Shown here piece after piece: positions 1 through 64,000 of a stretch of DNA of 64,000 nt. The stretch lies in the IMG/VR virus record IMGVR_UViG_3300023049_000005, positions 62,001 through 126,000 of that record. One strand, given 5' to 3'. The position numbers and the translations under genes were made by a program. Positions within the stretch are counted from its first letter, which is position 1. The number at the start of each line of letters is the position of its first letter. The notes beneath the pieces are model-generated. The model saw only the letters and a program-made list of their open reading frames with translations, had not been told where the DNA came from and made no database searches.

Positions 1-122
1 CCTAAAGAAAACATCATCATAATTAAATTTCTTTCCTATCATGTACTATATATAATTTTTTTGATCTTATCTAAACAATATTAGATCTCTTTAATATATA
101 TTGTTAAAACCTTTATAAACAA

Positions 123-590
123 TTGGAAAGAAAATGGGATAATATAGAATATGTTTTTCTTAAAAAGAAAAAAGCTAATGGTTTTCCTAATGGTCGAGAG
201 ATCGGGGAAAAGCTAAAGGTTCTTGGTGTGTCCTATAGTAAGAACTATACATGTTTAATAATTAAAGGCAATAAAAATAATAACGATAGTTTCAAAATTC
301 ATGAATCTTATGTAGATAATATAGCTGAGAAAAGAAATGATACTATTGTTTCCATCTTAACAGAAGGTCTAATATATTATTCTGATCATAAAAGACATCT
401 AATTTGTTATCCGTATAGTATAGAGAATCTACATCTAATGGCAGAAGATTTACAGATAAACAATTGTTGGTTTCACAAAGATCATTATGATATACCCAAA
501 AGAAGGATATCAGAGATAGCAAAAAAGACGGTGAATATTAGTAGTAAAGATATCGTAAGAATAATAAATGGAGAAAAATTATTTGTTTGA
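123..590 (+). CDS. hypothetical protein, C-terminal part DUF4031-like
   Basis: HLI..LH.MA..L.....WF..DHYDI pattern resembles DUF4031; start uncertain (TTG). Confidence 0.4.
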   Translation: MERKWDNIEYVFLKKKKANGFPNGREIGEKLKVLGVSYSKNYTCLIIKGNKNNNDSFKIHESYVDNIAEKRNDTIVSILTEGLIYYSDHKRHLICYPYSIENLHLMAEDLQINNCWFHKDHYDIPKRRISEIAKKTVNISSKDIVRIINGEKLFV

Positions 591-914
591 TTTCTTGATA
601 AGATCAATGAGTGAATAAACACAATCCCCCTCATATCTTTTCTTGTCCATCCTAGATATAGCCACGGCTATTTTATCTTCATAATATACATCAAAGACTT
701 CGCCTTCTACATTTATTCTAATATTTCCCATGGTCTATATATTACAGATTAACAACCACAAAGTCTAATTTTTTGTATAAGATTCCAAGTACAGTTAGCT
801 GTATATTCCTCACTTGTTTCGGGATCTTTTGCTGTGATACTATCAGAAGTTTCTTCTGATATTTCGTATATCTTATTATCTATGGTTATGCTAATTGTCA
901 TATCTTTATTGTTT

Positions 915-1196
915 TTAATCGGCATCTTCTATAGTAACAGAAAGACCCTGAGCTTGTAATTTTAATTTGATTTTCTTTAAATGGTCATCACTACCCTCAC
1001 ATACTCTAGTCTTTCCTTTATAGTGGACTTGTAACGTATGCTGCCATGCTGTTTCTTTATCCATCTTACAGATTTTGATAAGACAGCTATGTACGTGATC
1101 GAACGTATTGTAGTCATCGTTGTGTAGAATCACAACCTTTGGTCTACCCGTACTATCTTTAGTCTTTGACTTCTTTTTGGTAATTGTCTTTTCCAT
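915..1196 (-). CDS. clpS: Clp protease adaptor ClpS
   Basis: VILHNDDYNTFDHV...L....M....A....LQVHYKG ClpS signature. Confidence 0.9.
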   Translation of the reverse strand: MEKTITKKKSKTKDSTGRPKVVILHNDDYNTFDHVHSCLIKICKMDKETAWQHTLQVHYKGKTRVCEGSDDHLKKIKLKLQAQGLSVTIEDAD

Positions 1197-1230
1197 AACT
1201 TAATATATATTACAAAAGTAATTAAAAAAA

Positions 1231-1647
1231 ATGAAATTCATAAAAAAGATCAACGAATATTATAATAGTAGTGAACATTACTCACATAGTGATGAATATG
1301 GCTCAATAGAAGGCATAGTACATTATGATGAAGAAAAGGTGAGAAATAGATTTAGTAAAATGAGAGTTGATCCAAATGATTATATAGATGAGTTATTTTA
1401 CCCTGTTGCTTTTTTAAATAATATCAATATTAATGAAGAACATAGAAACAAAGGAGTTGGTGGTGCTATGTACTTTGATTTCGAATCTTTTTGTGAATTC
1501 AATGGGATAGAAAATATTGTATTAGAAGCCGATTTATTAGAAGCACAACAGGAAGGATTCGACCTGACTAAATGGTATAAGAAATTAGGTTTCGAAACAA
1601 TAGGGGAAACTAGCGACAATCCTATTATGGTCAAGTATTTAAGTTAA
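1231..1647 (+). CDS. GNAT-family acetyltransferase with capsid-targeting-like N-terminus
   Basis: RNKGVGG acetyl-CoA motif, WYKKLGF; N-terminus MKFIKKINEY. Confidence 0.8.
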   Translation: MKFIKKINEYYNSSEHYSHSDEYGSIEGIVHYDEEKVRNRFSKMRVDPNDYIDELFYPVAFLNNININEEHRNKGVGGAMYFDFESFCEFNGIENIVLEADLLEAQQEGFDLTKWYKKLGFETIGETSDNPIMVKYLS

Positions 1648-2098
1648 GGAACATCTTATTCAATTCTTTTTTATAATCAGAATATCGAATTACTATTGAA
1701 AACTTGAATGTCGCAGGATTTACATAATATATATCTCTTATAGAATATTTTGATAAATCTCTACGAAATATCATAAAATTCTCATAAGTTATCTTCTCTA
1801 AGCAGATAGAATTATATTTATACTGAAAATAATCAGTATGATCAAACTCAATATTATATATCTCTGAATAATTTTCTATACGGACAGTATACTTAAACTC
1901 AAATGTTATATCCTCAATATCCTCAAGATATTTCTCATCTAAATCGCTACTTTTTCTTGAGATAGTGCCATCTTTTTTATGTATAACTATGGTTTTCTTA
2001 GGTGCTTTGGTTTTAAATGCATCCTGATCCTTTATCCTTTTATCGATATCATCTTTAAAAGTAGACTGAAAACCTTAAACTATTTCTTTATTTAACAT
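1631..2098 (-). pseudogene. unannotated 155-codon frame with an in-frame TAA at codon 8
   Basis: MLNKEIV*GFQSTFKDD...NLNT*; TAA at 2075-2077; TATATTTG promoter 4 nt upstream of the ATG. Confidence 0.55.
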
Positions 2099-2102
2099 GG
2101 TG

Positions 2103-2130
2103 CAAATATAATAAAAGTTTCTTATATTTG
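2103..2130. promoter_or_regulatory. divergent Bacteroidota-type -7 promoters (TAnnTTTG)
   Basis: TATATTTG on + at 2123-2130 and on - at 2103-2110, each 4 nt from an ATG. Confidence 0.7.
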
Positions 2131-2134
2131 TCAA

Positions 2135-2440
2135 ATGGAATTAGATTTTGATAAACCTATATTTGTGTACTATACATCTGATATAAATGTTGGTATAGAT
2201 GCGTGTAAAAAAATGGCAGATGCAGGAATGCAAGTTATACTTGTTCAATTATCTAGTAATTCTTATACCGATGGGTTAGATTGTGTGTACGGTGGGAAGT
2301 ATCATAATAGAGAAAGGGATATACATAAAATAGAACAAGCCATTCTTTTGGGTAAAGATATGGATATTACTAAAAAACTAAAGGAATTGAAAAAGGTTTT
2401 AAATAGGAATATGTTGATCGAAAATATTTTAGAAGAATAA
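2135..2440 (+). CDS. hypothetical protein, C-terminal RxxxIxxIL motif family
   Basis: ends RNMLIENILEE. Confidence 0.7.
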   Translation: MELDFDKPIFVYYTSDINVGIDACKKMADAGMQVILVQLSSNSYTDGLDCVYGGKYHNRERDIHKIEQAILLGKDMDITKKLKELKKVLNRNMLIENILEE

Positions 2441-2442
2441 TT

Positions 2443-2973
2443 ATGGAATATTTACAATACATAGGAAATATTATACTTGGGATAACCATAGCTACGATTT
2501 ATGTTATGTGTATATATATAAGAAAACTCAAAGTAGATAAAAGGGAATTAAAAAAATCAGTGAACATAGATATGGATGAGTATGAGGGATTGATTATTAA
2601 GTATGAAAAGTTAAAAGAAGACTATTCTGATCTCATTAAAGAGAGAGATAAACTAAAAGTTTATATCGGAGTAGTGAACGAAAAAGAATTCGGAATATTA
2701 AGTCACACATTGGTTAGAACCCACGAAGACGAAACAGAAAAAAAGGTTCATTTCGATTTTGAATTTAAAGTAGTAAAACGAGGACAGGACAAAGTTAAAA
2801 TTGAAATTACTGATTATAAATCAAGCTCTGAGGATAAAAGGGGGTCTTTATTTAAAAGGTGTCAGAGTATAGTTAATGGTTGGTATGATATAAATGATCC
2901 TGAAATAACATGGATAGAACCCGATAAAACAACACAAAGAGATTTTAGAATTGATAATATTTTATCAGAATAA
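2443..2973 (+). CDS. membrane-anchored coiled-coil protein, C-terminal motif family
   Basis: N-terminal TM helix; ends RDFRIDNILSE. Confidence 0.7.
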   Translation: MEYLQYIGNIILGITIATIYVMCIYIRKLKVDKRELKKSVNIDMDEYEGLIIKYEKLKEDYSDLIKERDKLKVYIGVVNEKEFGILSHTLVRTHEDETEKKVHFDFEFKVVKRGQDKVKIEITDYKSSSEDKRGSLFKRCQSIVNGWYDINDPEITWIEPDKTTQRDFRIDNILSE

Positions 2974-2990
2974 ATTATTATATTTGTAGG

Positions 2991-3293
2991 ATGGTAACTA
3001 AAAAGAAAAAATTTTACTTAGGGGAAGTTAAATTACCTGTAACAAAGTGTAAGAAACCTTCGTTCAGTGATCATAGAGGTAGGACTTGGGATACAGGTTC
3101 TATTTTCATCGATGGTGAAAAAGTGGATGCGCATTTAGATACTACTTGGGGGGAATATATTTATTTCCAATATGATGAAAAAAATCTATGGCACAAAGTA
3201 AAAATGACATCTAATTATATAGATGACTTAAAGGGGAATAAATGGGATGTGAATCCTGTGGATACAATTAAATCACAGATTACTACCAAATAA
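2991..3293 (+). CDS. hypothetical protein
   Basis: ORF with TATATTTG 4 nt upstream. Confidence 0.6.
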   Translation: MVTKKKKFYLGEVKLPVTKCKKPSFSDHRGRTWDTGSIFIDGEKVDAHLDTTWGEYIYFQYDEKNLWHKVKMTSNYIDDLKGNKWDVNPVDTIKSQITTK

Positions 3294-3340
3294 AATAGTC
3301 TTTTTTAAAACAATACTATAAAGAAAATATATAACGTTGA

Positions 3341-4990
3341 ATGAAATTATTAGATAAAGACCTCCAAGATTATAAGCTTCGTGACCTCCAAGAAGAGTGT
3401 TTAGATTTTATGTTCGATACACTGAACCATGATGAAACAAAAAAATTCTTTCTGTTAGACCTACCTACGGGTACGGGTAAATCAATATTAGCATTAAAGT
3501 TTATCCAACAATATTTAAAAATGGATAGTGATTCTAGATTTGATTTATTAACAGAATCTAAGATATTACAAAACCAATACGCAGAGGAATTTAATTCTAT
3601 TTCCAATCTTTGGGGAAGGAATACCTACCAATGTTCACAATTCAATTGTTCTTGTGAAGAAGGGAAAGAATTTCAGGTGATTTCTAAAAGCAAATGCGAG
3701 AATTGTCCATATGATAATTCGAGAGAAGCTTTTATGAGTGGTAGGATATCATTGACTAATTTTCATATGTTTACATTGATGTCAATGAATAATCTTTTGG
3801 ATAGAAGAGAAAGTAATATTCTTATAGTAGATGAAGCACACCAACTCGAAACGGTTGTGTCAGACTTCATTTCAGTAACTATTTCACATAATATATTAAA
3901 CGGTGTTTTCGAAGATCCTGATAAGATCCTTAATAGTATGAAAGATTTAGTTACGATAGACGACTTTATAGAATATTGTAAAAATGTTCTATTGAGAAAG
4001 GTTCAGACTAAAATGGGGCAATTGGAATTAAGTCTTAAAAAATCAGACAAAAGAGTATTACAAAGAGAACTTAACATTAATGAGATACTAGGAGAAGACG
4101 GCAACCAAGAAGTCGAAACAAGTAAGACTATCAATAAACTCAGATCTATTGAATCTAAATTATCTAACCTTATAGAAGAATATAACGACAACGGAGATAA
4201 TTGGGTATTACAAACTGAATATGATGAAAAGAATAGAAGGAAGATAGTTATCCAACCTATATGGGCATATCCATTCTTCGATAAATATATTTGGAAGAAG
4301 TATGATAAGGTTATCTTAATGAGTGGTACTATACTTGATAAAAAAATGTTTTGTTATATAAATGGTATCAATGAAAATTTTGCAGCGTATTATAGGATCA
4401 ATTCGCCCTTTCTAGTAAAAAACAGACCTATATATTATATGCCAATTGGTAAAATGACATATAAAGAAAAACAAGATACTTTTAAGAAATATGTACCTGT
4501 CTTGAAAAAAATACTAAGTAAGTATAAAAACAAGAAGGGTATCATACATACAGTTACGTTCGAAATACAAAATTGGGTAGTTGATGCGCTGAAATCACCA
4601 AGGCTTCTACCACATGATTCTTCACAGAAATCTAAGAAATATGCTTTGAAGCAACACTATACATCTAACCAAGCAACAGTATTAGTAAGTCCAAGTATGT
4701 CAACGGGTATTGATTTAAAGGATTCGAGAGCTAGATTTCAAGTATGTATGAAAGTACCATACCCATCATTAGCAGACTTCAAGAATAAGAAGAGAAATGA
4801 AACAAATCCCAATTGGTATCAATGGCAAACCATATGTAAATTTATTCAAATGTATGGTAGAGCGGTTAGAAACGAAAATGATAAATCAGATTTTATCATA
4901 TTGGATCAGTCATTTTCTAATATATTATCTAGGGGATCACATTTTATCCCGCAATGGATACAAGATGCAATAAAAACAGTTAAACTATGA
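3341..4990 (+). CDS. DinG/XPD-family SF2 helicase
   Basis: PTGTGKS Walker A, DEAH, Cys cluster (Fe-S-like), SGT, GID, QMYGRAVR. Confidence 0.9.
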   Translation: MKLLDKDLQDYKLRDLQEECLDFMFDTLNHDETKKFFLLDLPTGTGKSILALKFIQQYLKMDSDSRFDLLTESKILQNQYAEEFNSISNLWGRNTYQCSQFNCSCEEGKEFQVISKSKCENCPYDNSREAFMSGRISLTNFHMFTLMSMNNLLDRRESNILIVDEAHQLETVVSDFISVTISHNILNGVFEDPDKILNSMKDLVTIDDFIEYCKNVLLRKVQTKMGQLELSLKKSDKRVLQRELNINEILGEDGNQEVETSKTINKLRSIESKLSNLIEEYNDNGDNWVLQTEYDEKNRRKIVIQPIWAYPFFDKYIWKKYDKVILMSGTILDKKMFCYINGINENFAAYYRINSPFLVKNRPIYYMPIGKMTYKEKQDTFKKYVPVLKKILSKYKNKKGIIHTVTFEIQNWVVDALKSPRLLPHDSSQKSKKYALKQHYTSNQATVLVSPSMSTGIDLKDSRARFQVCMKVPYPSLADFKNKKRNETNPNWYQWQTICKFIQMYGRAVRNENDKSDFIILDQSFSNILSRGSHFIPQWIQDAIKTVKL

Positions 4991-5258
4991 GCGAGAGCGA
5001 AGTAACAAACTTATTATCAAAATATAATCAAATACAGATGTTAGTATGGTGGGTGAACCGATATACTAAGAATAAAGCTGCATCTAATTTCGATGGTAGA
5101 TCAGGTGAATTTATAATAAAAGTTTACGAAGATGCTCAATCAACAAAAGCAAAAACAATATATAAGATAGAGAACATGTGGGTTAAAGCAGAAAGTATTG
5201 TATTAAAAGAGATGCGAGATATAACCCAACAGTTACTCATAATAAAAGAACAGAATTC

Positions 5259-5729
5259 ATGAACATTTTAAAGTTTTTCAGGTGGCAAGGATTTAAGAAA
5301 GTTCCTAAGAAATACTTTACACAAGAATCGTTCGCTTATAGTGTTGAACACAGGGAATGTTGGAGTGAATATAACGGACTTCGAGAAGATCTTAGTAAAA
5401 TTTGGTTCGAAATAAAAGAAGTTAGTAAACGTGAAGCAGAAGGATATAGGAGAACAGCAAGACTCTTGTTTGATCCTGTTAGGCACAATTGTCTTAGTTT
5501 ACAACTAAACGAAAAGGAAATAGTATATATATTCTGTAATAATCAAATGTCATATTCTATATTAATGATAAATAACGAAGATGGGATTTTCACAAGGGCG
5601 TATGAATTTATGTTAGAAGATCACGGAACAGAAAACTCATTTAACAAAAATTTAAAATCTGTAATTGGTACAACAAGATACAGAGATTATGTATTAACTC
5701 AAATTTTTAAAAAAGAAGAAAAGGTATGA
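5259..5729 (+). CDS. hypothetical protein, C-terminal motif family
   Basis: RDYVLTQIF near C-terminus. Confidence 0.6.
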   Translation: MNILKFFRWQGFKKVPKKYFTQESFAYSVEHRECWSEYNGLREDLSKIWFEIKEVSKREAEGYRRTARLLFDPVRHNCLSLQLNEKEIVYIFCNNQMSYSILMINNEDGIFTRAYEFMLEDHGTENSFNKNLKSVIGTTRYRDYVLTQIFKKEEKV

Positions 5730-6649
5730 ACACAAAGGTATTTAGTTTAAAGAATTCAAGAGAGATCGGAAAGAAGATCACAAACATCGATTTGATGACA
5801 ACAAAACAATTCTCTGATGGAGAAATAAAAGTCGAAATCGAAGAAAGCGTTAGAAGTAATAGGGTGTTTGTTATTGGGTCACTAACTACCTCTGATGATA
5901 TTATCGAATTAATGATGGTGGGTGATGCTTTAAGAAGGGCAAGCGCAAAAGAAATTATTGCAGTCGTTCCTTACTTAGCCTATATGCGTCAGGATAGAAA
6001 GGATAAACCTAGAACAGCAATCGGTTCTAAAGTGATGGCAAATATGATCGAGATCTATTATGATCAAATCATCACTATGGATTTACACTCAACACAAATC
6101 GAAGGATTCTTTAATATACCTGTTACGCATATTAATTGTGCTACAATATTTGAAATCTATATTAGAAAAAACTTTGACCTTAGTAACGTGATCATTGTTT
6201 CTCCTGATGTTGGGGGGGCAAAAAGAGCAAAGAAGTTGAGTTCAAAAATGGGGCTTCCATTGGCTATTATTAACAAAGAGAGAAAGATAGCTAATGAAAT
6301 ATCTTCTATGGAATTAATAGGTGATGTTAATAGTAAAGATGTGATCATATTAGATGATATGGTTGATACTGCAGGTTCTTTATGTAAAGCAAGCGATTTG
6401 TTAATTGAAAACGGTGCGAATAAGGTTTGGGGTTGTGCAACACATGGTGTTTTATCAGGGGAAGCACATAATAGAATATTAAATTCGAGTTTAGAGAAAT
6501 TAATTTGCACTGATACTATTAAGATAAAAGATAATGAAAAGATAGAGATACTAAGCTGTTCAGACCTAATTAAGAAAACTATTGAAACTATTGAGAGTGG
6601 AAATAGTATAAATAGTTTAGTAAATGATGAAACTTTTCTCGTTAATTAG
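5726..6649 (+). CDS. prs: ribose-phosphate pyrophosphokinase
   Basis: FSDGE, PYLAYMRQDR, DLHS.QI.GFF, VSPDVGG, DDMVDTAGS. Confidence 0.97.
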   Translation: MNTKVFSLKNSREIGKKITNIDLMTTKQFSDGEIKVEIEESVRSNRVFVIGSLTTSDDIIELMMVGDALRRASAKEIIAVVPYLAYMRQDRKDKPRTAIGSKVMANMIEIYYDQIITMDLHSTQIEGFFNIPVTHINCATIFEIYIRKNFDLSNVIIVSPDVGGAKRAKKLSSKMGLPLAIINKERKIANEISSMELIGDVNSKDVIILDDMVDTAGSLCKASDLLIENGANKVWGCATHGVLSGEAHNRILNSSLEKLICTDTIKIKDNEKIEILSCSDLIKKTIETIESGNSINSLVNDETFLVN

Positions 6650-6722
6650 TAAACTTTTTTAAAACTATATATATAATATATGATAATAGCAAATAATAGC
6701 ACAAAAAATAGCAAAAAACCGA

Positions 6723-7583
6723 ATGAATAAATCCAACGAAAGTTATCTATTTAACATAGAACAAAAAGCAAGAATGTTCAAAGAAAAGACAAAAAAGGAT
6801 TTTTCGGATTTCTACGAAAAATATTTCCCTAAATTAGTTTTCTACAACAACAACATTTTAAAAGACGAAGAAGCAGCAAAAGACATCGCAACAGATGTGA
6901 TGCTTAAATCTCTTTATAAAATCGATGATTATGATCCTAACAAAGCAAGGTTTTCTACATGGTTGTTTACCATCTCAAAAAACGAGTGTTTTCAATACAA
7001 AAAGAATCAAGCTGATAAATTAATATCAGTTGATAAATTTGTTGATGATGATGGAACTACTATTAAAGACTTCTTAAATGATTCATCTCTTGAAGACGAA
7101 GAAATATTCCAATCGAAAGAATTAGACGATAAGAAAGGGATGATTCTAAAGGAAAGAATAAAACAATTAAAAGAACCATATAGAGAAGTTATCTCTTTAA
7201 GAGAGATCGAACTTAGATCTTATAGAGATATTACTATTATCATGAGAGAAGAAAATGAAATCGAAATCGATGATTCTTATTTCATTACTGATCATATATT
7301 ACATATGGTAGACCCTGAGAAGAAAGAAGATAATGAGTTAATCAAATTTCATACTATCGATAGTGTATTGGATAAATACGGAGATCCTGTTGAATTCACT
7401 ATATTAGATATAGATAAAGATGGTCTTATATCTTGTATAAAATTACCTAAGGGGGAATATACTATCATAGGTGAAACTCCATATAACATTAGTACTATAA
7501 AATCTCAAATAAGAAACGGAAGGAAACTTTTACAGAACGCTGTAAAGGAAGAATTTGAAATCTTGGATAAAACATTTCAATAA
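6723..7583 (+). CDS. ECF-type sigma-70 factor with an insertion in region 4
   Basis: region 2 (AKDIATD..L; FSTWLFTISKN) and region 4 (SYRDI...STIKSQIRNGR). Confidence 0.85.
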   Translation: MNKSNESYLFNIEQKARMFKEKTKKDFSDFYEKYFPKLVFYNNNILKDEEAAKDIATDVMLKSLYKIDDYDPNKARFSTWLFTISKNECFQYKKNQADKLISVDKFVDDDGTTIKDFLNDSSLEDEEIFQSKELDDKKGMILKERIKQLKEPYREVISLREIELRSYRDITIIMREENEIEIDDSYFITDHILHMVDPEKKEDNELIKFHTIDSVLDKYGDPVEFTILDIDKDGLISCIKLPKGEYTIIGETPYNISTIKSQIRNGRKLLQNAVKEEFEILDKTFQ

Positions 7584-7618
7584 ATATTCTATAGTATTTT
7601 ATTCTATCCTATCCAAGT

Positions 7619-7651
7619 AAAAAGACCCTACATTTCGATGTGGGGTCTTTT
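7619..7651 (+). terminator. intrinsic terminator
   Basis: AAAAGACCCTACAT-TTCG-ATGTGGGGTCTTTT. Confidence 0.8.
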
Positions 7652-7663
7652 AATATATAAGCT

Positions 7664-9430
7664 ATGTCAGAATTATCAAATATATATGATCCAAATACGT
7701 TTATAAAAGAAGTTAGAGATAATCGTTATATACAGATCCAAGATGTGTATGGTGAGGTGGATTTTACTATTGATTACCTTTATTTTTCTTCTGCTATACC
7801 AAACGGTAGATTTTTAACAGTAATTAAAACAGATGAAACTTCTATAAAATTACAATTCACTTCAAGTTCAAAAACAATAACAGGGCTTAATAAACTATTA
7901 GACTTAATAGGAAAGCTCAAAAAGGGTACATATAATCCTACTCCTACGACATCTACAACCGAAACACAAGTTCTTGATTACTCTACTATGTACTCTAGTA
8001 GTAACTTCATAAAAGAGATAGCCCAAGTCAAGTATATCCAAATACAAGATAGATTAGCATCAGAAGTAGTACATTCTATTGATTTTAGTAATGTAACAAC
8101 TACTTTAACACAAGGCAGGTTTGTTTTTATATATCAGACTAATGTAGATCTGATAACATTACAGTTTATATCGAACTCAGAAGCAATCACAGCACATAAC
8201 ATATTAAGGGAAACAATAGATCAGCTAAAAGATGGCACTTATGATAAAGTAAGCTCAACTACTATACACGAACCCACACCATTAGACTACTCTACTATGT
8301 ATTCTAGTAGTAACTTCATAAAAGAAGTATTCCAAGATAGGTATATCCAAATACAAGATAGATTAGCATCAGAAGTAGTACATTCTATTGATTATAATAT
8401 TGTTACTAGTACTTTATTACAAGGTAGGTTTGTAATAGTACAACAAACGAATATGGATTCTATATCATTACAGTTTATATCAAATTCAGAAGCAATTGCT
8501 GCACAAAACTTATTAAGGGAAACAATAGATCAACTAAAGGATGATACATATAGTAAAACTATCAGTGGGGCTACAACCGATACCATATCATTAGACTACT
8601 CCTCTATGTATCATAGTAGTAACTTTATAAAAGAAGTATTCCAAAACCAATATATTCAAATACAAGATAGGTTAGCAGACCAAGTAGTACATTCTATCGA
8701 TTTTAATAATATAACAACCACTTTAACACAAGGTAGATTTGTGTTCATATATCAAACTAATGTAGATCTGATAACATTACAGTTTATATCTAATTCTGAA
8801 TCTATTACTGCTCATACTATATTAAGAGAAACAATAGATCAACTAAAGGACAATACGTATAATAAAACTTCTACTATAATTGGTGGTGTTTTATATGACC
8901 CTAATACTTTTATCAATCAAATAGAATTCGAAGACTATTCTGTACAGTTAAGTGATATAAAAGGTAACATAACAGATTCTATTGTAGCAAGACAAGTAAC
9001 TACTGTGTTTACTAGTGAGAATTTTGTTAAAGTTAAATTTGAAGCAAGTGATGAATTAAAGAGTTATCAATTTGAAACGAGTTCTAAAGCAATAGAAGGG
9101 GCTGAGAAACTTAGAATAGCTATTAAAACAATCACTGATAAATTATCATCAGAGGGTGATGGAAGTGGGGTACAAAGTTACAGCGAAGATTTCAATTCGA
9201 ATATATGGAAATTAGATCCTCCTGTAGATTTCTCTATGAGTTCTTTTAATTTAGATTATTATGAATTAGTATGTCCTGATGGATCTAATACTTGTGCCGA
9301 TGCAGATATTGTGAAACAAAGGTGTAGGGGCTTAGTAGAGATAATAGGGAACGAAGATACTGACGTATTATCTTATATTAATATTTACTTCAATCAAACA
9401 GTTAAAGGTAGAGCAATATTAATCGGATAA
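7664..9430 (+). CDS. late repeat-containing protein, possibly a virion protein
   Basis: about five 103-aa repeats; AATATATA motif 4 nt upstream. Confidence 0.7.
   Translation: MSELSNIYDPNTFIKEVRDNRYIQIQDVYGEVDFTIDYLYFSSAIPNGRFLTVIKTDETSIKLQFTSSSKTITGLNKLLDLIGKLKKGTYNPTPTTSTTETQVLDYSTMYSSSNFIKEIAQVKYIQIQDRLASEVVHSIDFSNVTTTLTQGRFVFIYQTNVDLITLQFISNSEAITAHNILRETIDQLKDGTYDKVSSTTIHEPTPLDYSTMYSSSNFIKEVFQDRYIQIQDRLASEVVHSIDYNIVTSTLLQGRFVIVQQTNMDSISLQFISNSEAIAAQNLLRETIDQLKDDTYSKTISGATTDTISLDYSSMYHSSNFIKEVFQNQYIQIQDRLADQVVHSIDFNNITTTLTQGRFVFIYQTNVDLITLQFISNSESITAHTILRETIDQLKDNTYNKTSTIIGGVLYDPNTFINQIEFEDYSVQLSDIKGNITDSIVARQVTTVFTSENFVKVKFEASDELKSYQFETSSKAIEGAEKLRIAIKTITDKLSSEGDGSGVQSYSEDFNSNIWKLDPPVDFSMSSFNLDYYELVCPDGSNTCADADIVKQRCRGLVEIIGNEDTDVLSYINIYFNQTVKGRAILIG
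7973..8899 (+). repeat. three tandem 309-bp intragenic repeats
   Basis: LDYS.MY.SSNFIKE units start at 7973, 8282 and 8591. Confidence 0.85.
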
Positions 9431-9754
9431 TAGTTCATCTATCAATGCATCCCTTTTAATCTTAACGGGTAAACTATTTACTTTTTTACAAAATCTATCA
9501 TATGTATCCATATCATAATACCCTGATTTATAATAGTTCATATCTCTTTTACTTAACCAACCATATTTATTTCTTATATCGTTGAATTCATCATGATGGA
9601 TAGAGTTAACAATAGTATATAAAAGCCTTAGCAAATCAATATGTTTATTGATCAATTCATCATTGGAAGTATTATATTTCTCGGCTTGTCTAATATAAGC
9701 CTTTATTGATCTTCTGTATTTATTCCAAAGTTTTCTTTTCTCTTGTCTGTTCAT
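9419..9754 (-). CDS. hypothetical protein, C-terminal motif family
   Basis: ends RDALIDELLSD; TATATTTG 5 nt upstream. Confidence 0.7.
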   Translation of the reverse strand: MNRQEKRKLWNKYRRSIKAYIRQAEKYNTSNDELINKHIDLLRLLYTIVNSIHHDEFNDIRNKYGWLSKRDMNYYKSGYYDMDTYDRFCKKVNSLPVKIKRDALIDELLSD

Positions 9755-9768
9755 AAAGACAAATATAA

Positions 9769-10503
9769 CTATTTTTTTGCTTTAATAATAGTATCGATAA
9801 ACGAATCTTTCATTTCCTCTCTTTTCTTTATGATCCTAAAGTCAAGGAATATATAAAACAGTAATAGTAATACTATCATAAAATAAGCAATTAAGTATGT
9901 TTTAAAATAAATATTCTGTGTTTGTATCTCCTCTTCTATTATAACAACTTGTTTATTGATATTGGATTCTATTTGGTTTAGTAATAAATCAATGTTTTCC
10001 ACAATAGTTATATTAACATACGGTGAACCTATAATATATTGATTAGTATATCCGTCATACTCTTTTAAGTGTAGTATATTAGTTAGGTGAATTTCCTTTC
10101 TTTTTAATAGATAATTAATGTTTTTAAGAATACTTCGATCTAAGCCCTTTGATATTTCAAAATCTTTTAGTAGGGATTTCCTGTACTTAGATACAACATA
10201 TCTATAATTTGAGACTAATAATCTTTTGTTATTATATAACCCACCATCTCCGTTAGTATCATTATATAATATAGTTTGTTCTTTGGTTAAAAATAAAATA
10301 GATCTACTTTTAATTTCACTCATTTCACTATTAAGCCTGATTATTTCTTTTTGTTGAGCCTCAATTTGATTAACACTTCTATCATATATCGTATTCAACA
10401 CTAAGGTTGACGTAGAAAATACTACTAATAATATAGCTATTTTAACACTTAAAAGGTTCTTTACCCTAAGGTAATTCCTTATCTTTTTTATCCATTTTAT
10501 CAT
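9769..10503 (-). CDS. two-TM membrane protein with a helical extracytoplasmic domain
   Basis: hydrophobic helices near both ends flanking a helical region. Confidence 0.6.
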   Translation of the reverse strand: MIKWIKKIRNYLRVKNLLSVKIAILLVVFSTSTLVLNTIYDRSVNQIEAQQKEIIRLNSEMSEIKSRSILFLTKEQTILYNDTNGDGGLYNNKRLLVSNYRYVVSKYRKSLLKDFEISKGLDRSILKNINYLLKRKEIHLTNILHLKEYDGYTNQYIIGSPYVNITIVENIDLLLNQIESNINKQVVIIEEEIQTQNIYFKTYLIAYFMIVLLLLFYIFLDFRIIKKREEMKDSFIDTIIKAKK

Positions 10504-10530
10504 ATATTATATATTAAATTTGAAAAAAAA

Positions 10531-10561
10531 TTTGGTAATTAAATAAACTTTATTATATTTG
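10531..10561 (+). promoter_or_regulatory. Bacteroidota housekeeping-sigma promoter for the tRNA operon
   Basis: TTTG (10531-34), 19-nt spacer, TATATTTG (10554-61); a late-type AATATATA also lies at 10587-94. Confidence 0.8.
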
Positions 10562-10599
10562 CACTCTATAAGGAAAAGAAAACTTTAATATATAAGAAA

Positions 10600-10656
10600 A
10601 TGGTATTAGTATTTAAACATAAATTTTTTCATAACCACTGCAAAAGTAGAGGGTGA
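10600..10656 (+). CDS. attenuator leader peptide 1 (His/Lys/Phe-rich) MVLVFKHKFFHNHCKSRG
   Basis: 18 codons with 3 His, 3 Lys, 3 Phe; 3' end carries AAGTAGAGG, complementary to the terminator 5' arm. Confidence 0.8.
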   Translation: MVLVFKHKFFHNHCKSRG

Positions 10657-10689
10657 GATTTTTATGTCTAAAAATTAAACCAAATGATT

Positions 10690-10723
10690 AAAACCTCTAC
10701 TTGAATAAAGTAGAGGTTTTTTT
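10690..10723 (+). terminator. attenuator terminator upstream of the tRNA-His pair
   Basis: AAAACCTCTACTT-GAATA-AAGTAGAGGTTTTTTT. Confidence 0.85.
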
Positions 10724-10730
10724 GTTATAT

Positions 10731-10803
10731 GGTGTTCGTAGCTCAGGGGAAGAGCGTCTGTTTGTGACACAGAAGGTCGGGATCTCGGAATTCCTCGAAC
10801 ACC
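10731..10803 (+). tRNA. tRNA-His(GTG) with atypical T-arm
   Basis: G-1:C73, stem TCTGT/ACAGA, GTG at 10764-66; T-loop CTCGGAA. Confidence 0.75.
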
Positions 10804-10813
10804 CAAAATATAT

Positions 10814-10906
10814 GGTGATTGTAGCTGAATGGTATGTAGTATCTGTAAGAGAACAAGCACTTGGTTGTGACCCAAGAGGATGTCGGTTCGAGTCCGATCT
10901 TTCACC
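10814..10906 (+). tRNA. tRNA-His(GTG) with ~20-nt D-loop insertion
   Basis: G-1:C73, stem CTTGG/CCAAG, GTG at 10867-69, canonical TTCGAGT T-loop. Confidence 0.75.
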
Positions 10907-10923
10907 CAAAATATAAATGAAAA

Positions 10924-11139
10924 ATGGAATATTGTTATATATGCTTTAATGGAACAGAAGAAGAAATGGTGTGTGATACATGTGAAGAACATTATTGCGA
11001 AGATTGTTCGTATATCTTTTCATTACACTACCAATTTCAAAGAAGTAGGTGCTATGAGTGTGCTGATCAGAGTAGAGAATATCCATTGGATAAAGCTGAA
11101 ATAAGAGAAAGAAAAATTAATATGTTATTAGAAGTATGA
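10924..11139 (+). CDS. small Cys-rich zinc-finger protein, C-terminal motif family
   Basis: four CxxC pairs; ends RERKINMLLEV; its stop overlaps the ATG of leader 2 (ATGA). Confidence 0.75.
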   Translation: MEYCYICFNGTEEEMVCDTCEEHYCEDCSYIFSLHYQFQRSRCYECADQSREYPLDKAEIRERKINMLLEV

Positions 11140-11213
11140 GAACAGTAAGTAAAAATATCAAAGGTTTTAAAAAGTTTTTTAAGAAGAACTTTATTAGGGA
11201 CAATACATCCTGA
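11136..11213 (+). CDS. attenuator leader peptide 2 (Lys/Phe-rich) MRTVSKNIKGFKKFFKKNFIRDNTS
   Basis: 25 codons with 6 Lys (3 AAA, 3 AAG) and 4 Phe; contains TATTAGGG, complementary to the terminator 5' arm. Confidence 0.8.
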   Translation: MRTVSKNIKGFKKFFKKNFIRDNTS

Positions 11214-11236
11214 TCGGAAATGATTAATAAATGTAT

Positions 11237-11270
11237 AAGCCCTAATAGAATATCTGTTAGGGCTTTTTTT
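11237..11270 (+). terminator. attenuator terminator upstream of the Lys/Phe tRNA array
   Basis: AAGCCCTAATAGA-ATA-TCTGTTAGGGCTTTTTTT. Confidence 0.85.
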
Positions 11271-11274
11271 ATAT

Positions 11275-11348
11275 CCCCTCTTAACTCAGTTGGCTAGAGT
11301 ACCGTGCTTTTAACACGGGAGTCGCAAGTTCGAGCCTTGTAGGGGGGA
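11275..11348 (+). tRNA. tRNA-Lys(TTT)
   Basis: cloverleaf; CCGTG-CTTTTAA-CACGG. Confidence 0.92.
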
Positions 11349-11356
11349 CAAAATAT

Positions 11357-11444
11357 GCAGGTGTATCCGTAGTTGGTCGAACGGTCCCGCCTTTTAAGCG
11401 GATGAGTGAAAGCTCCAACGTGGGTTCGAATCCCACCACCTGCA
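11357..11444 (+). tRNA. tRNA with Lys(TTT) anticodon and long class-II-type variable arm
   Basis: GCAGGTG/CACCTGC acceptor, CCGC-CTTTTAA-GCGG, extra arm GAGT-GAAA-GCTC, A73. Confidence 0.8.
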
Positions 11445-11449
11445 CAAAC

Positions 11450-11522
11450 GGTGATATAGCTCAGTTGGTAGAGCAGTGGATTGAAGATCCACGTGTCGGG
11501 GGTTCAAGTCCCTCTATCACCA
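11450..11522 (+). tRNA. tRNA-Phe(GAA)
   Basis: cloverleaf; GTGGA-TTGAAGA-TCCAC. Confidence 0.93.
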
Positions 11523-11530
11523 CAACATAT

Positions 11531-11604
11531 TCCCTCGTAGCTCAGTTGGTTAGAGCTACCGACTTTTAATCGGTAAGTCACAGGTTCGAGTCCTGTCGGG
11601 GGAA
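11531..11604 (+). tRNA. tRNA-Lys(TTT)
   Basis: cloverleaf; ACCGA-CTTTTAA-TCGGT. Confidence 0.93.
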
Positions 11605-11609
11605 CATAT

Positions 11610-11681
11610 GGAAACTTAGCTGAGACGGTTTAGCGGAAGGTTGAAGACCTTCAGAGGTGGGTTCGATCCCCACAGTTTCCA
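11610..11681 (+). tRNA. tRNA-Phe(GAA)
   Basis: cloverleaf; GAAGG-TTGAAGA-CCTTC. Confidence 0.9.
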
Positions 11682-11687
11682 CAATAT

Positions 11688-11761
11688 TCCTTCGTAGCTC
11701 AGTTGGCTAGAGTAACTGACTCTTAATCAGTGGGTCACAGGTTCGAGTCCTGTCGGGGGAA
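11688..11761 (+). tRNA. tRNA-Lys(CTT)
   Basis: cloverleaf; ACTGA-CTCTTAA-TCAGT. Confidence 0.93.
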
Positions 11762-11762
11762 C

Positions 11763-11799
11763 TAATCAGAGGTCGTGGGTTCGAATCCCACCGCCTGTA
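11763..11799 (+). pseudogene. 3' half of a tRNA gene
   Basis: TAATCAGA-GGTC-GTGGG-TTCGAAT-CCCAC-CGCCTGT with no 5' half. Confidence 0.7.
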
Positions 11800-11853
11800 T
11801 TTATATTAAAGGTTGAAATAAAAGATTATAACGTAGATGAAAATTAAATAAGA

Positions 11854-12978
11854 TCAAATAATTATTATACCGTCTCTATTAGGCGAAACGCTTAAGATTT
11901 TTATTCTCTGATGGAGATTATCTTGTATATAATTAATATATTGTCTAAAGTTAGGATCTTCTAAATCTGCTTTAACCCATGATTTGAAATCATAATATTT
12001 ACCACCACAATAAATTTTAAGTGGGGTTATATTTTCTAGTACATCAGATTTAGTCATAATTAAATCAGTTACTCCATTTAATTCTATACTCTCTTTTAAT
12101 TCATCTAAGTTTAACCAACCACATCTTCTTGGTCTGCCTGTTGTAGCACCAAACTCCCCACCTGCCTTCTGTATTCTTTCGCCAAGTTGATTTTTTAATT
12201 CAGTTTTCATATCACCATTACCAACTCGTGTTAAATATGATTTAAACACACCATATACTTTACCAACACTCTGAGGTGGCATTGCCAACCCTACACATGC
12301 ACCTGAACTTACTGTATTTGATGAAGTAACATATGGATAAGATCCATGATCAATATCTAACATAGTACCTTGTGCGCCCTCTGCTAGTATTTCACCTTCT
12401 TGGTTTCTTAACCAATTAGACTTAACGATATTTAATGTTTTAAGAAATTCCATACCTACTCTAAAATGTTCGAACTCAAGGAATTCATCTTGGTCTTTAC
12501 CCATTAAATCAACAGGTTCTATATTTAGATCGTTTCCAATAAAATCCACAACTCTATAACCTTCTCGGTATATTTTATCTCGATAACAAGGTCCGATCCC
12601 CTTTGGGGTACTACCTATGGTTGACACATTCTCTTTATCTTCCATAAAATGGAAAGGAGTCACTACGTGTGCGTTTTCTGAAATGAAAATTCTCTCTCTT
12701 GCGTTGGGTATATGTTCTTCAACTTCTTTTATTTCTTGCATCAATTGAAATGGGTCGATAACCATACCATTACCCAAAAAATTCTTTGTGTGTTCATGTA
12801 CTATACCACTTGGTATTAAGTGTAAAACTATTTTTATTCCATTATGATATATCGTATGTCCTGCGTTTGCACCGCCCTGATATCTAGCAACAATATCATA
12901 TTTTTTAGACAACATATCTGTTATCTTTCCTTTTCCTTCGTCTCCAAATTGAAGCCCTACTAATACGTCCATAAACAA
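11854..12978 (-). CDS. purA: adenylosuccinate synthetase
   Basis: GLQFGDEGKGK, GGANAGHT, EGAQG, GATTGRPRRCGW. Confidence 0.97.
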   Translation of the reverse strand: MFMDVLVGLQFGDEGKGKITDMLSKKYDIVARYQGGANAGHTIYHNGIKIVLHLIPSGIVHEHTKNFLGNGMVIDPFQLMQEIKEVEEHIPNARERIFISENAHVVTPFHFMEDKENVSTIGSTPKGIGPCYRDKIYREGYRVVDFIGNDLNIEPVDLMGKDQDEFLEFEHFRVGMEFLKTLNIVKSNWLRNQEGEILAEGAQGTMLDIDHGSYPYVTSSNTVSSGACVGLAMPPQSVGKVYGVFKSYLTRVGNGDMKTELKNQLGERIQKAGGEFGATTGRPRRCGWLNLDELKESIELNGVTDLIMTKSDVLENITPLKIYCGGKYYDFKSWVKADLEDPNFRQYINYIQDNLHQRIKILSVSPNRDGIIII

Positions 12979-13051
12979 TGATTATTTTATTATTCTATTA
13001 CTTTAGGGCATATATGTTTAAATAAAACTCTCTTATTTTAATATATAATAT

Positions 13052-13726
13052 ATGATTAAGAACTTTAAACAATTTATGATAGAAGCAACTTCATATCATA
13101 AATTAAATGATGATGATGAATATAATATTACGAAGACTATAAGAGATGATGGACATAATTATCAATATTGTGATGGTATATTATACGAACTTTCGGGGAA
13201 TGATACGAAGGTTAGTGTAGATGAAGTAGAACAAACAGAAGAAAATATGGTTTATTCAGATCAAATCAAAAGGTATATACAATATTTTAACGAAGGTGGT
13301 ATAACACAAACTTTCCCTGTTCAATCAAGTCCACTAGGCGACTGTACTAATTTAGAAGCTATGTTAGAGTATTTAGATGAACCTGATAATTTTGATATGG
13401 CTTGGGATCTTTTATCTAAATATCACAGGAAGTTATTTGATATGGATAAATTTGATATCGTAAGTGATCCTGATTCATTTGGGTTTAATGATGAAATGAA
13501 GCTATCACAAATAACTAATATAAAAGATTTAGACGATGCTTATAATGAAGATATAATGGAAGATGAAGACAGAGAAGGTGACTATGATGAAGAATTGTAC
13601 TTAGGGTTTAGTACTATATTAGAATATTGGAAAGAAAACAAAGAGTATACACTTACTGATTTTAATCATAGGTTCGCTGCTTTAGTAGAGATGGGTAGAA
13701 AATATATACTAGTAGAAGAGGTATAA
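13052..13726 (+). CDS. acidic protein with possible ParB/Srx-like motif and CTS-like N-terminus
   Basis: DFNHRFAAL resembles the ParB DGxHR box; MIKNFKQFMIE. Confidence 0.5.
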   Translation: MIKNFKQFMIEATSYHKLNDDDEYNITKTIRDDGHNYQYCDGILYELSGNDTKVSVDEVEQTEENMVYSDQIKRYIQYFNEGGITQTFPVQSSPLGDCTNLEAMLEYLDEPDNFDMAWDLLSKYHRKLFDMDKFDIVSDPDSFGFNDEMKLSQITNIKDLDDAYNEDIMEDEDREGDYDEELYLGFSTILEYWKENKEYTLTDFNHRFAALVEMGRKYILVEEV

Positions 13727-13758
13727 ATACCAAAAAAAGTAACAAAAAAAAACATTTA

Positions 13759-14946
13759 ATGGAAAGATCGATTAATGATATACTAAGGGAACAAAGAGAA
13801 AAGAGAGAAGAAGAACAAAAGTTATACGAAGATAAATATACTGAACACCAAAAGTATATAGAGCATATCAAACCTTTAAGACGAATGTATGAATCTATAG
13901 CAGCAGCTTCAACTTCTAACGCAGGTGCAGGTGGTAGTAGAAAAGAATTAGTTTTAGTTGAAGTAGACCAAGCCGCTACTGATACATTTAGGTATCAACA
14001 ACCAACAGAATATGATACGATAAACGATTTAATATACTTATCAACCTCTGACACAACTCACAATGATCCATTATATATTACAGAAAGCGATGGACAAGGT
14101 AAATTTATCAGCTTTTTAGATACTGGCTATATAGTTCCAATAGCATTCCAAACTTCTTATTATAAAGCAAGTACACATAATTTTTATTCTATGACCACAG
14201 AAGGTATTGTTGAGGTTAATATATCAGTTGATGGTTTTGCTAATTCTTCAACATCAGCTACGATAAGCTCATATTTTGAGGATCAGTTATATCCCGAAAC
14301 AGGCATATTTTCAATACTATATGTCGAGGGTGATTTATTATATTGTGTGAAATCTTTAGAAAAAGCAGATATCCCAAACGAGTGGTTAGTTATTGACAAA
14401 TCAACAGGAGATATTATAAGCAGAACAAATACTACATATGTTGGAAACCAAGAGTTTCAAGCACCACGTGGGTATTTTGATCCTAATACTAACAAGTATT
14501 ATTTTATACACTTTGCTAACGAGACATCATATTGGGATATAGGTGATGTGGAAGCTTTTTTCCCACCACCAATTAACCCAACAGGAGTTTTCACATATAG
14601 AGTATTTGATTTTAATACTATGACAGAAACTACATATTCTACATTAGATGTTGGAGTAGCTAAGGAATATTACTTAGGTCGTATAAGAAGAATTGTATCC
14701 GAAACTACTTGGGAATTATATGCAAATATCGGAACTACATTCGCTTTACTTACAATAGACATAACAACAGGTAAGGTAGTAAAAGAATTAGTTAGTGATA
14801 AAGAGTTTCCTACTAACACATCTAATTTTTCTGCTTATCTCACTACTAATCCAATTATATTCTTTAATGACGTTGGTAGAGGTTCTGAAATTAAAGTTAT
14901 TATGAATCAAACCGATTTCCGTGAATTAGCATTAGTATTAAAATAA
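13759..14946 (+). CDS. hypothetical beta-rich protein
   Basis: long ORF; Ser/Ala/Gly linker followed by beta-strand-rich region. Confidence 0.6.
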   Translation: MERSINDILREQREKREEEQKLYEDKYTEHQKYIEHIKPLRRMYESIAAASTSNAGAGGSRKELVLVEVDQAATDTFRYQQPTEYDTINDLIYLSTSDTTHNDPLYITESDGQGKFISFLDTGYIVPIAFQTSYYKASTHNFYSMTTEGIVEVNISVDGFANSSTSATISSYFEDQLYPETGIFSILYVEGDLLYCVKSLEKADIPNEWLVIDKSTGDIISRTNTTYVGNQEFQAPRGYFDPNTNKYYFIHFANETSYWDIGDVEAFFPPPINPTGVFTYRVFDFNTMTETTYSTLDVGVAKEYYLGRIRRIVSETTWELYANIGTTFALLTIDITTGKVVKELVSDKEFPTNTSNFSAYLTTNPIIFFNDVGRGSEIKVIMNQTDFRELALVLK

Positions 14947-14997
14947 TATTAACTAAGTTATGTTTTTAATATATAAGAAAAATAACCCCTTAGGATT

Positions 14998-15621
14998 ATG
15001 ACAATATATGATTTACTAAAAGAATACGGATATGATGCAAATGACTTAAAAGCGAGATTTAAGAATAAGCAAATTGAATTGAATGGCGAAGTAGTGGATA
15101 AAAATGAAAAGATTGGTTTTGTAAAAGAAGTTTTTAGTCAAGGATTTTTTATGGAAAAGCTATATGAATTACCATTTTATCCTGATTTCTCAGATCAATT
15201 AATTTTTATCGGTATTGAAAATTTAATACATGGAGAAAGTAATATCAAAAATGAGATGACTGAATTCTTAAAAGATTATAATATGTTAAAAGTATCTAAA
15301 ACTAAAGCTATTTTCTTTAGTACTTTTGATGAAAAACCTGAAGGTGATACAATAAAAATTCAATTCCATGTTGACACTAAAGGTAAGTATGAGCAAGAGT
15401 ATGAAATACCTGAGGAAAAGGATGAATCAGAAGTTATCGATAAGCTAAAAGCTGATATCGATAAAGTAGAAAAACAATTATCAAACCCAGGTTTTGTTAA
15501 CAACGCACCTAAGTTTAAAGTAGATGCTGCTAAGAACAGATTAGAAACTTTAAAGAAAAAGTTAGCTGATATGGGCGTAAATGAATCTAAAGGTATTAAG
15601 AGATTTAAAGACTTTAACTAA
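14998..15621 (+). CDS. S4-like domain fused to a ValRS C-terminal coiled-coil arm
   Basis: KQLSNPGFVNNAPKFKV matches the ValRS C-terminal arm; N-terminus resembles a TyrRS S4 domain. Confidence 0.65.
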   Translation: MTIYDLLKEYGYDANDLKARFKNKQIELNGEVVDKNEKIGFVKEVFSQGFFMEKLYELPFYPDFSDQLIFIGIENLIHGESNIKNEMTEFLKDYNMLKVSKTKAIFFSTFDEKPEGDTIKIQFHVDTKGKYEQEYEIPEEKDESEVIDKLKADIDKVEKQLSNPGFVNNAPKFKVDAAKNRLETLKKKLADMGVNESKGIKRFKDFN

Positions 15622-15917
15622 TATACTCAGGAGCATGTTTATTTAACATCTTTCAGCAAATTCTATATTTCCCCCTTCTTCGTTTTCTTTATTTAGATTC
15701 ATACTGATCCACGTATTTTCATCGGGTTCAGATATATCCTTAGTTGTCTGTAATCTATTGTCTGTAATTGTAGGAGCATTAGTCCACGCAAGTTGTCTTC
15801 TAGTCCCTGCTTTGAATGCCTCTCTACATTTAATTTCTAATTCTTCTGAGGTATATACCTTTTTGTTTTTCGAATCCATAAACACAAATGTAATAATATT
15901 TTATGTACTTTTGTACT

Positions 15918-16376
15918 ATGACAGAAAATCAATTAAAAAATATCTGTAATTTTTCATTCATTTTTTTATCCTTAAATATTTATAAAGAGAGTGATATTTA
16001 TATTTTAGGAAAGTGGAAAGCTATAATTGATGATGGGGATAGAATTATTGTTGATGATAAAAATAATCCTATTATATACGAAGAAGATATCGTTCCCCAT
16101 TATATGTTTGGATCAGTAGTTTTAGATTCGAAATTTATTTCTATTTTCTCTTTATTGTCTGATATAAAAGAGCTATATAGAGATGTCAAATTTACTAGAA
16201 GACCATTTACATTAGATAACTTATTAGAAATTTATAGAAAATATATTGATATAGAGCTTGTCAATAACCATTATACTGATTTTGTTATTCATGCGAATCT
16301 ATTACAGTCTAGAAATGAGTGGTTAGAATTTCCTATTAATAGTAGAACATATACCTTAGAATTGTTTACTGATTGA
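15918..16376 (+). CDS. hypothetical protein (start revised to 15918)
   Basis: TACTTTTG 4 nt before the ATG at 15918. Confidence 0.55.
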   Translation: MTENQLKNICNFSFIFLSLNIYKESDIYILGKWKAIIDDGDRIIVDDKNNPIIYEEDIVPHYMFGSVVLDSKFISIFSLLSDIKELYRDVKFTRRPFTLDNLLEIYRKYIDIELVNNHYTDFVIHANLLQSRNEWLEFPINSRTYTLELFTD

Positions 16377-16725
16377 GAACTTTATTTAAGTGAGATAACC
16401 CGTAATATATCTCGGTTACTCTTACTTTTATAACAGCTTGCCTACCTTGGTTATTGTAATTAGCGTTCTTTTTCTTGATAAGTGCAGTTAACCATATGTA
16501 ATCACCACGACTAATATCTTTAGGTACAGACATATCAAAAGTAACTGCGGACTCATCTATTTCACTTTCTTCTAGGTTTTCTTTCTCACTAGTAGATGGA
16601 TCTTCATCTAATACATCAATGATGTGATCGATTTCCCATTCACTAGGATCAAACTTTTCTCCATCTGACTCTTCTTCTGATAAAGAGAGGTCAAAGTCTT
16701 TGAATTTTTTAATATTATCTTTCAT
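16366..16725 (-). CDS. acidic protein with CTS-like N-terminus
   Basis: MKDNIKKFKDF; TATATATA 4 nt upstream. Confidence 0.6.
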   Translation of the reverse strand: MKDNIKKFKDFDLSLSEEESDGEKFDPSEWEIDHIIDVLDEDPSTSEKENLEESEIDESAVTFDMSVPKDISRGDYIWLTALIKKKNANYNNQGRQAVIKVRVTEIYYGLSHLNKVLNQ

Positions 16726-16753
16726 ATAGTATATATAAAAGATAGAAGGTCAA

Positions 16754-17143
16754 TTAATTATTTAATTCACCTACGTAATCTCTGATCTCTCTAATCAACT
16801 TAGATTCTTCTACGTTTGGATATTCTCCTTTAAGAGTTTCATATAGCTTGTTTTCTTCATCTCTTAGATTCTCTATTTTCTCATTAATGGGAATATAAAT
16901 ATGTTCAAGTTTCTTAGATTCTATCTCGAAGTCTTTTAGTTTATCCATGATATCTTCTCTGTATTGTTCATCAGAAGTATAATCATCAGTATTATCTTTG
17001 ATCTTAATAAGACCCTGTAATACTTCTTCGATGCCCGTTTTATTTTTTTCTAATTCTTCGGTTAAGTGTCCCATTTGGCTACTCAACTCTAAAAAATCTT
17101 TTTTAATCCTTTTGGCTTGTTCTAAATATTTCTTATTTATCAT
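16754..17143 (-). CDS. coiled-coil hypothetical protein
   Basis: heptad-rich ORF coupled to the upstream gene. Confidence 0.6.
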   Translation of the reverse strand: MINKKYLEQAKRIKKDFLELSSQMGHLTEELEKNKTGIEEVLQGLIKIKDNTDDYTSDEQYREDIMDKLKDFEIESKKLEHIYIPINEKIENLRDEENKLYETLKGEYPNVEESKLIREIRDYVGELNN

Positions 17144-18075
17144 GACTTACTATTTGATTTTCTGCTTTTAACATATTTTTCAATACTCTGCTTGATTTGA
17201 TCTTCTAATATTTTAGGATCTTCCATTAACTTATTAAAGATATATCTACTATAATATTCAACAGGAGATTCATCGAAATCAAAGTTATCTTCCAAGAACT
17301 TAAATACTGTCTTATCGGGTATCTTTTCGTCAATTTTAAGATCTACTTTAAGGCTATGTGTTTTCTTAGCATTATCATATACTTTATTGCCTTTCTGAAC
17401 TTCTTGTTGTTCCCTATCTAATCTTTGTTGTTCCCTATCTAATCTTTGTTGTTCAATTCTAGCATTTACATCTACTGCTTTAGGTTTTTCTTTTTTATCA
17501 TATGCTAGATCTTCCAATGTAGCATCCGCACTCAGTTTTTCTTTTCCTTTAGATGGGTTTGGTGTTTGTTTCCCATACTTATTAAGAAGCTCTTGTTCTT
17601 GCTCATCAGGTGTTAACTGTCTAGGTTGATGTTGTTCAACAACACTTGTGTTACCAACATTAGGTTGGCGTTTTTCTACAACATTACCACTCATCTTTAT
17701 ATGTGATTGTTGACCATGTAGACCTAAATTAACAGGTGATAAATTAACATCTCCATCATCCCCAATAGAAATAGATCTATCATTAGTACTAGGGTTTGGG
17801 TTAGCGTTATTATTAACACTATTGTTGATACCTTCTAGCATTTGCTCGTATCTATTCTTAGGTGGATTTGGATCAGGGTTATGTCTTTCGACTACTGATT
17901 GGCTTTCGTTTATACTTTGGTTGTTATTGGCTTCACTAATTTGTTTATAAAAACTAGAATCAGATAATCTCTCCACGGCTACTCGTTCACCGTTGTTTAA
18001 TGTAGCGATATTGCTCTCTACGTTTTCAACTTTGACTACCCTTCCTTTACTATCTTCAAATTTTAATCCCTTCAT
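17140..18075 (-). CDS. hypothetical protein with disordered Asn/Gln-rich centre
   Basis: long ORF; 21-bp tandem duplication encoding EQQRLDR x2. Confidence 0.65.
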   Translation of the reverse strand: MKGLKFEDSKGRVVKVENVESNIATLNNGERVAVERLSDSSFYKQISEANNNQSINESQSVVERHNPDPNPPKNRYEQMLEGINNSVNNNANPNPSTNDRSISIGDDGDVNLSPVNLGLHGQQSHIKMSGNVVEKRQPNVGNTSVVEQHQPRQLTPDEQEQELLNKYGKQTPNPSKGKEKLSADATLEDLAYDKKEKPKAVDVNARIEQQRLDREQQRLDREQQEVQKGNKVYDNAKKTHSLKVDLKIDEKIPDKTVFKFLEDNFDFDESPVEYYSRYIFNKLMEDPKILEDQIKQSIEKYVKSRKSNSKS

Positions 18076-18185
18076 AATTAAGGCTTTATTTTACTTATAT
18101 AGAAAAAAACCACACTTTTGTTTAAAAAAATAAGGGAGAAATATAAAAATATTTCTCCCTTATCAATTTTTGATGACTATTCTTA

Positions 18186-19289
18186 TTAAAAGTCTAGTTC
18201 ATCGAAGTCGTCGTCACCGACAGTTACTTCATCATCATCAAAACTTTCTAATTCATCTGAATCACCACCATCATCCACATCATCAAAAGAGAACTCTTCG
18301 GGTTTTGTAGAGTCGTTAGAACTTGAACTACTAAAAGTTTTAGAAGATGCTTTTCCTGTTAAGAAATCGATAGCTTCTGATACTTTCTTTTGCATTTCTT
18401 CGTTCCATGCTTTACCTGCGAAAGATTCTAAATCAATATCTCTTGAAAGTAACATGTTAACGATCTTTTCTTGGTGTTCTTTCTTGAACTTACCATCTTC
18501 CATAGGAACTCTGATGAATTTATATGATCCATCTTCTTCCTTAGCGATTGGAATAGTTGTTGTTTCATCATAGAATCTACTCTTAGTGTAATCAGGAGCA
18601 GTAACTTCTTTGCCGTCTTGATTAGTGAAAGTATTCTCTTTGGCTAAAAGAACAAAGTCTTTGCCTGTTTTTGGAGAAAATACATCACATGGTACACCTG
18701 TTGCTTCACCTTCTTTCTCACTTACGATAATGTCTTTGATTTGCTTTCCGTAAGAGAAAACCATGATTTTACCAACTAATTCAGGTTGTTGCTCATCTTC
18801 CAATATTAATACGTAAGAAAAATATTTCTTTTGGTATTTAATCTGATTAGCTTTCTCTTTCAAGATTGCGTTATCTGATTTACTTAATTGAAAGTAAGTT
18901 GTCGCCAAAGGACCGTACTTATCAGTAGAGTGTGGCTTCATTGTTTTAGGGTTGATGTTCGTTGGATCATCATAATACCCTCTTACATGAGACATTGCCT
19001 CGTTTTGGATATTTAGGTAGTGAGTCACTTTCTCAAAGTGAGCAGGACCTGATGCTACTTCCATATCCTCATTGTACTTATCACCCGCATATGCTTTCAT
19101 ATACTCGTGGTTGTTTGTGAAGTTAGGTAGGAAACGCAATTTGGCTCTATAGCCCCTTGCTTTGTTTTCTGAACTAACTTTTTCTAGGTCTACTCTATAT
19201 AGACCATCTTGTCCCCTTTCGGTACTTTTCTCCTCAAAGGACGTTTTTTTGCTTAATTTTTCGTCATCGAATAAATCTTCTGAATACAT
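18186..19289 (-). CDS. T4 gp32-like single-stranded DNA-binding protein
   Basis: LRFLPN, Y.LILED...PE.VGKI.VF.YG..I, G.DF.L, acidic tail ending in F. Confidence 0.88.
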   Translation of the reverse strand: MYSEDLFDDEKLSKKTSFEEKSTERGQDGLYRVDLEKVSSENKARGYRAKLRFLPNFTNNHEYMKAYAGDKYNEDMEVASGPAHFEKVTHYLNIQNEAMSHVRGYYDDPTNINPKTMKPHSTDKYGPLATTYFQLSKSDNAILKEKANQIKYQKKYFSYVLILEDEQQPELVGKIMVFSYGKQIKDIIVSEKEGEATGVPCDVFSPKTGKDFVLLAKENTFTNQDGKEVTAPDYTKSRFYDETTTIPIAKEEDGSYKFIRVPMEDGKFKKEHQEKIVNMLLSRDIDLESFAGKAWNEEMQKKVSEAIDFLTGKASSKTFSSSSSNDSTKPEEFSFDDVDDGGDSDELESFDDDEVTVGDDDFDELDF

Positions 19290-19456
19290 AATTTAATTAC
19301 TTTTTTTTTCTGCTAACTCTTGCTAGTTATGCTATTTATGTGCTACTATGTTATATAGATTCTTTGTTATAAAGTTTAAAACTAACTCGTTAATTTCCAA
19401 ATCCTTTAATATAACTTTTTAATATATAAGTAAATAGAAAAAAGTTTTAAAAAGAG

Positions 19457-20227
19457 TTGAAAATAATTAAAGAATTTTGGGAGTTTTCTAAAAACCTACA
19501 CAACCACAACGGTTACGTAAAGAGATCACATGAGATGTTAGTTGATGTAATTGACAAGTTTGTCCCCGAAGAAGGGAAGTGGTTCGAAGATAAAAACAAG
19601 AATGCTATCTTCATTAAAAAAGTAGAAGATGGTAAATATTATGGTCACAATAGAGATGGTCAGGATATTGAAGGAGACGTTCAAGATATCAGAAGTGAAT
19701 TAACTAATGAATTATACATAGGGAATAATTTTGTAGTAAGTAAAAAATTAGATAATAAAAAGCTACAATATGTGGGGGGTGGATCAGAAGCTATTGGAAT
19801 TTTTACCGATGGAGAATATGCTTATAAAATAATAAGACCTGATTTAGTTCCTGAAATAGATATTATTAAATCTAAATACGTGAATCTAGGTTGTCCATCC
19901 GTGATTAAAATACATGATGCGTGGTTAGAGGAAACAAGAGATGGTTGGGAAAATGTTATAATCAAAATGGAAGAACTAGAGCCTTTACCTTTAGAAAAAG
20001 TAAAAGATCAAGATGAATTAGAATGGGTAAGAAAAAGACTTTGGGAGTCACAAGACAACCAAGAACCCATTAAAGATTTAATACACGAAGTAAAAGATCC
20101 TGAAACCAAAAAGATGATACAAGCAATTATTGATGCCCAAAAATGTTTAGGACATTTGGATATTGGTTTACATAATTTAATGTATGATCCGAAAAATGAT
20201 CAATATAAGCAAATAGATATCTTTTAA
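19457..20227 (+). CDS. protein-kinase-like enzyme with CTS-like N-terminus
   Basis: YVGGGSEA loop, AYKII, HLDIGLHNLM, IDIF. Confidence 0.75.
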   Translation: MKIIKEFWEFSKNLHNHNGYVKRSHEMLVDVIDKFVPEEGKWFEDKNKNAIFIKKVEDGKYYGHNRDGQDIEGDVQDIRSELTNELYIGNNFVVSKKLDNKKLQYVGGGSEAIGIFTDGEYAYKIIRPDLVPEIDIIKSKYVNLGCPSVIKIHDAWLEETRDGWENVIIKMEELEPLPLEKVKDQDELEWVRKRLWESQDNQEPIKDLIHEVKDPETKKMIQAIIDAQKCLGHLDIGLHNLMYDPKNDQYKQIDIF

Positions 20228-20242
20228 TTTAATATATAGGTT

Positions 20243-22936
20243 ATGAAATTTATCAGAAGTAGAAACCAATTCAAAATATTAGAAAATGTACAACAAGCGA
20301 AGTCAGTCTTAAAGAAGTTTGATTTAGGTACATCACACCAAGACTATCAAAAGTTAAGAGAACTTATAGATGATGAGTTTGGTAATTTAAATTACTTGGG
20401 TCTTATGACTAAGTATAGATTCGAACAAGAGATTTCTATGGATGAATTAAAGGATATGTTACCTTGGTTAAAAGATAACGGTAATAGACTTCCAAAGAAT
20501 CCACTTAAATACTCAGAATTCGAGGAATTAAAGGATGATATTATCACAGTAGACAATAAACAAAGAGTAAAAGAAATTTATGATCTATACCCAAGAGCGC
20601 AAAAAGACGTAATGAATATAGAAGATGAAGAATTACAGAATAAGTTTTTAAAAATACATGAGATTAGTAAGATAGACCAATTCAAACAAAAACTATCTTC
20701 TTTAAAATCAGAGGAAGATATTAAAAGACATTTAAATGAGTTCATTTCTAAATATTCTAAAGACTTAACTGAGTTCGGTACTATACAAAAAATAAAGAAA
20801 ACGGATTCTAAAATCTTATATAAGAAAGGCGAAATTATAGTAGCTGAGGTATTTGATTATCCTGCTTCACAAAAACTAGGATCTTCTAATTGGTGTATAT
20901 CAACAGGAGAGGGTTCATTTAATTCTTATACTAGGGGAACTAAAAGACAATTCTTTATGTGGGATTTTTCTTTAGATCAAACTGATCCACTTTTCTTAGT
21001 GGGTTTCACTACTAACTCAAACGGAAGTATAACCAATATACATGATATGAGAGATAAGAGCTTAACAGGTAGTATTCCTGAAAAAGTAAGAACATCAATG
21101 TCTTCTATGGATATTTCTATAAAACCATTTGAATTCAAACAGCAGATATTTGATAAAGTAGAACGAGAAGATGATTTAGAATTAATCGAATTAGAAAACA
21201 CTGATTACGTATTACTACACCTAAAAAGTAGTTTATACCTAAATGATATAGTATTTAATAGTCTTACTTCATATGATAAGAAAGCAAATAACTATTACTT
21301 ATATGACTTCAGTAAAGATTTAAATTCTAATGATTTCTTTTGTCATATTAAAACAAATGAACTAAAAAGTGTTAAGAATATGACTGCTCATTATGGTACT
21401 GATACTAAACATTATGTATTAAATAACGGGAAAGTAACAACAAATGAATTCACAACAGAAGAGGACAAGTACATCTTATCTCTTTTCGAAAAAGAAATAA
21501 CGCCTAAAGACTTAACAAAATATTATGAAGATAAGAAAAAGACCTATTTAGACCAATTGGAAGATTTACCCGAAGAGATGGAAAGTCATTGGGGAACATC
21601 AAAACTTATTAAGGACACAGATAATCAGTTTTTATACCAAATAGGACATGGTAGAGATATAGAAAAGTTCAAATTTGATACCGATTATGGAATCAGGTAT
21701 GACAATAAAAGACAAGACGGCAGCTCTATACATAGTTCTAATCTATATGTTTTAGTTAATAAGAATTTAGAGCCAATGGATAAAGATTTTATACAAGTAA
21801 TATATGCTAAAGAAGGAGAATCAACAGTATATTTCCATTCTACTGATGAAGTAAAAAGAACTATTCCTAATGTAAGTTTACCTAAAGAAATAGGACAATT
21901 AATAGAGACGGGTGATATAGTACCTAAATCAGAAGCTGAGGTTAGAAAACAAATCAAAGAGAAACAAGACGAATTTTGGGCTGAGGTAGAGGAAAAATAT
22001 TCAGATCATAGAATAGATACATACGCACAAGCATTATATGACTATTTAGTAGAAATAGATGAAATAGATACAGAAGATTACCCTGATTATAAAAAAGTAA
22101 TCATACCTAATGATGCCCATTATGATTTATATCAGTTTTCTATTTATGATTATAGTTCAATGATATTAAATCAAAGATATAACGAAAGTAGTTATGCTAT
22201 TGGTACAGACGATGAAATGGATAAAGCCGCATATGAATACCAAAGCCAATTATTAGATGAGTTAGGATATGAAGGAATAAATGGTATTGAACAATTTATA
22301 AATGGTGAAGATGTTGCTGATAATTATTTATCAGGTGAACAAAGCTACTTAGAAGAAATGATTAGAGAAGACCCTGAGTATTATATAGAAAAGAAGAAAG
22401 TAGAAGGATATGATGAAAAATATGAAGCCTTAGAGAACCAAAAAGAGAAATTGGATGATCAAATATATGACCACGAACAAGATATTGAAGAATTCGGAAG
22501 AGATATTGAATCGGGTGAATATGATGAAGATTGGATAAGTAAAGCAAAAGAAGACATCAAAACATTAGAAACTGAAATAGAAGAATATAAAACCGAAATA
22601 GAAACCATTGATGAAACCATTGATGAAATGGATGATGAAGATAATGAAGAATATTGGGAATACAGAGAGGAAGATATCGAAGCTAAAGCTGAAGAGTTAT
22701 ATGATGAAAAATATGAAGAAGTAAAGAACGATCCCATAGAATATTTCAAAGAAATAGGATACGAAGAGTCTGCCTTAGCTAAAGAACTAGCACCTTATAT
22801 TGATAAAAAAGAAGTCATCGAATATATAATTGATAGTGACGGTAGGTCACACGGTTTAGCAGGATATGATGGACAAGAATATTATCATAATTTCGAAGAC
22901 GAAGATTATTATATCATAATAATTAACAAACACTAA
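20243..22936 (+). CDS. large acidic protein with WCI(S) motif and CTS-like N-terminus
   Basis: LGSSNWCIS motif (PcfJ-like), acidic coiled-coil C-terminus. Confidence 0.6.
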   Translation: MKFIRSRNQFKILENVQQAKSVLKKFDLGTSHQDYQKLRELIDDEFGNLNYLGLMTKYRFEQEISMDELKDMLPWLKDNGNRLPKNPLKYSEFEELKDDIITVDNKQRVKEIYDLYPRAQKDVMNIEDEELQNKFLKIHEISKIDQFKQKLSSLKSEEDIKRHLNEFISKYSKDLTEFGTIQKIKKTDSKILYKKGEIIVAEVFDYPASQKLGSSNWCISTGEGSFNSYTRGTKRQFFMWDFSLDQTDPLFLVGFTTNSNGSITNIHDMRDKSLTGSIPEKVRTSMSSMDISIKPFEFKQQIFDKVEREDDLELIELENTDYVLLHLKSSLYLNDIVFNSLTSYDKKANNYYLYDFSKDLNSNDFFCHIKTNELKSVKNMTAHYGTDTKHYVLNNGKVTTNEFTTEEDKYILSLFEKEITPKDLTKYYEDKKKTYLDQLEDLPEEMESHWGTSKLIKDTDNQFLYQIGHGRDIEKFKFDTDYGIRYDNKRQDGSSIHSSNLYVLVNKNLEPMDKDFIQVIYAKEGESTVYFHSTDEVKRTIPNVSLPKEIGQLIETGDIVPKSEAEVRKQIKEKQDEFWAEVEEKYSDHRIDTYAQALYDYLVEIDEIDTEDYPDYKKVIIPNDAHYDLYQFSIYDYSSMILNQRYNESSYAIGTDDEMDKAAYEYQSQLLDELGYEGINGIEQFINGEDVADNYLSGEQSYLEEMIREDPEYYIEKKKVEGYDEKYEALENQKEKLDDQIYDHEQDIEEFGRDIESGEYDEDWISKAKEDIKTLETEIEEYKTEIETIDETIDEMDDEDNEEYWEYREEDIEAKAEELYDEKYEEVKNDPIEYFKEIGYEESALAKELAPYIDKKEVIEYIIDSDGRSHGLAGYDGQEYYHNFEDEDYYIIIINKH

Positions 22937-22968
22937 ACTTTATTTTATTTATTAATATAAAAAGTAAA

Positions 22969-23382
22969 ATGAAAATAGATAAGAGCAATTATAGCCTAGT
23001 ATTAATGTTTAGTACTGAAGGCAATTACAATGGATCTTTCAACGTTGTATACAAAGACAGAATTTTTTCTAAAGAAACTGAAATATATGATGCTTCATAT
23101 ATAACAGAAGAAGAAAAGGGTTATCCTCTTTCTGATACATTGAAAAAGTCTTTGAAACAAATTGGAGGAATAATAGGAAAGGAATTTTCCAAAAAAGGAT
23201 ATGTTGTTTCTAATATTCATCTAGAATATTCACCCAATAAAGGAAACATTAAAATAATGTTTGCAACAGGAGATAATACAAACGAAGTTTCTTTTTCACT
23301 AATGGAGAATAAGCAAGTGTGTAAAAAGGCATTAAGTCTTTCTAGAAGTATATCAAATTATATGATGAAGAAATTAAAGTAA
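22969..23382 (+). CDS. hypothetical protein
   Basis: ORF followed by a bidirectional terminator. Confidence 0.6.
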   Translation: MKIDKSNYSLVLMFSTEGNYNGSFNVVYKDRIFSKETEIYDASYITEEEKGYPLSDTLKKSLKQIGGIIGKEFSKKGYVVSNIHLEYSPNKGNIKIMFATGDNTNEVSFSLMENKQVCKKALSLSRSISNYMMKKLK

Positions 23383-23401
23383 GATTTGGCAAGGTGGTAG
23401 T

Positions 23402-23439
23402 AACAAAAAAGGAGTAGATTTTTCTACTCCTTTTTTGTT
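23402..23439. terminator. bidirectional intrinsic terminator
   Basis: AACAAAAAAGGAGTAGA-TTTT-TCTACTCCTTTTTTGTT. Confidence 0.8.
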
Positions 23440-23480
23440 TTAAACTGTTGTTAATAATATCTATGGGATTGTGCGTCATA

Positions 23481-24515
23481 TTACTTATTGAACCTAATGA
23501 ATGCGTTTTGTGTCATATGAACATATTCTGCCTTTCCTATAAATTCAACGAGATTGCGTTTACCACAATAACTCATTGCGCTTTTTAAATAGTCTCTGAA
23601 ATTCTCAGTCCAACCACTAAGAGTATATTCTACTTTGCTATACTTAGTAATACCCTCACTAGTGGTTAGTTTTTTCTTTCCCCATTTCTTTTGAACTTCT
23701 TTAGTGGACATTCCTCTATAATATGAGAATATAATTTCTCCTTCTTTAAGAAGTTTTTCGGCTTTGTTGTTAGTTATCTCTATGTAGTTATCTTTTTCTA
23801 ATATGTATTTAGGTGTACATGATTCTAATGTTTTGTTTAGAATCCCACCTAACATAATATAATTTGCGCCAACCGCTAATGCTTTAATAATATCACTGAA
23901 GTTTCTAAACCCACCATCAGCTACTATCTTAGTATCATATCCTTTAGATCTCTTGATCTTAGCACACTCTTCTACCAATGATCCCATAGGATAATGTACT
24001 GATGTGTTTGCACTAGTCGTACAAGCAGACCCACCGCCTATACCACAACGCACATAGTCTACACCTATTTTACCATATTCTCTAAAGGTTTCAGGGTTAG
24101 CTATATTACCTATCATTAATTCTTTATCAGGGAACTTCTCTTTGTATTCCTTGGATAGATCCAATAATTTTTTCATATGACCATTAGCAACATCTACTAA
24201 TAATTTTTGTGGTGGGTTTTGGTTAATGCTAATAATATCTTCGAATTCTGATATACTGACAGAGATAAAATACTTATCTACGTCTTCGTTTTTCCATACA
24301 CTATTAGTATCTTCTGTTCTTGGTATACATACCTCAAATCCCCTTTCTAAGAATTTATCATAGTTTTCCATATCTACTACTGTATCCATGGGTGATACGA
24401 CTAAGGGTAATTTGCCCCCTTTATAGTAGATGTTTACTTCACTTCTAGATTCTATATCAGAGATTGCTGCAGGAACAATAGTAATATCATTCCAATCGAA
24501 CTTTAAATTATCCAT
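23481..24515 (-). CDS. GMP reductase / IMP dehydrogenase family enzyme
   Basis: SPMDTV, VDVANGH, GIGGGSACTT, IVADGG, YRGMST. Confidence 0.9.
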   Translation of the reverse strand: MDNLKFDWNDITIVPAAISDIESRSEVNIYYKGGKLPLVVSPMDTVVDMENYDKFLERGFEVCIPRTEDTNSVWKNEDVDKYFISVSISEFEDIISINQNPPQKLLVDVANGHMKKLLDLSKEYKEKFPDKELMIGNIANPETFREYGKIGVDYVRCGIGGGSACTTSANTSVHYPMGSLVEECAKIKRSKGYDTKIVADGGFRNFSDIIKALAVGANYIMLGGILNKTLESCTPKYILEKDNYIEITNNKAEKLLKEGEIIFSYYRGMSTKEVQKKWGKKKLTTSEGITKYSKVEYTLSGWTENFRDYLKSAMSYCGKRNLVEFIGKAEYVHMTQNAFIRFNK

Positions 24516-24694
24516 ATTTATATTTTAGATTTTTCGGTATAACACCAAATCTTATATAAATAGAAACAGAAAAAGTTTCGATATATCGAGTAAAATAATT
24601 TAATATATAGTTTAATAGACGAGACAATAGGAAATAAGAAAAAAGTGAGAAAAAAACAATAATATATATTATAGAAAAAATAAAAGAAATTAAT

Positions 24695-25984
24695 ATGATT
24701 AATTTAAAATTAGAGCTTTATAACTTCAAAAAAGGTCTAGACTTCGAAGAACAAGAGGATATTTCAAGAATAGTTGAAACACATTTCAACCATGTAGGAA
24801 ATTATTCTGAGAAACAAATAATAAGATCTCTTAATGAGAAATTATCAGTTCATACTTATGATAAGAGCGTGATATCTCTATTAGAGAACCTTAACACAGA
24901 CTTAAAAAGTAATGAGTTAATTTATGACTTAAAGGATTTATTTAAGATCATTGAATCAAAAAACCAAGGAATGATTTACAGACAAGCACTTAATGTGTTG
25001 TTAGAAATCATTAACACTGAGGATGAATCAGATGTAAAGAATAAGATATTGAACGAATTGGCACTCCATGACTGGGTTCCTGAGATCAAAGTATTTTTAC
25101 ATAACTTACACAGCAATCCTGAAAAGAAAAACAACTTACTTAACGGTGGTGAAGCAAGCAACTTATTTACAATTGTAGAACAAGTTGAAAACGGACACGT
25201 TGCTTTAATTGATAGCAATTGGTTTTTCTTAGGGGAAGACAAAGTAGAAAAAACATTATTAGAAAACCACATTAAGGAAGCTGATAAAGTTGCTACATTA
25301 CGTCAATTACAAACAGCATTAGAATATGCTACTATCTCAGAACATAGAATTGATTTCAAATTAGATGAAAACATTACAGTTGGTATTTCAGTAGATGAAA
25401 ACTCAACTTTCATTAATGAAGATAAATTAGAGAAGGAAACTTCAATTGAGAATTTATTTAACTCTCCAATTGTACCTATCGCTAAAAAGACTTTCTTCCC
25501 ATTAATTAAATCAATTTCTGAGAACAAAGATAAGATCGTTGATCTAGATGTTGTTAAACATGTTTCTAACGTAGGAAATCCATTTGTTGAATGTTTTGCT
25601 TTTAATCATGGAAATGAAGTTTATCTATACAGAAAAGATTCTAGACAAGGAACAAGTTTCTACAAATATGAATCAGCGACTGAATTAGTAAATGACGTGA
25701 AAAACGATTTACAATATGATCTAACTTATTTCTTTGAAAATAAATTAGACAAAGAGGTTATTAAACACAGAAAGTTAGAAGATAAGATCAGAGAGCTTGA
25801 AGTAAGCTTAGATGATATCGAAACTAATAAAGAAAGGGTTGACGCTAATATCAAAATGATAGGCGAAAGCGAAGTATTAGACAAAGCTTTACAACTCTTA
25901 GAAAAAAAGAAAGAAGAAGTTACTTCTGAGCTTAATGCTGCTAAAAGAGTAATGTCTGATTCTAGAGAGAAAAGTTTTTCATAA
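24695..25984 (+). CDS. late hypothetical protein, likely structural
   Basis: AATATATA motifs upstream, coiled-coil C-terminus, terminator at 26007-26034. Confidence 0.55.
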   Translation: MINLKLELYNFKKGLDFEEQEDISRIVETHFNHVGNYSEKQIIRSLNEKLSVHTYDKSVISLLENLNTDLKSNELIYDLKDLFKIIESKNQGMIYRQALNVLLEIINTEDESDVKNKILNELALHDWVPEIKVFLHNLHSNPEKKNNLLNGGEASNLFTIVEQVENGHVALIDSNWFFLGEDKVEKTLLENHIKEADKVATLRQLQTALEYATISEHRIDFKLDENITVGISVDENSTFINEDKLEKETSIENLFNSPIVPIAKKTFFPLIKSISENKDKIVDLDVVKHVSNVGNPFVECFAFNHGNEVYLYRKDSRQGTSFYKYESATELVNDVKNDLQYDLTYFFENKLDKEVIKHRKLEDKIRELEVSLDDIETNKERVDANIKMIGESEVLDKALQLLEKKKEEVTSELNAAKRVMSDSREKSFS

Positions 25985-26182
25985 ATCTTAATATTAATCA
26001 TCGAAGAAAGAGATAGTAACCTATCTCTTTTTTTGTGTCTAATAGTCTGATAATCAGATAGTTATAAACTTTTTTTAAAGTATTACTATAAGTAACAGCA
26101 TATAAATAGCACATAATAGCACATAATAGCCCAAACGATTAAAAACCCCTTGTAGAAAGGAAGAAAAAAATTAAAAAGGACT

Positions 26183-26551
26183 ATGTACTTATCATCAAAA
26201 AAATTATTCTGTGAGATCATCATTTCAAAAGCAAAAGGAGATCTTACTAGGAAAGCACAATCTATGCTAATATTATTAGCAGATAGAACAATAGAGAAAT
26301 TCACATACTATGACCCTGAAGATAAATTTGATTGTTATCAACAAGGGCTATACGATCTGTTTAAGAATTGGCATTTGTTTAATGAACAAAAATCAGAGAA
26401 TGCGTTTGCATACCTAACAGAAATATTTAAGCGTGGTGCTACACAAGGGCTGAATAAGATTCATAAAAGAAAGGGGTCTGATGGTACTAATATAAAAGTT
26501 TATAGTATAGACAGTATTAATGATGGGCAAGGAATGCATAATATCATTTAA
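26183..26551 (+). CDS. T4 gp55-like late sigma factor
   Basis: F(N)EQKSENAFAYLTEI matches the gp55 region 2 motif. Confidence 0.75.
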   Translation: MYLSSKKLFCEIIISKAKGDLTRKAQSMLILLADRTIEKFTYYDPEDKFDCYQQGLYDLFKNWHLFNEQKSENAFAYLTEIFKRGATQGLNKIHKRKGSDGTNIKVYSIDSINDGQGMHNII

Positions 26552-26562
26552 ATATATACTGT

Positions 26563-27039
26563 ATGAAAATAATTAAACCATTCAGTAAATTTTTAGAATC
26601 ACATGAATTTACATTAGACAAAGGAAGTAAATTTTTCGATAAAGTATACTTTCCTAATATAGCTATTCTCCCTAAAGAGAATGAGGTTTCCTTCTCATAC
26701 CAATCTCCACATAATTATGATCTAGAAATCGATATTAGATTTGATATCAGAACAGGAAACTTTACAAGAGGAACAATCGGTCATTTAGTAAAAGGATGGT
26801 CATTTGATATAGGTAAAGGTCATAAAGAAATTAGTGGGTTCGAAGATGATAGTGAACATTTCGAAACACTAATAAAGATATCACAACAAGCAGTAAGAGA
26901 AGAGTTAAAACAATTACAAGAAGTAGCATCAAAAGAACCTACTTTAAAAGCAGAAGGTGATCTATATTATGATACTGACTTCTTGTTTAATACTACTGTT
27001 GATATAATCAAAACAAGTGCCTATAAAGGTATGTTTTAA
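26563..27039 (+). CDS. hypothetical protein with CTS-like N-terminus
   Basis: MKIIKPFSKFLES; AATATATA 4 nt upstream. Confidence 0.6.
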   Translation: MKIIKPFSKFLESHEFTLDKGSKFFDKVYFPNIAILPKENEVSFSYQSPHNYDLEIDIRFDIRTGNFTRGTIGHLVKGWSFDIGKGHKEISGFEDDSEHFETLIKISQQAVREELKQLQEVASKEPTLKAEGDLYYDTDFLFNTTVDIIKTSAYKGMF

Positions 27040-27668
27040 GTGGTTTCTAATTCTTCTTCCTCTTTCGTTAAATTAGGTATATAAAGGTTAGTTGGTTCGT
27101 CTTTTTTGACCTCAATACCACTATAATCACCCCTAAATCCACTAATATTAAAGGGTCTTACTATTAGGTGAATACCACTATTAGACTTCACCTCAGTTAC
27201 ATATTTAGTAACATCGATAGGTTTATAATTTTCTAGATCTGCTTTTAATGTATCTAAGTTAAACATTGGGTCTTCTAAGTTCTCCTTATCGATATCTATG
27301 ATCCATTTAGTATCGGATTCAGCAGCATATCTTCCTGCACAAGAAGAAAACACCTTTGATAATCTATGGTAATTCTCGCTGTCTATTACATCCATGATGT
27401 CTTTAGTCATCTTAGTTGCTAACTTCTTATAACTCCTTTTATTTAATCGGATAGTAACTCTTGCGTTATACTTCTCAGCATATTCAATCATTCTTTCTTT
27501 TTTATTATCAAAGTACTCAAAACTATTTATATAATAATCTCTGATCACAGCCGTATCCTTGTCCATATCAGGGTTATCTTTTCTTCTCTTTAGTATCTGT
27601 ACGTAATAAAAATCTTCTTTAGAGTCAAATGACATTAGTTTTTTAATGTCGTCAAAATTGTCAATCAT
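27036..27668 (-). CDS. AEP (primase-polymerase)-fold protein
   Basis: WIIDID and SNSGIHLI catalytic-type motifs. Confidence 0.55.
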   Translation of the reverse strand: MIDNFDDIKKLMSFDSKEDFYYVQILKRRKDNPDMDKDTAVIRDYYINSFEYFDNKKERMIEYAEKYNARVTIRLNKRSYKKLATKMTKDIMDVIDSENYHRLSKVFSSCAGRYAAESDTKWIIDIDKENLEDPMFNLDTLKADLENYKPIDVTKYVTEVKSNSGIHLIVRPFNISGFRGDYSGIEVKKDEPTNLYIPNLTKEEEELETT

Positions 27669-27769
27669 ATGTAATAAATTATTTTATATTATATAACAAA
27701 GGTAGTTATTAGTTTTTGTTTTAGGGGAATAAAATTTATCAAATATATAGAAAAAATATAAACGAGTAT

Positions 27770-28291
27770 ATGAGCATATTTCCCGATAGAAAAGATCTAG
27801 GTAAAATACAAGAAGTAGGATACCAAAGCGACCTTGTAGAACAGCTACATGATGCTGTTAAGAACATAGATTATGATAATCTAAACGATGAACCTAATTT
27901 AAAAATAAACGAAGTTGAGAAATCTAAAACGTTCGTGTGGACAAGAGTTTATTTAAAGGAAGATAAAGAAAATATCAAAAAGGGGGATAAAGTATTCTTA
28001 AAATATATTCCAACAAATGAGGAAATCGAAATGATATTTGGCGCATATGAAAAATTAGGACTTAATAAAAACTTTGATGATGAAGTAACTAACTATATCT
28101 CTGATGACGATAAGAAAATACTTTGTTGTATGATCGACCAAAATAGACTTAATAATGATTCAGATGATATACCTAATTTAAGAACGTTTTTTAGGAATTC
28201 AAGATACTATGAAGAAAATCTATTCTTTAAAAGAGATCTAGAAGTTTGGGTAAATGGTGAGCAATTAGAATACGCTTCAATTAGTTTTTAA
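27770..28291 (+). CDS. hypothetical protein
   Basis: ORF with AATATATA upstream. Confidence 0.6.
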   Translation: MSIFPDRKDLGKIQEVGYQSDLVEQLHDAVKNIDYDNLNDEPNLKINEVEKSKTFVWTRVYLKEDKENIKKGDKVFLKYIPTNEEIEMIFGAYEKLGLNKNFDDEVTNYISDDDKKILCCMIDQNRLNNDSDDIPNLRTFFRNSRYYEENLFFKRDLEVWVNGEQLEYASISF

Positions 28292-28927
28292 TACACTATC
28301 GATAAAATCGTCTCTTTTTTTTGGATCTTTATTGTAAATACTTTTCAATATTTCCGATACTCCTTCTTCTATTTCTATTATAGAATTACCGATATCTTTA
28401 TATCTAGTTAATTTCTCATGACTTTTAGGATCTGTTATCTCGCTGTTTAAGTCATTTATGATATTAATTACCTGCGTACTAAGACTATTATACACAATTC
28501 TATCTTCTTTGTCTAAATATTTTGCACATTCATAAGTATATTCTTTTATCAAATCCATATATGCTTTAGTTATCCAAATGAAATAGCACAATTTAACAGT
28601 TTTCACGTACATCAGGATATCATAATGTATTTTACTAATAGGAGTTAATATGATTCTCAATAGTATATCTACCTTTTTGTCACGATGATATAAGTTATTT
28701 CCATAAACATCGTCTTTTATATCATAATAGATAGTAATTCCGTGTGAAATTAAAACGAAAAAAGCACCACATATAAGTAAAGTAATTCCTATTTTTGAAT
28801 GTACGGGGATTATAATAAACGAAAACAGAAATAAAAAAGTAACAAAGAACCTTATATAAAATAAACATCTGAGAGCAGAGGTAATAAATAATGAGATTCT
28901 ATTTGATGTTGTTATAGTTCTATACAT
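28277..28927 (-). CDS. membrane protein, C-terminal motif family
   Basis: two N-terminal TM helices; ends RDDFIDSVLKTN. Confidence 0.65.
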   Translation of the reverse strand: MYRTITTSNRISLFITSALRCLFYIRFFVTFLFLFSFIIIPVHSKIGITLLICGAFFVLISHGITIYYDIKDDVYGNNLYHRDKKVDILLRIILTPISKIHYDILMYVKTVKLCYFIWITKAYMDLIKEYTYECAKYLDKEDRIVYNSLSTQVINIINDLNSEITDPKSHEKLTRYKDIGNSIIEIEEGVSEILKSIYNKDPKKRDDFIDSVLKTN

Positions 28928-29369
28928 CCCTTTTTATCTTACGTAATACTTCTATTTGCGTATCATGTAATATTTCAAACGCTTCTTCTATTGATACCCA
29001 TTTAAAATCATCACATTCAGGAAATGGTTCTTTTAATTTTTTACCACCTAAATATACTACCATAGAGGTACATTTGAATGGATACTCATATAAAAAGCCA
29101 TCATATTTATATAAGTATGATTTAAGTTGCTTCTTCCCACTTTTATATACAACGATGTCATATTCTTTGATATAAGAACATTTTTCTAGCTTTCTGATGT
29201 CTAGATCGGTTTCCTCTCTAAACTCTCTTATAGCAGCATCTAAATACGCCTCGTTGGGATCTGCGTTACCTTTAGGTATACTCCAAAGATTAGGATCATG
29301 ATTAGTAGGGTGTTCTACTAATAGTTCTTTGTTTTTGTTAAATAGGAATATACCACATGTTGTTTTCAT
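28920..29369 (-). CDS. Nudix hydrolase
   Basis: PKGNADPNEAYLDAAIREFREET Nudix box. Confidence 0.9.
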   Translation of the reverse strand: MKTTCGIFLFNKNKELLVEHPTNHDPNLWSIPKGNADPNEAYLDAAIREFREETDLDIRKLEKCSYIKEYDIVVYKSGKKQLKSYLYKYDGFLYEYPFKCTSMVVYLGGKKLKEPFPECDDFKWVSIEEAFEILHDTQIEVLRKIKRDV

Positions 29370-29387
29370 GTCACAAAAATAACTATA

Positions 29388-29831
29388 TTATTTGAATAAA
29401 TAACGTATTAATTTCTTAAAATGTGGCTCAACTAAATCTAGTGCTTTTTTTCTTTTACAAAGTTTTACTTTACGTATCTCTTTTTTATCTCTTTTTCCCT
29501 TTTCTAAATCTTCATATTCTTCCTTGGTTACTTTGATAATAAAGACATGTAAGTTCTTCTTGATACCATTCTTCTTATACGTATACTTAAAAGAACTATC
29601 AACTTGTCTTAATCCTATATCAATACCCGTTTCTTCCCTCATCTCTAAATATGCATTATGAAATAAAGACTTATCTTCTTCGACATGACCTTTAGGTATC
29701 GAATACTTTTCGTCACCTTTGAACTTTTTGGGAAGGACTAAGCATATTTTTTTATTATCTACTATTAATGCTATCCCTGCTAGTTGATGTGATTCTTCTT
29801 TAAACGTGTTATATTCCTTAATTATGTACAT
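29388..29831 (-). CDS. Nudix hydrolase with CTS-like N-terminus
   Basis: PKGHVE......NAYLEMREETG. Confidence 0.85.
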   Translation of the reverse strand: MYIIKEYNTFKEESHQLAGIALIVDNKKICLVLPKKFKGDEKYSIPKGHVEEDKSLFHNAYLEMREETGIDIGLRQVDSSFKYTYKKNGIKKNLHVFIIKVTKEEYEDLEKGKRDKKEIRKVKLCKRKKALDLVEPHFKKLIRYLFK

Positions 29832-30232
29832 ATACTATATATTTGTTTTAAAGTATGAATAATACTTCCCTATTTGATCTAAACTTAAGGGTGGGTATCT
29901 CTATACCTGTTACATAATTAGTCATTAGTTTTATCATCTCTGTTACTTCGTTATGTGGTAAATCATATTGTTGTTGAATAATATATTTAGTTTCTATATT
30001 AAAATTATAGACTTTAAAATTATTATAGACCTCTAATATCCATTCACCCATATCAGAATAATAACAAGTATATCCTTCTTTTTCTTTTTTGTTTTTATAA
30101 ATGGATTTAAAATAATAGATCAATGTAACCGTACTATCCGAAAGGTCTTCTTTAATAACTTCTTGTAGCATAAGCTCCCTATTTAAATACCTTAGATTCA
30201 TGTTTTATATATTAAAATTAAATATATAGTAT

Positions 30233-30667
30233 ATGAAAAACTTAATCATAGTAAGCCTTTTACTATTAACATCATGTACTTTTAACAAAAAAGCTGACAC
30301 TATATACGAATCAGAATATTGTATAGAAATCGAAAATACCGATAAAATAATTTGTTTCGATATGCCTGTTGACACTAATTCGACTTACATATATGTGGAC
30401 GAATTTGGAGTAAAGAACATATACGATAATTTATTATTACACTACATGATGGTTGTGGAAATCAAAGGGGATGTTGTAACTCTTTCTAATGCGATAAACT
30501 CTATATCAATAAAATGGGTAGGTGAATTACCTAAGATACAAGATATGTTTTATATCATAAGTAGTGAAAAAGTACTTGAAGAAACTACATTAATAACATA
30601 CCCTGAATATATGATACCACAAGGTGAAGCAGTAGAAGGCGACGATGTTGATATAATTGAACCTTAA
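30233..30667 (+). CDS. predicted lipoprotein
   Basis: MKNLIIVSLLLLTSC lipobox. Confidence 0.65.
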   Translation: MKNLIIVSLLLLTSCTFNKKADTIYESEYCIEIENTDKIICFDMPVDTNSTYIYVDEFGVKNIYDNLLLHYMMVVEIKGDVVTLSNAINSISIKWVGELPKIQDMFYIISSEKVLEETTLITYPEYMIPQGEAVEGDDVDIIEP

Positions 30668-31200
30668 CCTCCGTTAATATAACTTCTGATCATTCTATCT
30701 ACTTGTTCTTTTACGAGTATTTTAAATTCAATACCTTTTGGTTTACAGTATGCTATTGTGTGTTCCCATTTTGCCATATTCCTATTATATTCATCTATTG
30801 CCCACTTATAATTTTTAAGTTGCTTCTGAGTTAACCTACTAGCATCTTTCATTTTCGGTGGTCTAGTCTGTTCTTTCGGTTTCACCTCTAATAATATTTC
30901 TCTAATGCTTCCGTCCTTCATCTTTAATTTATAATAAAAATCAGGATAATATCTATGTCTACTGATACTCACTATACCATGCTTATCAGGTTTCTTTAAT
31001 TGATATGGTATTTCAATACACTCCGCACCCCATAATATAACATTAGGTTCGTTGTCAAAGTATTTCATAGCAGTTAATTCCCAAGAGCTTCTGTAATATA
31101 ATCCACCTCTTTCGTTTAACTTATAAACCTTACTCGTATTAGTAGGTGTAAATAATCCCTGTCTGTAATTTCCTTTCCCGTTTGGAACGCTATTTAACAT
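30664..31200 (-). CDS. T4 gp4-like head completion nuclease (TnsA-like)
   Basis: YRSSWE, W..E.I.IPY, HRYYPDF, EVKP..QT..P, N.AKW. Confidence 0.88.
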   Translation of the reverse strand: MLNSVPNGKGNYRQGLFTPTNTSKVYKLNERGGLYYRSSWELTAMKYFDNEPNVILWGAECIEIPYQLKKPDKHGIVSISRHRYYPDFYYKLKMKDGSIREILLEVKPKEQTRPPKMKDASRLTQKQLKNYKWAIDEYNRNMAKWEHTIAYCKPKGIEFKILVKEQVDRMIRSYINGG

Positions 31201-31277
31201 AAACTTTTGTTGATTTTTAAGTATATAATAAAAAAGGGACTTTCCTATTTTAATAGATAAAAAAAATAAATTATAAT

Positions 31278-31973
31278 ATGTTAATTATTAAAGACTACAA
31301 TGCAGTAACCATTAAGAATTTAAAAGAAAATGGTATAGAATACGAAGTAAACAAAGAATCAAAAATATTCACTTATCTAAAAAAGACCATCAATAAAATT
31401 TCTTTTGGTTATTTCTACAAAGAAGATACTAATATCATTGATCCATATAAAATAAGTAATCGGTTAGTAGAAGCTGATCCAAACAAAGAGATATATAAGA
31501 ATTTACCATTAGATGCCTTTGAGAATATAAGCGAAAAAACACTAGAAAATTATCCCGATAAGTTTAATTGGAATACTATCTCAAAATTAAACTTATCAGA
31601 GCAATTCATACTCAATAATTTTTCTTTATTAAGCACAGAAATATTATCTAAAAAACCATTAGCCCCCGTTATTATAATAAATAAATATTTAGATCTAAAT
31701 ATAAGAACATTATTTGAAACCAACGATATGTGTAAAGTATATATCTATTTATATGATGTGATAGGAAAAAGAAAACTGACAGAAAAGGAATTAGAATTCT
31801 TAACATACCTTAATGTATTTAATATGATCAAAAAATATGATCAGAGATTAATCGAACAAAACCGAGAGGATATAGTAAATGAGTTTATAGTTTCTGCTGA
31901 TATGAAAAGAATTAAAGATATGAAAAGAATTAAAGATACATTTAATGAAAAAGTAACGGAAGATAATGAGTAA
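31278..31973 (+). CDS. hypothetical protein
   Basis: ORF; FNWNTISK.NLSEQFI repeat-like unit. Confidence 0.55.
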   Translation: MLIIKDYNAVTIKNLKENGIEYEVNKESKIFTYLKKTINKISFGYFYKEDTNIIDPYKISNRLVEADPNKEIYKNLPLDAFENISEKTLENYPDKFNWNTISKLNLSEQFILNNFSLLSTEILSKKPLAPVIIINKYLDLNIRTLFETNDMCKVYIYLYDVIGKRKLTEKELEFLTYLNVFNMIKKYDQRLIEQNREDIVNEFIVSADMKRIKDMKRIKDTFNEKVTEDNE

Positions 31974-32253
31974 TATCATTTTTGAACTAGTAGGTCTTAT
32001 TTGTTTATCTACATTATCAGTAAACGCAACTCCTGTGTTATGGATAAGACACAAATTAGGAATATATCAAATGGATGACGATAATAGCTTTTTAAAGAAT
32101 AAGTTAATTGAGTTATTGTCTTGTCCTATGTGCTTAGGGTTTTGGATAGGTTTTGGATTTCTGATCACGTCCTATTCCCTATTTGATACTATTTTATTAG
32201 CAAGTATAATTTCTATTTTTTCTGAATTATTAAATAAGTTACTAAGAATGTAA
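31966..32253 (+). CDS. DUF1360-like membrane protein
   Basis: ELLSCPMCLGFWIG followed by TM helices. Confidence 0.65.
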   Translation: MSNIIFELVGLICLSTLSVNATPVLWIRHKLGIYQMDDDNSFLKNKLIELLSCPMCLGFWIGFGFLITSYSLFDTILLASIISIFSELLNKLLRM

Positions 32254-32511
32254 TATATAAAGAAAAAGAAAATGTAACCATGGATGAAAAAGTAAAACAC
32301 ATTATCAAAGAAGTACACGCAAATAATGGTAAAGTGCCTGCTCATATTGTAGACCAAATGTTTGAAGTACATAACCAACTATTTCCTAAAACAATGGAAT
32401 TCAATAAAGGGTGTGGTACGTGTAGAAAAAGGACATTCGGAAGAATTCAAACATATTTTAATGATAACATAAATAACCTAGGTAATACTTCTTTTGGTTA
32501 ATATATAGTTT

Positions 32512-33219
32512 ATGTATGTACTAAAAGAGAAGATCAAAGAATTACTTAAAACGACATCTATCCCTAGTTTCTTTAAAGACAACTCGATGCGTTTCATGAA
32601 GTTATACCAAAGTCCCGATAACGATAATGTTAAAGCTGTTAATATGGCTAAGATACAAAAGGGTGGAATATACTTTATGTTGTATCAAGATGAATCTAAT
32701 TGGATGCAATACTCTCCTATACTATGTTGTGATTTCAGAGATAATAGATTAGTATTCGGTATAAACCTTAACTTCATTCCATTAGAAATAAGGTTAGAAC
32801 TTTTTGATAATATCATAAATGATCTCGAAGAAAATAATAATCAACCAAACGGAACTACACCATTTAATTACATCACTTTCGAAAAGGCATATAAAATGTT
32901 ATTAAGATATGGGTATGAATATGCTATTGTTGAATATGAGATTAGTAGAATAGCACAGGTCTATGATATAAAATACGAAGAACTCCCATATTGGATTTAC
33001 TCTCAATACCCCACACTTAAATATGATCCTATAAAACTATATCAAATATGGGAAAGTAAATTAGCTAAAAGACCCGAAAGACATAAAGAGATGATCGCTA
33101 AATTAGTTAAAGACTTCTATAACGTAACTGATGAATTGATCGAGAACAGCGATGCACTCAAAGGTCATCTACAAAGACTTAAAAGAAACTATGATAAGTT
33201 TGGAGATAAGTTTAGTTAA
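32512..33219 (+). CDS. T4 gp2-like DNA end protector
   Basis: G.IYF..Y, P......GINLNFIP...R; adjacent to the portal gene. Confidence 0.6.
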   Translation: MYVLKEKIKELLKTTSIPSFFKDNSMRFMKLYQSPDNDNVKAVNMAKIQKGGIYFMLYQDESNWMQYSPILCCDFRDNRLVFGINLNFIPLEIRLELFDNIINDLEENNNQPNGTTPFNYITFEKAYKMLLRYGYEYAIVEYEISRIAQVYDIKYEELPYWIYSQYPTLKYDPIKLYQIWESKLAKRPERHKEMIAKLVKDFYNVTDELIENSDALKGHLQRLKRNYDKFGDKFS

Positions 33220-33471
33220 TTTCCTTTAATAGTTCCTCTATCAATTTATCGATTTCCTCAGTAAACCCTAAGTTTTCTTCAAGCATAGACTTAAAAAATC
33301 TACTATAAATCTTATCAGTGAAAATGTTATTTTCATCTACTTTAGCGTACCCAAACTCTTTGATGTTATTGACTGCGTTTCGTATTAATCTCTCTTTCAT
33401 ATAGTAAATATAATAAATATTTTTTAGGGGATGGTTTTATTTATATATAAATAAAATATTTTAAAATATAA

Positions 33472-35169
33472 ATGGCGAGCTATAATCCGAATAACAGTCC
33501 AAGTTGGAGTAATAATAACACAGGAAATCAGGGATTTTTTTCGAGAGCGTTAAGAAACATCAGCAGTTGGGGCATGTACTACAATGACATGGTTTCTAAA
33601 AACAAAGTAACTATTGGTATAAATGAAGATCCTAATCAGATGTCAGGTAATGGTGGGATGTATGATTTCTTTTCACAGAGAGCCATTGCTTCTATATTAA
33701 GTCAAAAATCAGTTGCGTACTTAGATAAGAGCGTTAATGATAAAATAAGAATACTTAGAGAATATAGTATAAAAGACGAAATAAAAGATTTCGTAACTAC
33801 TATATGTGATGAGGCTATTATTTATGATGATGAAAGAAGATTCTGTGAGCCTAAAAAACTAAAAGACGATTATCCACAAGAGGTAAAAGATAGATATTAT
33901 GAGATATTCGAAGAGGTGTATAACAACTTTAATTTCTCAAATGGAAAAAGAGCTTGGGATATATTCAGAAGATTCTTAATTGATGGATATGCTGCATATG
34001 AAATTGTATGGGATGATAAAGCACAGAATATAATTGGATATGAAGAAGTAGAACCTGTTACTCTAATGCCTGGCTATGAACCTGAATCGGGTACACATAT
34101 TTGGATACAGTTTCCCGAAGACCCAACATTAAGAAGAGTGATATTAGATAGCCAAATCATATACCTTTCTTATAAATCTCATAACGAATATTCGGAGATG
34201 TCATACGTTGAGGGATTAATTAGACCATATAACCAACTTAAAATAATTGAACAAAGTAAGATCATATTTAATATGGCTAATGCTACAATTTATCAAAAGT
34301 ATGTAATACCTGTTAAAGACCTACCTAGACAAAGAGCAGAAGAAAGTGTTGGTAAGATGATTGCTAACTATTCAGAAGAAGTGAGTTGGGATGATACTAT
34401 GGGTGTTCCTGAGATTAACGGAAGTAAGCATATACCTTATAATAAACAATTATGGTTTCCTGAGGGAGAAAGTGGTACGCCACAATTTGAATTAATATCA
34501 CCTGATGGTCATAACTTAAATGAAAACGATATGTTGACATGGTTTTATAATGCTTTAAAAAGAGCTAGTAATATCCCATTCTCAAGATTTGATAAAGATA
34601 ATGGTGGTGGAGATATTTATGATAACAGTTCTGGAATGACTAACGATGAAGTAAAATTTGGAAACTTTGTAGGAAGATTAAGAACATCTTTTAAAGAAGT
34701 TGTTATTAAACCAATGAAACTTCAGATGCTTAGAGAATTTCCTGAGTATAAAGAAGACGCTAAACTATTAAATAGTATTGATGTAGAGTTTAATTCTAAC
34801 GATCTATTCGAAGAATGGAAGCGAATTAACAACCTAAACAAACGTGTTGAAACTGTACAGAAATTAGCAGATGCTATTGAAATAGATGGAAGACCTTATT
34901 TCCATCCTGAGTATATAGTTGATAAATACTTAAAACTTACTGAAGAAGAAAAACAAGAAAACGAAGCATATTGGAAGAAGAAACCAATTAAAGGAGACGC
35001 AGGCGATGGATCAGGAGGTGGTGACAGCTTTGGTGGTGATGATGACTTTGGTGGTGGAGACTTCGGTGGCGATGACGATTTCGGTGGCGGTGAAGATCTA
35101 GGTGGAGAAGACCTAGGCGGTGGCGCAGATGAAGGCGGTGGAGAAGACGTTGGTGATTTCGAATTCTAA
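33472..35169 (+). CDS. portal protein (T4 gp20-like)
   Basis: I.DEAI, FRRFLIDG, PYNQLK.IE, LP..RAE, IP.SRF, DEVKF..FV.RLR; Gly/Asp-rich tail. Confidence 0.92.
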   Translation: MASYNPNNSPSWSNNNTGNQGFFSRALRNISSWGMYYNDMVSKNKVTIGINEDPNQMSGNGGMYDFFSQRAIASILSQKSVAYLDKSVNDKIRILREYSIKDEIKDFVTTICDEAIIYDDERRFCEPKKLKDDYPQEVKDRYYEIFEEVYNNFNFSNGKRAWDIFRRFLIDGYAAYEIVWDDKAQNIIGYEEVEPVTLMPGYEPESGTHIWIQFPEDPTLRRVILDSQIIYLSYKSHNEYSEMSYVEGLIRPYNQLKIIEQSKIIFNMANATIYQKYVIPVKDLPRQRAEESVGKMIANYSEEVSWDDTMGVPEINGSKHIPYNKQLWFPEGESGTPQFELISPDGHNLNENDMLTWFYNALKRASNIPFSRFDKDNGGGDIYDNSSGMTNDEVKFGNFVGRLRTSFKEVVIKPMKLQMLREFPEYKEDAKLLNSIDVEFNSNDLFEEWKRINNLNKRVETVQKLADAIEIDGRPYFHPEYIVDKYLKLTEEEKQENEAYWKKKPIKGDAGDGSGGGDSFGGDDDFGGGDFGGDDDFGGGEDLGGEDLGGGADEGGGEDVGDFEF

Positions 35170-35170
35170 T

Positions 35171-35545
35171 CTAAGGTAAATATTCTTTAGCATATCCTAA
35201 ATCAATAAGTTCTTGGTTCAAATAAATTTGTTCTCCTGTTTCTTCATTGATATAATAAATCTTAGCAAGGTATCTACCATACTTACCTGTTCTATCTTTA
35301 ATAGATTGTATAATAACATTTTTTTCAAGGATTTTAGATCTGACATAATCTCTCGATATTCGACCCTGTTCTAATTCTTCACCACGCATTTCAGGTGTAT
35401 CTATTCCATATAACCTCAACGCTACTCCTTTTCCTTCAAGTCCGTTTTGTTTTATTCCGAACCCTAGGTCGAAATGACATCTAATAGTATCACCATCGTA
35501 GACTGATACTACATATCCTCTATATACATATTCTGTTGTTATCAT
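35171..35545 (-). CDS. thermonuclease (SNase family)
   Basis: VYDGDT, RLYGIDTPE, GKYGRYLA. Confidence 0.92.
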   Translation of the reverse strand: MITTEYVYRGYVVSVYDGDTIRCHFDLGFGIKQNGLEGKGVALRLYGIDTPEMRGEELEQGRISRDYVRSKILEKNVIIQSIKDRTGKYGRYLAKIYYINEETGEQIYLNQELIDLGYAKEYLP

Positions 35546-35690
35546 ATAGTATATATTTTTAATTAAATACTAATATGTGGTATATAGATATAATATATAA
35601 GATAATTAAAGATAATACAATTATTTGCTGATTTTAGAAAAAAGGCGTTTTCTAAGGTAAATATATAGTATAAGAAAAATAATATAACCT

Positions 35691-37937
35691 ATGAAAAACG
35701 TATTAATCATTGAACATAATCCTACTTCATTAAAACCCATTAATGAATCAGCAGGAAAAGGTCAAGAAGATAAGTATACATTAGGAGGCGTATTTACAGA
35801 ATTTGACAAAAAGAATAGAAACGATAGGGTCTATACTTGGAGTAAGTTCGAACCTGCATTAAACGAATTAAATGAAAGAATCAGCACAATGGGTGTATAC
35901 GGTGAGTATGATCATCCCGATACTTTTGATACTTCATTAAAGAATGCATCACACATGGTTGAAACGGCTTCTTATGACGAAAAAAACAATTGTGTTACAG
36001 GAAAAATCAGATTACTTAATACTCAGTGGGGTAAAGAAGCAAAAGCATTGGTTGAAGATAATTCACCTTTATTCGTTTCTTCGAGAGCTGCAGGTATTAC
36101 AGAAGGTAATGGTGAAGTAACACTTAAAAAATTATTCACATATGATATTGTGGCAGATCCAGGATTTTCCTCTGCTAGAATGCAATCATTGAATGAATCT
36201 ATGGGCTATTCATCAAATTCCAACTTTCAAATATATGAAATGGATGATGAAACAAAAATTAATCAATTATTTGAAATGAACAAAAATGATATGGTAACAA
36301 AACAGCAAATGGTAGATTACTCTGAGTATTTAGTAGAAAACATCAAAGAGGTGAAAGCTAAAATCAACGAATCTATCAAAACAGGTCAAATTCAACCTAA
36401 AAAATTAAATGAATTAACACAGTATTACGAAAGAATGCTTGAAGAACAAAATAAGATGACTAAGTACTTAGATTACTTAGCTGAAAATTTACAAGTTGTA
36501 GTAAAAGAAAACATAGAATTAAAAGAAAGTAATTCTAAGTTAGAAAAAACTACTAACAACCTTATTAAGCATAATGATTATTTAGCTGAAAACTTAGAGA
36601 AGTCTATTGAATTCTCTGATTATATTGCTGAGGAATTAGATAAGTCTGTAGAATACAGTGAGTATATCGCTGAGGAATTAGATAAGTCTATCCAATATGG
36701 TGAGTATATCGCTGAGGAATTAGATAAGTCTATCCAATATGGTGAATACATTGCTGAAAACTTAAACAAATCTATTGAATTCTCTGATTATTTAGCTGAG
36801 AATTTAGATAACTCAATCGTATATTCTGAATATTTAGCTGAAAACATTGATACTAATATCAAGTACTCTGAATACATTGCTGAGAATTTAGATAGCGGTT
36901 TAGCATACACTGATTATGTTGCTGAACAATTAGATAAGTCTATTGAATACAGCAAAATGATTACAGAAAAATTAAACGAATCATCTAGTAAATTATTTGA
37001 AAGCGTTGAGGGCGAAGAAATGGATGGATTTCCATCACCTGATATCGTAGGTCTTTCTGAACTAGAAATGGATATGGAAGAAGATGAAGATGAGGATGAA
37101 GATAATTTGGATATCAACGTTGATGTTGATGTTGAAATTGAAGGATCTGAGGATGACGTAAACTGCAGAGTAGTTTGTGATGATGACGAAGATGTAAATA
37201 TAGATGATACTCCCGAATTAGAAGAAGGTGAAACAGAAGAAATTATTTCTGATGAGCTTGATGAAGAAGAAGAGGAAATGGAAGAAAAGGAAGAATTAGA
37301 AGAAGCAATTTCTGAAGAAGTTTCACAAGAAGAAGCACACGACGAAGATAAAGACGAGTGTAAAGACTGTGAAGAAGAAAAAGAAGAAGAAGAAGAAGAA
37401 GATTTAATGATGGAAAATAATCTATCAAAATCTATCGACCAATTAATATTAGAAGCTAAAAAACGAGAAGCTTCTAAGACAAACGAACCTAATTTCTTGT
37501 CGTTTTTAAATAAAGATCAGTTAGATTCATTCTACGCTTTAGAGAACGATGATAGAGAATTAGTTATTGCCCATATAAACGAGAAGGGTAATTATTATTC
37601 TACAAGTGATGTACTAACTCTTATGAACGAAGCATTAGCTACGAAAGAGAAGAGTTTAGAGGAACGTTTAGTCGATGAAATGCCTGAGGAAGTTAAGGAC
37701 AAATGGGAAAAGATTACAGAATCTGCAAAGAACTCAATATTGAGTCAAGCTAGATTACATCCTACTACTAATTGGAATGAAGCGACTATGGAGCATTTTT
37801 GGTTAACTCGTAAGTTCCCTGCGATCAGAGAGTCAAACCGTGAATTGATCAACAAAGAAGATAGATTAATCCTAGAGGATAGTTTATCAGATGATGCGAT
37901 GAATTCAATTATGGAGAAATTTAATTCAATTAAATAA
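35691..37937 (+). CDS. prohead protease (gp21-like) fused to a scaffold/core domain
   Basis: NRNDRVY, GEYDHP, VSSRAAG, TYDIVADPGF; then 14-aa repeats and an acidic region. Confidence 0.88.
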   Translation: MKNVLIIEHNPTSLKPINESAGKGQEDKYTLGGVFTEFDKKNRNDRVYTWSKFEPALNELNERISTMGVYGEYDHPDTFDTSLKNASHMVETASYDEKNNCVTGKIRLLNTQWGKEAKALVEDNSPLFVSSRAAGITEGNGEVTLKKLFTYDIVADPGFSSARMQSLNESMGYSSNSNFQIYEMDDETKINQLFEMNKNDMVTKQQMVDYSEYLVENIKEVKAKINESIKTGQIQPKKLNELTQYYERMLEEQNKMTKYLDYLAENLQVVVKENIELKESNSKLEKTTNNLIKHNDYLAENLEKSIEFSDYIAEELDKSVEYSEYIAEELDKSIQYGEYIAEELDKSIQYGEYIAENLNKSIEFSDYLAENLDNSIVYSEYLAENIDTNIKYSEYIAENLDSGLAYTDYVAEQLDKSIEYSKMITEKLNESSSKLFESVEGEEMDGFPSPDIVGLSELEMDMEEDEDEDEDNLDINVDVDVEIEGSEDDVNCRVVCDDDEDVNIDDTPELEEGETEEIISDELDEEEEEMEEKEELEEAISEEVSQEEAHDEDKDECKDCEEEKEEEEEEDLMMENNLSKSIDQLILEAKKREASKTNEPNFLSFLNKDQLDSFYALENDDRELVIAHINEKGNYYSTSDVLTLMNEALATKEKSLEERLVDEMPEEVKDKWEKITESAKNSILSQARLHPTTNWNEATMEHFWLTRKFPAIRESNRELINKEDRLILEDSLSDDAMNSIMEKFNSIK
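36578..36952 (+). repeat. 42-bp (14-aa) tandem repeats EYIAEELDKSI.Y.
   Basis: about nine units, including a near-exact 42-bp duplication at ~36660-36745. Confidence 0.85.
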
Positions 37938-38032
37938 GATCCAAAAACTATCACTTAAAGTTGAAAAACGGAAAAAACACGCTTTTTAATGTGAATATAT
38001 ACTATAAGTGAAATAAAAAAAATAAAGTTAAA

Positions 38033-39745
38033 ATGATAAACTTAGACAAAACAGTAAAAAAATGGACTCCAATTCTAGAGAATATGGGAGTTGAGGGATC
38101 TGATCGTTTAGATTGGATGTCAGAGTACGCAGAGTATCATTCATTGAATGAAAATGCTTATGCAAACTTAGGTAATTTTAATGGCATGGGCGGTGTAGCT
38201 AACCCAACGGTAGCTGCTAACCCAGGTAATGCATTAGGAGTTACAGATTTCAGCAGAGGATACAATGCTGATGGAAATTCAGGCTCAGGTGACTACGGTC
38301 AGCAATTATTGCCTGTTGCGATGAAAATTGCTGCACAAACAATTGGTTTAGACCTAGTAAGCGTAAAGCCTACACCTGGTCCAAAAATTGATTTAATGTA
38401 CATCGATTTCGCATACGATGATAACACAAACGAAACAAATGAAAGACCTCAGGTTTTTGCTATTGATTTCGGAGCTAATGCAGGTGCATTGGAAACTTTC
38501 CTTAATGCAGCTTCAGCAGAAGCAGGTGCTATCCAAAGAGTAGGTGGTTTAACTGAGAGAGTATATCTTTCATTAAATGACGCTGCGGCTAACGCACAAA
38601 CAGGTTATGATCCAGGTGTTGCACCTGTTGGATCAAAACAATCATGGGTTGAATTCTTAGGATACTCTCGTATCGATAGAAAGCCTATGTTCAGAATTTT
38701 CCGTCAGGCTAACGTAGCAACAGCTACTACAGGTTCTGCATGGGGATTTGTACAAGCTGATAACACTTTTACAACTGATGAGGTATTAACTACTGTATTC
38801 GGTGGTGGATTTGGTGACACAGCAGGTGGCGCAACTTCTGCAACAGGTTCTAGCACAAGCTTAGAATTAGTGTCTGCATTAGAAGATCACTTACCTGCAT
38901 TTGCAGCAAACTTTGCTTCTGACAAATATCCTCAAACAAGAGAACAAGAAGAAACTAATTACCCAGGAATTATTGCTCCTAGAGTACAATCTAAGACAAT
39001 CCAAGCGGGGACATTAGAAATTTCTACTGCTCTTAAGAGAACTGAGATAGAAGATATCAAAGCAAACTTAGGTATCGATATCGTTCAAAAAATGGAGTCA
39101 ATCCTTGTGAACGAATTATCACAAACTATCTCTAAGCAAATAGTTGAAAAATTATTTGAAATGGGTGACTTAAACCGTCAGTCTGCACCTGGTTACACAA
39201 CTGCAACTGCTGCTACAACAGTATTTGATTTAGACGTTGATGCATACCTTGGATCATCTGCTTCGCCAGGTGGTGAAACTTCTCACGCTGTACAAAGAAG
39301 ATTAGTGACTAAAATCCTTAATTCTTCTAACTACTTAGCAACAGAAGGTCGTGTAGGTCCTGCTCAGTTCGTAGTTACTAACGGACGTTTAGCTGCTGCT
39401 TTAGCTGACATCGCAGGTTATACAATTAACCCTGTGAAATCTAAAGTAAATGGTTCAGGTCAACTGTATCCAATGGGTACAATCGGAGACGTTCAAATTT
39501 ACGTTGATCCTTACATGTTATATAATGATAACAGAATGTTAGTAGGACGTAAGAACAATCCTGACCAACCAGGTATCGTATTCGTACCATACTTAATGGC
39601 TCAGTCAATCAGCTTATTATCTGAAGCTACATTCGCACCAAGAATGTTGTTAAGATCTAGATATGCGATTGCAGAGTTAGGATTTTATCCACAAAAACAA
39701 TATATGACAGTTAAAGTTGTAGATACTAATAATATCTTAGCGTAA
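38033..39745 (+). CDS. major capsid protein (T4 gp23-like)
   Basis: KWTPILE, IAAQTIG.DLV.V.P, L.NE..Q.I, VYVDPY-like motif, PYLM, SRYA. Confidence 0.93.
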   Translation: MINLDKTVKKWTPILENMGVEGSDRLDWMSEYAEYHSLNENAYANLGNFNGMGGVANPTVAANPGNALGVTDFSRGYNADGNSGSGDYGQQLLPVAMKIAAQTIGLDLVSVKPTPGPKIDLMYIDFAYDDNTNETNERPQVFAIDFGANAGALETFLNAASAEAGAIQRVGGLTERVYLSLNDAAANAQTGYDPGVAPVGSKQSWVEFLGYSRIDRKPMFRIFRQANVATATTGSAWGFVQADNTFTTDEVLTTVFGGGFGDTAGGATSATGSSTSLELVSALEDHLPAFAANFASDKYPQTREQEETNYPGIIAPRVQSKTIQAGTLEISTALKRTEIEDIKANLGIDIVQKMESILVNELSQTISKQIVEKLFEMGDLNRQSAPGYTTATAATTVFDLDVDAYLGSSASPGGETSHAVQRRLVTKILNSSNYLATEGRVGPAQFVVTNGRLAAALADIAGYTINPVKSKVNGSGQLYPMGTIGDVQIYVDPYMLYNDNRMLVGRKNNPDQPGIVFVPYLMAQSISLLSEATFAPRMLLRSRYAIAELGFYPQKQYMTVKVVDTNNILA

Positions 39746-39767
39746 TAACTACATAAATATATTACAG

Positions 39768-39802
39768 AAAAAACTCTTTGGTTCGCCAAAGAGTTTTTTT
39801 TT
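39768..39802 (+). terminator. terminator after the capsid gene
   Basis: AAAAACTCTTTGG-TTCG-CCAAAGAGTTTTTTTTT. Confidence 0.85.
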
Positions 39803-39830
39803 GTTTATATTTGTCTAATATATAAGGTAC

Positions 39831-41453
39831 ATGGAACAAAAGTTACTTGAAATATTTGAAAGTCCTCATAGGATGAGGGAAACGTATGTTAAAAAACATC
39901 ACCCAAGTCTATATGATAGTATTATATCATATGTGGATTTTGACATTTCTTTCAAAGAAAAGCTTTGGTATTACTATAATAAACTAGAAGAAAAAATTAC
40001 ATGTAAGTGTGGTAAGGAAACTACGTTCAATAAGAATTTTAAAGACGGTTATAAAAAATATTGCTCTGCTAAATGCGCACAGACAGCCGAATCTACTAAA
40101 GAAAAAAGAAAGAAAACTACTTTACATAAATATGGTGTTGATAATGTAGCTAAAAGTCAGAAAATTAAAGACAAGACCGAAGAAACCAATATCGAAAGGT
40201 ATGGTCATAGATCTACGTTTCAAAATAAAGAAGTTCAGAGCAAATGGAAGGAAAATATTAAAAACAAATATGGCGTTGATCATATCTTCCAATCAGAGGA
40301 AGTAAAAGGAAAGATACAAGATACTATGAAGGAAAGGTATGGTGGACATTATACCAAAACCGATCATTATACAGATAAGCTTGGTGAAATTGGATTCAAG
40401 GAACTAATAAGGAAAAAGAAGTTAGATAAACACAAAGATTTTTTTAAAACACATGGTTATGAGTTTATAGAAATTAAAGATTATAGGAAATTCACCATAA
40501 AAAAGGATGATGATATATTCGAAATATATTGGGAAACTTTTATAAATAGGCTAGAAAACGGATATGAAATATCTACTAATATAAACCCATTATATTATAC
40601 AGGTCAAAGTGAAAAGGAAAAGGAACTCATATCATGGATTAGGACATTGGGTGTAGAAATCGATGAATCTAATAGAAAAATACTAAATGGTAAAGAAATA
40701 GATATATTTCTACCTGAATATAAATTAGGAATAGAATTCAATGGTTTATATTGGCATAGTGAAATGAATAAAGAAAAGAAACATCATATAAACAAAACAA
40801 AACAGTTAAATGAATTAGGAATTAGTTTGGTACACGTATGGGAGGATGATTGGGATCATAAAAAAAATATAATACAATCTATTATTCTTAATAAGTTAAA
40901 TAAAATATCTAATAAGATATATGCTAGAAAGTGTATTATAAAAGAAGTAAATAGTAAGGAAACTAATTCCTTTTTAGATAAAAACCATATACAAGGTAAG
41001 TCAAAGGCTAATATTAAATTAGGTCTATATTATAGAGATGAATTAGTTAGCCTAATGACGTTTGGTTATCGTAATATAAACGGAACTAAGCAATATGAAC
41101 TGATTAGGTTTTGTAATAAAATAAATAATATTGTCGTTGGGTCAGCTTCTAAATTATTTAAATATTTTATTAATAATTATAATTATGATAACATCTTATC
41201 ATACTCTGATATAAGTATGTTTGATGGCAAATTATATGAAATGTTAGGATTCGAAAACATGGGGGAAACTTCTCTAAACTATTGGTGGGTTGTTGATAAA
41301 AAGAGGTATCATCGGTTTACATATAATAAGAAAAAGTTGATCAAAGAAGGACATGACCCAAACTTGACAGAAAAGGAAATTATGTATTCTCTAGGTAATT
41401 ATAGAATTTGGGGATGTGGTCAAATTAGGTGGGTATATAAAAAACGATATTAA
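39831..41453 (+). mobile_element. free-standing Hef-like homing endonuclease gene
   Basis: Zn-ribbon, KYGV repeats, EIDIFLP...IEFNGLYWH..HVWEDDW nuclease, C-terminal GNAT-like fold. Confidence 0.75.
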
Positions 41454-41496
41454 TTTTTAATATATACTTTAACAAAAAAATAACTTACTGATACTG

Positions 41497-41742
41497 ATGG
41501 AAAAAATAATTAAATCCTTTGCTACCTTCGCAAAATCTATTAAAGAAAATGTAGAAGAAGAGATGTTATCAACATGGACACTTACTGTATATGATGAAGA
41601 TGATAACATTAGACATCAAGAAGATATTGATTCTGATGACGAACTCAAAGCTGAAACAACTGCTAGAAAAATGGTAGATAATATGGATGACTACTGTGAC
41701 GGATGGGATTGGACTTTAATGCCTAAAGAATTCTTTGCTTAG
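41497..41742 (+). CDS. small acidic protein with CTS-like N-terminus
   Basis: MEKIIKSFATFAKSIKEN. Confidence 0.6.
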   Translation: MEKIIKSFATFAKSIKENVEEEMLSTWTLTVYDEDDNIRHQEDIDSDDELKAETTARKMVDNMDDYCDGWDWTLMPKEFFA

Positions 41743-42044
41743 ATATAAGACTTAAATACATATATCCAAATAGATATAACACCCACTAATATCAGTAGTG
41801 ATATAACATATTCTTTTTTAGTAGCTTCATATTTCCTCCCGAATCCCACTGTGTTATCCATAGATAAAAATATTGCTGTACTCATAACTAAAGATAAAAG
41901 TGATGAATTCAAATTACTCATTCCCGTGTACCCAAATGATATACCTATAATTAACCAAAGACATATTAAAAATACAACACTCGAACTTAATCTCATAGTA
42001 GATTCCGTGTCCGTTGGCTTAAATGTTCTTAAATAATTTCTCAT
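41739..42044 (-). CDS. three-TM membrane protein
   Basis: three hydrophobic segments. Confidence 0.6.
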   Translation of the reverse strand: MRNYLRTFKPTDTESTMRLSSSVVFLICLWLIIGISFGYTGMSNLNSSLLSLVMSTAIFLSMDNTVGFGRKYEATKKEYVISLLILVGVISIWIYVFKSYI

Positions 42045-42556
42045 AATTTTTCTCTTGTTTTCATTAATACTTTTCCTAATCTATTTTCACCTGTCCAATT
42101 TTCTTCAAATAATATCTGATCATCCGAGGCTGATATACCCACCCCCCATTTATTATCATATGGAGAAGCTTCGACAAGTGTTCTATCACCACTATCAACT
42201 AATGTTTTGTGGGCTTCTTTATTAAAAGTATATTTATGTAGACATACGTTATACATTACACCAAAGCTAATTTTATCCCATTTCTCAGCATCAAAGTTGG
42301 GTATAGATCTACCTATATTTTTAACTTTCTTAGGATCGATTTCATTAATACATTTCTCGGCTAGTTCTAATTGATTAAAGAACATACACTTCTCAAACAT
42401 ATAAGCTTGCTCTGAATTATTAAAAAGGTACTCTTGTGTAATTTCCCCTGTTAATATATCATTCACTTTCTTTCTATATAAGAAAGGAGCAGGGTAGAAG
42501 TTTGAAAAAACATCTGCTACCGAAAAGAAATATATGTGTGTATCTGTTATTCTCAT
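42041..42556 (-). CDS. NADAR (YbiA-like) protein
   Basis: FSNFY, SEQAYM..K, LVEASPYD..WG.G, GEN.LG..LM..R. Confidence 0.92.
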   Translation of the reverse strand: MRITDTHIYFFSVADVFSNFYPAPFLYRKKVNDILTGEITQEYLFNNSEQAYMFEKCMFFNQLELAEKCINEIDPKKVKNIGRSIPNFDAEKWDKISFGVMYNVCLHKYTFNKEAHKTLVDSGDRTLVEASPYDNKWGVGISASDDQILFEENWTGENRLGKVLMKTREKL

Positions 42557-42625
42557 TGCTTTTATATAAAAAAAAAGGAGATTAGTTTATAATCTCCTTT
42601 TTGTATATCTATTTTTATGTGTGTT

Positions 42626-43456
42626 TTATTTTAATCCTTTCACAACAGTAGTGCCTGCCCCGTATACATTATCAGTACCGTAAGGAGAACCTTTACCTTC
42701 TCTGAATCCTTGCCACTTTACGTATTCGTTATACTGTGGTGATCTAGCAAGTTGTTTTTGGATAAGTTGAATGTATTGAGATTCACCTTCTGCTTCTAAT
42801 ATAGTAGCTTGTTTAGTACCTTCTGCTTTCTTAATAGTAGCATTAGCTATGTATTCTTGTTCTAATTCTAGTTCTTTAGCTCTTTGGTTTTTCTGCTTTT
42901 GTTCCTCTTTGCCCGTAATTGCTTTTCTTACATTATCAGGTAAGGTAACATCTGCGATCTCACAGAAATGATAGTCAATATAATTAGATCTAAATTCTCT
43001 GTCCATAAGCTCATCAAGTTCTAATTCTAAGGCTTCTCTTTTAGTAGAATAAATTTCTTCATATGTATATCTACCAATGACATTCTTAATAGCTCCCTTT
43101 ACAATAGGATCAATATAACTAGTTTCATATCCTACACCATGTTTTAAATGGAGTTTAGGTGTCTTATATTTAGCAGGGCTATAGTTAACTGTGATATCTA
43201 CTGTGATATCCATTCCATTCTTTTCCATCACCGAGGATGAATAGTTTCTACTTTGTTGTAGAACATTATACCTAATAAGGTCATTCCAAGGTGCGATAAG
43301 CTGTGCGCCTTCTTTATAAACTGTTGATGTGTCTACACCATCATTATCCCATGGTCTAAACATAAATGCTTCCTGACCAGGATCTACAACGTTAACACAT
43401 GATGTCATTGATATTACTGCGATAGACATCGCAAAGATTTGAATTACTTTTTTCAT
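42626..43456 (-). CDS. SPFH/band 7 (prohibitin-like) protein with lipoprotein-type signal
   Basis: MTSC lipobox, V.PG, PWN, EEIYSTKR, LP..V..AI..K. Confidence 0.88.
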   Translation of the reverse strand: MKKVIQIFAMSIAVISMTSCVNVVDPGQEAFMFRPWDNDGVDTSTVYKEGAQLIAPWNDLIRYNVLQQSRNYSSSVMEKNGMDITVDITVNYSPAKYKTPKLHLKHGVGYETSYIDPIVKGAIKNVIGRYTYEEIYSTKREALELELDELMDREFRSNYIDYHFCEIADVTLPDNVRKAITGKEEQKQKNQRAKELELEQEYIANATIKKAEGTKQATILEAEGESQYIQLIQKQLARSPQYNEYVKWQGFREGKGSPYGTDNVYGAGTTVVKGLK

Positions 43457-43498
43457 ATTATTTTTATTTAATTTATATTAGACTATAAATATATGAAT

Positions 43499-43533
43499 AA
43501 AAAAAGACCCAAACAAGGTTTAGGTCTTTTTTT
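43499..43533 (-). terminator. terminator downstream of tmRNA
   Basis: AAAAAAAGACCCAAAC-AAG-GTTTAGGTCTTTTTTT hairpin. Confidence 0.7.
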
Positions 43534-43540
43534 AATGGAG

Positions 43541-43913
43541 TGGAGATGGAGGGAGTCGAACCCTCGTCACAGACACTTTAGTATAATACTTTCTACAAGT
43601 TTAGTTTACATAGTTAGGGTAAACACCTTAGTTAAACTTATTTTTTTAAACTGTTCTAATCAAACCAAAATTCAGTCCTTCTTATAATAACTGCTAAGAA
43701 GTTTGCAGCTTGGAGTTTTGTCGGTTGCTTAGACAGCTAATACAAGTTCTCCGTCTTGTACAGATTCCGTAGAATCTAATGCGTCTAAAACGTCAATCTT
43801 TTCAGATACTACGTTTAATTGTTTATCTACTAATTTATTAATCGGACACTTTAATAGACAATCCGATACTTGCTTACACTATCTGAAAATGACGCTCTAA
43901 TCCAGTCACCCCC
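43541..43913 (-). ncRNA. ssrA: tmRNA
   Basis: 5' GGGGGTGACTGGATT; 3' GACGAGGGTTCGACTCCCTCCATCTCCA; G3.U70 pair; internal tag frame 43812-43729. Confidence 0.9.
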
Positions 43914-43978
43914 ATTTAAGTTTCATTATTTTATATATAAAAATATTAGAATAAGTTTTAGCAAAATTAAATAAAAGA

Positions 43979-44533
43979 ATGGATAATAACAAATTAATAG
44001 TATTAGATATAGACGAAACTCTATTTCATTGTGAATATGAATTAGAGGATTTTGACTATGTGTTCGAAGAAGATAATATTATGTACTATACTAAGAAAAG
44101 ACCTTATCTAGAAGAGTTTCTGAATTATATTAAAGGAAATTTCAAGTATGGTATCTATACTACAGCAGGTGAAGATTATACTAAAATACACATGAAAAAG
44201 CTGAATTTAGACCCATTATTCCTCCTATCTTATAAAAATTGTACCCAAAAAAGGAAATTTAGTATGGGTGAGCAGAATGGATATACTTCTGAATGGTACT
44301 CATTAAAGAAACTTGATAAAGTAAAAAGGTATAGTGATAAATCTAATATGATTGCTATCGATGATAAATGGGAAAGTTTTGCTAATGATTACGGAAACTT
44401 AATTAAAGTGAATCCTTTTACGGGTGATATAAATGATACTACCTTAAAGAAACTTATGAAATATTTAGAAGATCTTAAAGGTGTGAAAAATATTAGAAAG
44501 GTTGAGAAACGGGGTTGGATGAGTAAATATTAA
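43979..44533 (+). CDS. HAD-family FCP1/NIF-like phosphatase
   Basis: VLDIDETL, KRPYLEEFL, IYTTA, AIDD. Confidence 0.88.
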   Translation: MDNNKLIVLDIDETLFHCEYELEDFDYVFEEDNIMYYTKKRPYLEEFLNYIKGNFKYGIYTTAGEDYTKIHMKKLNLDPLFLLSYKNCTQKRKFSMGEQNGYTSEWYSLKKLDKVKRYSDKSNMIAIDDKWESFANDYGNLIKVNPFTGDINDTTLKKLMKYLEDLKGVKNIRKVEKRGWMSKY

Positions 44534-45171
44534 TCATCCTCTTCATCGATGCGTTCTACACTATCAGAAAACCCATTTTGTTTTTTCCACACATCCCATT
44601 TTAATATCTCTTTACCTCCCTCTTCGTGTTCAACGTCTTTAGGACTTAAACTATTAGTGTAATCTTTTACCGTAATCTTATCAAACTCTTTAATATGATC
44701 CCCAGCTAAAGCTGTTATTTTATCAAAGTTATCTAGATCGATTTTTTCTTTATTTATAATAGTTGCCAATGATTCTAAGAAAGGGATAAACAAAGGATGT
44801 GAGAACATAGAAAAAATATCATAACTTATATTACTCTTTAAACTTTGGTTGAAATAGTTTATTAAGAACTCTGTGAATTCTGTTAATGGTTCTAATAAAC
44901 CATATACATTTCTCATCCTTAATTCTGAAAAAAGCTTTCTGTAAATAGCTTTGTCTTTACCAAAAGAGATTGCCAATGAACACATAGTAAGATAAACAAC
45001 AGTCTCCTTATCTTCTTCTGCTTCTATATCACTATTATTAATAAAAGCTTCTACAACTTGATAAAAAGATAAAATAGGATCTAAGTATGTATTCATAAAC
45101 TGAAAATCAAAATCTGATTTCAATTTACCTTCGTTTTCTTTTTTTAGAACTTTGATTGTAATATCTTTCAT
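44530..45171 (-). CDS. late hypothetical protein
   Basis: AATATATA 4 nt upstream. Confidence 0.6.
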   Translation of the reverse strand: MKDITIKVLKKENEGKLKSDFDFQFMNTYLDPILSFYQVVEAFINNSDIEAEEDKETVVYLTMCSLAISFGKDKAIYRKLFSELRMRNVYGLLEPLTEFTEFLINYFNQSLKSNISYDIFSMFSHPLFIPFLESLATIINKEKIDLDNFDKITALAGDHIKEFDKITVKDYTNSLSPKDVEHEEGGKEILKWDVWKKQNGFSDSVERIDEEDD

Positions 45172-45222
45172 ATCTTATATATTAAAAGTCATTATACAAA
45201 TATATGATTTAATATATAAACC

Positions 45223-45806
45223 ATGGTATTGAATTATAAACTTTTTGAGACTAAACAAGAAGCCGAATCTTTTTTAAATAATAAAGACATCGATTTAAAG
45301 GATGAAAAGTATATCGAACTAAAAAAGATATGCGAAAAAACACCCGCCCTTTTGGGAGTATGTACTAAGCTACTATTCTCAAAGAAAATGGCTATCGATG
45401 AAATCAAAGATATTTTACAGAAACTAACTAAAATGAGTAACCAACTGAAAAGAGATAATTTATCTATTCAGAATATACTTGTTGATGCCCTTAAAACAAA
45501 AGGAAATAGTTCTGAGTATATAGAGGATATTATTAATACGGTTAAAACCAAAACCGATGTATATAAGTTTATCAATTCTTTACAACACAAAGAAGTTAGA
45601 AACGAATTAAAGAACACCGAAGAATATTATAACGATGTAGAAGCAGGTATAATTTCACTAAACCATATCATGATATCATAGAACTTGAATCAGGAATCAG
45701 AAGTAGATCTAAAATAAAAGAGATTTTAAACAATTATGTAGACACCCAAATACTGAGTTTAGATAATATGATAAGAAAAGTGAAAATTTTTTCTAACCTT
45801 AAGTAA
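45223..45806 (+). pseudogene. frameshifted, truncated paralog of the 20243..22936 protein
   Basis: N-terminal similarity (E..Q.A.S.L...D....Y..L..I; LG..TK..F....DE.KD.L..L); continues in another frame from ~45648 to TAA at 45806. Confidence 0.55.
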
Positions 45807-45898
45807 CTCACTTTCAATTAGTTACAATAATGTCCTAAAAATAGATGTAAACTTTATTAAAACTCTTAGATATACATCGAAAAGTAACACTAAAATAT

Positions 45899-46426
45899 AT
45901 GGAATTTATACCTGATTACCATTTAGAAGAATGGGATGAAATAGAAGAGAATGTTTTCGAAAAAGAGAATTTGAGAATAGCCGTAATAGAGGATCGAAAT
46001 GTGCTTTATATAAAAGACAAAGGAAACACCTTTAGGGAAATAAAAGATATCACGAATTATTGGGAATATAGAAGTTTGGATATGTTTTTAAATACTGAAA
46101 CAAATGGCGATCAAGATAATTACGAATATCAACATGATTTCTTTATGTATATCAGAGATAATTTCCAACACTATGATTACTTAGTATTTGATAAATCTAA
46201 TAACCAAGTATACGGGCATAATGGTTTATTTGATGTTGATAATAAATGGGCAGACCAAGAAATGAAACAGAAATATAAAGATGGTAAAGTATTTATAGTT
46301 GATGTTTCTTATGATATATTGCCTTTATGTTATGATGAAGGATGGAAAGACATTGATATTATGTCATATAAAGAAGCTGTAGTGGAACATAGAGATAAGA
46401 AGATATCAGAAGTGCTTAATATATAA
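45899..46426 (+). CDS. hypothetical protein, C-terminal motif family
   Basis: ends RDKKISEVLNI. Confidence 0.7.
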   Translation: MEFIPDYHLEEWDEIEENVFEKENLRIAVIEDRNVLYIKDKGNTFREIKDITNYWEYRSLDMFLNTETNGDQDNYEYQHDFFMYIRDNFQHYDYLVFDKSNNQVYGHNGLFDVDNKWADQEMKQKYKDGKVFIVDVSYDILPLCYDEGWKDIDIMSYKEAVVEHRDKKISEVLNI

Positions 46427-46429
46427 CAC

Positions 46430-46771
46430 ATGTTAATAGACAAAGGAGCAAAATTTAAATATTTCTACCGAATCTTGAAAGAGGTTTATAAGATCATTGA
46501 GATCAATTGGGAAATGAAAGAGGAAGATATAGATAAATTAATCAATATCATAAATTCACATTTAACAGTCTATAACGAAAAATATGCTCATGTTAGAATG
46601 AGTGGATTATATGACGAAGATAAAAAATCACTTACTATATTTTTAAGTGATTATGTACCAACCCGTGGAATGAAAAAACTTTTCAAAGACACGATTTATA
46701 TTAAATCAATTCATAGAGACAAATTCATCGACGACTTATTAGGAGAAGATGAAAGTAATTATTCAATTTAA
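46430..46771 (+). CDS. hypothetical protein, C-terminal motif family
   Basis: RDKFIDDLLGED near C-terminus. Confidence 0.7.
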   Translation: MLIDKGAKFKYFYRILKEVYKIIEINWEMKEEDIDKLINIINSHLTVYNEKYAHVRMSGLYDEDKKSLTIFLSDYVPTRGMKKLFKDTIYIKSIHRDKFIDDLLGEDESNYSI

Positions 46772-46777
46772 AACATT

Positions 46778-47149
46778 ATGGAATTAATAACAACTCATGT
46801 ATGTATGAGAAAAGACCTAGGAGTGCATGGTAATCTCTTTGGTGGAATTTTAATGTCGTGGTTAGATGAAGCTGCAGCAGCATATGCTTGTATAAAAGCA
46901 GATAGTAATAGAATGGTAACTCTTAAATTAAGTGAGTTAATGTTCAAAAAGCCTATTAGAGAAGGCGACTTAATTAAAATTTACGGTGAGGTATTAAGAC
47001 TAGGTAGTAGTTCAATCACTTTAAAATTACTTGTTAAAAATCACAATCCTAAAAATGGAGTAGAAGAAGTTACGACTTCAACTGAAATAGTATTCGTTAA
47101 AATTGACGAAAATGGTAAACCCACTAAAATTAAAAAAGATGAAAATTAA
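46778..47149 (+). CDS. hotdog-fold acyl-CoA thioesterase (YciA-like)
   Basis: HGNLFGG.LMSWLDEAA, FKKP, FVKID..GKP. Confidence 0.9.
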   Translation: MELITTHVCMRKDLGVHGNLFGGILMSWLDEAAAAYACIKADSNRMVTLKLSELMFKKPIREGDLIKIYGEVLRLGSSSITLKLLVKNHNPKNGVEEVTTSTEIVFVKIDENGKPTKIKKDEN

Positions 47150-47422
47150 ATTAGATTATGATAATACAGAAGTATTAGAACATATGATCGATAGAGTTTA
47201 TATTTCTAATAACGGAAAGAAAGGTAATGATGATAAGATCATTATTGAAAAAGGTGATATTTATTATACCCTTCTATCTAAAATACCTCACGATCAAGTT
47301 AAGTTAAGTAATAATATAATAGATGGTTATTTGATATGTAATAAAAAGGAATTAGAAGATAGGATCGAACTATATCCAAACGCTTCTTACTGTATTACAA
47401 TAGAAGATAAATATTCGTTTTA

Positions 47423-48724
47423 TTAAACAATGTCTAACATTGAGATAGAAAGGGGTTTACCATTTTTTAAATCTCTTTCTATTTTAGACATATTAGCTTC
47501 CCATTTATTGAACATAATATCTAAGTTAGATAACTTACGTAGACGGTTTTCGATATCTATGATCTCCTTTTCTTTCTCGCTGAGTTCCTTCTGATTCTCA
47601 GTAAGGTCGCTTTCGCTTTTAAGTGCGTCTAATACTTCTTGTTTCTGTTCTAAGGACTTTTCTAATATTAGCTTTTCTCTTAATTTAGTTAGTAATGTGA
47701 TATATTGTTTTAGAAAGATATTTTCTTCAACAGTTCTATATACTGAAACACTATCTATTTCTTCCTCAACGTCTTCAAATGTATCTTTTAAGATATTCTT
47801 CTTCTGATCATAATCTTTAATTTGATCACGATACATCTTTATTAATTGATCCTCTTTATCTAAGAAGTTTTTATCATTTAACATAATGTCTTTATAATCC
47901 ATATATTCATTCATCTTTAAGATGTATTTAGTAGTATTAGGTAAAAGTATTTTCTGCATAGTTTTTATAATTCTTTGATCAAACACATTAGAATAATCAA
48001 CATCAAACCCTTTATAGACTTCCATAGAAGTAGCGAATCCATTCTTATCATACCAAAGTTTTATTCTAATAGTATTTAGTTCACCGTTCAAAGGAGTAAA
48101 ACAATTAACCTTAATAACGAAAGATCCATATTCTGTATTGATCTCATAAAAGAATAATTTAGTATTTCTATCTTCAAAGATATTCTCAGGGTCAGTTACA
48201 ATGTTTAAATTATAATTAATATTATTCTTATTTAATTCCGCTTCTATAAAGTTCTTCACATAAAGAATGAATTCAGTATTACTTTTCTTTTCTTCTTCTG
48301 TGAATTCTTCATTTAGTTTAATAAAAAGTTCGTTTTGTTTACTTTGGGTATAAGATATAATAAATTCATTAATATCATTTTTGATAGTTTCGTCTGTATC
48401 GGCTATGTTATAAGAATCTATATGGAATGACCCATAATGCTGTGGTTTATCTTCTATACCTTTTAGATCATCTGATTCAACACTTATCATATAATCAAAA
48501 CTAGTAGAATCAAAACTAGATCTTTTATATAATTGCATTTTAAATTTGTACATGTTACCAAATTCCATAGTTAATACGGGCTTTAAATGGCTAATATCTT
48601 CTAGATCTTCTTCTATGTCAATATCACCCAAAGTAAAATTCAAAGATGTTATACCACCAATGATAATCCCTTTAATTATTTCTATATTCTCAATAGTTTC
48701 AGATAGAATTTTTTTTGATCTCAT
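47423..48724 (-). CDS. hypothetical protein with coiled-coil C-terminus
   Basis: long ORF; C-terminal part resembles the neighbouring 48699..49202 protein (ENIFL/ENPFL). Confidence 0.6.
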   Translation of the reverse strand: MRSKKILSETIENIEIIKGIIIGGITSLNFTLGDIDIEEDLEDISHLKPVLTMEFGNMYKFKMQLYKRSSFDSTSFDYMISVESDDLKGIEDKPQHYGSFHIDSYNIADTDETIKNDINEFIISYTQSKQNELFIKLNEEFTEEEKKSNTEFILYVKNFIEAELNKNNINYNLNIVTDPENIFEDRNTKLFFYEINTEYGSFVIKVNCFTPLNGELNTIRIKLWYDKNGFATSMEVYKGFDVDYSNVFDQRIIKTMQKILLPNTTKYILKMNEYMDYKDIMLNDKNFLDKEDQLIKMYRDQIKDYDQKKNILKDTFEDVEEEIDSVSVYRTVEENIFLKQYITLLTKLREKLILEKSLEQKQEVLDALKSESDLTENQKELSEKEKEIIDIENRLRKLSNLDIMFNKWEANMSKIERDLKNGKPLSISMLDIV

Positions 48725-49202
48725 TTAGTTCTCTTTTTTTCTCTCTTATGAACTCTTCTAATTGCTCCTGTTCATCTTTATATTGTTCTTCTAAGTCTTT
48801 GATATCTTGCTCAAACTCTTTAGTCTTTTCTTCTTTCTCTGACATTTGTTCTTTAAGCCTCTGTGTTTGACTTTCTCTGTCCTCTTGGTCAGAAAGACTA
48901 CTAACACTATTTAAATCACTTCTAAGCTTACTTATAGTATCTCTCATGTCTGTTATAGCTAATTCCTTTTTCTTCATCCTAGCCTCCAAATTTAAGATCT
49001 GACCCATTCTAGATAAGAAAGGATTCTCTTCTACTATATCTTGATACGCTTTTGTGATATCTTTATCAGTATCAATATTATCTATAATAAGATTTTTTAG
49101 ATTGCCCTTTTTAGATTCGAATTCTCTTAGTTGAAATTCTAATTGTTCACCAGGACTTTGGGTGTTTTCTTCCTTAAATAATTTATAACTTTTAACTCTC
49201 AT
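48699..49202 (-). CDS. coiled-coil protein with CTS-like N-terminus
   Basis: MRVKSYKLFKEEN; AATATATA 4 nt upstream. Confidence 0.6.
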   Translation of the reverse strand: MRVKSYKLFKEENTQSPGEQLEFQLREFESKKGNLKNLIIDNIDTDKDITKAYQDIVEENPFLSRMGQILNLEARMKKKELAITDMRDTISKLRSDLNSVSSLSDQEDRESQTQRLKEQMSEKEEKTKEFEQDIKDLEEQYKDEQEQLEEFIREKKRELNEIKKNSI

Positions 49203-49271
49203 ATCTTATATATTAAATCACAAAATGATCAAAAAGGTGCAACATTATAATATAATAGAATTTATTAAGTA

Positions 49272-49574
49272 TTATTTATCTCTATTTAACTTATAATCGT
49301 TAAATAATACATCCCCTTCTTGATACTTATCGAATACATCTTGATCATATCTATAACCTTCATAATCTTTTGTGCCATTATTAGTTACCCCTCCTGATAC
49401 ATCATTTGAAAAAGATCTACATTTTTTACATTGACCATAAGTATTAGGATTATCGTTATATTTATCTTCAAATACCTCGAATCTAGCTTTACACCAAAAA
49501 TTAGTACAAGTTAACGTAAGGGACTTAGGTTTTTCTTTATTTAATATTTTTTGTAGTTTTTTATGGAAGCTCAT
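49272..49574 (-). CDS. zinc-ribbon protein
   Basis: CTNFWC...CKKC. Confidence 0.6.
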   Translation of the reverse strand: MSFHKKLQKILNKEKPKSLTLTCTNFWCKARFEVFEDKYNDNPNTYGQCKKCRSFSNDVSGGVTNNGTKDYEGYRYDQDVFDKYQEGDVLFNDYKLNRDK

Positions 49575-50302
49575 CTTGTTCTTTCTTTAATTTATATATT
49601 AGATCTTTTATCTCAGGTTTATCATATACTACCTTGGAATGATTTTTATATGAATATATAACTTCTTCTTCATAATCAATATAAAAGGTTCTACCTAATA
49701 TATTGAATGTTCTCTTATAAACATCGGAGATATGTTTTACTCTTTTAATAATTTGACTAGTGATATAATCACAGGTTAGGGTTTGATCTCTTATAATAAA
49801 ACAAAAGAAATCTTTTATACTCATTGTAATAAGTTATTTTCTAAGCTAAATTCGTATATAACAGGTAAGGATAACTCTCTCATAAACTTATCTCTACATT
49901 CTTTAATGTTCTTAGAACCTTTATTTATATTTAAAACCACTTCTTTGAAATGATTAACAAATATATCAGCGTATTCATCCCATGATTTTTTATAAATATT
50001 ACTATTTTTCCAAGTATTATCACCACCCGATAACCAATATAAAATATTATAAACATTAATGTTGTAACGCATATCGTCTGTTATTCTAATATCCCAAATT
50101 TTATCCATTGAGTAGGCTTGTCTTAGTTTCATGAGAGCTGCAGTTGCTTCCATATAATCGAAGGTAGAGAAATTATATAATTTTGGATTACTTGATTGAA
50201 AAAAATACATATTAGATTCTTGGTAAATATAAACTTGGCTTTTAAATTCTATTAAGTTTTTTTCTATCAACATCACTTTTTTCTCTTTTTTCATAATAAT
50301 TT

Positions 50303-50620
50303 TTATTTTTTATTTCGGTTATCTATACCTGAGATCCAATTTCCTTTGAAATCCCCATCCTCAAAAATGCCGTTTAGCCACTTTCCATAGAACGTACCCA
50401 TTAACCAAATACCATACTTCCAACTACCGTGTAAATAATTACCCGATTTCCAAATTATAGTATCCCTAATAAGTTCTATTTCTGCGTCTTCAAACTCAGA
50501 ATCTACTAACCAAAAAAATTTATGATCCTTTAAAATAGAATTGATATCATTATCATTCTCTATTTGTTCTCCATTAAATTCAAAACTTTTATATCTCATT
50601 GAATTAATTAATTTATACAA
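50303..50620 (-). CDS. WxxG-repeat protein
   Basis: WKSG..WKYG.W..G.F.G.W.NG.F..G.F.G.W.SG. Confidence 0.6.
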   Translation of the reverse strand: MYKLINSMRYKSFEFNGEQIENDNDINSILKDHKFFWLVDSEFEDAEIELIRDTIIWKSGNYLHGSWKYGIWLMGTFYGKWLNGIFEDGDFKGNWISGIDNRNKK

Positions 50621-50727
50621 TATATATAAATTTAGGAAAACTGATTTATTCGAAATTGGGAAAATAATTGAAAAAAAAAAGCAACGACTGTAATAGCCAC
50701 TGCTTTAATTATTGAGGTAGTAATATT

Positions 50728-51027
50728 TTAATTAAGTTGTTCTACACACAAATCATAAGCTTTCTGTATGTCTTGATTAAGTACAGCTTCTTTTAATTCG
50801 TCTGAAAGATCCATCTCTTTTAGTACAGGCATCAACCAATCCCACGATTTATCGTATTTCATAGTTCAAGTGGCGTGATATCTACTATGGTCGGGCCATC
50901 TTTTTTTATTAGACAGACCATAATCCATCAAATAATGATCTAACTCTTTGTTTTCATTTAAATATGTAGTCAATAGGCTTCCACCCATAAACATACATAG
51001 CTTCTTATTTTTATCTTCTCTATTCAT
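50728..51027 (-). pseudogene. unannotated 99-codon frame with an in-frame TGA
   Basis: MNREDKNKKLCMFMG...YHAT*TMKYDKSWDWLMPV...; TGA at 50866-68. Confidence 0.55.
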
Positions 51028-51254
51028 TGTTTTTAGTTTTATTTACCAATGTATTTTACTATAAAAGTAGGGTAATACTTCTACCATATTATAATCCATA
51101 AATCCGAATAATACCACGTATATAATCGTGTAAATAAGTACTATTATCATACCTACTATACCCCCGATTTCTTCTTTGCACTCAGCAGGGAGTGAACAAA
51201 TTATTATTATTATTCCTACTATATACATTATCAGATCTAATACGTGCATGTTTT

Positions 51255-51719
51255 TTAGTTTTGGGGTTGTAGATATTTAAATACTTCTTTCATACCTTTT
51301 TCAATAGCTTTTTCTCTTTTTTTAATTGGGTTATCAGAAGTTTCTTTCTCATATACACACCAAACATATTCAACTCCTCCGTTATATCCATTTCTAAGAG
51401 GGGCAACATAAAAGTGTATATTATATTTCTCTATTAACCAATCTTGAACATCATGTATTCTAGGCGCAGAACACATATACCAATGTTCACTAGAATTATC
51501 TAGTGTTTTATCATTATTAATGAAAGATTGTGATTCTCTTGATAGTTCATTCATTTCCCAACCAAAAGATCCTTCTTTTTTACCCGTTTCAGGATCTACA
51601 CTTTCAGTTAAAGAAATCACATAATGATGACTAGATAATCTATTATATCCCACTTCTTTTAATTTCTTTGAAATATCAAAAGGGAGAATATCATTATTTA
51701 TTTTATCGAATATATTCAT
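51255..51719 (-). CDS. hypothetical phage protein
   Basis: SKKLKEVGY...SAP....VQDWL.EKYNI pattern. Confidence 0.6.
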   Translation of the reverse strand: MNIFDKINNDILPFDISKKLKEVGYNRLSSHHYVISLTESVDPETGKKEGSFGWEMNELSRESQSFINNDKTLDNSSEHWYMCSAPRIHDVQDWLIEKYNIHFYVAPLRNGYNGGVEYVWCVYEKETSDNPIKKREKAIEKGMKEVFKYLQPQN

Positions 51720-51946
51720 TATTTTTCGAATTTAATAGTCACAGATTTAATATATTTATTATCTTCGAATGTTTTAACTACTTCTTTTGTAGCTTCTTTC
51801 ATTTCGAAAATATTTTTTTCTATTAAATCCTCAAAATTATCATTAGTGAAATTATTAGTACTCCATCGTTTCTGTTTTTAATATATTCCATCTTTAGTTG
51901 TCTTTAATATTACAACAAATATACGAATTATTTTAATATATAAGAT

Positions 51947-52615
51947 ATGTTATTTAAATATCAACAATTTTTAAAAGAGAATAATAGTCTTAATATTTGG
52001 TATCATGGTACACCCGATGGTAGAGGGATAGTCAAAGATGGATTCTCACAAAATACTAAAAGTGTGGAATATTTAAAAGATATTGAAGGTTATAAAGATA
52101 TTATGAACCAATTAGAACAAGCTAGAATAGATGGTAAAGATAAATACTTTGAGATATTAGATAAGATATCTGATTTCAAAGACAATTTCACTTTTAATAA
52201 ACCTATATTTTTAAGTAATAATTATAGAGTTGCTTCTACGTATGCTACTGAGAAAAGAGCATTTGATTACCAAGAATCTATACCGAAAGTATTTAAAATG
52301 GGTATAAAAAACGAAGGTAAGGTATTAACTATATATGCTCACAATAAACGATTTAGATTTATTGATTCTGATTTTATAAAAAAGGGGTTAATGGACGGTG
52401 GTATAAGTTCAGAAAAAGCTGAAGAAACTATAAGTAAATTCAATTTCTTTTCAAGAAAAGATGGGATATCGATAGATACTATTGGAGCTATTGCTACTTA
52501 TTTAGGATTTGATACAGTAGATGTAGTTGGTGTATTAGATAGTTACCACGGTGGTACTGTAAAATCTACGGTAAGAATGGTATTTGATTCGAAGAATATA
52601 GAGATATTAAACTAA
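51947..52615 (+). CDS. ADP-ribosyltransferase-like protein with CTS-like N-terminus
   Basis: WYHGT...IFLS....VA.TYA...GFD.V...VF pattern; MLFKYQQFLKEN. Confidence 0.6.
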   Translation: MLFKYQQFLKENNSLNIWYHGTPDGRGIVKDGFSQNTKSVEYLKDIEGYKDIMNQLEQARIDGKDKYFEILDKISDFKDNFTFNKPIFLSNNYRVASTYATEKRAFDYQESIPKVFKMGIKNEGKVLTIYAHNKRFRFIDSDFIKKGLMDGGISSEKAEETISKFNFFSRKDGISIDTIGAIATYLGFDTVDVVGVLDSYHGGTVKSTVRMVFDSKNIEILN

Positions 52616-53034
52616 TCTCCTAATATTTTATCTATCATATAATCTCTCATAAGATAACTAAAATTTTTATCATTAGATAATGTTTCTAAGGTATCATTAT
52701 ATGATTTCTCTGTAACAGTTAAATTATATTCTTTTACATAGTCTAATCTACGTAATAAAAATCGACGCATTAAATCCTTATCTCTGAAATAAAAAGTAGA
52801 TTGATTTGATGCGTGATCAGAAGGATCTGTTTCTATTCTCGATAATTTATCAACACTTAATTGACTTCCATAATAACAATTTTCTAATTTCAAATTATTA
52901 TTTAACGGAAAATTCAATTCGTATATTTGACCTTGTGCGAATGGGTTGATGATAACAGTAGTATAGCGATATTCTTCTAGTTTCTTAGCTATACTTTTAG
53001 ATTGTTTACTAGTTAGACTAAGACCATTAACCAT
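52612..53034 (-). CDS. hypothetical protein, C-terminal motif family; probably starts at 53164 across an A9 frameshift
   Basis: ends RDYMIDKILGD; removing one A from the run at 53075-83 joins it to the ATG at 53164. Confidence 0.6.
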   Translation of the reverse strand: MVNGLSLTSKQSKSIAKKLEEYRYTTVIINPFAQGQIYELNFPLNNNLKLENCYYGSQLSVDKLSRIETDPSDHASNQSTFYFRDKDLMRRFLLRRLDYVKEYNLTVTEKSYNDTLETLSNDKNFSYLMRDYMIDKILGD

Positions 53035-53280
53035 TTCATTAACTGTCTTAAAGGGTAATAATTCTAACTTATTGTTTTTTTTTATTATAATAAGTCTTTA
53101 TATCATTAGCTAAAAATCCGTTATTCTCTTTAATGTAGATGAAATTATTTCTATTATTTCCCATAATTTGTCTATTTATTACAGCAAATATAACCAATTT
53201 TAATTAAATATAGGCTAAAAGACCTATAAGTACTTAATATAGTCTTATATGGCTATAATTAAGTTTTTTATATATAATTC

Positions 53281-53718
53281 ATGAAAAAATTCTTAATTAA
53301 ATTAATCTATAAATGTATAGAGCTTATAGAAAGGATAGAATATAGAAACCATATATTAGACGAAGATGATAATGATTATAAAATATTATCTGAACATGAT
53401 GTTTATGGGTATAAAGTTAAATCTGATTCGGGTTATATTGATATTAGTAAAATGATGATCACACAACCATATACTCATTATTATTTAGAGTTAGAAAATG
53501 GGATGAATTTGACTTGTGCTGATAATCATAGAATATTTGATCAATATTTAAGTGAAATGTTTGTGAAACACTTAAAGGTAGGTGATAAAATATCTACTGA
53601 ATCAGGTATATCTAAAGTTAAGATAATAAAGAAATTGAAAAGAAAGACTTCTATGGTTGATATTACAGTTGATCATGAAGACCATAGGTATTATACAAAT
53701 GGTATATTAAGTCATAAC
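53281..53718 (+). mobile_element. intein C-fragment (IntC)
   Basis: ends His-Asn with Thr at +1; no recognisable block A or N-extein in the ORF. Confidence 0.8.
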
Positions 53719-55518
53719 ACAGTATGTGCGGCTATTTATATATTACATTATATGATGTTTAATAATAATAAAAACGTACTTATTGCTGCGAATAAATTAG
53801 AAACATCACAAGAAGTACTTGATAAAATTAAGACACTTTATAGTTACATTCCATTGTTTTTAAAACAAGGTATTGATACATGGAATGTAAATAGGATAAA
53901 ATTTGAGAACGGATGTAGAGCTAAAGCATTCGCAATGACGAAAAATGCTTCTATTGGTAATGCGGGTGACTTAGTATATGTTGATGAGTTTGCCCATATT
54001 AATAATAATATAGCAGATAAATTCTATAAATCTATTTTCCCTACTTTAGCATCTATCGAAAATTCTAAAATGATTATTACATCGACACCTGATGGATATA
54101 ACCTATTTCATAAACTATTAACAGATGCTGAGAGAGAAATATCAGATCCATTGAAGAATGAGTTTACACCATTGAGGGTTTATTGGCATCAAGTACCTGG
54201 TCGTAATGTAACTTATTTCAAGATAAACCAACATTTATTATTACAACAGAATTTAGATTTAGATTCGGTCTTTGAACAATTGAAAGAAATATATAACCCT
54301 AACGATGATGTCAATTCTAATAATATTCCTCTTGTAACAAAGAAAACACAAAGTATTAATAGGAAAACATGGATACATGTACAGAACACAGAAAGATTAA
54401 AATATGATGATCTTAAAAATACTTCTGTGGTCAATAGAGATGGTGAAAAAATATTTTGTTCTACATTCTGTGATGGTATTTCTACTTGGAAATTAGATGC
54501 AATTAAGAATATTGGTGGTGAGGATAACTTTAATCAAGAATATGATCTTCGTTTCGCATCAGGGTCTAGAAGTGTATTAAAAGAAGAAACCATTGAAAGA
54601 ATTACTAATAGTAAACAAAAGTATAGACATATTAATGGATTAGAAGAATTCGATAAATTAAAATGGGATTATAGCTCATTAAAATTCGCTAAAGATTGGG
54701 ATGAAGATATGAGAAAGAATATGTATGGTATGATCTCCGTCGATGTATCTGAGGGATTAGGTCAAGATTATAGTGTAATTAATATGTTCAGATTAGGATA
54801 TAAATCACAAGAAATAATAGAAGAACAAAAGGAACACTATTCAGTAAGAGAAGACTTTTTTCAATTAACTCAATTTGGATTATTTAGATCTAATATAATT
54901 AGTGTAGAGCAACTTGCTGAGATACTTTATGTATTGATATTCGAATTTTTTGATCCTGATAAAATGAAAGTAGTTGTTGAATATAACAATGACGGAAAGA
55001 CATTATTGAATGCTATTAAGAACGTATTCAACAGAGAGAATGATTATAGTACTTATGTTATGTTAAAATTTAAACATCGATTAGATGCTGTTGATCGAAA
55101 GGTAGGTCTGAAAGTAGGACTTAATAAAAATAAGTTTGTTAAAGATTATCAGTTAATGTTAGAAGATCAGACTATTTTAGTTAGTGAAGAGAATACTATC
55201 AAAGAGATATCTACCTTTATTTCACATGAAACAGCAGCAGGGAATGTGATTTATAGAGGGGATGGTTCTAATGATGACTTAGCTATGACTATTGTGAATC
55301 TAACACAAGGTTGGAGAAACAGATCATTTAAAGATACTGTATTAGATTTCATGGATAATGAACCGAATAATATTATAAATAAATTAATAGCTGAGGTATT
55401 AGAAAAGGAGAAGTCTATTGGAACAGATTATGGATCTTTTTTTAAGGGTAAGAAAAATTACACAAATTATAATACTAGAAATTTTAGAGGGGGTATAGAC
55501 CCTAAATCACTTATTTAA
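53281..55518 (+). CDS. terL: terminase large subunit C-terminal half preceded by a split-intein C-fragment
   Basis: aa 1-146 intein (CADNH block B; YYTNGILSHN), then T of Walker A, VDEFAH Walker B, ITSTP.G, DVSEG.GQDYS, NDDLAM. Confidence 0.9.
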   Translation: MKKFLIKLIYKCIELIERIEYRNHILDEDDNDYKILSEHDVYGYKVKSDSGYIDISKMMITQPYTHYYLELENGMNLTCADNHRIFDQYLSEMFVKHLKVGDKISTESGISKVKIIKKLKRKTSMVDITVDHEDHRYYTNGILSHNTVCAAIYILHYMMFNNNKNVLIAANKLETSQEVLDKIKTLYSYIPLFLKQGIDTWNVNRIKFENGCRAKAFAMTKNASIGNAGDLVYVDEFAHINNNIADKFYKSIFPTLASIENSKMIITSTPDGYNLFHKLLTDAEREISDPLKNEFTPLRVYWHQVPGRNVTYFKINQHLLLQQNLDLDSVFEQLKEIYNPNDDVNSNNIPLVTKKTQSINRKTWIHVQNTERLKYDDLKNTSVVNRDGEKIFCSTFCDGISTWKLDAIKNIGGEDNFNQEYDLRFASGSRSVLKEETIERITNSKQKYRHINGLEEFDKLKWDYSSLKFAKDWDEDMRKNMYGMISVDVSEGLGQDYSVINMFRLGYKSQEIIEEQKEHYSVREDFFQLTQFGLFRSNIISVEQLAEILYVLIFEFFDPDKMKVVVEYNNDGKTLLNAIKNVFNRENDYSTYVMLKFKHRLDAVDRKVGLKVGLNKNKFVKDYQLMLEDQTILVSEENTIKEISTFISHETAAGNVIYRGDGSNDDLAMTIVNLTQGWRNRSFKDTVLDFMDNEPNNIINKLIAEVLEKEKSIGTDYGSFFKGKKNYTNYNTRNFRGGIDPKSLI

Positions 55519-55863
55519 GCTTTCATCTATCATTTTTTTCCATTCGGCAGCACCTTCGTAATCTTCAACTTTAACACAATTTTCCATTTCGGTTTCCATT
55601 TCCTTGATTGCGTCTTTTTTAATTATATTAAGGTTCTTCTCAACATTAGCTTCTAGTCCTACTAATATTTGATTGTTTTTTTGATGTAATCTAACAGTTC
55701 TTTCGGTTCTTAATTCATTTAGACCATTATTAAAATCATTTAATTCACCTATTGTGTTAGATTCGAATATTTCCTCAGTGAGTTTTACTATCTCAATAAA
55801 TACATCGTTTTTATTGGTATGTAATTCCAAGTACCCTACTATTCTATCTTTCATTTTATCCAT
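55507..55863 (-). CDS. UVR (UvrB/C-type coiled-coil) domain protein
   Basis: EMENCVKVEDYEGAAEWKKMI. Confidence 0.7.
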   Translation of the reverse strand: MDKMKDRIVGYLELHTNKNDVFIEIVKLTEEIFESNTIGELNDFNNGLNELRTERTVRLHQKNNQILVGLEANVEKNLNIIKKDAIKEMETEMENCVKVEDYEGAAEWKKMIDESLNK

Positions 55864-56006
55864 AATCTTATTATTTTATAATCTACCCATACCACAAAGT
55901 TAAGGATTTTATTTAAATATATACATTATATAGGTATATAGTATAAACTGTAAAATACCACTTTTAGAAGTTAATATATATATTAGAAAAAAAATATTTA
56001 AACAAT

Positions 56007-59000
56007 ATGCCAACAGTAGATATAGGTAAATACCAAAGACCAGGAATTTTCATAGAAGAATTTAATAACTCAGCAATAGAAACACCTATTGTTACAGGTA
56101 TTCAGTCATTAGTTATTGGTTCTAGTAAGAAAGGACCTCTCAATACACCTGTTGTAATTAACTCACAAATCCAATTAGAAAGAATTTTTGGAACAATTGA
56201 TAGATCTTTAGAATCAAAGGGTTCTTTTTTTCACAGAACTATATCAAGAGTTTTACAAAACACACCCGTAGTTGCTATGAACATAGTAGACTTAGACGAC
56301 GATTTAGATCAAATCGAGTATAAATCATTATCAACAGCAACAGGTTATGTAAATGATGCAATAAGAGAAGCACCATATAGTAGATTTTTCAATACTTCTG
56401 CTTTTTGGGAAAAAGATAGAGAAGCATTTTTATCTGTAACAGACGATAACGCAGGTGACGAAAATAGAGTATTACACTTCACTAACTTAAATAATAGACA
56501 AGTTACTATCTTTATAGTAAAGTCACAAAACTCATATGGATTTGATAAAACATTATTAGAATGGTATGGATCAGTTGATAAAGTACCTTTATATTTGGAT
56601 AAAAATGATTTCGCATCAGACTACTTAGTAGATGTTGTAATGTTATCAGGAGATTGGACTAATTACACTGAATTATCAGTAGATCCAATTTGGAGTCAAT
56701 ACTTCAATAACCAAGGATTAGTTAAAGATCAATTATTCAATTTAGTGAATAATCAAAGTATTAATACGTTAGGGGTATTCAGAAACTTATCATTAATCCC
56801 TTACTTCACAGATGCTAGTAACACTAACATCTTTATTGAAGATAGAATTAATTTAAGAACTGATGAAACAGGTATTTATATGGCATATAATATCGACGCA
56901 GTAGAAACTACATATAGAAATGGTTTATTAGATTTAGTAGGTAATAATATTATTGCTGATAACACTATTGAAAGAATTGAAATGTTATCATATAATGATG
57001 ATGTTACAGAAAAAAACGAATATGTTGAAAAACAATTAGATTCATTAGGTAATACACACCAATTAACATTTGGTTCTTATTATCAAGAAGCGGGTCAAGA
57101 AAGAAAGGCAGCATACGCAGAGGATTTTGTGATCGGTCTTATCGGACCTTCTGCATCTGAGATTGATGGTACATACCCATCGGATGTAGGATATGGTACA
57201 TATAGCGTAGATTTTGGTACAACTTCTGTAACAATTGGAGCAGAACAACCATATGCTATCATTGGTGGACAAGCTTTATTAATAGCTGCTACTGATTTTG
57301 ATTTTGTTCCTGATGATTTTACGACAAATAGTACAAGTCCTGGAACAACACAAAGTTTCCAAAAAGTATTCTTTATTGATACTGACGGTGGTATTAAAAC
57401 TAACCCTAATAACAATGACCTCACAAATGGTATAGTATTAGGTTACGTTGATATTATAGTAGCATTAGATGCAGATAGAGTTAAATATTTCCAATCTGTT
57501 GACTATACACCTGTATCAGTAGGTGAAAGTGGATTTATCTACTTTGATAATTCAACTGATGTAACAGTAACAGTTAACGCTAATCAAAATCAAATTACAT
57601 ATGAATTCTTAAACACAACAGGAGTTCCTGATGTAACTGATTATGTTGGATATAGAAGATGGAAGACATTTAATAATATGTCAGGTATCTTAAGTAGTTC
57701 AACAGGAAATAGAGCAACAATATTAGTAGATGAAGGAAGTGGTTCTAATGGAAATCCATGGAAAAGAGCTATTGCTGATCTAGACGTTACATTAGTAACT
57801 AGCACTACATTAAATAAAACAATAACAATTAGTGGATTTGATACAGGATTTTTAAATTCTTCTATCTTAGAAACTAACGGACTTGTATTACATATAATTG
57901 ATAATGAATTTGTATTATCATCAGAAGGTGCTATTACAACAAATAATTGGATTGGAGCAACATATGGTATAGTAGCTGAATACAGTGATTTATATCAAGA
58001 TTATATAGATGGTAATATAAACACAGGAGATTATTTCTACGAAAACTTAATTGATGGATTAGATAATACAGCCGAAGCATCTGAGTTAAACTATGTTAGA
58101 TTATTAGATATCAATGGTGATGATTACTTAATAAGTGATAAAGAATTAAATTTCCAAACGAATGATACTATTATCTTACCTGAATCTACAAGTAACACAG
58201 GAGAATTGATCGTTTCAGATCCAACTCCAATTGCTACGGGATTAACGGGAGCGACAGGTGCGTATTTTGGATATTTATTATCATCTAATATTACTGATGA
58301 AGTAATAGTTAATCCAACTAAGATTTGGTTAACAAGCGGAACAGGACAAAAATTCCTAAGATTTTACTTAGTGAATGATATATTGACAATTGATTTTACT
58401 GATGCTAGTCTAAACCCTGGTGCGAGTACATTCAATAAAACGATTGATATTATTTCACAATCATCTAATTTTAGACAAACAGTAGAAATAGAAGAACCTG
58501 TAGGATACACTCCTATAACTAATAAAATATTAGTAGATGCTACTAGATATGCTGAAATTAGAATAGGTGATTTCTTACAAGCAGTAGCACCTGAGGCAAC
58601 TGAATTAGGAGAAGTTCCAAGACAAGTAACAAGAGTTATCAGAAAAAGAACATATTCTGAGGATGTATCATTAGTAGAAATTACATGTGATTCAGCTATT
58701 AGATTATATGACTTCAATGGTGATAAACAAACATACAGATTTACACAGATCGATGATTATGTATCAACATATAAAGGTATTAATTTATTTGGTTTCAGAT
58801 TAAGAACAGCTTCTTTACCTGATAATACTGATAGTAGATTAACAGATATATTAAATGTAGTAGGTAAAGGAACATCTTTATATAACGCATTAACAGATAA
58901 AAATATCATTGATTTTAGATACTTGATCGATTCTTATGGATTAGGTCTTATAAGTAATTCTAAGCAACAATTAGCTGATATTTGTGGTAAGCGTTTAGAT

Positions 59001-59816
59001 TGCTTCGGTATATTAAACATGCCAAGTATGAAACAATTTAGAAATGCTGCAGCACCGAGTTTCACTGATAGTAGAGGTGCTATTAGATTTGATTATATCA
59101 GATTAGGAGGTAACCCTGAAGCAGTTGCGGGATTTAACTTCTCATTAGCAGAAGGCGATGGTCAAACATGTGTGGCTTACTTTACTCCTTATGTAACAAT
59201 AGGAGATAACGGTAGACCAATTTCATTACCACCATCATCATTTGTGGCTAACACTTTCCTTAGAAAGCATAATAACGCTCTAACAAGTGTGACACCATGG
59301 ACTATTGCTGCGGGTATTACTGATGGACAAATTACAGGTATATCAGGATTAGAATATAATTTAACAAATGAAGATATCATCGAGTTAAACCAAATGTCAG
59401 TTAACCCAATTGTTTCTAAGAGAAACAGAGGTAATGTAATTGAAACTGAGAATACAGCAGAATCACTAGTAAATAGTGCATTAAGCTTTATCCATTCAAG
59501 AGAAGTATTAATTGAATTAGAAAGAGATCTTTCTGATATGTTACTACAATTCCAATGGAAATATAACACACCTGAGATTAGATCAGAGATCAAATTAAGA
59601 GCAGATACTATCTGTCAAGACTATGTAAATAGAAACGGACTATTTAACTTCTTTAATAAGATTGATAGTGAAAACAACACACAGGAGATTATCGATAATC
59701 AAATAGGTGTATTAGACACATATGTTGAGATTATTAAAGGTATGGGTGTAATTGTTAATAACATCACGATACTTAATACGGGTGCAATTGATTCATCAGG
59801 TTTTCAAACTAGTTAA
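56007..59816 (+). CDS. contractile tail sheath protein (gp18-like), enlarged
   Basis: RPGIFIEE, G.SKKGP.NTPV, PPS..VA, PW...AG...G, VNPI, D..NNT...ID. Confidence 0.92.
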   Translation: MPTVDIGKYQRPGIFIEEFNNSAIETPIVTGIQSLVIGSSKKGPLNTPVVINSQIQLERIFGTIDRSLESKGSFFHRTISRVLQNTPVVAMNIVDLDDDLDQIEYKSLSTATGYVNDAIREAPYSRFFNTSAFWEKDREAFLSVTDDNAGDENRVLHFTNLNNRQVTIFIVKSQNSYGFDKTLLEWYGSVDKVPLYLDKNDFASDYLVDVVMLSGDWTNYTELSVDPIWSQYFNNQGLVKDQLFNLVNNQSINTLGVFRNLSLIPYFTDASNTNIFIEDRINLRTDETGIYMAYNIDAVETTYRNGLLDLVGNNIIADNTIERIEMLSYNDDVTEKNEYVEKQLDSLGNTHQLTFGSYYQEAGQERKAAYAEDFVIGLIGPSASEIDGTYPSDVGYGTYSVDFGTTSVTIGAEQPYAIIGGQALLIAATDFDFVPDDFTTNSTSPGTTQSFQKVFFIDTDGGIKTNPNNNDLTNGIVLGYVDIIVALDADRVKYFQSVDYTPVSVGESGFIYFDNSTDVTVTVNANQNQITYEFLNTTGVPDVTDYVGYRRWKTFNNMSGILSSSTGNRATILVDEGSGSNGNPWKRAIADLDVTLVTSTTLNKTITISGFDTGFLNSSILETNGLVLHIIDNEFVLSSEGAITTNNWIGATYGIVAEYSDLYQDYIDGNINTGDYFYENLIDGLDNTAEASELNYVRLLDINGDDYLISDKELNFQTNDTIILPESTSNTGELIVSDPTPIATGLTGATGAYFGYLLSSNITDEVIVNPTKIWLTSGTGQKFLRFYLVNDILTIDFTDASLNPGASTFNKTIDIISQSSNFRQTVEIEEPVGYTPITNKILVDATRYAEIRIGDFLQAVAPEATELGEVPRQVTRVIRKRTYSEDVSLVEITCDSAIRLYDFNGDKQTYRFTQIDDYVSTYKGINLFGFRLRTASLPDNTDSRLTDILNVVGKGTSLYNALTDKNIIDFRYLIDSYGLGLISNSKQQLADICGKRLDCFGILNMPSMKQFRNAAAPSFTDSRGAIRFDYIRLGGNPEAVAGFNFSLAEGDGQTCVAYFTPYVTIGDNGRPISLPPSSFVANTFLRKHNNALTSVTPWTIAAGITDGQITGISGLEYNLTNEDIIELNQMSVNPIVSKRNRGNVIETENTAESLVNSALSFIHSREVLIELERDLSDMLLQFQWKYNTPEIRSEIKLRADTICQDYVNRNGLFNFFNKIDSENNTQEIIDNQIGVLDTYVEIIKGMGVIVNNITILNTGAIDSSGFQTS

Positions 59817-59831
59817 TTTTAATAGATAAGA

Positions 59832-59865
59832 ATAAAAAAAGGAGAAATATATTCTCCTTTTTTTA
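59832..59865 (+). terminator. terminator after the sheath gene
   Basis: AAAAAAAGGAGAA-ATATA-TTCTCCTTTTTTT. Confidence 0.8.
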
Positions 59866-59922
59866 TTGTTTAAACTTTTTTCCTATATTTGATACATATA
59901 TAAAACACCAATATATAGTAAT

Positions 59923-61647
59923 ATGCTATCAAAGGAATTCATAAAAGAGTTCAATTTCAATAATAAGTCAGGTAAGATGTCTAGTTCTAAATATGTATCA
60001 AAGAACTATGCTGCGGATTATGATATTATTATAGGTAATATTAAAGAAGATATCTCATTTAAAGAGAAAGTATATCTAACTGTTAATGATATTAACCATT
60101 CTCCTAATTGTAAGAATCCTAATTGTAATGACAAGGTAAAATTCAGAAATACTACTTTAGGGTATAGAGAGTATTGTTCTAATAAATGTATTGGTTCAGA
60201 TCCTAATATGATCAAAAGAAAAGAACAAAAGTCTTTAGAAAAGTTTGGCACAAAAACACCTGCCGAATCAGAAGTAATCAAACAAAAAATGATCAATACT
60301 AATAATAAATTATATGGTGGTAATTCTCCTATGTCAAATAAAGAAATTCAAGAGAAATCTAAGAAAACTTTAATGGGTAATTGGGGTGTAGAAAACCCTA
60401 ACAGACATAAAGATTTAACAGAAAAAAGAATTAAGAGTTTTAAAAAAAATATAGATCAGTTTAAGGCTTCTTTCAAAGAAACTAGCTTAAAGAAATATGG
60501 TGTGGAACACCATTGGATGGTTAAAGAAATACACGATAAAGGAATTAAAACTACTAATAAGAAAAAACTTCAAAAGGAAGAAACTAAAATTAAAAAGAGG
60601 ATACCAAGTGATTATAAATTACTTGGAATATTCAAAGAAAGTGAATTACATAACAGAACAAGTAGTAGGATGTTATGTAATAAGGGTCATGAATTTGTCA
60701 TAAATAATGATCTTTTATATCATAGGACAGTTAAAAACGATACAGTGATATGTACTGAATGTCATCCTCAAAATAATAGAAGTGTAAGTGGATTAGAATT
60801 ACAACTACTTAATTTCATCGAAGAAAGTTATGAAGGTGAAATCATAACTAATAATAGAACTATTATACCGCCACACGAAGTAGATATTTATCTACCTGAA
60901 ATCAAATTAGCTATTGAATTTAATGGTCTTTTTTGGCATAGTGAGATCAATAAGGACAAGTATTATCACTTCAATAAAACTAATGAAGCTGAGAAAGAAG
61001 GCATACAGATGTTACATATTTGGGAAGACGATTGGCTATTGAAGGATGATATAGTTAAATCTATGTTAAAGAATAAATTCAATAATACTCCTAATAAAGT
61101 ATTTGGTAGAAAATGTAAAATTAAAAAAGTTGGCTCTAAGGAATACAGAGAATTCTTAGATAATAATCATATACAAGGTTATTCTAATTCTACTTACTCG
61201 TATGGTTTGTATTATAACGAAAAATTAGTTAGTCTAATGACCTTTTCTAAACCAAGGAATATGATGGGACATAAAAGTAGAGATAATGTTTATGAGTTAG
61301 CTAGGTTTTGTAATAAGACTAATTACAATATAGTAGGTGGTGCTTCTAAATTATTTAAACACTTTATAAAAGAACATTCTCCTAAAGAAATATATTCTTT
61401 TAGTGATAGGTCATATTCTAATGGTAATCTTTATAAGATATTAGGGTTTGAATATAGTCACAGAAGTAAAATAAATTACCATTGGGTATTAAACAAAGAG
61501 AGAAAGCATAGATATAATTTTGCTAAACATAAACTAGTAGAAAAGGGATACGATCCCAATTTATCAGAAAGGGAAATTATGTATGAACAAGTGGGTGCTT
61601 ATAGAATATGGAATAGTGGTCAAGATAAGTGGGTTTATCACATATAG
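59923..61647 (+). mobile_element. free-standing Hef-like homing endonuclease gene (paralog of 39831..41453)
   Basis: same architecture: YCS.KC, KYGV repeats, EVDIYLP..IEFNGLFWH..HIWEDDW, GNAT-like C-terminus. Confidence 0.75.
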
Positions 61648-61990
61648 TAACCCCTATTCCTAATATCTATGTTAAGTTTAGAAAGAAGTTCTTAGTTCCT
61701 CTTACTAATACTCTTAATATGAACACAAATAGTTCTACTGCGATTACACCATAACAAAATAACCAAATATATTTCCCATAATCAGGATTCATCCCATGAT
61801 CACTGATCAATAGACCGATTACGATTTTAGTTACATAAAGCTCTAATGCGACAAATATTGAAAATGTAGCAATAGCAACAGTTCCGTTGATTATTAATTT
61901 ACATAATGTGAATAAAGTTTTCATAGTTTTTTAGTTTGTTAATACAAATATACTAAAAAATATGATAATACCAAAGAATTTATGACTTTT

Positions 61991-62371
61991 CTATATCAAG
62001 TTATTTATTATTTGATCTCTTTTTATAATCTTCTCTATATCTATTGTAGTATAGAATCCATATCGAGCATTCGATTTATATTTTTGGTAAAAGTCAATAC
62101 TCCACAGTTCACCTAATTCTGAATAAGAATTAAATATACTATATCTATTTATACCACTTAAGGCTGTTTTATCTGACCCTGTGGTTATCTTATAAACACC
62201 ACCTTTAGTTTCTCTTTCTCCAAAATCACCATAATAATACACACCATTATCAACTTCAATAGTAAATTCTAATTTATAATCTCGTGCTAAAGCACTTTTC
62301 GTTATATACTTATCTATATTATTGAAAATGGTAATAATATCCTCTGTTAGTGGTTTTCGTTTAATCTTCAT
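61991..62371 (-). CDS. hypothetical protein, paralog of 62749..63174, C-terminal motif family
   Basis: YGDFG, GINRY, YQKYK shared; ends RDQIINNLI. Confidence 0.7.
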   Translation of the reverse strand: MKIKRKPLTEDIITIFNNIDKYITKSALARDYKLEFTIEVDNGVYYYGDFGERETKGGVYKITTGSDKTALSGINRYSIFNSYSELGELWSIDFYQKYKSNARYGFYTTIDIEKIIKRDQIINNLI

Positions 62372-62759
62372 CTAAAATATTATTAATACTTAATTCTCTA
62401 TTCCTTTGTTTGATCCAACTACCATCACGTGTTACAAAGTAGTGATTGTCTTTATCCTTACCTTTTTCGAAAAAACTTATTATATGTATATCTTCCCATT
62501 CTAATTGATGGAAAATATTATAATGTTTTATATCAGATATATGAGATTGAGAAAATCCAATTCTATCTATATAATGTAAAGTGATATCGTCTACCTGATT
62601 AGTTTGGAAATTCAGAGAAAAACAATCATTAAATCCTTTCATATATCTGAAATTAGAAACATTCCAAAGATTACCTTCTGTGTATATACACATATAATTA
62701 ATCCTATCTGATATAGTGTTCAATATATCTTCGTTTATATTTTCTGTTCTAATGTTCAT
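62361..62759 (-). CDS. hypothetical protein, C-terminal motif family
   Basis: ends RELSINNILDED. Confidence 0.7.
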   Translation of the reverse strand: MNIRTENINEDILNTISDRINYMCIYTEGNLWNVSNFRYMKGFNDCFSLNFQTNQVDDITLHYIDRIGFSQSHISDIKHYNIFHQLEWEDIHIISFFEKGKDKDNHYFVTRDGSWIKQRNRELSINNILDED

Positions 62760-63174
62760 CTAAGATATTATTTATGATATTATCTCTATTTAAAATAGTA
62801 AATATGTTAGTCTGCGTATAAAATTTTATTTTAGGTCTTGTTTTATATTTTTGATACAGCATTATAACTGTATAAGTCTCATCATTAAGTGCGTGACGTA
62901 CTGACAACGTATATCTATTTAAACCCTTAATTGTTTTGGGGTTTATGTTAATGCTTTCGGGTATAGTAGTTACCATAAAAAGGTCACCTTTATTTTCTGA
63001 TAACTTACCATAATCACCATATACATAATCTTTGGTATCCTTTGTATAACCAATATTAATTTTATCTTTAAGTTTAAAGTCACATATACTATAATTGAGG
63101 TAATGATCTCTTACTTTATTATAAAGGTCAATATTTGTAATAATATCTAAGAAGTCTGTTGTTATCTTTTTCAT
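62749..63174 (-). CDS. hypothetical protein, C-terminal motif family
   Basis: ends RDNIINNILDEH. Confidence 0.7.
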   Translation of the reverse strand: MKKITTDFLDIITNIDLYNKVRDHYLNYSICDFKLKDKINIGYTKDTKDYVYGDYGKLSENKGDLFMVTTIPESININPKTIKGLNRYTLSVRHALNDETYTVIMLYQKYKTRPKIKFYTQTNIFTILNRDNIINNILDEH

Positions 63175-63491
63175 GATAGTAAAGAATTTAAAATGAGATC
63201 TCTTTTGATTATTTTTTCTATATCGATATTAAAATCCATATCCCCCATGAGTTTATCGTTAATATCATAAAATTCAATGTGTTTTTGGTCTAATATAATA
63301 CTAATAATGTTATGTATCTTTGTCTCATGGTAAGGGTGTTCATTCATTTTGATTGTTATTTGACAGAACATCCCTTTTTTTGACCAACTAAGCCTAGCAG
63401 AATTTTTTGTGTTTACATTATACCAAAAATATTGAAAATTAGAATCAATCATTTTTATTATAGGTATAGTCAGCTTAATCTTTTCTTTCAT
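63171..63491 (-). CDS. hypothetical protein, C-terminal motif family
   Basis: ends RDLILNSLLS. Confidence 0.7.
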   Translation of the reverse strand: MKEKIKLTIPIIKMIDSNFQYFWYNVNTKNSARLSWSKKGMFCQITIKMNEHPYHETKIHNIISIILDQKHIEFYDINDKLMGDMDFNIDIEKIIKRDLILNSLLS

Positions 63492-63645
63492 CTAAATGTT
63501 GTTTCATCCATTTATTATATTCGTCAAAGTTAAAGATTTTTTTCTCATTATCAAACCCGCACTTATGACATAAATAAGGATGATCATCATCGGACTTTAT
63601 TTCCCATGACCAACTACATTTACTACATATTACTTTACTTTCCAT
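63475..63645 (-). CDS. unannotated 56-aa zinc-ribbon protein
   Basis: MESKVICSKCSWSW...PYLCHKCG... Confidence 0.6.
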   Translation of the reverse strand: MESKVICSKCSWSWEIKSDDDHPYLCHKCGFDNEKKIFNFDEYNKWMKQHLDERKD

Positions 63646-63690
63646 GTAGTATATAGTAAAAAAACACTTTTATAAAATAATATATATTTT

Positions 63691-63972
63691 ATGAGAAAAT
63701 TAACCAATGAAAAATCTATATCTAAGGTGGATAGTGTACACAAAGGTTTATATAAATATGATAAAACTAATTATGATATGTGTATAGAATATGATGGTAT
63801 CCAACATTATAAACCTGTAGATTTTTTTGGAGGAATAAAAACACTTAAGGATATTAAAAAAAGAGACAATATAAAAACAAAATATTGTCAAGAAAACAAT
63901 ATAAAATTAATAAGAATCCCTTATAATAAAGAGGTTATAGAGTTAATGGAAAGTATTAATTTTAATATATAG
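63691..63972 (+). pseudogene. internally deleted homing endonuclease remnant
   Basis: N-terminal VH...YKY repeat joined directly to CIEYDGIQHY...RD.IK..YC...NI.LIRIPY, lacking the upstream catalytic Asp segment. Confidence 0.55.
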
Positions 63973-64000
63973 AGTATAGAAAATAAAAAAAAATTAAGAT

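Follow-up and report, generated by a model that had tools for sequence, protein, structure and literature searches.

A candidate T4-type capsid-targeting leader on unrelated proteins of a distant T4-like myophage

INTRODUCTION

The capsid-targeting sequence (CTS) of bacteriophage T4 is an N-terminal propeptide of 10-19 residues that precedes the otherwise unrelated proteins IPI, IPII and IPIII (Mullaney and Black 1996). Its targeting determinants are residues 4 and 7, and its processing determinants are residues 8 and 10 (T4 reviews PMC9026906, PMC3012670). The giant myophages phiKZ, 201phi2-1 and SPN3US load dozens of proteins into their heads, and their prohead protease, which is related to that of T4, cuts after Glu (PMC5694885). 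ADP-ribosyltransferase (ART) domains occur in polyvalent proteins, which have been inferred to be injected with the DNA (PMC7824862).

Here we analyse a short leader peptide that came to light in a stretch of 64,000 nucleotides (the window; positions 62,001 to 126,000 of IMG/VR record IMGVR_UViG_3300023049_000005). A sequence-only reading of the window had named twelve ORFs, eleven of them beginning and one ending with a CTS-like peptide, and had proposed that they form a packaged and injected set of host-modifying enzymes. All twelve ORFs exist as described there. The leader set is genome-wide (~36 genes) and clade-wide, and is not peculiar to the window.

PHAGE AND HEAD GENES

The source contig of the window is 270,756 bp long with 30% GC and belongs to a distant T4-like myophage. 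Its head genes encode a T4-type portal protein (33472..35169, + strand; Pfam Portal_T4, 3.4e-64), a gp21-type prohead protease of family S77 fused to a scaffold-like region (35691..37937, + strand), and the Gp23-family major capsid protein (38033..39745, + strand; Pfam Gp23, 4e-30). The protease was recognized both by Pfam Peptidase_S77 (28.4 bits; cut-off 27) and by the PHROG head maturation protease family (1.9e-34). All runs in which the sequence of this phage was found are DNA runs from lake water.

LEADER MOTIF

The leader consensus is [ILV]-K-x-[FY]-x-x-F, then hydrophobic-x-Glu. A position profile was trained on the genome's own N-termini, with a threshold of 8.45 that is reached by 0.2% of internal sequence blocks; its columns 3 and 6 are Phe/Tyr/Trp. 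Counted genome-wide, 29 of 342 N-termini score above the threshold where 0.7 would be expected, which bears out the sequence-only reading that such a peptide recurs. The score distribution has two modes, separated by a gap from 11.9 to 8.1. At scores of at least 5.9 there are 36 N-termini (2.3 expected), and at scores of at least 3.8 there are 44 (7.6 expected). Probably, then, ~36 leaders are real, about one gene in ten. Hydrophobic-x-Glu falls within the first 18 residues of 25 of the 29 leaders, compared with 39% of other N-termini (p = 7e-7). Among 37 mature regions we found only one paralogous pair, so the leader sits on mutually unrelated proteins.

The spread of the motif was followed in relatives. 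Near their capsid genes 59 of 1,219 ORFs pass the profile. Of 55 genes next to the promoter in a 634-kb phage, 13 score above the threshold, and the motif can be recognised by eye in ~35. An IMG/VR scan used a search pattern that left the position of the second aromatic unspecified; this position proved to be aromatic in 36 of 59 distinct N-termini.

PROMOTER ELEMENT

The element AATATATA lies within 60 nt of 26 of the 29 leader genes, compared with 110 of 296 others (p = 3e-8), so that the association with a promoter suspected earlier is present across the genome. An A[AT]ATATA element was found upstream of all twelve ORFs, again as had been claimed. AATATATA also stands upstream of the genes for capsid, protease, portal, sheath and terminase. 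That the element and the leader genes are late we infer from association only, because a helicase gene has the element upstream too, and 136 of the 325 genes counted have it within 60 nt. A homologue of T4 gp55 was looked for in the phage and not found.

In 19 of the 29 leader genes AATATATA is placed exactly 4 nt ahead of the ATG, so that their transcripts probably begin at or beside the start codon. Such an arrangement raises the question of whether the peptide is a by-product of nucleotide constraints: a leaderless late promoter, the region transcribed first or translation starts in an AT-rich genome would favour codons for Lys, Ile, Phe and Asn, and the peptide would have no function of its own. 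The 19 genes of the 4-nt type and the 30% GC of the genome agree with this, but the other 10 leader genes are not of that type, and about half of the 52 genes in the genome that are of that type lack the motif. Selection acts at the amino-acid level, because the conserved Phe and Lys are encoded by synonymous codons in the same proportions as in the genome as a whole, the motif begins at varying distances from Met (1 to 5 residues), a relative with 55% GC keeps both the motif and its promoter, and the T4-like phage PTm1, at 29% GC, has neither in 50 kb (63 genes). Copies of the motif also exist at C-termini and internally. We regard a purely nucleotide origin as highly improbable.

CANDIDATE CARGO GENES

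The leader had been read at eleven ORF starts in the window. Seven of these pass the threshold of 8.45 and four are borderline. Four of the passing genes have no known domain and carry the promoter element 4 nt ahead of the ATG: 13052..13726 (+ strand; 224 aa, score 21.2), 16366..16725 (- strand; 119 aa, score 13.8), 26563..27039 (+ strand; 158 aa, score 20.3) and 48699..49202 (- strand; 167 aa, score 16.6). The element at 13052..13726 is AATATATA, and the leader there would comprise residues 1-11, ending M-I-E before A-T-S-Y. The leader-like start of 16366..16725 is kept in homologues from relatives L032 and L060. The leader of 26563..27039 ends F-L-E-S, and searches of Pfam and PHROG with this protein gave no matches. 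A small leader protein of 81 aa (41497..41742, + strand; score 14.9) is encoded after the capsid gene and a homing endonuclease, with the promoter ~29 nt upstream. The remaining two passing genes are the Nudix and ART-like genes described below.

The borderline genes are 20243..22936 (+ strand; score 6.6), 19457..20227 (+ strand; score 5.9, the only one with a TTG start), 1231..1647 (+ strand; score 4.1) and 45223..45681 (+ strand; 152 aa, score 3.8, promoter 4 nt ahead of the ATG). Because of the observed and expected counts at 5.9 and 3.8, the leaders of the first two are probably real, while those of the last two are about equally apt to be real or spurious. The first two also have independent backing. 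ORF 20243..22936 encodes an 897-aa protein, one of four large paralogues, in which I-L-E closes the leader and a conserved N-x-Q-Q-A-K follows; paralogues of this protein have the Glu|Asn boundary as well. The leader of 19457..20227, with the core I-K-E-F-W-E-F and the promoter ~30 nt upstream, is identical in a homologue of 61% identity and is kept internally in a homologue fused to Tpt1.

The proposal that the set consists of host-modifying enzymes was correct in part. The enzyme assignment is firm for the Nudix gene, is supported by folds for the kinase-like and ART-like genes and is weak for the GNAT gene, and the enzymes form a minority: ~30 leader-bearing proteins beyond the enzyme-like ones have no recognisable domain. 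The mature cargo is acidic on average.

Nudix hydrolase. The 147-aa product of 29388..29831 (- strand; score 16.3) is firmly predicted to be a Nudix hydrolase, with a 13-residue leader before the domain. Pfam NUDIX matches from residue 19 with 43.5 bits against a cut-off of 21.1, and PHROG Nudix families match too. Gene L090 of the 634-kb relative has a leader ending V-N-E, and its post-leader sequence resembles this Nudix protein.

Kinase-like protein. A kinase fold is supported by modelling for the 256-aa product of 19457..20227. The top 26 Foldseek matches of the model are all Ser/Thr kinase domains at E <=0.001 (best 1e-4), at a pLDDT of only 70. The Atlas look-alikes are T7 kinase, Pkinase and Kinase-PolyVal, at 0.94. 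Residues G107, G109, K124, D235, N240 and D254 are invariant in the family, as in a Gly-rich loop, A-x-K, D-x4-N and a DFG-like motif. The protein has no match in Pfam.

ART-like protein. The model of the 222-aa product of 51947..52615 (+ strand; score 17.0) has a pLDDT of 91.7 and supports an ART fold. In VIA-align, 30 of the top 31 matches belong to the ART superfamily at a middling Z of 5.7-8.2, led by AcrIF11 (Z 8.2) and followed by diphtheria toxin, PARP and exotoxin A (~Z 7); the assignment is argued from the consistency of the matches, not from the height of Z. The leader would be residues 1-11, ending L-K-E, and the conserved core begins W-Y-H-G-T. Where the NAD-site His of a Y-H-G-[ST] motif would fall, the family keeps W18, H20 and G21 without exception and Y19 almost always; no invariant Glu was identified that could be the catalytic acidic residue. 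Pfam ART-PolyVal does not match the domain, and in long homologues it matches only a C-terminal extension.

Possible GNAT acetyltransferase. The 138-aa product of 1231..1647, with the variant leader I-K-K-I-N-E-Y, can be called a GNAT acetyltransferase only tentatively. Its Acetyltransf_7 match is at 20.4 bits (cut-off 27), a second Pfam GNAT value is 18.7 against 20.7, and a PHROG acetyltransferase match is weak (1.9e-4). A near-identical leader is found in P0013, a homologue from the ART family.

PREDICTED CLEAVAGE SITE AND SCAFFOLD REPEATS

In three families (the ART-like family, that of 13052..13726 and the large paralogues) the leader varies in length but always stops at a conserved Glu immediately ahead of the domain that is conserved. 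The family of 13052..13726 was aligned on its common downstream block (43 homologues); leaders span 8 to 20 aa, and the Glu two residues ahead of a conserved [AS]-T-S-Y is almost invariant. In the ART-like family, counting homologues with leaders of at least 10 aa, [LIV]-x-E lies 1-10 residues before the core in 87 of 90, compared with 29% of control windows. Three of the four large paralogues share the Glu|Asn boundary with differing leader lengths.

The sequence-only reading had also placed a copy of the motif at the end of ORF 14998, and this copy is real. The 207-aa protein (14998..15621, + strand) has the motif at its C-terminus behind V-N-E-S with an 8-column score of 14.6, matched by none of 78,390 internal positions. 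Outside the window, the products of g245316-245759 and g30727-31470 likewise end in the motif, in the latter case behind I-N-E-S. A Gly/Ala-rich protein has the motif at both ends.

The I/L-N-E sites noted earlier in the head proteins are present, as S-L-N-E at residue 40 of the capsid protein and P-I-N-E at residue 19 of the protease. The capsid site, H-[ST]-[ILV]-N-E followed by N, is kept in 34 of 34 relatives' capsid proteins, with variable sequence following it; a capsid propeptide probably ends at this S-L-N-E. The protease-scaffold fusion has ten 14-residue repeats of aromatic-x-x-aromatic-[LIV]-x-E (with A at x in nine), followed by an acidic tract. At the DNA level the repeats appear as a 42-nt period in 9 copies, and every relative has them, in 8-13 copies. 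One feature counts against the CTS reading: P3 of the predicted cleavage site in the leaders is often Phe, while the phage's own scaffold repeats show Leu/Ile there. T4 gp21 prefers Leu or Ile at P3.

A conserved Glu boundary says only that something probably cuts there, and the leader might instead be a non-capsid signal, such as a degron or timing tag for a cellular or phage protease, an address for a membrane or an intracellular compartment, or an inhibitory propeptide that silences enzymes without packaging. The location of the proteins is read from sequence alone, the cargo is acidic, unlike the T4 internal proteins, and the tagged proteins are many (~36), all of which would suit a signal of this sort. 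However, the prohead S77 enzyme is the sole Glu-specific protease identified in the genome, and the same kind of site recurs in the capsid propeptide, the protease N-terminus and the scaffold repeats. The determinants are spaced as in the experimentally tested T4 CTS, leader genes and head genes have the promoter element in common, and the leaders lack a hydrophobic signal-peptide stretch. On balance we consider a non-capsid signal unlikely, though it deserves serious weight.

Alternatively, the leader may mark structural parts of the head (core, inner-body or decoration proteins) that the prohead protease cuts and that are afterwards either broken down or kept, as happens to most of T4's scaffold. 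The scaffold repeats do have the leader's form, the Gly/Ala-rich protein with the motif at both ends would fit, and phiKZ-like phages have families of paralogous head proteins (PMC5694885) to which the four large paralogues are similar. Against this, the Nudix, kinase-like and ART-like cargo has no obvious structural role. Moreover, ART-PolyVal occurs in fusion with relatives of the ART-like domain; this family belongs to the phage polyvalent proteins, which have been inferred to be injected with the DNA. A purely structural role seems to us distinctly unlikely.

DISCUSSION

We favour, with reasonable though far from complete confidence, the explanation that the peptide serves, like the T4 CTS, as a capsid-targeting propeptide, here on far more proteins. 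The likeness to the T4 CTS proposed earlier came through the sequence-level tests of head module, portability, spacing, Glu boundary and promoter sharing, and it draws on direct observations of motif statistics, amino-acid-level selection, portability, the Glu boundary, T4-type head genes and a promoter element in common with structural genes. Points against it are the score of the T4 CTS itself, which stays below the profile threshold, the frequent Phe at P3, the acidic cargo, the wide occurrence of the promoter element and the negative search for gp55.

Under the capsid-targeting explanation, ~36 unrelated proteins would be made late in infection, headed by an amphipathic leader that is only 8-17 residues long and has the consensus M-K-x-[IL]-K-x-[FY]-x-x-F, then hydrophobic-x-Glu; a few would carry it C-terminally. 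During prohead assembly the leader would dock each protein onto a scaffold core, presumably made of the protease-scaffold fusion, in which the 14-residue repeats are similar in form to the leader (aromatic-x-x-aromatic-hydrophobic-x-Glu). The gp21-type serine protease would then cut after Glu and free the mature protein inside the head, from which it would exit with the DNA at the next infection. If this is true, the tag amounts to a list of the proteins that these giant uncultured phages deliver into the cell before their own gene expression.

COMPARISON WITH KNOWN SYSTEMS

The cargo-loading peptides of encapsulins are like the leader in that a short peptide at either terminus loads diverse cargo into an HK97-fold shell. 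They bind the shell protein directly and stay on, and encapsulins work without protease, scaffold or DNA.

Head loading of dozens of proteins and cutting after Glu by a T4-related protease are the points of likeness to phiKZ, 201phi2-1 and SPN3US. In these phages, however, the site is A/S/G-x-E, most propeptides have ~80 to 127 residues, and there is no common short tag (PMC5694885). The tag described here is short, shared and terminal.

Polyvalent proteins of phages and conjugative elements were reportedly treated by Iyer et al. in 2017. They have ART, kinase and GNAT-type domains delivered with DNA (PMC7824862), as the cargo described here may. Homologues of two of the cargo proteins are fused to ART-PolyVal and Tpt1/KptA domains. 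Polyvalent proteins are single giant multidomain chains, whereas here each domain has one gene, with its own tag and promoter.

Among 30 T4 proteins scored with the phage profile, IPII and IPIII come first and second, at 5.1 (below the threshold of 8.45), and IPI ranks fifth. Unlike the T4 CTS, the tag here has an extra [IL]-K ahead of its first aromatic and often Phe at P3 of the predicted site. T4 internal proteins are basic, whereas the cargo here is acidic and includes enzyme folds; the scaffold here is fused to the protease and has leader-like repeats; and most of the tagged genes here appear to be leaderless in transcription. In both systems a short N-terminal propeptide, here a predicted one, precedes otherwise unrelated proteins, a Lys stands two residues before the first aromatic, the aromatics are three apart and hydrophobic-x-Glu follows, and the genome also has genes for a gp21-type S77 protease, a Gp23 capsid protein and a gp20 portal. 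T4 Alt and gp21 are reported to be processed at their C-termini, and the phage described here has C-terminal copies of its motif. T4 tags a handful of genes in this way, compared with ~36 here.

Genome-wide count of the leader peptide

Twelve open reading frames of the window had been read, before any database search, as carrying the peptide [ILV]-K-x-[FY]-x-x-F followed by hydrophobic-x-Glu, eleven at the N-terminus and one, w14998, at the C-terminus (wN denotes the gene at that window coordinate, gN or genome N a contig coordinate). All twelve reading frames and their termini are as described. Genes were called on the whole contig (342), and a position profile was seeded from the genome's own N-termini by regular expression and then iterated, with a threshold of 8.45 that is reached by 0.2% of internal sequence blocks. 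The genome-wide count that the sequence-only reading had proposed comes out at 29 of the 342 N-termini above threshold, where 0.7 are expected; the score distribution is bimodal and empty between 11.9 and 8.1. At 5.9 or more there are 36 N-termini (2.3 expected), and at 3.8 or more 44 (7.6 expected); judged from these profile scores, about 36 genes of the genome are probably tagged.

Of the eleven N-terminal cases, seven clear the strict threshold, w19457 and w20243 probably carry the tag, and w1231 and w45223 could go either way. Read from its TTG start, w19457 has a textbook leader that recurs unchanged in a homologue of 61% identity, which supports that start. The weakest of the 29, g129269-131371, has a weak tape-measure match and was set aside as a likely false hit of the motif.

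The phage and its relatives

The contig is a single sequence of 270,756 bp with 29.8% GC, of which the window covers bases 62,001-126,000; IMG/VR records it as a linear virus that is 89% complete. Its head and tail genes are of the T4 type: the portal matches Pfam Portal_T4 (3.4e-64), the capsid Gp23 (4e-30) and the prohead protease Peptidase_S77 (28.4 bits, cut-off 27), and PHROGs also match the large terminase (745 aa, window 53281-55518, the family match spread over residues 134-674) and a tail sheath of 1,269 aa (window 56007-59816). The sheath is unusually long, its family match being confined to the last 400 residues. Two paralogous HNH homing endonuclease genes (phrog_3339) directly follow the capsid gene (window 39831-41453) and the sheath gene (window 59923-61647); relatives have similar genes around the capsid gene, at varying positions. 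An auxiliary nucleotide-metabolism gene, a purA-like adenylosuccinate synthetase (Pfam 1.4e-119), lies at window 11854-12978 on the minus strand.

The closest capsid proteins are those of huge phages, uncultured and 634-735 kb in size (48-58% identity), followed by Lak phages and Tenacibaculum phage PTm1 (~29% identity), and by this order we place the phage as a distant T4-like jumbo phage. The nearest cultured relatives infect Bacteroidota, which is a hint of the host only. A metagenomic homologue of w13052, P0198, is filed at NCBI under an Ignavibacteria metagenome-assembled genome, which either reflects wrong binning of a phage contig or hints at the host. DNA of the phage comes from lake-water metagenomes only; a check of sequencing runs found it in six lake-water DNA runs and in no RNA run.

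Selection on the peptide

Five observations assign the selection to the peptide. The two conserved Phe positions have TTT:TTC ratios of 11:6 and 19:6, compared with 64:36 genome-wide, and the Lys codons of the leader likewise follow genome-average usage. The motif begins 1 to 5 residues past Met. In ten of the 29 leader genes the promoter does not sit right at the ATG, and the motif is missing from about half of the genes in which the promoter does. A relative with 55% GC has kept the peptide and, 4 nt upstream of the ATG, the promoter octamer as well. In PTm1, an equally AT-rich T4-like phage whose protease is fused to a scaffold, no score exceeds 3.9 among 63 genes in 50 kb; lacking the motif, PTm1 was dropped as a proteome source and kept as a negative control only. 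A DNA-level scan of IMG/VR for the promoter together with M-K-x-I-K-x-F returned 82 stretches with 59 distinct N-termini, and the position three residues past the Phe, left unspecified in the query, is aromatic in 36 of the 59.

Promoter

The sequence-only reading had also placed a late-type element upstream of these genes, and the association holds: A[AT]ATATA is found within 60 nt at 26 of 29 leader genes and at 110 of 296 others (p = 3e-8). Its distance to the ATG is exactly 4 nt in 19 of the 29, and two of the three leader genes without it lie 10-20 nt behind another leader gene. Genome-wide, the octamer AATATATA stands exactly 4 nt before the ATG of 52 genes (for example, at window 13040-13054, 26551-26565 and 51935-51949); other examples are in LR745206 and, in DNA of a relative, at L059:2360-2376. 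In the 634-kb relative this spacing occurs 55 times, against five for a reversed control, and 13 of those 55 genes are tagged by the profile and ~35 by eye. An octamer so close to the ATG implies leaderless or near-leaderless transcripts, and the fixed spacing suggests a class of leaderless late transcripts in phages with Bacteroidota phages as their closest cultured relatives. Upstream of the capsid, protease, portal and sheath genes the same octamer is separated from the gene by ~20-30 nt, A-rich in most, and at the terminase gene it lies 4 nt upstream. Because it precedes a helicase gene too, 'late' here reflects association rather than measurement. T4 gp55 was searched for in the genome without a match; as the contig is incomplete (89%) and gp55 may be too diverged, this permits no firm statement on the late transcription factor.

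Portability and the Glu boundary

With leaders removed, BLAST among 37 candidate proteins related one pair only, and a Pfam or PHROG match is absent for most tagged proteins. The strongest comparative evidence is an apparent boundary at Glu. In the ADP-ribosyltransferase (ART)-like family of w51947 the conserved domain begins at W-[YF]-H-G in all 108 homologues with the core signature, and the leaders ahead of it vary by lineage; some long homologues are leaderless. Among leaders of at least 10 residues, 87 of 90 have [LIV]-x-E at a distance of 1-10 residues from the core (Leu in 62, Ile in 21 and Val in 4), as against 29% of control windows. The 43 homologues of w13052, aligned on a common downstream block, have an almost invariant Glu two residues before the mature start, behind leaders of 8 to 20 residues. 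Within the genome itself, 25 of the 29 leader proteins and 39% of other N-termini have hydrophobic-x-Glu among their first 18 residues. Three of four large paralogues (601-1,345 aa; window 20243-22936 and genome 216468-218273, 230115-232544 and 252561-256598) have a Glu-Asn boundary in common, with leaders of 8 to 14 residues; the four also have in common ~250 residues just past the leader.

The C-terminal copy on w14998 is borne out, being unmatched at 78,390 internal positions. Three proteins have the motif at the C-terminus, two of them behind [IV]-N-E-S, and fusion homologues have kept an internal leader at the domain junction. Complete internal copies of this kind occur in the metagenomic proteins P0155, a Tpt1/KptA domain joined to a kinase-like domain, and P0180. 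The protein at genome 257164-258222 has an internal copy with an H-E-x-x-H motif upstream of it, and that at genome 245316-245759, of 147 aa and rich in Gly, Ala and Ser, has the motif at both termini.

Identity of the tagged proteins

Three of the enzyme assignments made from the sequence are supported, two of them at the level of the fold. The Nudix protein (w29388) is firm. For kinase-like w19457, all 26 significant Foldseek matches are kinase domains, on a model of modest confidence; its invariant residues are a Gly-loop, Lys, D-x4-N and a terminal D-I-F. The w51947 model is confident, and nearly every one of its top structural matches is an ADP-ribosyltransferase (AcrIF11 at Z 8.2; diphtheria toxin, PARPs and exotoxin A follow at ~Z 7); the W-x-H-G signature is invariant, and no acidic residue emerged as catalytic. 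Sequence searches of solved structures gave nothing useful for w51947 or w19457. Membership of w51947 in ART-PolyVal was rejected, the Pfam match in long homologues being to a C-terminal extension outside the common domain. The GNAT assignment of w1231 falls below the Pfam cut-off and is weak. These three enzyme types aside, most of the cargo has no recognisable family match: of 20 tagged proteins outside the window scanned with Pfam, 10 of them also with PHROGs, 19 lack functional annotation, the exception being g129269-131371. An H-E-x-x-H motif occurs in one protein from outside the window. The protein at genome 267108-267533 has a match to Pfam DUF6576 (36.5 bits, above cut-off) at residues 8-36, immediately after the tag.

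Capsid, protease and scaffold

At about residue 40 the capsid protein has H-[ST]-[ILV]-N-E followed by N. All 34 relatives share this site and vary in the sequence beyond it, which is how a propeptide boundary would look. A similar site lies near residue 19 of the protease, and the LNE/INE sites earlier reported for both proteins are indeed present. The protease is fused to a scaffold-like region (window 35691-37937) with nine to ten repeats, 14 aa (42 nt) apart, of the form aromatic-x-x-aromatic-[LIV]-x-E, with A at the x in nine, and then a long acidic (Glu/Asp) tract. Every relative has 8-13 such repeats, which in form resemble the leader's second half and the T4 capsid targeting sequence (CTS). 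A complex prediction of the scaffold repeats (protease residues 236-440) with the first 40 residues of w13052 scored 0.00, with a tool that gives no verdict, and counts neither for nor against an interaction.

On balance we favour, with some reserve, the reading of the peptide as a candidate capsid-targeting tag. Its main rival is that cutting at this Glu serves some other end. Limits of the capsid-targeting reading are a mature cargo that is acidic, where the T4 internal proteins are basic, and the frequent Phe at P3 of the inferred site. An extension of the capsid-targeting reading, which we hold only tentatively, is that a portable three-part cassette (late promoter 4 nt before the ATG, leaderless start and ~12-residue tag) could make any gene head cargo in a clade with genomes up to above 600 kb; the tag would mimic the 14-residue scaffold repeat, and the cargo would thereby join the core as it assembles and be freed by the same cut.

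Significance and comparison with known systems

Huge uncultured phages encode hundreds of proteins without known role, and sequence is silent on which act first. If head cargo is what the tag marks, sequence alone would predict which proteins a whole clade injects and would give a short list of candidate effectors of host takeover and anti-defence: about 36 proteins here and, judged by eye, about 35 or more from promoter-adjacent genes of the 634-kb relative. Under the cassette extension, roughly a tenth of the proteome would be delivered as protein at infection, including kinase-, ART- and Nudix-type enzymes as well as dozens of unknown proteins, the latter being candidate counter-defence factors. 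The tag might also be usable as a natural loading tag for engineered capsids. A literature search of incomplete coverage found no description of the tag in huge phages, which is weak evidence of novelty.

To our knowledge the targeting mechanism is still not understood in T4 itself; the likeness between the tag and the scaffold repeat would offer a clue to how targeting of the T4 type operates. The four large paralogues look like the paralogous head-protein families of phiKZ-like phages. According to a published review, the targeting determinants of T4 are CTS residues 4 and 7 and the processing determinants residues 8 and 10, a spacing that matches the tag. T4 IPII and IPIII rank first and second of 30 T4 proteins under the phage's profile, yet below threshold. 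Because the spacing fits but the T4 scores stay below threshold, we file the peptide as one working like the T4 CTS and not as a member of the same sequence family.

What the first reader, a model, noticed from the sequence alone, without database searches (positions are those of the whole stretch)
2135..63491. A shared C-terminal peptide R[DE]xx[IL]xx[ILV]L on about 13 otherwise unrelated proteins
Seen at or near the C-terminus of ORFs 2135 (RNMLIENIL), 2443 (RDFRIDNIL), 5259 (RDYVLTQIF), 9419 (RDALIDELL), 10924 (RERKINMLL), 28277 (RDDFIDSVL), 45899 (RDKKISEVL), 46430 (RDKFIDDLL), 52612 (RDYMIDKIL), 61991 (RDQIINNLI), 62361 (RELSINNIL), 62749 (RDNIINNIL) and 63171 (RDLILNSLL), and internally in the helicase (RELNINEIL, 4064-90). 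Carriers include soluble, membrane and Zn-finger proteins. The underlying DNA differs, so conservation is at protein level. None carries the N-terminal CTS-like tag, and several follow host-type promoters. Inference: an amphipathic docking helix or sorting/degradation tag read by one hub protein, i.e. a proteome-wide addressing system.
Basis: partly seen in the sequence, partly recalled or inferred. Interest (0 to 1): 0.8.

Follow-up and report, generated by a model that had tools for sequence, protein, structure and literature searches.

The report
Shared end-tag on early phage proteins
About one in seven proteins in this stretch of a huge lake-water phage, and about 94 of 945 proteins in a fully sequenced relative, carry the same 13-residue helix-like peptide next to their C-terminus although they are otherwise unrelated, which points to an undescribed address label or docking tag whose reader is still unknown.

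Summary
There are 13 C-terminal matches against 0.08 expected from shuffles and 0 of 48 in alternative-frame ORFs. Synonymous codons vary as in the rest of the genome and the flanking DNA is unrelated, so the constraint acts on the protein.

The full motif is K(-4)xxxR-[DEN]-x-K/x-[IL]-[ND]-x-[ILV]-[LIF]-x-[DE], followed by 0-7 residues.

The window is part of a 270-kb IMG/VR contig from lake water, belonging to a T4-like-headed "Mahaphage"-type huge phage. The tag is clade-wide:
- 94 of 945 genes in LR745206, falling into 93 BLAST clusters.
- 14 carriers in 100 kb of LR756502.
- 58 of 68 related IMG/VR loci.
- None in LR756501, LR756500, Lak-A1 or Tenacibaculum phage PTm1.

Carriers are small ORFans that lack the late-promoter-like AATATATA box (1/94). 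They almost never also carry the T4-CTS-like N-terminal tag. The DNA polymerase keeps a T4-type clamp-binding tail instead.

Best reading: a portable docking helix linking fast-evolving non-late accessory proteins to one common receptor. The receptor and the consequence are not identified.

The parts
2135..2440 (+). Carrier ORF (101 aa). Tag RNMLIENIL at 2405-2431, followed by EE and the stop. Has tagged orthologues in LR745206 and LR756502.
2443..2973 (+). Carrier ORF (176 aa) with an N-terminal transmembrane segment. Tag RDFRIDNIL at 2938-2964.
4064..4090 (+). Internal tag RELNINEIL inside the XPD/DinG-type helicase (ORF 3341-4990). It is kept in both orthologues within a poorly conserved stretch.
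5259..5729 (+). Carrier ORF (156 aa). Tag RDYVLTQIF at 5682-5708 (weakest match, 6 residues follow).
9419..9754 (-). Carrier ORF (111 aa, helical). Tag RDALIDELL at 9428-9454. The downstream gene is convergent.
9769..10503 (-). Candidate carrier (244 aa) with the K-for-R variant KDSFIDTII at 9784-9810.
10924..11139 (+). Carrier ORF (71 aa, four CxxC pairs) lying inside the tRNA array. Tag RERKINMLL at 11104-11130.
28277..28927 (-). Carrier ORF (216 aa, multi-pass membrane protein). Tag RDDFIDSVL at 28289-28315.
45899..46426 (+). Carrier ORF (175 aa). Tag RDKKISEVL at 46391-46417. The only other homologue found among 5.8 billion proteins (63% identity) keeps the tag.
46430..46771 (+). Carrier ORF (113 aa). 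Tag RDKFIDDLL at 46715-46741, 9 residues follow.
52612..53034 (-). Carrier ORF (140 aa). Tag RDYMIDKIL at 52621-52647. The downstream gene is convergent.
61991..62371 (-). Carrier ORF (126 aa). Tag RDQIINNLI at 61994-62020, the very last residues. Paralogue of 62749.
62361..62759 (-). Carrier ORF (132 aa). Tag RELSINNIL at 62373-62399.
62749..63174 (-). Carrier ORF (141 aa). Tag RDNIINNIL at 62761-62787.
63171..63491 (-). Carrier ORF (106 aa). Tag RDLILNSLL at 63177-63203.

Best explanation
The peptide is a portable short linear motif. It is a roughly 13-residue amphipathic helix, K(-4)xxxR0-[DEN]1-x-K/x3-[IL]4-[ND]5-x-[ILV]7-[LIF]8-x-[DE]10. It places R0, K3/I4 and I7/L8 on one face.

It has been appended, mostly at the C-terminus but also internally or near the N-terminus, to roughly a tenth of the proteome of one clade of huge Bacteroidota-type phages.

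Inferred mechanism: the helix docks into a hydrophobic groove with an acidic rim on one common receptor. That tethers a large, fast-evolving cohort of small, non-late (probably early, host-RNA-polymerase-transcribed) accessory proteins to the same place or machine.

The most likely consequence is collective recruitment or control of these proteins, or of the targets their variable bodies bind: co-localisation, sequestration or hand-over to a protease.

Shown: the motif, its positional bias, protein-level selection, modularity, clade restriction, and its transcription-class bias. Inferred: helix docking and a single receptor. Unknown: the receptor's identity and the outcome.
For: - Enrichment: 13 C-terminal hits against 0.08 expected in the window. 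In LR745206, 94 of 945 genes against about 1 expected from the internal hit rate, and 1 of 614 alternative-frame ORFs.
- Independent test set: LR756502 has 14 C-terminal and 5 internal hits, a 38-fold difference in rate.
- Specificity: anchoring only on [KR][IL]xx[ILV][LIF], R occupies position 0 in 102 of 121 cases. K(-4) is conserved although it was never part of the search pattern.
- Protein level: synonymous codons vary and the flanks are unrelated. Three carriers are followed by convergent genes.
- Modularity: 94 carriers form 93 BLAST clusters. 47 carriers from three genomes form 39 clusters. Paralogues of the capsid protein and of the prohead protease carry the tag, while the true MCP and protease do not.
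- Purifying selection: in orthologue pairs and in the MCP-like family the tag is the best conserved stretch. R0 is one of only two invariant residues in the protease-like family.
- Position independence: the internal copy in the helicase is conserved in two orthologues. Full-strength internal or N-proximal copies are followed by polar linkers.
- Class bias: the late-type AATATATA box lies within 40 nt upstream of 1/94 C-tag genes, 141/780 other genes and 30/71 N-tag genes (P = 9e-7). TAnnTTTG is present upstream of 19% of C-tag genes against 11% of others. Carriers make up 88/642 genes of 200 aa or less against 6/303 longer ones.
- Clade restriction and a lineage shift at position 3 (K in the LR745206 lineage, variable in the window) fit a co-evolving receptor.
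Against: - No receptor was identified and no binding was modelled.
- Helicity rests only on low-confidence single-sequence AlphaFold2 models (pLDDT 54 and 42).
- 'Early' is inferred from promoter-like motifs, not from expression data. Only DNA runs hold this sequence.
- A single receptor for about 100 clients is an assumption. The tags could instead bind one another.
- The hydrophobic spacing (4, 7, 8 plus an acidic residue at 10) equals that of the T4 capsid targeting sequence, so a head-related address is not excluded.
Confidence: 0.55

Rival explanations
1. C-terminal capsid (prohead-core) targeting signal. It would be a C-terminal counterpart of the T4 CTS that loads many small proteins into the giant head for injection.
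For: - The spacing matches the T4 CTS. In T4, residues 4 and 7 target and residues 8 and 10 govern processing (PMC9026906). In the tag these positions are I4, I7, L8 and D/E10.
- T4 gp21 and Alt are processed at their C-termini.
- Conserved tagged families in relatives are paralogues of the MCP and of the prohead protease.
- L8-x-E10 resembles the gp21 cleavage site.
Against: - C-tag genes almost never have the late-type box that precedes all head and tail genes and 42% of N-tagged genes (1/94).
- The same genomes already hold a T4-like N-terminal CTS set, and the two sets hardly overlap.
- Carriers include membrane proteins and helicases with internal copies.
- The residue at +10 is acidic in only about half of the cases.
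- The MCP-like carrier lies in a NADAR-Dam operon without a late box.
Confidence: 0.15
2. Degradation tag. A common degron lets a host or phage AAA+ protease clear early proteins at the switch to late development.
For: - The tag sits next to the C-terminus on non-late proteins.
- The phage carries proteostasis genes: ClpS, a tmRNA and an SPFH/Band 7 lipoprotein.
- Truncated MCP and protease paralogues would be harmful if they persisted into head assembly.
Against: - The tag is followed by 0-7 variable, mostly polar or acidic residues, so a free carboxylate at a fixed distance is not recognised.
- It works as a conserved internal element in long-lived enzymes such as helicases.
- Invariant R0 and K3 are unlike known ClpX, ClpA, Lon or FtsH C-terminal degrons (own knowledge).
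- A pattern search for classical AAA+ Walker A motifs in LR745206 matched only two ORFs, neither of which was characterised.
Confidence: 0.15
3. Homotypic association. The helices bind each other, as BMC encapsulation peptides do, and condense the tagged proteins into one body without a dedicated receptor.
For: - It is a short amphipathic helix at either terminus of unrelated proteins, joined by polar linkers. That matches the definition of encapsulation peptides (PMC4594438), and those peptides drive condensation (abstract of PMC12339742).
- Carriers cluster mildly along the genome (19 adjacent pairs against 9.3 expected).
Against: - Encapsulation peptides show a residue-class pattern without sequence conservation. 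Here R0, K3, I4, I7 and L8 are near invariant, which is typical of a specific heterotypic interface.
- Only three hydrophobic positions is little for a self-associating bundle.
Confidence: 0.08
4. PIP-box-like sliding-clamp binding motif.
For: - The spacing D1-x-x-I4-x-x-I7-L8 equals Qxx[ILM]xx[FY][FY] and the location is C-terminal (own knowledge of PIP boxes).
- Two helicases carry it.
- One conserved carrier is translationally coupled to a Dam-type methylase gene.
Against: - The clade's gp43-type polymerase ends ..SVVMDIFGGFK, like T4 gp43 ..ASLDFLFG, and not in the tag.
- The clamp loader, SSB and both polymerase halves have no tag.
- There is no Q and there are no aromatic residues.
- About 100 ORFan clients, some of them membrane proteins, is implausible for a clamp.
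Confidence: 0.05
5. No shared function. The peptide is a relic of one ancient, hugely expanded gene family or a by-product of how new genes arise, or it is a nucleotide-level signal (terminator, recombination site, ribosome-binding site of the next gene).
For: - Some carriers are tandem paralogues.
- Carriers often sit next to each other.
Against: - After trimming the tag, 93 of 94 clusters are singletons.
- The tag is the best conserved part of diverging orthologues.
- It was gained by MCP and protease paralogues.
- Codons vary synonymously and the flanks are unrelated.
- Carriers followed by convergent genes keep it.
- Alternative-frame ORFs lack it.
Confidence: 0.03
6. Membrane-targeting amphipathic helix like those of MinD or FtsA.
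For: It is a C-terminal amphipathic helix with basic residues.
Against: - Acidic or amide residues occupy positions 1, 5, 9 and 10.
- Only three hydrophobic positions are present.
- Conservation is strictly positional, with an invariant R.
- It is present on proteins that already have transmembrane segments.
Confidence: 0.02

Closest known systems
T4 capsid targeting sequence (CTS) of the internal proteins
   Same: Both are a 10-13-residue terminal peptide shared by otherwise unrelated proteins of a T4-type phage. Both have hydrophobic residues at relative positions 4, 7 and 8 and an acidic residue at 10.
   Different: The CTS is N-terminal, aromatic (Y4, F7) and cleaved by gp21, and it is found on a handful of head proteins. 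This tag is C-terminal or internal, aliphatic, and has an invariant R0 and K3. It sits on about 100 small non-late ORFans and coexists with a genuine CTS-like N-terminal tag on a different protein set.
Encapsulation peptides of bacterial microcompartments (PduP, PduD, EutC, CcmN)
   Same: Both are short amphipathic helices at the N- or C-terminus of unrelated cargo, act as independent modules, and are followed or preceded by hydrophilic linkers or tails (PMC4594438). From my own memory, the PduP N-terminus ..LETLIRTILSE.. looks much like RDFRIDNILSE.
   Different: Encapsulation peptides lack sequence conservation and serve a few enzymes of one pathway beside shell genes. Here the sequence is strongly conserved, the clients are about 10% of a phage proteome, and no BMC shell gene was seen in the window.
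Clamp-binding tails and PIP boxes (T4 gp43, gp33 and gp55 C-termini; Qxx[ILM]xx[FY][FY])
   Same: Both are C-terminal hub-docking peptides with h-x-x-h-h spacing, used by several unrelated proteins.
   Different: The canonical client in this clade keeps a T4-like tail (..MDIFGGFK) and lacks the tag. The tag has no Q and no aromatic residues, and there are far more clients.
C-terminal translocation signals of Dot/Icm (type IVB) effectors, and ssrA-type degrons
   Same: In both, a C-terminal label marks a large, diverse, fast-evolving set of effector-like proteins (Dot/Icm), or marks proteins for one machine (ssrA).
   Different: Those signals are compositional (Dot/Icm) or need the free C-terminal end (ssrA). 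This tag is a defined sequence that also works in internal positions. No secretion system is involved in any obvious way.

Membership tests
T4-type capsid targeting sequence | Located in the first ~10 residues of the precursor | tested here: not met
   The tag ends 0-7 residues before the stop in 93 of the 94 LR745206 carriers and 0-9 residues before it in the 13 window carriers.
T4-type capsid targeting sequence | Hydrophobic residues at positions 4 and 7 for targeting; residues 8 and 10 (acidic) for gp21 processing | tested here: inconclusive
   I4, I7 and L8 are conserved. Position 10 is D or E in about 46% of carriers that have a residue there.
T4-type capsid targeting sequence | Carried by head proteins that are made late | tested here: not met
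   The late-type AATATATA box is present upstream of 1/94 C-tag genes, against 30/71 N-tag genes and all 5 head/tail genes checked. This is an inference from sequence motifs only.
T4-type capsid targeting sequence | The protein is found inside virions | not testable with these tools
   There is no cultured member and no proteome. Only DNA runs hold the sequence.
BMC encapsulation peptide | An amphipathic helix of about 15-20 aa at either terminus, separated from the domain by a linker | tested here: inconclusive
   The tag is helical in two low-confidence models. It is separated by a 6-residue break in 9419 and is continuous with the preceding helix in 52612. N-proximal and internal copies exist.
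BMC encapsulation peptide | Pattern-level conservation only, and association with BMC shell genes | tested here: not met
   R0, K3, I4, I7 and L8 are near invariant. No shell-protein family appeared among the Pfam hits of the window.
PIP-box / clamp-binding motif | Consensus Qxx[ILM]xx[FY][FY], or a T4-like S-L-D-F-L-F tail | tested here: not met
   No Q and no aromatic residues at the corresponding positions.
PIP-box / clamp-binding motif | Present on the replicative polymerase and other clamp clients | tested here: not met
   The polymerase C-terminal half ends ..SVVMDIFGGFK, compared with T4 ..ASLDFLFG. The polymerase, clamp loader and SSB score at or below 5.6 bits.
ssrA-like C-terminal degron | A non-polar extreme C-terminus with a free carboxylate that is recognised | tested here: not met
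   0-7 variable, mostly polar residues follow the tag, and conserved internal copies exist.
Membrane-targeting sequence (MinD/FtsA type) | A basic-hydrophobic helix conserved in composition, not in sequence | tested here: not met
   D/E/N at position 1, N/D at 5, D/E at 9-10, and an invariant R0.

The most novel reading that the evidence does not exclude
The tag is the handle of a clade-specific adaptor system. About a hundred rapidly evolving early proteins each bind a different host or phage target through their variable body, including decoy-like fragments of the phage's own capsid protein and prohead protease. All are plugged by the same helix into one dedicated receptor that sequesters, relocates or destroys what they bring. 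In logic this would be a phage counterpart of F-box or H-box substrate-receptor families, and together with the N-terminal CTS-like tag it would form a two-label addressing code for the proteome of huge phages.
Probability: 0.2. Interest if true: 0.92.

Novelty: new variant of a known kind. Interest (0 to 1): 0.78.

Why it matters
Huge phages carry hundreds of small genes that have no homologues and no known function.

A single conserved peptide shared by about 10% of them gives the first common handle on this dark matter. It defines a cohort (non-late, small, fast-evolving). It predicts one receptor that could be found by a peptide pull-down or a co-folding screen. It would also give a transferable tag for engineering.

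The tag coexists with a separate T4-CTS-like N-terminal tag on a late-expressed set. That suggests these phages sort their proteomes with terminal labels, something not described in any paper found by the literature searches made here.

Tried and rejected
- **Nucleotide-level signal.** Rejected. Codons vary synonymously in line with genome usage. Neither the 30 nt upstream nor the 70 nt downstream is conserved.
- **Ribosome-binding or coupling signal for the next gene.** Rejected. Carriers 9419, 28277 and 52612 are followed by convergent genes.
- **Composition artefact of an AT-rich genome.** Rejected by shuffles, the mirror motif, alternative-frame ORFs and AT-rich negative genomes.
- **Stop-codon recoding creating false C-termini.** TAA, TGA and TAG all terminate well-packed genes.
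- **Hidden paralogy.** Only one clear pair in the window, and 93 clusters from 94 carriers in LR745206.
- **Known domains.** Pfam and PHROGs found nothing significant on the window carriers. Among 20 larger LR745206 carriers, one matched DUF6011.
- **ESM Atlas look-alikes of the tag region.** Uninformative.
- **PDB profile search with the protease-like tagged family.** Only a weak resemblance (E = 0.023) to pseudomurein-binding repeats, taken as chance.
- **AlphaFold2 on two carriers without alignments.** Low confidence, usable only for 'helical'.
- **Import signal for a replication compartment.** Core replication, transcription and metabolic proteins lack the tag.
- **Literature.** No paper found describes the motif.

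Full report
**What the window is.**
- The 64-kb window has about 29% GC.
- It encodes a T4-type head and tail module: a gp20-like portal, a gp21-like protease, a gp23-like capsid protein, a large terminase and a sheath-like protein.
- It also encodes an XPD/DinG-type helicase, a gp32-like SSB, a sigma-70-region-2 protein, ClpS, purine and PRPP enzymes, NUDIX, NADAR and an SPFH lipoprotein.
- RNA genes are eight tRNAs and a tmRNA.
- It is identical to part of IMG/VR contig IMGVR_UViG_3300023049_000005 (270,756 bp). It is held by lake-water metagenome DNA runs.
- The nearest GenBank relatives are the 634-735-kb uncultured huge phages LR745206 and LR756501-4 (capsid protein 48-58% identical). More distant are the Lak megaphages and jumbo phages of Tenacibaculum and Chryseobacterium, all Bacteroidota-associated (PMC7162821).
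- The standard genetic code applies.

Shuffling each protein 2000 times gives 1.3 matches in total and 0.08 C-terminal.
- Mirror and reversed controls give one match each. ORFs in alternative frames give none.
- Synonymous codons at R, I and L positions vary as in the genome at large, and nothing is conserved in the DNA beside the 27 coding bases. Selection therefore acts on the peptide.
- Three carriers are followed by convergent genes, so the motif is not a start signal for a downstream gene.
- One correction is needed. 61991 and 62749 are true paralogues. 63171 and 62361 share only their C-terminal ends with them.

**The full motif.**
- K(-4) was not part of any search pattern, so it is independent support.
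- I also anchored on the distal half only, [KR][IL]xx[ILV][LIF], within the last 16 residues of LR745206 proteins. That gives 121 cases against about 15 expected. In these, R occupies position 0 in 102 of 121 and D/E/N occupies position 1 in 89 of 121.
- On a helix, positions 0, 3, 4, 7 and 8 lie on one face.
- Two single-sequence AlphaFold2 models are poor (pLDDT 54 and 42) but place the tag in a terminal helix.

**It is clade-wide and proteome-wide.**
- I assembled the complete 634,780-bp LR745206 from 13 fetched pieces and scored it with a position matrix built from the 29 instances. 94 of 945 genes carry a C-terminal tag. About one would be expected from the internal hit rate, and 1 of 614 alternative-frame ORFs carries one.
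- As an independent test set, 100 kb of LR756502 gave 14 C-terminal and 5 internal hits.
- Of 68 distinct IMG/VR loci around related capsid genes (54-60% identity), 58 hold at least one tag.
- The sampled 50-100-kb stretches of LR756501, LR756500, Lak-A1 and Tenacibaculum phage PTm1 hold none. LR756504 holds two weak ones.
- The label therefore belongs to one large, uncultivated freshwater and environmental lineage.

**Who carries it.**
- Carriers are small: median 110-113 aa, and 88 of 642 genes of 200 aa or less against 6 of 303 longer ones.
- They have almost no database relatives. Pfam and PHROGs found nothing significant on the window carriers, and among 20 larger LR745206 carriers one matched DUF6011. 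Carrier 45899 has a single homologue among 5.8 billion proteins.
- After the tag is trimmed, the 94 LR745206 carriers form 93 BLAST clusters.
- Where orthologues exist, the tag is the best conserved stretch.
- The tag is modular. Relatives encode a ~250-aa protein homologous to the C-terminal 200 residues of the capsid protein that ends in the tag. They also encode a ~140-aa protein homologous to the N-terminal part of the prohead protease with the tag at residues 30-45. The genuine capsid protein and protease have no tag.
- The internal copy in the window's helicase is conserved in both orthologues inside an otherwise variable stretch.
- LR745206 holds a dozen further full-strength internal or N-proximal copies, each followed by a polar linker.

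**Expression class.**
- A box [AT]AATATATA or TATATATA precedes the capsid, portal, protease, sheath and terminase genes. From my own knowledge it resembles the T4 late promoter TATAAATA.
- In LR745206 this box lies within 40 nt upstream of 1 of 94 C-tag genes, 141 of 780 ordinary genes, and 30 of 71 genes whose products start with a T4-CTS-like peptide (M-x-K-K-[YW]-x-x-F-[IL]-x-E) (Fisher P = 9e-7 and 8e-6).
- The Bacteroidota -7 element TAnnTTTG (own knowledge) is somewhat enriched before C-tag genes: 19% against 11% for ordinary genes and 3% for N-tag genes.
- The two tags are nearly exclusive. One protein carries both where 7.1 would be expected by chance (P = 0.007). None does so in the window.
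- I infer that C-tagged proteins are non-late, probably early products. This rests on motifs only.

**What it is probably not.**
- Not a clamp-binding motif. The clade's gp43-type polymerase ends ..SVVMDIFGGFK, like T4 ..ASLDFLFG. The polymerase, clamp loader and SSB lack the tag.
- Not a classical end-dependent degron. The distance to the end varies from 0 to 7 residues and internal copies are conserved.
- Not a membrane anchor. It has acidic positions and strict positional conservation.
- Probably not the capsid address. A CTS-like N-terminal set with late boxes already exists, and membrane proteins carry the C-tag. This reading keeps some weight, however. The hydrophobic and acidic spacing equals that of the T4 CTS (PMC9026906), and capsid-protein and protease paralogues are tagged.

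**Best explanation.**
- The tag is a portable docking helix read by one common receptor. It tethers a large cohort of fast-evolving, non-late accessory proteins.
- The clade restriction, and the shift at position 3 between the window lineage and the LR745206 lineage, fit a co-evolving and perhaps phage-encoded receptor.
- The outcome (co-localisation, sequestration, hand-over to a protease, or loading into particles) remains open.
- The closest analogues in logic are the T4 CTS and the encapsulation peptides of bacterial microcompartments (PMC4594438). The tag fails the defining features of both families, so I file it as a new variant of the 'terminal address peptide' kind, not as a member of either family.
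- No paper found in the searches describes it.

Noticed in passing
window 13052, 26563, 29388, 45223, 48699, 50303, 51947 (N-termini; also 1231 and 41497, seen by eye only); LR745206 genome-wide: There is a second proteome-wide label, an N-terminal peptide M-x-K-K-[YW]-x-x-F-[IL]-x-E that resembles the T4 capsid targeting sequence. It is found on 7 window proteins by pattern and on 72 of 945 LR745206 proteins, including NUDIX and GNAT-like enzymes. It is 5-fold enriched at N-termini, tied to the late-type box, and nearly exclusive with the C-terminal tag.
   Followed up: partly
window, e.g. 13039, 26550, 45210, 49215(-), 51934, 63678: A promoter-like box [AT]AATATATA[ACT] begins exactly 13 nt before the ATG of many genes, implying leaderless or very short-leader mRNAs. 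The same box lies 20-45 nt upstream of the head and tail genes.
   Followed up: partly
window 43538-43913 (-): A phage-encoded tmRNA (Rfam 59 bits). The ARAGORN tag peptide ends ..GELVLAV.
   Followed up: no
window 10732-10803 and 10815-10906 (+): Rfam finds two tRNA genes that ARAGORN missed, making eight tRNAs in the 10.7-11.8 kb array. They invalidate the antisense ORF 10675-10992.
   Followed up: partly
window 915-1196 (-): A ClpS adaptor homologue (Pfam 1e-17), with a 46%-identical orthologue in LR745206.
   Followed up: no
window 18186-19289 (-) and 33472-35169 (+): The gp32-like SSB and the portal both end in long acidic tails that finish with an aromatic residue (..DDDFDELDF and ..EDVGDFEF). 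Portals of relatives end ..GGEFEF. This may be another shared terminal motif.
   Followed up: no
window 39831-41453 and 59923-61647 (+): Two paralogous DUF7487 proteins, one also with a REase_MTES_1575 domain, sit directly after the capsid gene and the sheath gene. They look like mobile endonuclease insertions.
   Followed up: no
window 35171-35545 (-) versus L030:4818-7589 and other relatives: Between the portal and protease genes the window has a staphylococcal-nuclease homologue. Most relatives have a three-gene minus-strand operon there. Its 634-aa middle product looked RNase II/R-like by eye only (no search was run), and the operon ends with the tagged protease-like protein.
   Followed up: partly
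LR745206 130568-131992 (-) and 232803-234344 (+): The gp43-type DNA polymerase is encoded as two separate ORFs about 100 kb apart: the exonuclease/motif A half and the motif C/C-terminal half.
   Followed up: no
LR745206 83154-83393, 255010-255237, 265897-266055: Three small ORFs picked up by loose polymerase-motif patterns end in a related peptide, [RK]K.KI..[IV][FW].[IL][DE], which looks like a K-for-D variant of the tag.
   Followed up: no
LR745206 77454-80087 (-): The huge phage encodes a TonB-dependent-receptor-like protein (CarboxypepD_reg plus Plug domains).
   Followed up: no

Follow-up and report, generated by a model that had tools for sequence, protein, structure and literature searches.

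In the attenuators of the trp, his, phe, leu, thr and ilv operons, a short leader open reading frame (ORF) with control codons precedes an intrinsic terminator located before the first structural gene. In the trp/his type, a ribosome that has reached the ORF's end masks the antiterminator strand, and a stalled ribosome leads to read-through. By a related logic, genes of the charging machinery are expressed according to how much of the cognate charged tRNA is available: the pheST genes of E. coli are controlled by an attenuator with the leader pheM, and synthetase genes of Firmicutes are controlled by T-boxes. Two serial short ORFs within one leader, each expected to control the choice between stem-loops, are described for the tandem attenuators of Salmonella mgtCBR (PMC3641672).

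It is common to view the tRNA genes of phages as constitutive codon-usage or anti-defence cargo. The tRNAs and aminoacyl-tRNA synthetases of huge phages were catalogued by Al-Shayeb et al. (2020; PMC7162821), who predicted Bacteroidetes hosts for genomes above 634 kb; the words attenuat-, leader and terminator are absent from the main text of that study, which does not describe the regulatory layer. In the phage presented here, a tRNA operon is probably controlled by two serial ribosome-mediated transcription attenuators, which represent a family present in Bacteroidota-type huge phages, a reading inferred from sequence alone. No earlier account of attenuator-controlled phage tRNA genes was found in the literature searched, in agreement with an initial annotation of the locus, whose author knew of no such description.

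The operon is located in a stretch of 64,000 nt, hereafter the window (positions 62,001 to 126,000 of the IMG/VR virus record IMGVR_UViG_3300023049_000005), from a phage genome with 29% GC. A recoded genetic code was considered and rejected: table 11 gives long, dense ORFs. Between positions 10531 and 11799 a promoter, a first leader, a terminator, two tRNA-like genes with His anticodon, a gene for a Zn-finger-like protein, a second leader, a second terminator and a tRNA cassette follow each other. The promoter-like site (10531..10561, + strand) consists of TTTG (10531-10534), 19 nt and TATATTTG (10554-10561), an arrangement that fits the -33/-7 promoter consensus of Bacteroidota. The assignment is inferred and rests on this consensus match only; a like arrangement lies upstream of units in the related loci L012, L017, L126 and L128. 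Directly 5' of the ATG of the first leader, the 5'UTR contains the conserved motif AAAACTTTAATATATA (10579..10594, + strand). It has a single exact match in the window and was elsewhere limited, among the loci examined, to the UTRs that precede leaders in L012 and L017. The motif TTTAATATATAAGAA is also present 5' of leaders in the huge phage LR745206.1.

The first gate begins with leader ORF 1 (10600..10656, + strand; ATG at 10600, TGA at 10656), whose 18 codons encode MVLVFKHKFFHNHCKSRG followed by the stop. Its control codons, F5 to H13 (FKHKFFHNH), comprise three His, two Lys and three Phe codons. Nine of 17 codons belong to the set of the downstream tRNAs, an enrichment with P 4e-4 against the phage's own protein composition. 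The antiterminator strand AAGTAGAGG (10644..10652, + strand) ends 1 nt before the stop codon. It is a copy of the 3' arm of terminator 1 and a 9-nt complement of the 5' arm (10644-10652:10694-10702; shuffle P ~0.001). Intrinsic terminator 1 (10690..10727, + strand; -16.0 kcal/mol) has a 13-bp stem at 10690-10720 and a T-tract to 10727, and stops 3 nt short of the first tRNA-like gene. The leader 1 RNA folds far more stably than its shuffles (z -5.95). In folds with a ribosome placed on codons 1-12 of the leader, antiterminator 1 forms; with the ribosome on codons 13-18 it is absent. Conservation of this gate is shown by the ortholog in L012, where 5'UTR, leader 1 and terminator 1 are identical at 157 of 158 positions and the leader ORF is 100% identical, whereas the purA DNA is only 77% and the Zn-finger gene 89% identical.

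The second gate is built alike. Leader ORF 2 (11136..11213, + strand) has 25 codons and encodes MRTVSKNIKGFKKFFKKNFIRDNTS followed by the stop, with six Lys and four Phe codons (KGFKKFFKKNF); its ATG overlaps the TGA of the Zn-finger gene as ATGA. In-set codons account for 10 of 24 (enrichment P 8e-4 against the phage's own protein composition). The antiterminator strand TATTAGGG (11192..11199, + strand), which ends 11 nt before the stop codon, pairs with CCCTAATA in the 5' arm of terminator 2 as an 8-nt complement (11192-11199:11240-11247; shuffle P 0.005-0.0075), and this pairing is present in the predicted fold of the nascent RNA. Terminator 2 (11237..11272, + strand; -18.3 kcal/mol) has a 13-bp stem at 11237-11265 and a T-tract to 11272, and ends 2 nt before the first tRNA-Lys gene; the RNA of leader 2 again folds more stably than its shuffles (z -3.78). 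L012 retains the leader 2 ORF (MINVNKNIKGFKKFFKKNFIRENTS); there its start overlaps the upstream stop in another way, and one Lys codon differs synonymously. For both gates, the anatomy and the alternative pairings are shown. An assignment of the terminators to upstream genes was rejected on two grounds: gate 1 sits in a divergent intergenic region, and the gaps of 2-3 nt between terminators and tRNA genes are too small for any promoter.

The genes behind gate 1 are unusual. The tRNA-His-like gene 1 (10731..10803, + strand) has a GUG anticodon, G-1:C73 and an aberrant T arm, and scores 44.9 bits with the Rfam tRNA model (gathering score 29). The tRNA-His-like gene 2 (10814..10906, + strand; 51.6 bits) shares anticodon and G-1:C73 and has a 21-nt insertion in the D-loop and two mismatches in the acceptor stem; its copy in L012 keeps the anticodon, and a G:C pair of the anticodon stem has become A:U there by compensatory change. 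Neither gene was called as a tRNA by ARAGORN, and it cannot be excluded that they are not ordinary tRNAs. The following gene (10924..11139, + strand) encodes a Zn-finger-like protein of 71 aa with four CxxC pairs and without a match in Pfam. Its homologues in L003 and L004 lie in other contexts, at loci without this cassette, and the tRNA blocks at further homologues (L009-L011, L041) are ungated; the gene is considered a mobile passenger within the operon and no component of the switch.

The cassette behind gate 2 consists of six tRNA genes, all on the + strand and all called by ARAGORN: tRNA-Lys-UUU (11275-11349), an 89-nt tRNA-Lys-UUU with a long variable arm (11357-11445), tRNA-Phe-GAA (11450-11523), tRNA-Lys-UUU (11531-11605), tRNA-Phe-GAA (11610-11682) and tRNA-Lys-CUU (11688-11762). 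These six (11275..11762) score 52-73 bits in Rfam, and all eight tRNA matches of the operon (44.9-73.3 bits) exceed the gathering score of the model. A tRNA 3' fragment, read from the sequence as T arm and acceptor strand (11763..11799, + strand), closes the cassette. In L012 a LysRS-like gene is found in the place of this fragment; as it begins only 17 nt past the Lys/Phe cassette, it is probably co-transcribed with it. The phage also encodes a tmRNA. The elements listed in the initial annotation were all located at their positions, with corrections to the tRNAs: the four tRNA-Lys and two tRNA-Phe held, one Lys gene having a long variable arm, and the two tRNA-His held in part, with GUG anticodon and Rfam score on one side and the non-canonical structure and missing ARAGORN call on the other.

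Taken by themselves, the two units of the window are of modest significance (P ~1e-3 each), since codons for Lys and Phe abound in a genome of 29% GC. Their control codons are few and interspersed, with three His among the 18 codons of leader 1. Of the 21 strong terminators in the window, the two are set apart by a stretch some 42-44 nt upstream that is complementary to the 5' arm (9 nt, shuffle P 0.001; 8 nt, P 0.0075); one other terminator of the window reached P 0.0085. The weight of the evidence comes from related phages. Relatives were reached through purA homologues, then AspRS and GlnRS homologues and then their contigs, and by tblastn against deposited phages. Six related phage contigs yielded thirteen further leader-terminator-tRNA units; among these contigs are the published huge phages LR745206.1 (634,780 bp) and LR756502.1 (642,428 bp), which we take to be of the same kind as the largest genomes of Al-Shayeb et al. 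(2020) from their size class. These two genomes together account for six of the units. DNA searches for the locus itself returned little: megablast of 9400-13000 against deposited phages gave no match, and distant blastn against the same set gave generic tRNA similarity only. Neighbouring proteins used as single queries against IMG/VR recovered nothing beyond the source contig and a 39 kb contig identical to it, degenerate DNA patterns for both leader peptides and for promoter and 5'UTR recovered only the locus itself in IMG/VR, and the 5'UTR pattern in metagenome contigs matched the locus and 19 chance sites.

In each of the 13 units the enriched leader codons are those of the downstream tRNAs. 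At L017 a leader with ..TQPQPWQPQPQ.. is followed by Gln, Pro, Pro, Gln, Trp and Trp tRNAs. At L124 a leader with ..DFGMGGDDM.. precedes three Asp, three Gly and two Met tRNAs and AspRS, and a YYEEE leader followed by a YEYYEEE leader precedes four Glu and two Tyr tRNAs, TyrRS and a GluRS-like gene. The QQQQQQ leader of L126 precedes three Gln tRNAs and GlnRS, and leaders of the QQQQQQ(Q) type have Gln tRNAs downstream. L128 has two gates rich in E/A/G/Y/D, followed by Ala, Glu, Tyr, Asp and Gly tRNAs and by AlaRS-like, AspRS and TyrRS genes. The leader EAGYAAEGRGYAYEEDYDY has an Ala/Glu/Tyr/Asp/Gly cassette downstream, and the leader MNLNMTMNLTLNVVNITL a cassette for Asn/Leu/Val/Ile/Thr/Met/Arg. 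Cognate synthetase genes are often found downstream of the cassettes. Taken together, the gated tRNA sets span 18 amino acids or more, and in many cassettes a tRNA of normal length is accompanied by one that has the same anticodon and a long variable arm. Gates in series are also present in L124, L128 and LR756502.1, where the upstream gate bears the codons of everything downstream.

The co-variation of leader codons and cassettes is shown by several tests. The Fisher combined P was 1e-34 over all 15 units and 3e-25 when only 10 non-redundant ones were counted; when leaders and cassettes were re-paired at random, the observed match was attained in 0 of 100,000 trials. In a rank test the set of the own cassette scored best for 10 of 15 leaders. 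All 13 other units likewise contain a short ORF with start and stop codons, and every unit has a canonical hairpin with T-tract. In seven of nine units, an exact copy of 6-9 nt of the terminator 3' arm ends 1-12 nt upstream of the leader stop; in four of six huge-phage units this distance is 17-26 nt. Folds with a masking ribosome gave the antiterminator with the ribosome on the control codons and lost it with the ribosome near the end of the ORF, and switching was clear in U1, U3, U4, U5, U7, U9, U10, U12, U13 and U14. The simulation is crude and remained ambiguous for U2, U6, U8, U11 and U15; no ribosome is needed in it for the antiterminator of U2 to form. Among the gates of the window, gate 1 is consistent with the stall model and gate 2 is ambiguous. 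As background, 73 tRNA blocks in 123 loci, including the distant purA loci that were all an alignment of phage-type purA proteins returned from IMG/VR, had a terminator directly 5' only in units of the family and in one exception, an apparent extra unit in L086 that was rejected as an ordinary gene-end terminator. Ungated tRNA blocks exist in the same phages (L132 at 39871; L041).

The initial annotation had claimed that the leader codons match the identities of the downstream tRNAs and that the 3' part of each leader can pair with the 5' arm of its terminator; the first claim held in the window and across the related units, the second in both units of the window. It had also proposed a scan of related phages and named missing codon/tRNA matching in homologous loci as a refutation; the scan gave the opposite, a strong match. 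Its view of the locus as trp/his-type ribosome-mediated attenuation is supported, with read-through by stalling remaining an inference, and so is its series of gates, in which FKHKFFH of leader 1 also carries Lys and Phe codons. Counter-defence or starvation response, the purpose it had suggested, fared less well: counter-defence is not specifically supported, and a general feedback between supply and demand fits at least as well, because at least 18 amino acids are covered and cognate synthetases are often included.

The mechanism we propose would run as follows. Transcription would start from the promoter near 10531-10561 and a ribosome would load on the short leader ORF; translation of the leaders is itself inferred, and no transcript, 3'-end or ribosome data are available, with no RNA run listed for this phage. 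With plentiful aminoacyl-tRNAs for the control codons (His, Lys and Phe at gate 1; Lys and Phe at gate 2), the ribosome would reach the end of the ORF and cover the antiterminator strand, the terminator hairpin would form, and RNA polymerase would halt 2-3 nt before the first tRNA; this conditional termination is likewise inferred. With a scarce aminoacyl-tRNA, the ribosome would stall upstream, the antiterminator would pair with the 5' arm of the terminator, and polymerase would enter the tRNA genes and, in relatives, the cognate synthetase gene too. Stalling, the read-through that depends on it and the nature of the trigger are equally inferences. More tRNA would then speed up leader translation and shut the gate, a negative feedback that would match supply to demand. 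Scarcity of Lys or Phe tRNA would open both gates, because gate 1 has the codons of everything downstream; scarcity of His tRNA would open the first only. Coupling of transcription and translation during infection is assumed for the presumed Bacteroidota host, and a cultured host is not known to us.

The reading that best survives beside supply feedback keeps the same attenuation mechanism and differs only in trigger and purpose. It remains conceivable that the attenuators were selected as an inducible counter-defence, in which anticodon nucleases cut tRNAs and stalls on the leaders release replacement tRNAs. PrrC and PARIS AriB are known to cleave tRNA-Lys. Tending in this direction are the dominance of tRNA-Lys in the cassette of the window (four copies), the long-variable-arm versions of the same anticodon, which are possibly nuclease-resistant, and the tmRNA carried by the phage. 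Against it, the amino acids gated are far more than the known nuclease targets, the co-regulation of cognate synthetases fits a feedback on charging and supply, and no defence or anti-defence gene is linked to the loci. A bolder version, which may be entertained as a possibility, regards the gates as sensors of damage to host translation: loss of particular host tRNAs, be it due to a defence nuclease or to phage-induced shut-off, would stall ribosomes on the matching leader and switch on a supply owned by the phage. If this were true, a virus would hold an inducible back-up translation system for each amino acid, composed of replacement tRNAs, many with long variable arms that might escape cleavage, and of phage synthetases.

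Direct sensing of tRNA as in T-boxes, in which the codon runs would pair with anticodons without a ribosome and the ORF would be incidental, is very unlikely. The codon runs complement the anticodons of the regulated tRNAs irrespective of translation, and AGGGUG in the region of leader 1 bears a faint resemblance to the T-box sequence. However, no match to a T-box model was obtained at E up to 1 (10400-11950), the control codons are in frame with the ATG in 15 of 15 units, and the ORF ends 1-26 nt past the antiterminator strand in most units. The overlap of the leader 2 ATG with the upstream stop takes two different forms in two phages, and T-box leaders, at about 200-300 nt, are far longer than the leaders found here.

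Very unlikely as well is ordinary leaky punctuation, in which the terminators would be leaky, or 3' ends of sRNAs or small-protein genes, the ORFs would be due to chance, and constitutive read-through would make the tRNAs. By estimate, AT-rich intergenic DNA should contain ORFs of about 18-25 codons by chance alone, codons for Lys and Phe are frequent at this GC content, and leaky terminators are reportedly common in phage genomes. These points are opposed by the co-variation in 15 units with its re-pairing result (0/100,000), by the matching antiterminator copy that each terminator has of its own, by the extreme conservation of leader 1, and by the near absence of terminators directly 5' of tRNA blocks elsewhere. 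Action of leader translation by another route, namely Rho-dependent termination, RNase processing or precursor stability, or an arrest peptide, could draw on the lack of a clean switch in the simple fold model for some units and on common N-terminal motifs of the leaders (MKNVN, MTT) that are perhaps relevant as peptide, but is highly improbable given GC-rich hairpin and T-tract terminators in every unit and matching antiterminator strands in most.

If ribosome-mediated attenuation applies, the mechanism is a known one and the novelty lies in its target, the supply of viral tRNAs and synthetases. The tRNA genes would sit behind sensors of translation speed at the very codons they serve, and viral tRNA supply would be a regulated feedback for each group of amino acids, often with the cognate synthetase. 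Leader-peptide attenuation would then also cover RNA products, viruses and leaders combining the codons of up to seven amino acids. By a simple rule, a peptide of 18-40 residues would predict the tRNAs in the cassette. It would also become testable, by way of what opens each gate during infection, why huge phages hold tRNAs by the dozen and as many as 15 synthetases. The units are modular and comprise about 130-200 nt, with potential as codon-specific reporters of tRNA availability.

Among known systems, the attenuators of amino-acid biosynthesis operons resemble the phage units in their parts and differ in what they control. The classical target, enzymes of amino-acid biosynthesis, is absent from the locus, where tRNAs and a Zn-finger protein lie downstream. 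No Rfam leader family was reached: His_leader (RF00514) scored 34.1 bits at 11155-11272 against a gathering score of 49, and the trpB motif (27.3 against 59) and PyrR (26.7 against 54) also remained below theirs. While the biosynthesis attenuators control enzymes, the phage units control tRNAs and in relatives also synthetases, and the phage leaders are viral and combine codons according to the content of the cassette. E. coli tRNA-Phe genes with an attenuator-like leader were considered and rejected, as pheV of K-12 has no leader. The link to charging seen in pheST and in T-boxes has its counterpart in the synthetase genes behind or beside the cognate gate in L012, L124, L126, L128 and the huge phages. 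In contrast, pheM controls a synthetase only, without tRNA genes, and T-boxes, to which uncharged tRNA binds directly, were not detected at the phage locus. The serial arrangement is closest to that of mgtCBR, which senses proline and other signals for a virulence/Mg2+ operon (PMC3641672). Unlike in mgtCBR, a separate set of tRNA genes follows each gate of the phage, and the codons of the downstream part are united in the upstream gate.

The 270,756-bp viral contig IMGVR_UViG_3300023049_000005 (alias Ga0136601_1000001), of which the window is one part, was found in lake-water metagenome DNA runs. The window has a GC content of about 29% and its ORFs are dense with the standard bacterial code. 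As to the host, the closest cellular homologues of purA were found in Bacteroidia/Bacteroidota (44-48% identity), and the promoters fit the Bacteroidota consensus. Bacteroidetes hosts were predicted for genomes above 634 kb (Al-Shayeb et al. 2020, PMC7162821); the deposited huge phages LR745206.1 and LR756502.1, related to the window phage, are within this size range, without having been matched by accession to the genomes of that study.

Between a leftward gene starting at 10503 and the leftward purA (11854-12978, - strand), all elements lie on the + strand. A promoter-like TTTG, 19 nt, TATATTTG (10531-10561), matching the Bacteroidota consensus, precedes an A-rich 5'UTR with the motif AAAACTTTAATATATA (10579-10594), leader ORF 1 (MVLVFKHKFFHNHCKSRG, 10600-10656) and terminator 1 (10690-10727), in which a 13-bp hairpin is followed by a T-tract. 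Next come two tRNA-like genes with GUG anticodon (10731-10803 and 10814-10906), a gene for a 71-aa protein containing four CxxC pairs (10924-11139), leader ORF 2 (MRTVSKNIKGFKKFFKKNFIRDNTS, 11136-11213), whose ATG overlaps the TGA of this zinc-finger gene as ATGA, and terminator 2 (11237-11272). Six tRNAs in the order Lys-UUU, Lys-UUU, Phe, Lys-UUU, Phe and Lys-CUU (11275-11762) lie behind terminator 2. The inventory of the initial annotation thus held in all its elements, with three corrections. Both His-anticodon genes are structurally odd and were missed by ARAGORN, the first having an aberrant T arm with an odd T loop, the second a 21-nt D-loop insertion and two acceptor mismatches; one tRNA-Lys (11357-11445) has 89 nt and a long variable arm; and the final element (11763-11799) is only a 3' tRNA fragment.

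Several neighbouring features deserve mention. The His-anticodon genes are kept in the related locus L012 (11370-11200, - strand), where GUG is retained and a G:C pair of the anticodon stem has changed to A:U in a compensatory manner; they appear to be under selection, perhaps not as ordinary tRNAs. The 71-aa protein has no Pfam match and is mobile among contexts: its gene lies inside the tRNA operon in the window and L012, after a DNA methyltransferase gene in L003/L004 (3001-3219), and in L009-L011 and L041 (3114-3332) close to tRNA or AspRS regions. PurA is a short adenylosuccinate synthetase (372-374 aa) from a clade of homologues 55-76% identical, several of them on large contigs with phage-like genes. 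A 588-aa ORF (7664-9430) consists of about five internal repeats of some 100 residues (..SSNFIKE..YIQIQDRLA..VVHSIDF..LQFISNSE..LRETIDQLKD..), for which all Pfam matches were sub-threshold. The window also encodes a tmRNA (43538-43913, - strand; Rfam 59.3 bits, gathering score 47; ARAGORN tag peptide ..GELVLAV), and SmpB is encoded on a relative's contig (L013, 211-672), which amounts to a second phage investment in handling stalled ribosomes.

Terminators 1 and 2 both end 2-3 nt 5' of a tRNA, and any transcript making these tRNAs must therefore cross a terminator. Of 21 strong terminators identified across the window, these two are set apart by a long exact complement of the 5' arm about 42-44 nt upstream, the putative antiterminator strands AAGTAGAGG (9 nt, shuffle P 0.001) and TATTAGGG (8 nt, shuffle P 0.0075); one more terminator reaches P 0.0085. 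Each strand occupies the extreme 3' end of its leader ORF, 1 nt (leader 1) or 11 nt (leader 2) before the stop. Both leader RNAs fold with far greater stability than shuffled sequences (z -5.95 for leader 1 and -3.78 for leader 2). The nascent RNA was folded with the ribosome footprint masked. In gate 1, the unit of leader 1 and terminator 1, the antiterminator strand is locked up in a long hairpin when no ribosome is present. A ribosome placed on codons 1-12, a stretch that covers FKHKFFH, allows the antiterminator to form, and placement on codons 13-18 prevents it. For gate 2, the antiterminator no longer forms after the ribosome has passed codon 16; a cruder counting was ambiguous for this gate. 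Codon enrichment of the window leaders alone is only moderate (P ~4e-4 and 8e-4), Lys and Phe codons being common at 29% GC.

No close relatives were found in IMG/VR or among deposited phages; relatives were reached via homologues of neighbouring proteins and the contigs encoding them. L012 (purA 76% identical) has the same cassette as the window. The 5'UTR, leader 1 and terminator 1 are identical in 157/158 positions, compared with 77% for purA DNA and 89% for the zinc-finger gene, and leader 2 is still in frame (MINVNKNIKGFKKFFKKNFIRENTS), its start overlapping the upstream gene in a different way. A LysRS-like gene begins 17 nt past the last tRNA-Lys of L012. This gene is truncated (395 aa, 9134-10337) and directly behind the Lys/Phe cassette, where the window holds only the tRNA fragment before purA (11763-11853), which suggests a deletion in the window phage. 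L017 (purA 63% identical) shares the promoter and UTR motif of the window; its leader MKNVNVNINTQPQPWQPQPQGNGMGV is followed by two tandem terminators and Gln, Pro, Pro, Gln, Trp and Trp tRNAs, and a GlnRS gene lies close by. In this tandem, the first terminator is able to pair through its 3' arm with the 5' arm of the second, so that one antiterminator could disarm both.

In L124, MKQEMTYINIDFTITDFGMGGDDMSLLRIGIS precedes Asp x3, Gly x3 and Met x2, then AspRS; a second cassette on the opposite strand runs from MKNVNTYYEEENRLLIGV through a terminator, MMNTFYEYYEEEFTQRLKLR and another terminator to Glu x4 and Tyr x2, with TyrRS and a GluRS-like gene at its end. L126 encodes, in this order, MTYFYDIFQQQQQQSERSDRLAVPVRVT, tRNA-Gln x3 and GlnRS. 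E, A, G, Y and D are abundant in both gates of L128, which flank an initiator-like tRNA-Met; behind gate two lie Ala-like, Glu, Tyr, Asp, Asp, Glu, Ala, Gly, Tyr, Gly and Gly tRNAs, then AlaRS-like, AspRS and TyrRS genes. Six more units, picked up by a script blind to codon content, are present in LR745206.1 (634,780 bp) and LR756502.1 (642,428 bp): MTTMNLNMTMNLTLNVVNITLCNIR.. ahead of 18 tRNAs (Asn, Arg, Leu, Val, Ile, Thr, Met), MKTINVNIAPVNPQPQDQDP.. ahead of Asp, Asp, Pro and Gln x3, MTTNSTHKNFSKSHKWFS.. ahead of Phe, His, Phe, Trp, Lys x4, Arg and Ser, MKTMNLNMNLNTLTVVNNTL.. ahead of Asn, Leu, Val, Ile and Thr, and a serial pair, MKNLILNIAIQVQRQVVVDQDQPD.. ahead of Pro and Asp, then MTTSFQQQQQQQINRTD ahead of Gln x4, with a GlnRS tblastn match just 3' of the latter cassette. 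Such units are widespread across a huge-phage clade.

Further observations concern these regions. A small hairpin followed by TTTAATATATA lies ahead of leaders in the huge phages and L128, and in L132 also some 20 nt in front of a tRNA block without a gate (copies at L131 12660-12700 and 31670-31703, L132 17340-17380 and 39825-39860, L128 2450-2480). Its role may be that of a phage-specific promoter or a processing signal and not just of 5'UTR. HNH-type endonuclease genes lie between tRNA genes of relatives (L009 5370-6045, - strand; L041 591-1277), and tRNA-like stretches in L124 (5749-5937) were read by ARAGORN only with large insertions. In four lake-water metagenome runs, extra contigs align to the promoter and 5'UTR (10523-10594) at 5-7 mismatches, the similarity ending at 10594, six bases 5' of the leader ATG; in two of these runs (X2, X3), local depth over this segment is 3-5x that of the flanks. 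On the basis of these contigs, further units with other leaders likely exist in the source lake community.

The check proposed in the initial annotation, whether leader codons co-vary with tRNA identity in related phages, was run and held across 15 units. With the amino-acid composition of long ORFs at the same locus as reference for each leader, in-set codon enrichment was significant in 14/15 units (Fisher combined P = 1e-34; 3e-25 for the 10 units left after dropping second gates and orthologues). The own cassette set scored best for 10/15 leaders; the others ranked it second or third, usually beaten by a set overlapping their own. Random re-pairing of leaders and cassettes reached the observed total in 0/100,000 trials. 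Homologous leaders have common N-termini (MKNVN.., MK.INVNI..), and their control codons vary in step with their own cassette. The terminator differs in every unit, and most units have their own matching antiterminator strand near the leader 3' end, which we interpret as co-variation at the whole-helix level. Among 73 tRNA blocks in 123 loci, a terminator directly before the block was found only in these units and in one case of an ordinary gene-end terminator. Ungated tRNA blocks are also present in these phages (L132 at 39871; L041).

Sequence anatomy, alternative pairings, conservation and co-variation are thus shown. Judged from sequence alone, ribosome-mediated attenuation at the leader gates is the likely mechanism controlling the tRNA cassettes; leader translation, stalling, conditional termination and the trigger remain inferred. 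In three respects the phage gates exceed the classical attenuators. Since the gated products are tRNAs and, in relatives, also cognate synthetases, the feedback would act directly on the supply of aminoacyl-tRNA and not on the synthesis of amino acids. A single leader may hold codons for as few as two or as many as seven amino acids, and these jointly spell out the content of the cassette. Where gates are in series, the upstream leader holds the union of the downstream codons: gate 1 of the window has His codons plus Lys and Phe, gate a of L128 has the E/A/G/Y/D set though tRNA-Met alone sits between the gates, and gate B of LR756502.1 has Gln codons upstream of the Gln-only gate C. This codon union supports the series logic of the initial annotation, whose attenuator interpretation is likewise supported by architecture and comparative genomics, without experimental support.

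As to the purpose, the broad sets and the synthetases fit a general feedback that matches supply to demand while the phage infects a host whose codon usage differs from its own. An inducible counter-defence, as originally proposed, remains possible without specific support; against it, at least 18 amino acids are represented in the gated sets, and synthetases come under the same control as the tRNAs. Amino-acid starvation as the sole trigger, the other earlier proposal, fits poorly, since additional tRNA does not relieve a lack of amino acids. A T-box was ruled out, having no match in an Rfam model search of the locus.

Many cassettes combine a normal 73-77-nt tRNA with an 82-95-nt version of the same anticodon and a long variable arm, a body plan that in bacteria is normally confined to Leu, Ser and Tyr tRNAs. 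These versions span Lys, Gln, Pro, Trp, Asp, Gly, Met, Glu and Asn (window 11357-11445; L017 9922-10107 and 10285-10550; L124 6022-6107, 6198-6287, 6427-6511 and 10869-10952; L126 5233-5316; L128 4010-4095 and 4488-4576; also in L131, L132 and L135). They might be nuclease-resistant spares or substrates for phage synthetases.

The leaders belong to no Rfam leader family, the best match being His_leader, whose 34.1 bits fall short of its gathering score of 49. Neither for phages nor for other systems was a description of tRNA genes under attenuator control found in the literature searched, which did not cover most subscription journals, and an older description is not excluded. The words attenuat-, leader and terminator are all absent from the main text of the huge-phage paper (PMC7162821), and no leader was found on checking E. 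coli pheV. The observation at 10531-11799 itself is established; that it represents a known mechanism with a new class of target is likely, pending any experimental support. The trp, his, phe and leu attenuators share the working principle of the phage gates, and the pheST leader works in like manner. In contrast to these classical attenuators, the products of the phage gates are tRNAs and, in relatives, the cognate synthetases.

Follow-up and report, generated by a model that had tools for sequence, protein, structure and literature searches.

In a jumbo phage, two tandem clusters of tRNA genes are preceded by elements that are best explained as ribosome-mediated transcription attenuators of the trp/his leader-peptide type, where a short reading frame rich in codons read by the downstream tRNAs is placed in front of an intrinsic terminator. 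We favour this explanation with good, though not full, confidence, as it rests on sequence analysis and folding models alone, and translation of the reading frames, its coupling to transcription, termination efficiency and regulation itself are inferred. Such a device would allow the phage to make its own tRNAs only when ribosomes run short of them, a use of classical attenuation for which we found no description, whether in phages or in cells, in the literature searched. About 18 homologous cassettes occur in other phage contigs, and their sensor codons track the identity of the tRNAs that follow.

The analysed stretch of 64,000 nt (hereafter the window) corresponds to positions 62001-126000 of the 270,756-bp viral contig IMGVR_UViG_3300023049_000005 (Ga0136601_1000001). 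It has about 29% G+C and encodes a sigma factor, a PRPP synthetase, a helicase, an adenylosuccinate synthetase, a tmRNA and eight tRNA or tRNA-like genes. The elements of the two window units described below are on the + strand, and positions are those of the window.

Sequence elements of the first unit

The initial annotation described a His-rich leader ORF and an antiterminator directly upstream of two tRNA-His genes, and every statement it made about the sequence was confirmed. The ORF at 10600-10656 reads MVLVFKHKFFHNHCKSRG, with His at codons 7 (CAT), 11 (CAT) and 13 (CAC). The 9-mer AAGTAGAGG at 10644-10652 is an exact copy of the 3' arm of a terminator (10708-10716) and is complementary to CCTCTACTT at 10694-10702; the copy in fact extends over 10 nt (AAAGTAGAGG, 10643-52 and 10707-16). 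The terminator (10690-10723) consists of AAAACCTCTACTT, the loop GAATA and AAGTAGAGGTTTT, with a hairpin of -15.7 to -17.7 kcal/mol followed by 7 T (10717-10723), and it is not a terminator on the - strand, which has no T tract there. Only seven bases (GTTATAT) separate the T tract from G-1 of the first tRNA-like gene, which leaves no room for a promoter in between.

A random origin of the repeat is improbable, as none of 300 dinucleotide shuffles of the upstream 112 nt contained a copy of 9 nt or more, and only 0.2-0.3% of shuffles reached the duplex energy of -13.7 kcal/mol (-12.9 to -13.7 kcal/mol for 10644-10652 with 10694-10702). The coding content is also unusual, with 3/17 His codons against a background of 0.016 (P = 0.0022) and 9/17 K/H/F codons, all cognate codons being in frame; 1.8% of random ORFs of 14-22 aa in the window have 3 or more His. 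The sensor is not purely histidine: codons 5-13 (10612-10638) read FKHKFFHNH, a K/H/F sensor that is homologous to the K/H/F/W leaders of relatives.

The two genes downstream are better described as tRNA-His-like. They are found only by the Rfam tRNA model (10732-10803 at 44.9 bits and 10815-10906 at 51.6 bits, against a gathering score of 29), while ARAGORN calls neither. Both possess a GUG anticodon, G-1 (at 10731 and 10814, so that the genes span 10731-10803 and 10814-10906) and C73, but the first has a non-canonical T arm and loop, and the second carries a 21-nt insertion in the D loop and two U-U mismatches in the acceptor stem.

The leader ORF is preceded by the signals of a real gene. 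A promoter of the Bacteroidota primary-sigma type, with TTTG at -33 (10531-34), a 19-nt spacer and TATATTTG at -7 (10554-61), is predicted at 10531-10561. With the 4-5 nt spacing reported for Flavobacterium johnsoniae (PMC6847099), transcription would start at about 10566-67, giving an A-rich leader of 33 nt, which is the average leader length reported in that study, with A at -3. A scan with the sigma-70 consensus gave no enrichment in the window (25 found against 23.9 expected), and neither was the Bacteroidota pattern significantly enriched (6 against 2.9); the promoter assignment rests on its conservation across the cassettes. The motif TTTAATATATA at 10584-10594 ends 5 nt before the ATG. 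There are 16 exact copies of this motif in the window, nine of which are followed after exactly 4 nt by the ATG of an ORF of 117-897 aa, so that the small ORF carries the normal gene-start context of the phage.

The RNA 10565-10730 folds far better than shuffled sequences (z = -6.07, with 0/200 shuffles folding as well). A long imperfect hairpin of 82 nt (10601-10682), not described in the initial annotation, encloses the sensor codons and sequesters the 9-mer, and represents an anti-antiterminator. Its AAACAUA:UAUGU(U)U helix recurs in relatives.

A second unit 400 nt downstream

The same architecture is found again 400 nt downstream, in a second unit that the initial annotation did not report. 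A 71-aa ORF with four CxxC motifs (10924-11139) has a TGA stop that overlaps the ATG of a second leader ORF (ATGA) and thus probably delivers ribosomes to that leader. Leader ORF 2 (11136-11213) reads MRTVSKNIKGFKKFFKKNFIRDNTS, and 10 of its 24 codons are Lys or Phe (P = 0.0008; 1.2% of random ORFs of 20-30 aa have 10 or more K+F). Within it, TTTATTAGGG (11190-11199) can pair with CCCTAATAGA (11240-11249) as a 10-bp antiterminator, which was matched by 0-0.4% of shuffles, and the alternative fold has -19.6 kcal/mol against -18.3 kcal/mol for the terminator. The latter (11237-11272) consists of AAGCCCTAATAGA, ATA and TCTGTTAGGGCTT plus TTTTTTT (hairpin energies of the two units are -15.7 and -17.8 kcal/mol), and ends about 3-9 nt before the first gene of a tRNA cluster (11275-11762), Lys(UUU)-Lys(UUU, 89 nt)-Phe(GAA)-Lys(UUU)-Phe(GAA)-Lys(CUU).

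As an internal control, every hairpin followed by a T tract was listed on both strands of the window, and the 112 nt upstream of each were examined for a complement to the 5' arm. Of 16 terminator orientations, only the two in front of tRNAs stand out (-13.7 and -12.0 kcal/mol; at most 0.3% of shuffles), while thirteen others are at background and one matches through an SD-like TCTCCTT.

Folding in the presence of a ribosome

At equilibrium the full-length leaders always fold into the terminator, with or without ribosome masks, and the model therefore depends on kinetics, as is the case for classical attenuators. We thus folded transcripts cut before the terminator 3' arm. In the first unit, the 5' arm is free without a ribosome (P paired = 0.02), the 9-mer being locked in the 82-nt hairpin, which predicts termination. 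A ribosome stalled with His codon 7 or 11 in the A site frees the 9-mer, which then pairs with exactly 10694-10702 (P = 0.66 and 0.59), whereas pairing is much lower for a stall at codon 13 (0.22) and does not involve the 9-mer when the ribosome is at the stop codon. In the second unit, stalls at codons 9-14 result in a probability of 0.76, and codon 17 or later, or the stop, in at most 0.12. This is the behaviour proposed in the initial annotation, where a ribosome reaching the stop would cover the 9-mer and one stalled around codons 5-11 would leave it free, with the addition of an anti-antiterminator, and it resembles that of trp/his attenuators.

We therefore envisage that, if Lys-, His- and Phe-tRNAs are plentiful, the ribosome runs to the stop codon (10654-56) and covers AAGUAGAGG (10644-52), so that the terminator forms and RNA polymerase stops 7 nt before the tRNA-His-like genes. 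If no ribosome loads, the long hairpin holds the 9-mer and termination follows as well. If the ribosome stalls at the sensor codons (F5-H13, and especially at His 7 and 11), the hairpin is opened while the 9-mer stays uncovered, pairs with CCUCUACUU (10694-10702) and pre-empts the terminator, so that polymerase reads into the tRNA-His-like genes. In the second unit, where ribosomes arrive from the overlapping CxxC ORF, the same decision would be taken on Lys and Phe codons. The net effect would be a negative feedback where phage tRNAs are made when decoding of their own codons is slow. A weakness is that the first unit has only three, non-consecutive His codons and that the function of the atypical tRNA-His-like genes is unproven.

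Homologous cassettes in other phages

Searches with the flanking 244-aa protein, the purA-like gene and the sigma factor returned, in the collections searched, only the same contig and a near-identical one of 39 kb, which shows no difference in unit 1 and a single SNP (11201 C>A, D>E) in leader 2. Orthologue-level covariation for unit 1 could therefore not be assessed. Relatives found through the CxxC ORF mostly lack tRNAs at that site, but one of them (L016, extended as L022) carries 30 tRNAs and three cassettes with the same layout. These are MRTINLNMINVNNTLN...DLTTL before tRNA-Asn x2, MRTINKHKHFSKSSKWF...DLTTL before Lys-His-Phe-Lys-Trp-Trp-Lys-His-Phe-Lys, and MRTILNILVSSSRSSSGHVIRLCL before Arg(ACG)-Ser(UGA), the last using the otherwise rare cognate codons TCG, TCA and CGC.

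Further loci, from many independent contigs, were reached through homing-endonuclease-like ORFs inside tRNA arrays and through two DNA patterns taken from the conserved leader start. They include QAVAGQGQAG before Val-Gly-Ala (locus L065), NPQPQVVVDQDQDPD before Asp-Pro (L079, L095, L134), QPQVQPQQPDQDTD before a Pro-like tRNA followed by Asp-Asp-Gln-Lys (L055), a Ser-rich leader before tRNA-Ser (L047), FKHTSFSKSFKWFSHKF before Lys-Trp-Phe-His-Trp-Lys (L093), FNKHSRSSKKSFWFK before Lys-Phe-His-Trp-Arg-Ser (L106) and SSKSSSRSSK before Arg (L124). The correspondence between sensor and tRNAs is illustrated by INLNMINVNNTLN before Asn-Asn, NKHKHFSKSSKWF before Lys-His-Phe-Lys-Trp-Trp-..., SSSRSSS (TCG TCA AGT CGC TCG) before Arg(ACG)-Ser(UGA), NPQPQ..DQDQDPD before Asp-Pro, and KHSRSSKKSFWFK before Lys-Phe-His-Trp-Arg-Ser. 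A scan of bacterial genomes with the leader N-terminal DNA pattern gave only chance hits with no tRNAs.

An alignment of eight units shows the shared promoter, the invariant AATATATA, the ATG with an M(R/K)T(I/V)..N start, TTAAACATA, and the terminator with its T tract, followed by tRNAs. Cognate codons are enriched against phage codon usage in each of five units tested (P = 0.0022, 0.0008, 0.02, 0.0006 and 0.033) and lie in the ORF frame (60/232, against 15 and 18 per 232 in the other frames). When the assignment of tRNA clusters to leaders was permuted over 9 units, 0/100,000 permutations reached the observed score.

All added cassettes have terminators of -13 to -22 kcal/mol and, in most, a significant complement to the 5' arm lies in the last third of the ORF, although three of 18 (L055, L049 and L094) show no significant antiterminator complement. 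As a MAFFT alignment of the K/H/F/W leaders did not keep the helices in register, covariation was tested with an 18 x 18 matrix of leader against terminator arm. The leader's own arm is the best partner in 9 of 18 cases and among the top three in 13, and the diagonal sum is -186.7 kcal/mol against a permutation minimum of -164.6 (0/100,000), which represents covariation of the antiterminator with the terminator. Examples are CCGAAC with GTTCGG, CCGAGC with GCTCGG, CCAAGT with ACTTGG, and CCTCTACTT with AAGTAGAGG. One case does not fit well, as in the Asn unit region 2, the 5' strand of the antiterminator, lies 21 nt before the stop codon and is not covered by a ribosome at the stop. The device is also not universal: across 166 tRNA clusters sampled from diverse phages, the enrichment is only modest (4 against 0.85 expected at P < 1e-3), so that it is restricted to one cassette family, and cognate leaders as a general rule for phage tRNA clusters have only weak support.

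Alternative explanations

Of several other possible explanations, the least unlikely, though still improbable, is that the leader is translated and senses cognate tRNA supply, but acts by translation-dependent processing or stability of the tRNA precursor, or by Rho-type termination. A unit at locus L032 (MYYYDYYYSG, 40 nt before tRNA-Tyr) indeed has a hairpin without a T tract, and three cassettes lack a clear antiterminator, but the 18 cassettes of the family and both window units have canonical GC-rich hairpins with T tracts, with which the upstream complement co-varies. It is very unlikely that we are dealing with an ordinary terminator, insulator or small structured RNA that happens to be located upstream of the tRNAs. 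AT-rich DNA yields many short ORFs, and the fold of 10565-10730 resembles an sRNA (a hairpin plus a terminator), but coincidence is difficult to reconcile with the absence of the 9-mer copy among the shuffles, the gene-start motif, the confinement of cognate codons to the ORF frame, and the recurrence of the architecture with matching sensors and covariation.

A T-box-like riboswitch, where the leader RNA binds tRNA directly through the cognate triplets, would fit the output logic and the match of triplets to anticodons, but is likewise very unlikely. No T-box hit was obtained in 10400-11300 even at E <= 10, the leader is only about 130 nt, cognate triplets sit in the frame of an ATG-to-stop ORF 3-4 times more often than in the other frames, and sensors with up to six specificities do not fit one specifier. 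We also consider it very unlikely that the ORFs encode functional micro-proteins linked to tRNAs by genomic position only, although their ends are conserved (M(R/K)T(I/V)LNI and LCL or DLTTL) and similar N-termini occur on small ORFs not followed by tRNAs (L060, L064). The conserved codons coincide with the strands of an RNA helix (TTAAACATA with TGTGTTTA or TATGT), which argues that RNA structure rather than peptide function is conserved, and the middle of the peptide is hypervariable and tracks the tRNA identity.

Relation to known systems

The leader-peptide attenuators of amino-acid operons (hisL/his operon, trpL, pheL, thrL, leuL, ilvL) share with the phage elements a short ORF with regulatory codons, mutually exclusive 1:2, 2:3 and 3:4 helices, an intrinsic terminator, and a decision set by ribosome position (PMC1183508). 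They differ in that the genes regulated here are tRNAs rather than biosynthetic enzymes, that the phage elements occur with Bacteroidota-type signals, and that their sensors are often multi-amino-acid and swapped between paralogous cassettes. No Rfam family reaches its threshold on either leader: His_leader (RF00514) scores 34.1 bits (gathering score 49) at 11155-11272 and Phe_leader (RF01859) 17.4 bits (gathering score 55) at 10607-10723. The pheST (pheM leader) attenuator of E. coli phenylalanyl-tRNA synthetase appears to apply the principle to a component of the translation apparatus, sensing the charged cognate tRNA, but would control a synthetase rather than tRNA genes, and is chromosomal, single-amino-acid and gammaproteobacterial. 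T-box riboswitches also cause antitermination in response to a specific tRNA, with identity set by triplets in the leader, but bind uncharged tRNA directly, have no ORF, are about 200-300 nt long with conserved motifs, and control synthetase, biosynthesis or transport genes. In mycobacteria, polycysteine leaderless short ORFs with runs of one codon act as amino-acid-responsive attenuators (bioRxiv 10.1101/834739), but regulate protein-coding operons, and the organisms, signals and proposed mechanism differ.

Phage tRNA arrays are known to compensate for depleted or insufficient host tRNAs, an example being T5 tRNA-Lys/Thr/Asn against PARIS AriB (PMC12409363), and in the papers we found no demand-sensing control of such arrays was described. 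If the model is right, phage tRNA genes in this group are not simply constitutive codon supplements but are under closed-loop control by translational demand, which bears on the question of whether phages carry tRNAs for codon-usage compensation or for escape from tRNA-targeting defences. It would also be an example of attenuation in hosts with Bacteroidota-type signals, which lack Shine-Dalgarno initiation. The cassettes form a comparative series of about 18 natural variants (Asn; Arg/Ser; Ala/Gly/Val/Gln; Asp/Pro/Gln; Lys/His/Phe/Trp), and their compact parts could serve as sensors of specific charged-tRNA pools. A more speculative possibility, which we regard as rather unlikely although it is not excluded, is that they are a modular, portable promoter-leader-terminator unit, a tRNA thermostat whose sensor codons are rewritten to match whichever tRNAs are placed behind it, and which also responds when the host cuts or depletes specific tRNAs (Lys, Asn, His and others) as an anti-phage defence. 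The unit would then be an inducible counter-defence and a natural in vivo reporter of the charged-tRNA pool.

Unit 1 of the window aligns with the K/H/F/W leaders, and in this phage that cluster appears to have been split into His (unit 1) and Lys/Phe (unit 2). Because unit 1 senses K, H and F while unit 2 senses only K and F, we infer that the two act in tandem, such that His shortage should open only unit 1, giving tRNA-His, while Lys or Phe shortage should open both units, giving all eight tRNAs.

tRNA variants and interspersed genes

"Long" tRNA variants are found next to a normal-length tRNA with the same anticodon. In the window these are a tRNA-His-like gene of 92 nt with a 21-nt D-loop insertion (10814-10906) and a tRNA-Lys(UUU) of 89 nt carrying an extra-arm hairpin, as in class II tRNAs (11357-11445), while others, including one at 10771-10859 of L022 (an extended contig of a relative that was reached through the CxxC ORF), bring the set to Asn (89 nt against 75), Pro (90 against 76) and Ile (86 against 74). 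In L022, HNH/HTH homing-endonuclease-like ORFs (11013-11609, 12045-12731 and 17318-17962) are interspersed in the tRNA arrays and end directly at the next tRNA, and their relatives mark tRNA arrays in many other phages (31 loci).

The ORF at 10924-11139 of the window encodes a 71-aa protein with four CxxC motifs that is conserved at 50-60% identity in many freshwater phage contigs (e.g. L005/L006, 6001-6220), where it follows a DNA-methyltransferase-like gene with no tRNAs nearby. In the window, by contrast, it is located between the two tRNA units and is probably translationally coupled to leader 2. The only difference between the window and the near-identical contig across 10500-11800 is a C>A exchange at position 11201 (D>E in leader 2), which falls in an unpaired stretch of the antiterminator fold.

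Leader-like ORFs

Small ORFs with the same MRTILNIL or MKTVLNIL start and the same DNA motif were also encountered in the loci L060 and L064 (rc positions 1138 and 348), but these are not followed by a terminator or tRNAs, and the leader start is therefore not exclusive to tRNA cassettes. In a 413-kb phage contig (L032, 2399-2470), the ORF MYYYDYYYSG* lies 40 nt upstream of tRNA-Tyr, with a P value of about 1e-6 for the enrichment of Tyr. As it has a hairpin but no T tract, it may represent a different kind of cognate leader.

Gene-start motif and other genes in the window

The motif TTTAATATATA occurs at 16 exact sites in the window (e.g. at 7649, 13037, 20228, 45208 and 51932 on the + strand and at 10518, 30216, 45186 and 49217 on the - strand), and 9 of the 16 copies are followed after exactly 4 nt by the ATG of real genes. 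There are 55 matches within one mismatch, while 25 would be expected. The motif is either a phage-specific gene-start or translation signal, or a promoter for near-leaderless transcripts.

Auxiliary and expression genes in the window code for a PRPP synthetase (5726-6649), a sigma-70-family factor (6723-7583), an adenylosuccinate synthetase (11854-12978, - strand) and a DEAD_2/ResIII helicase (3341-4990). The phage also encodes a tmRNA (43538-43913, - strand; Rfam 59.3 bits; tag ...VQDGELVLAV*), which is preceded by a TTTG-N-TAnnTTTG promoter match (43962-43993, - strand) and followed by a terminator (43503-43529).
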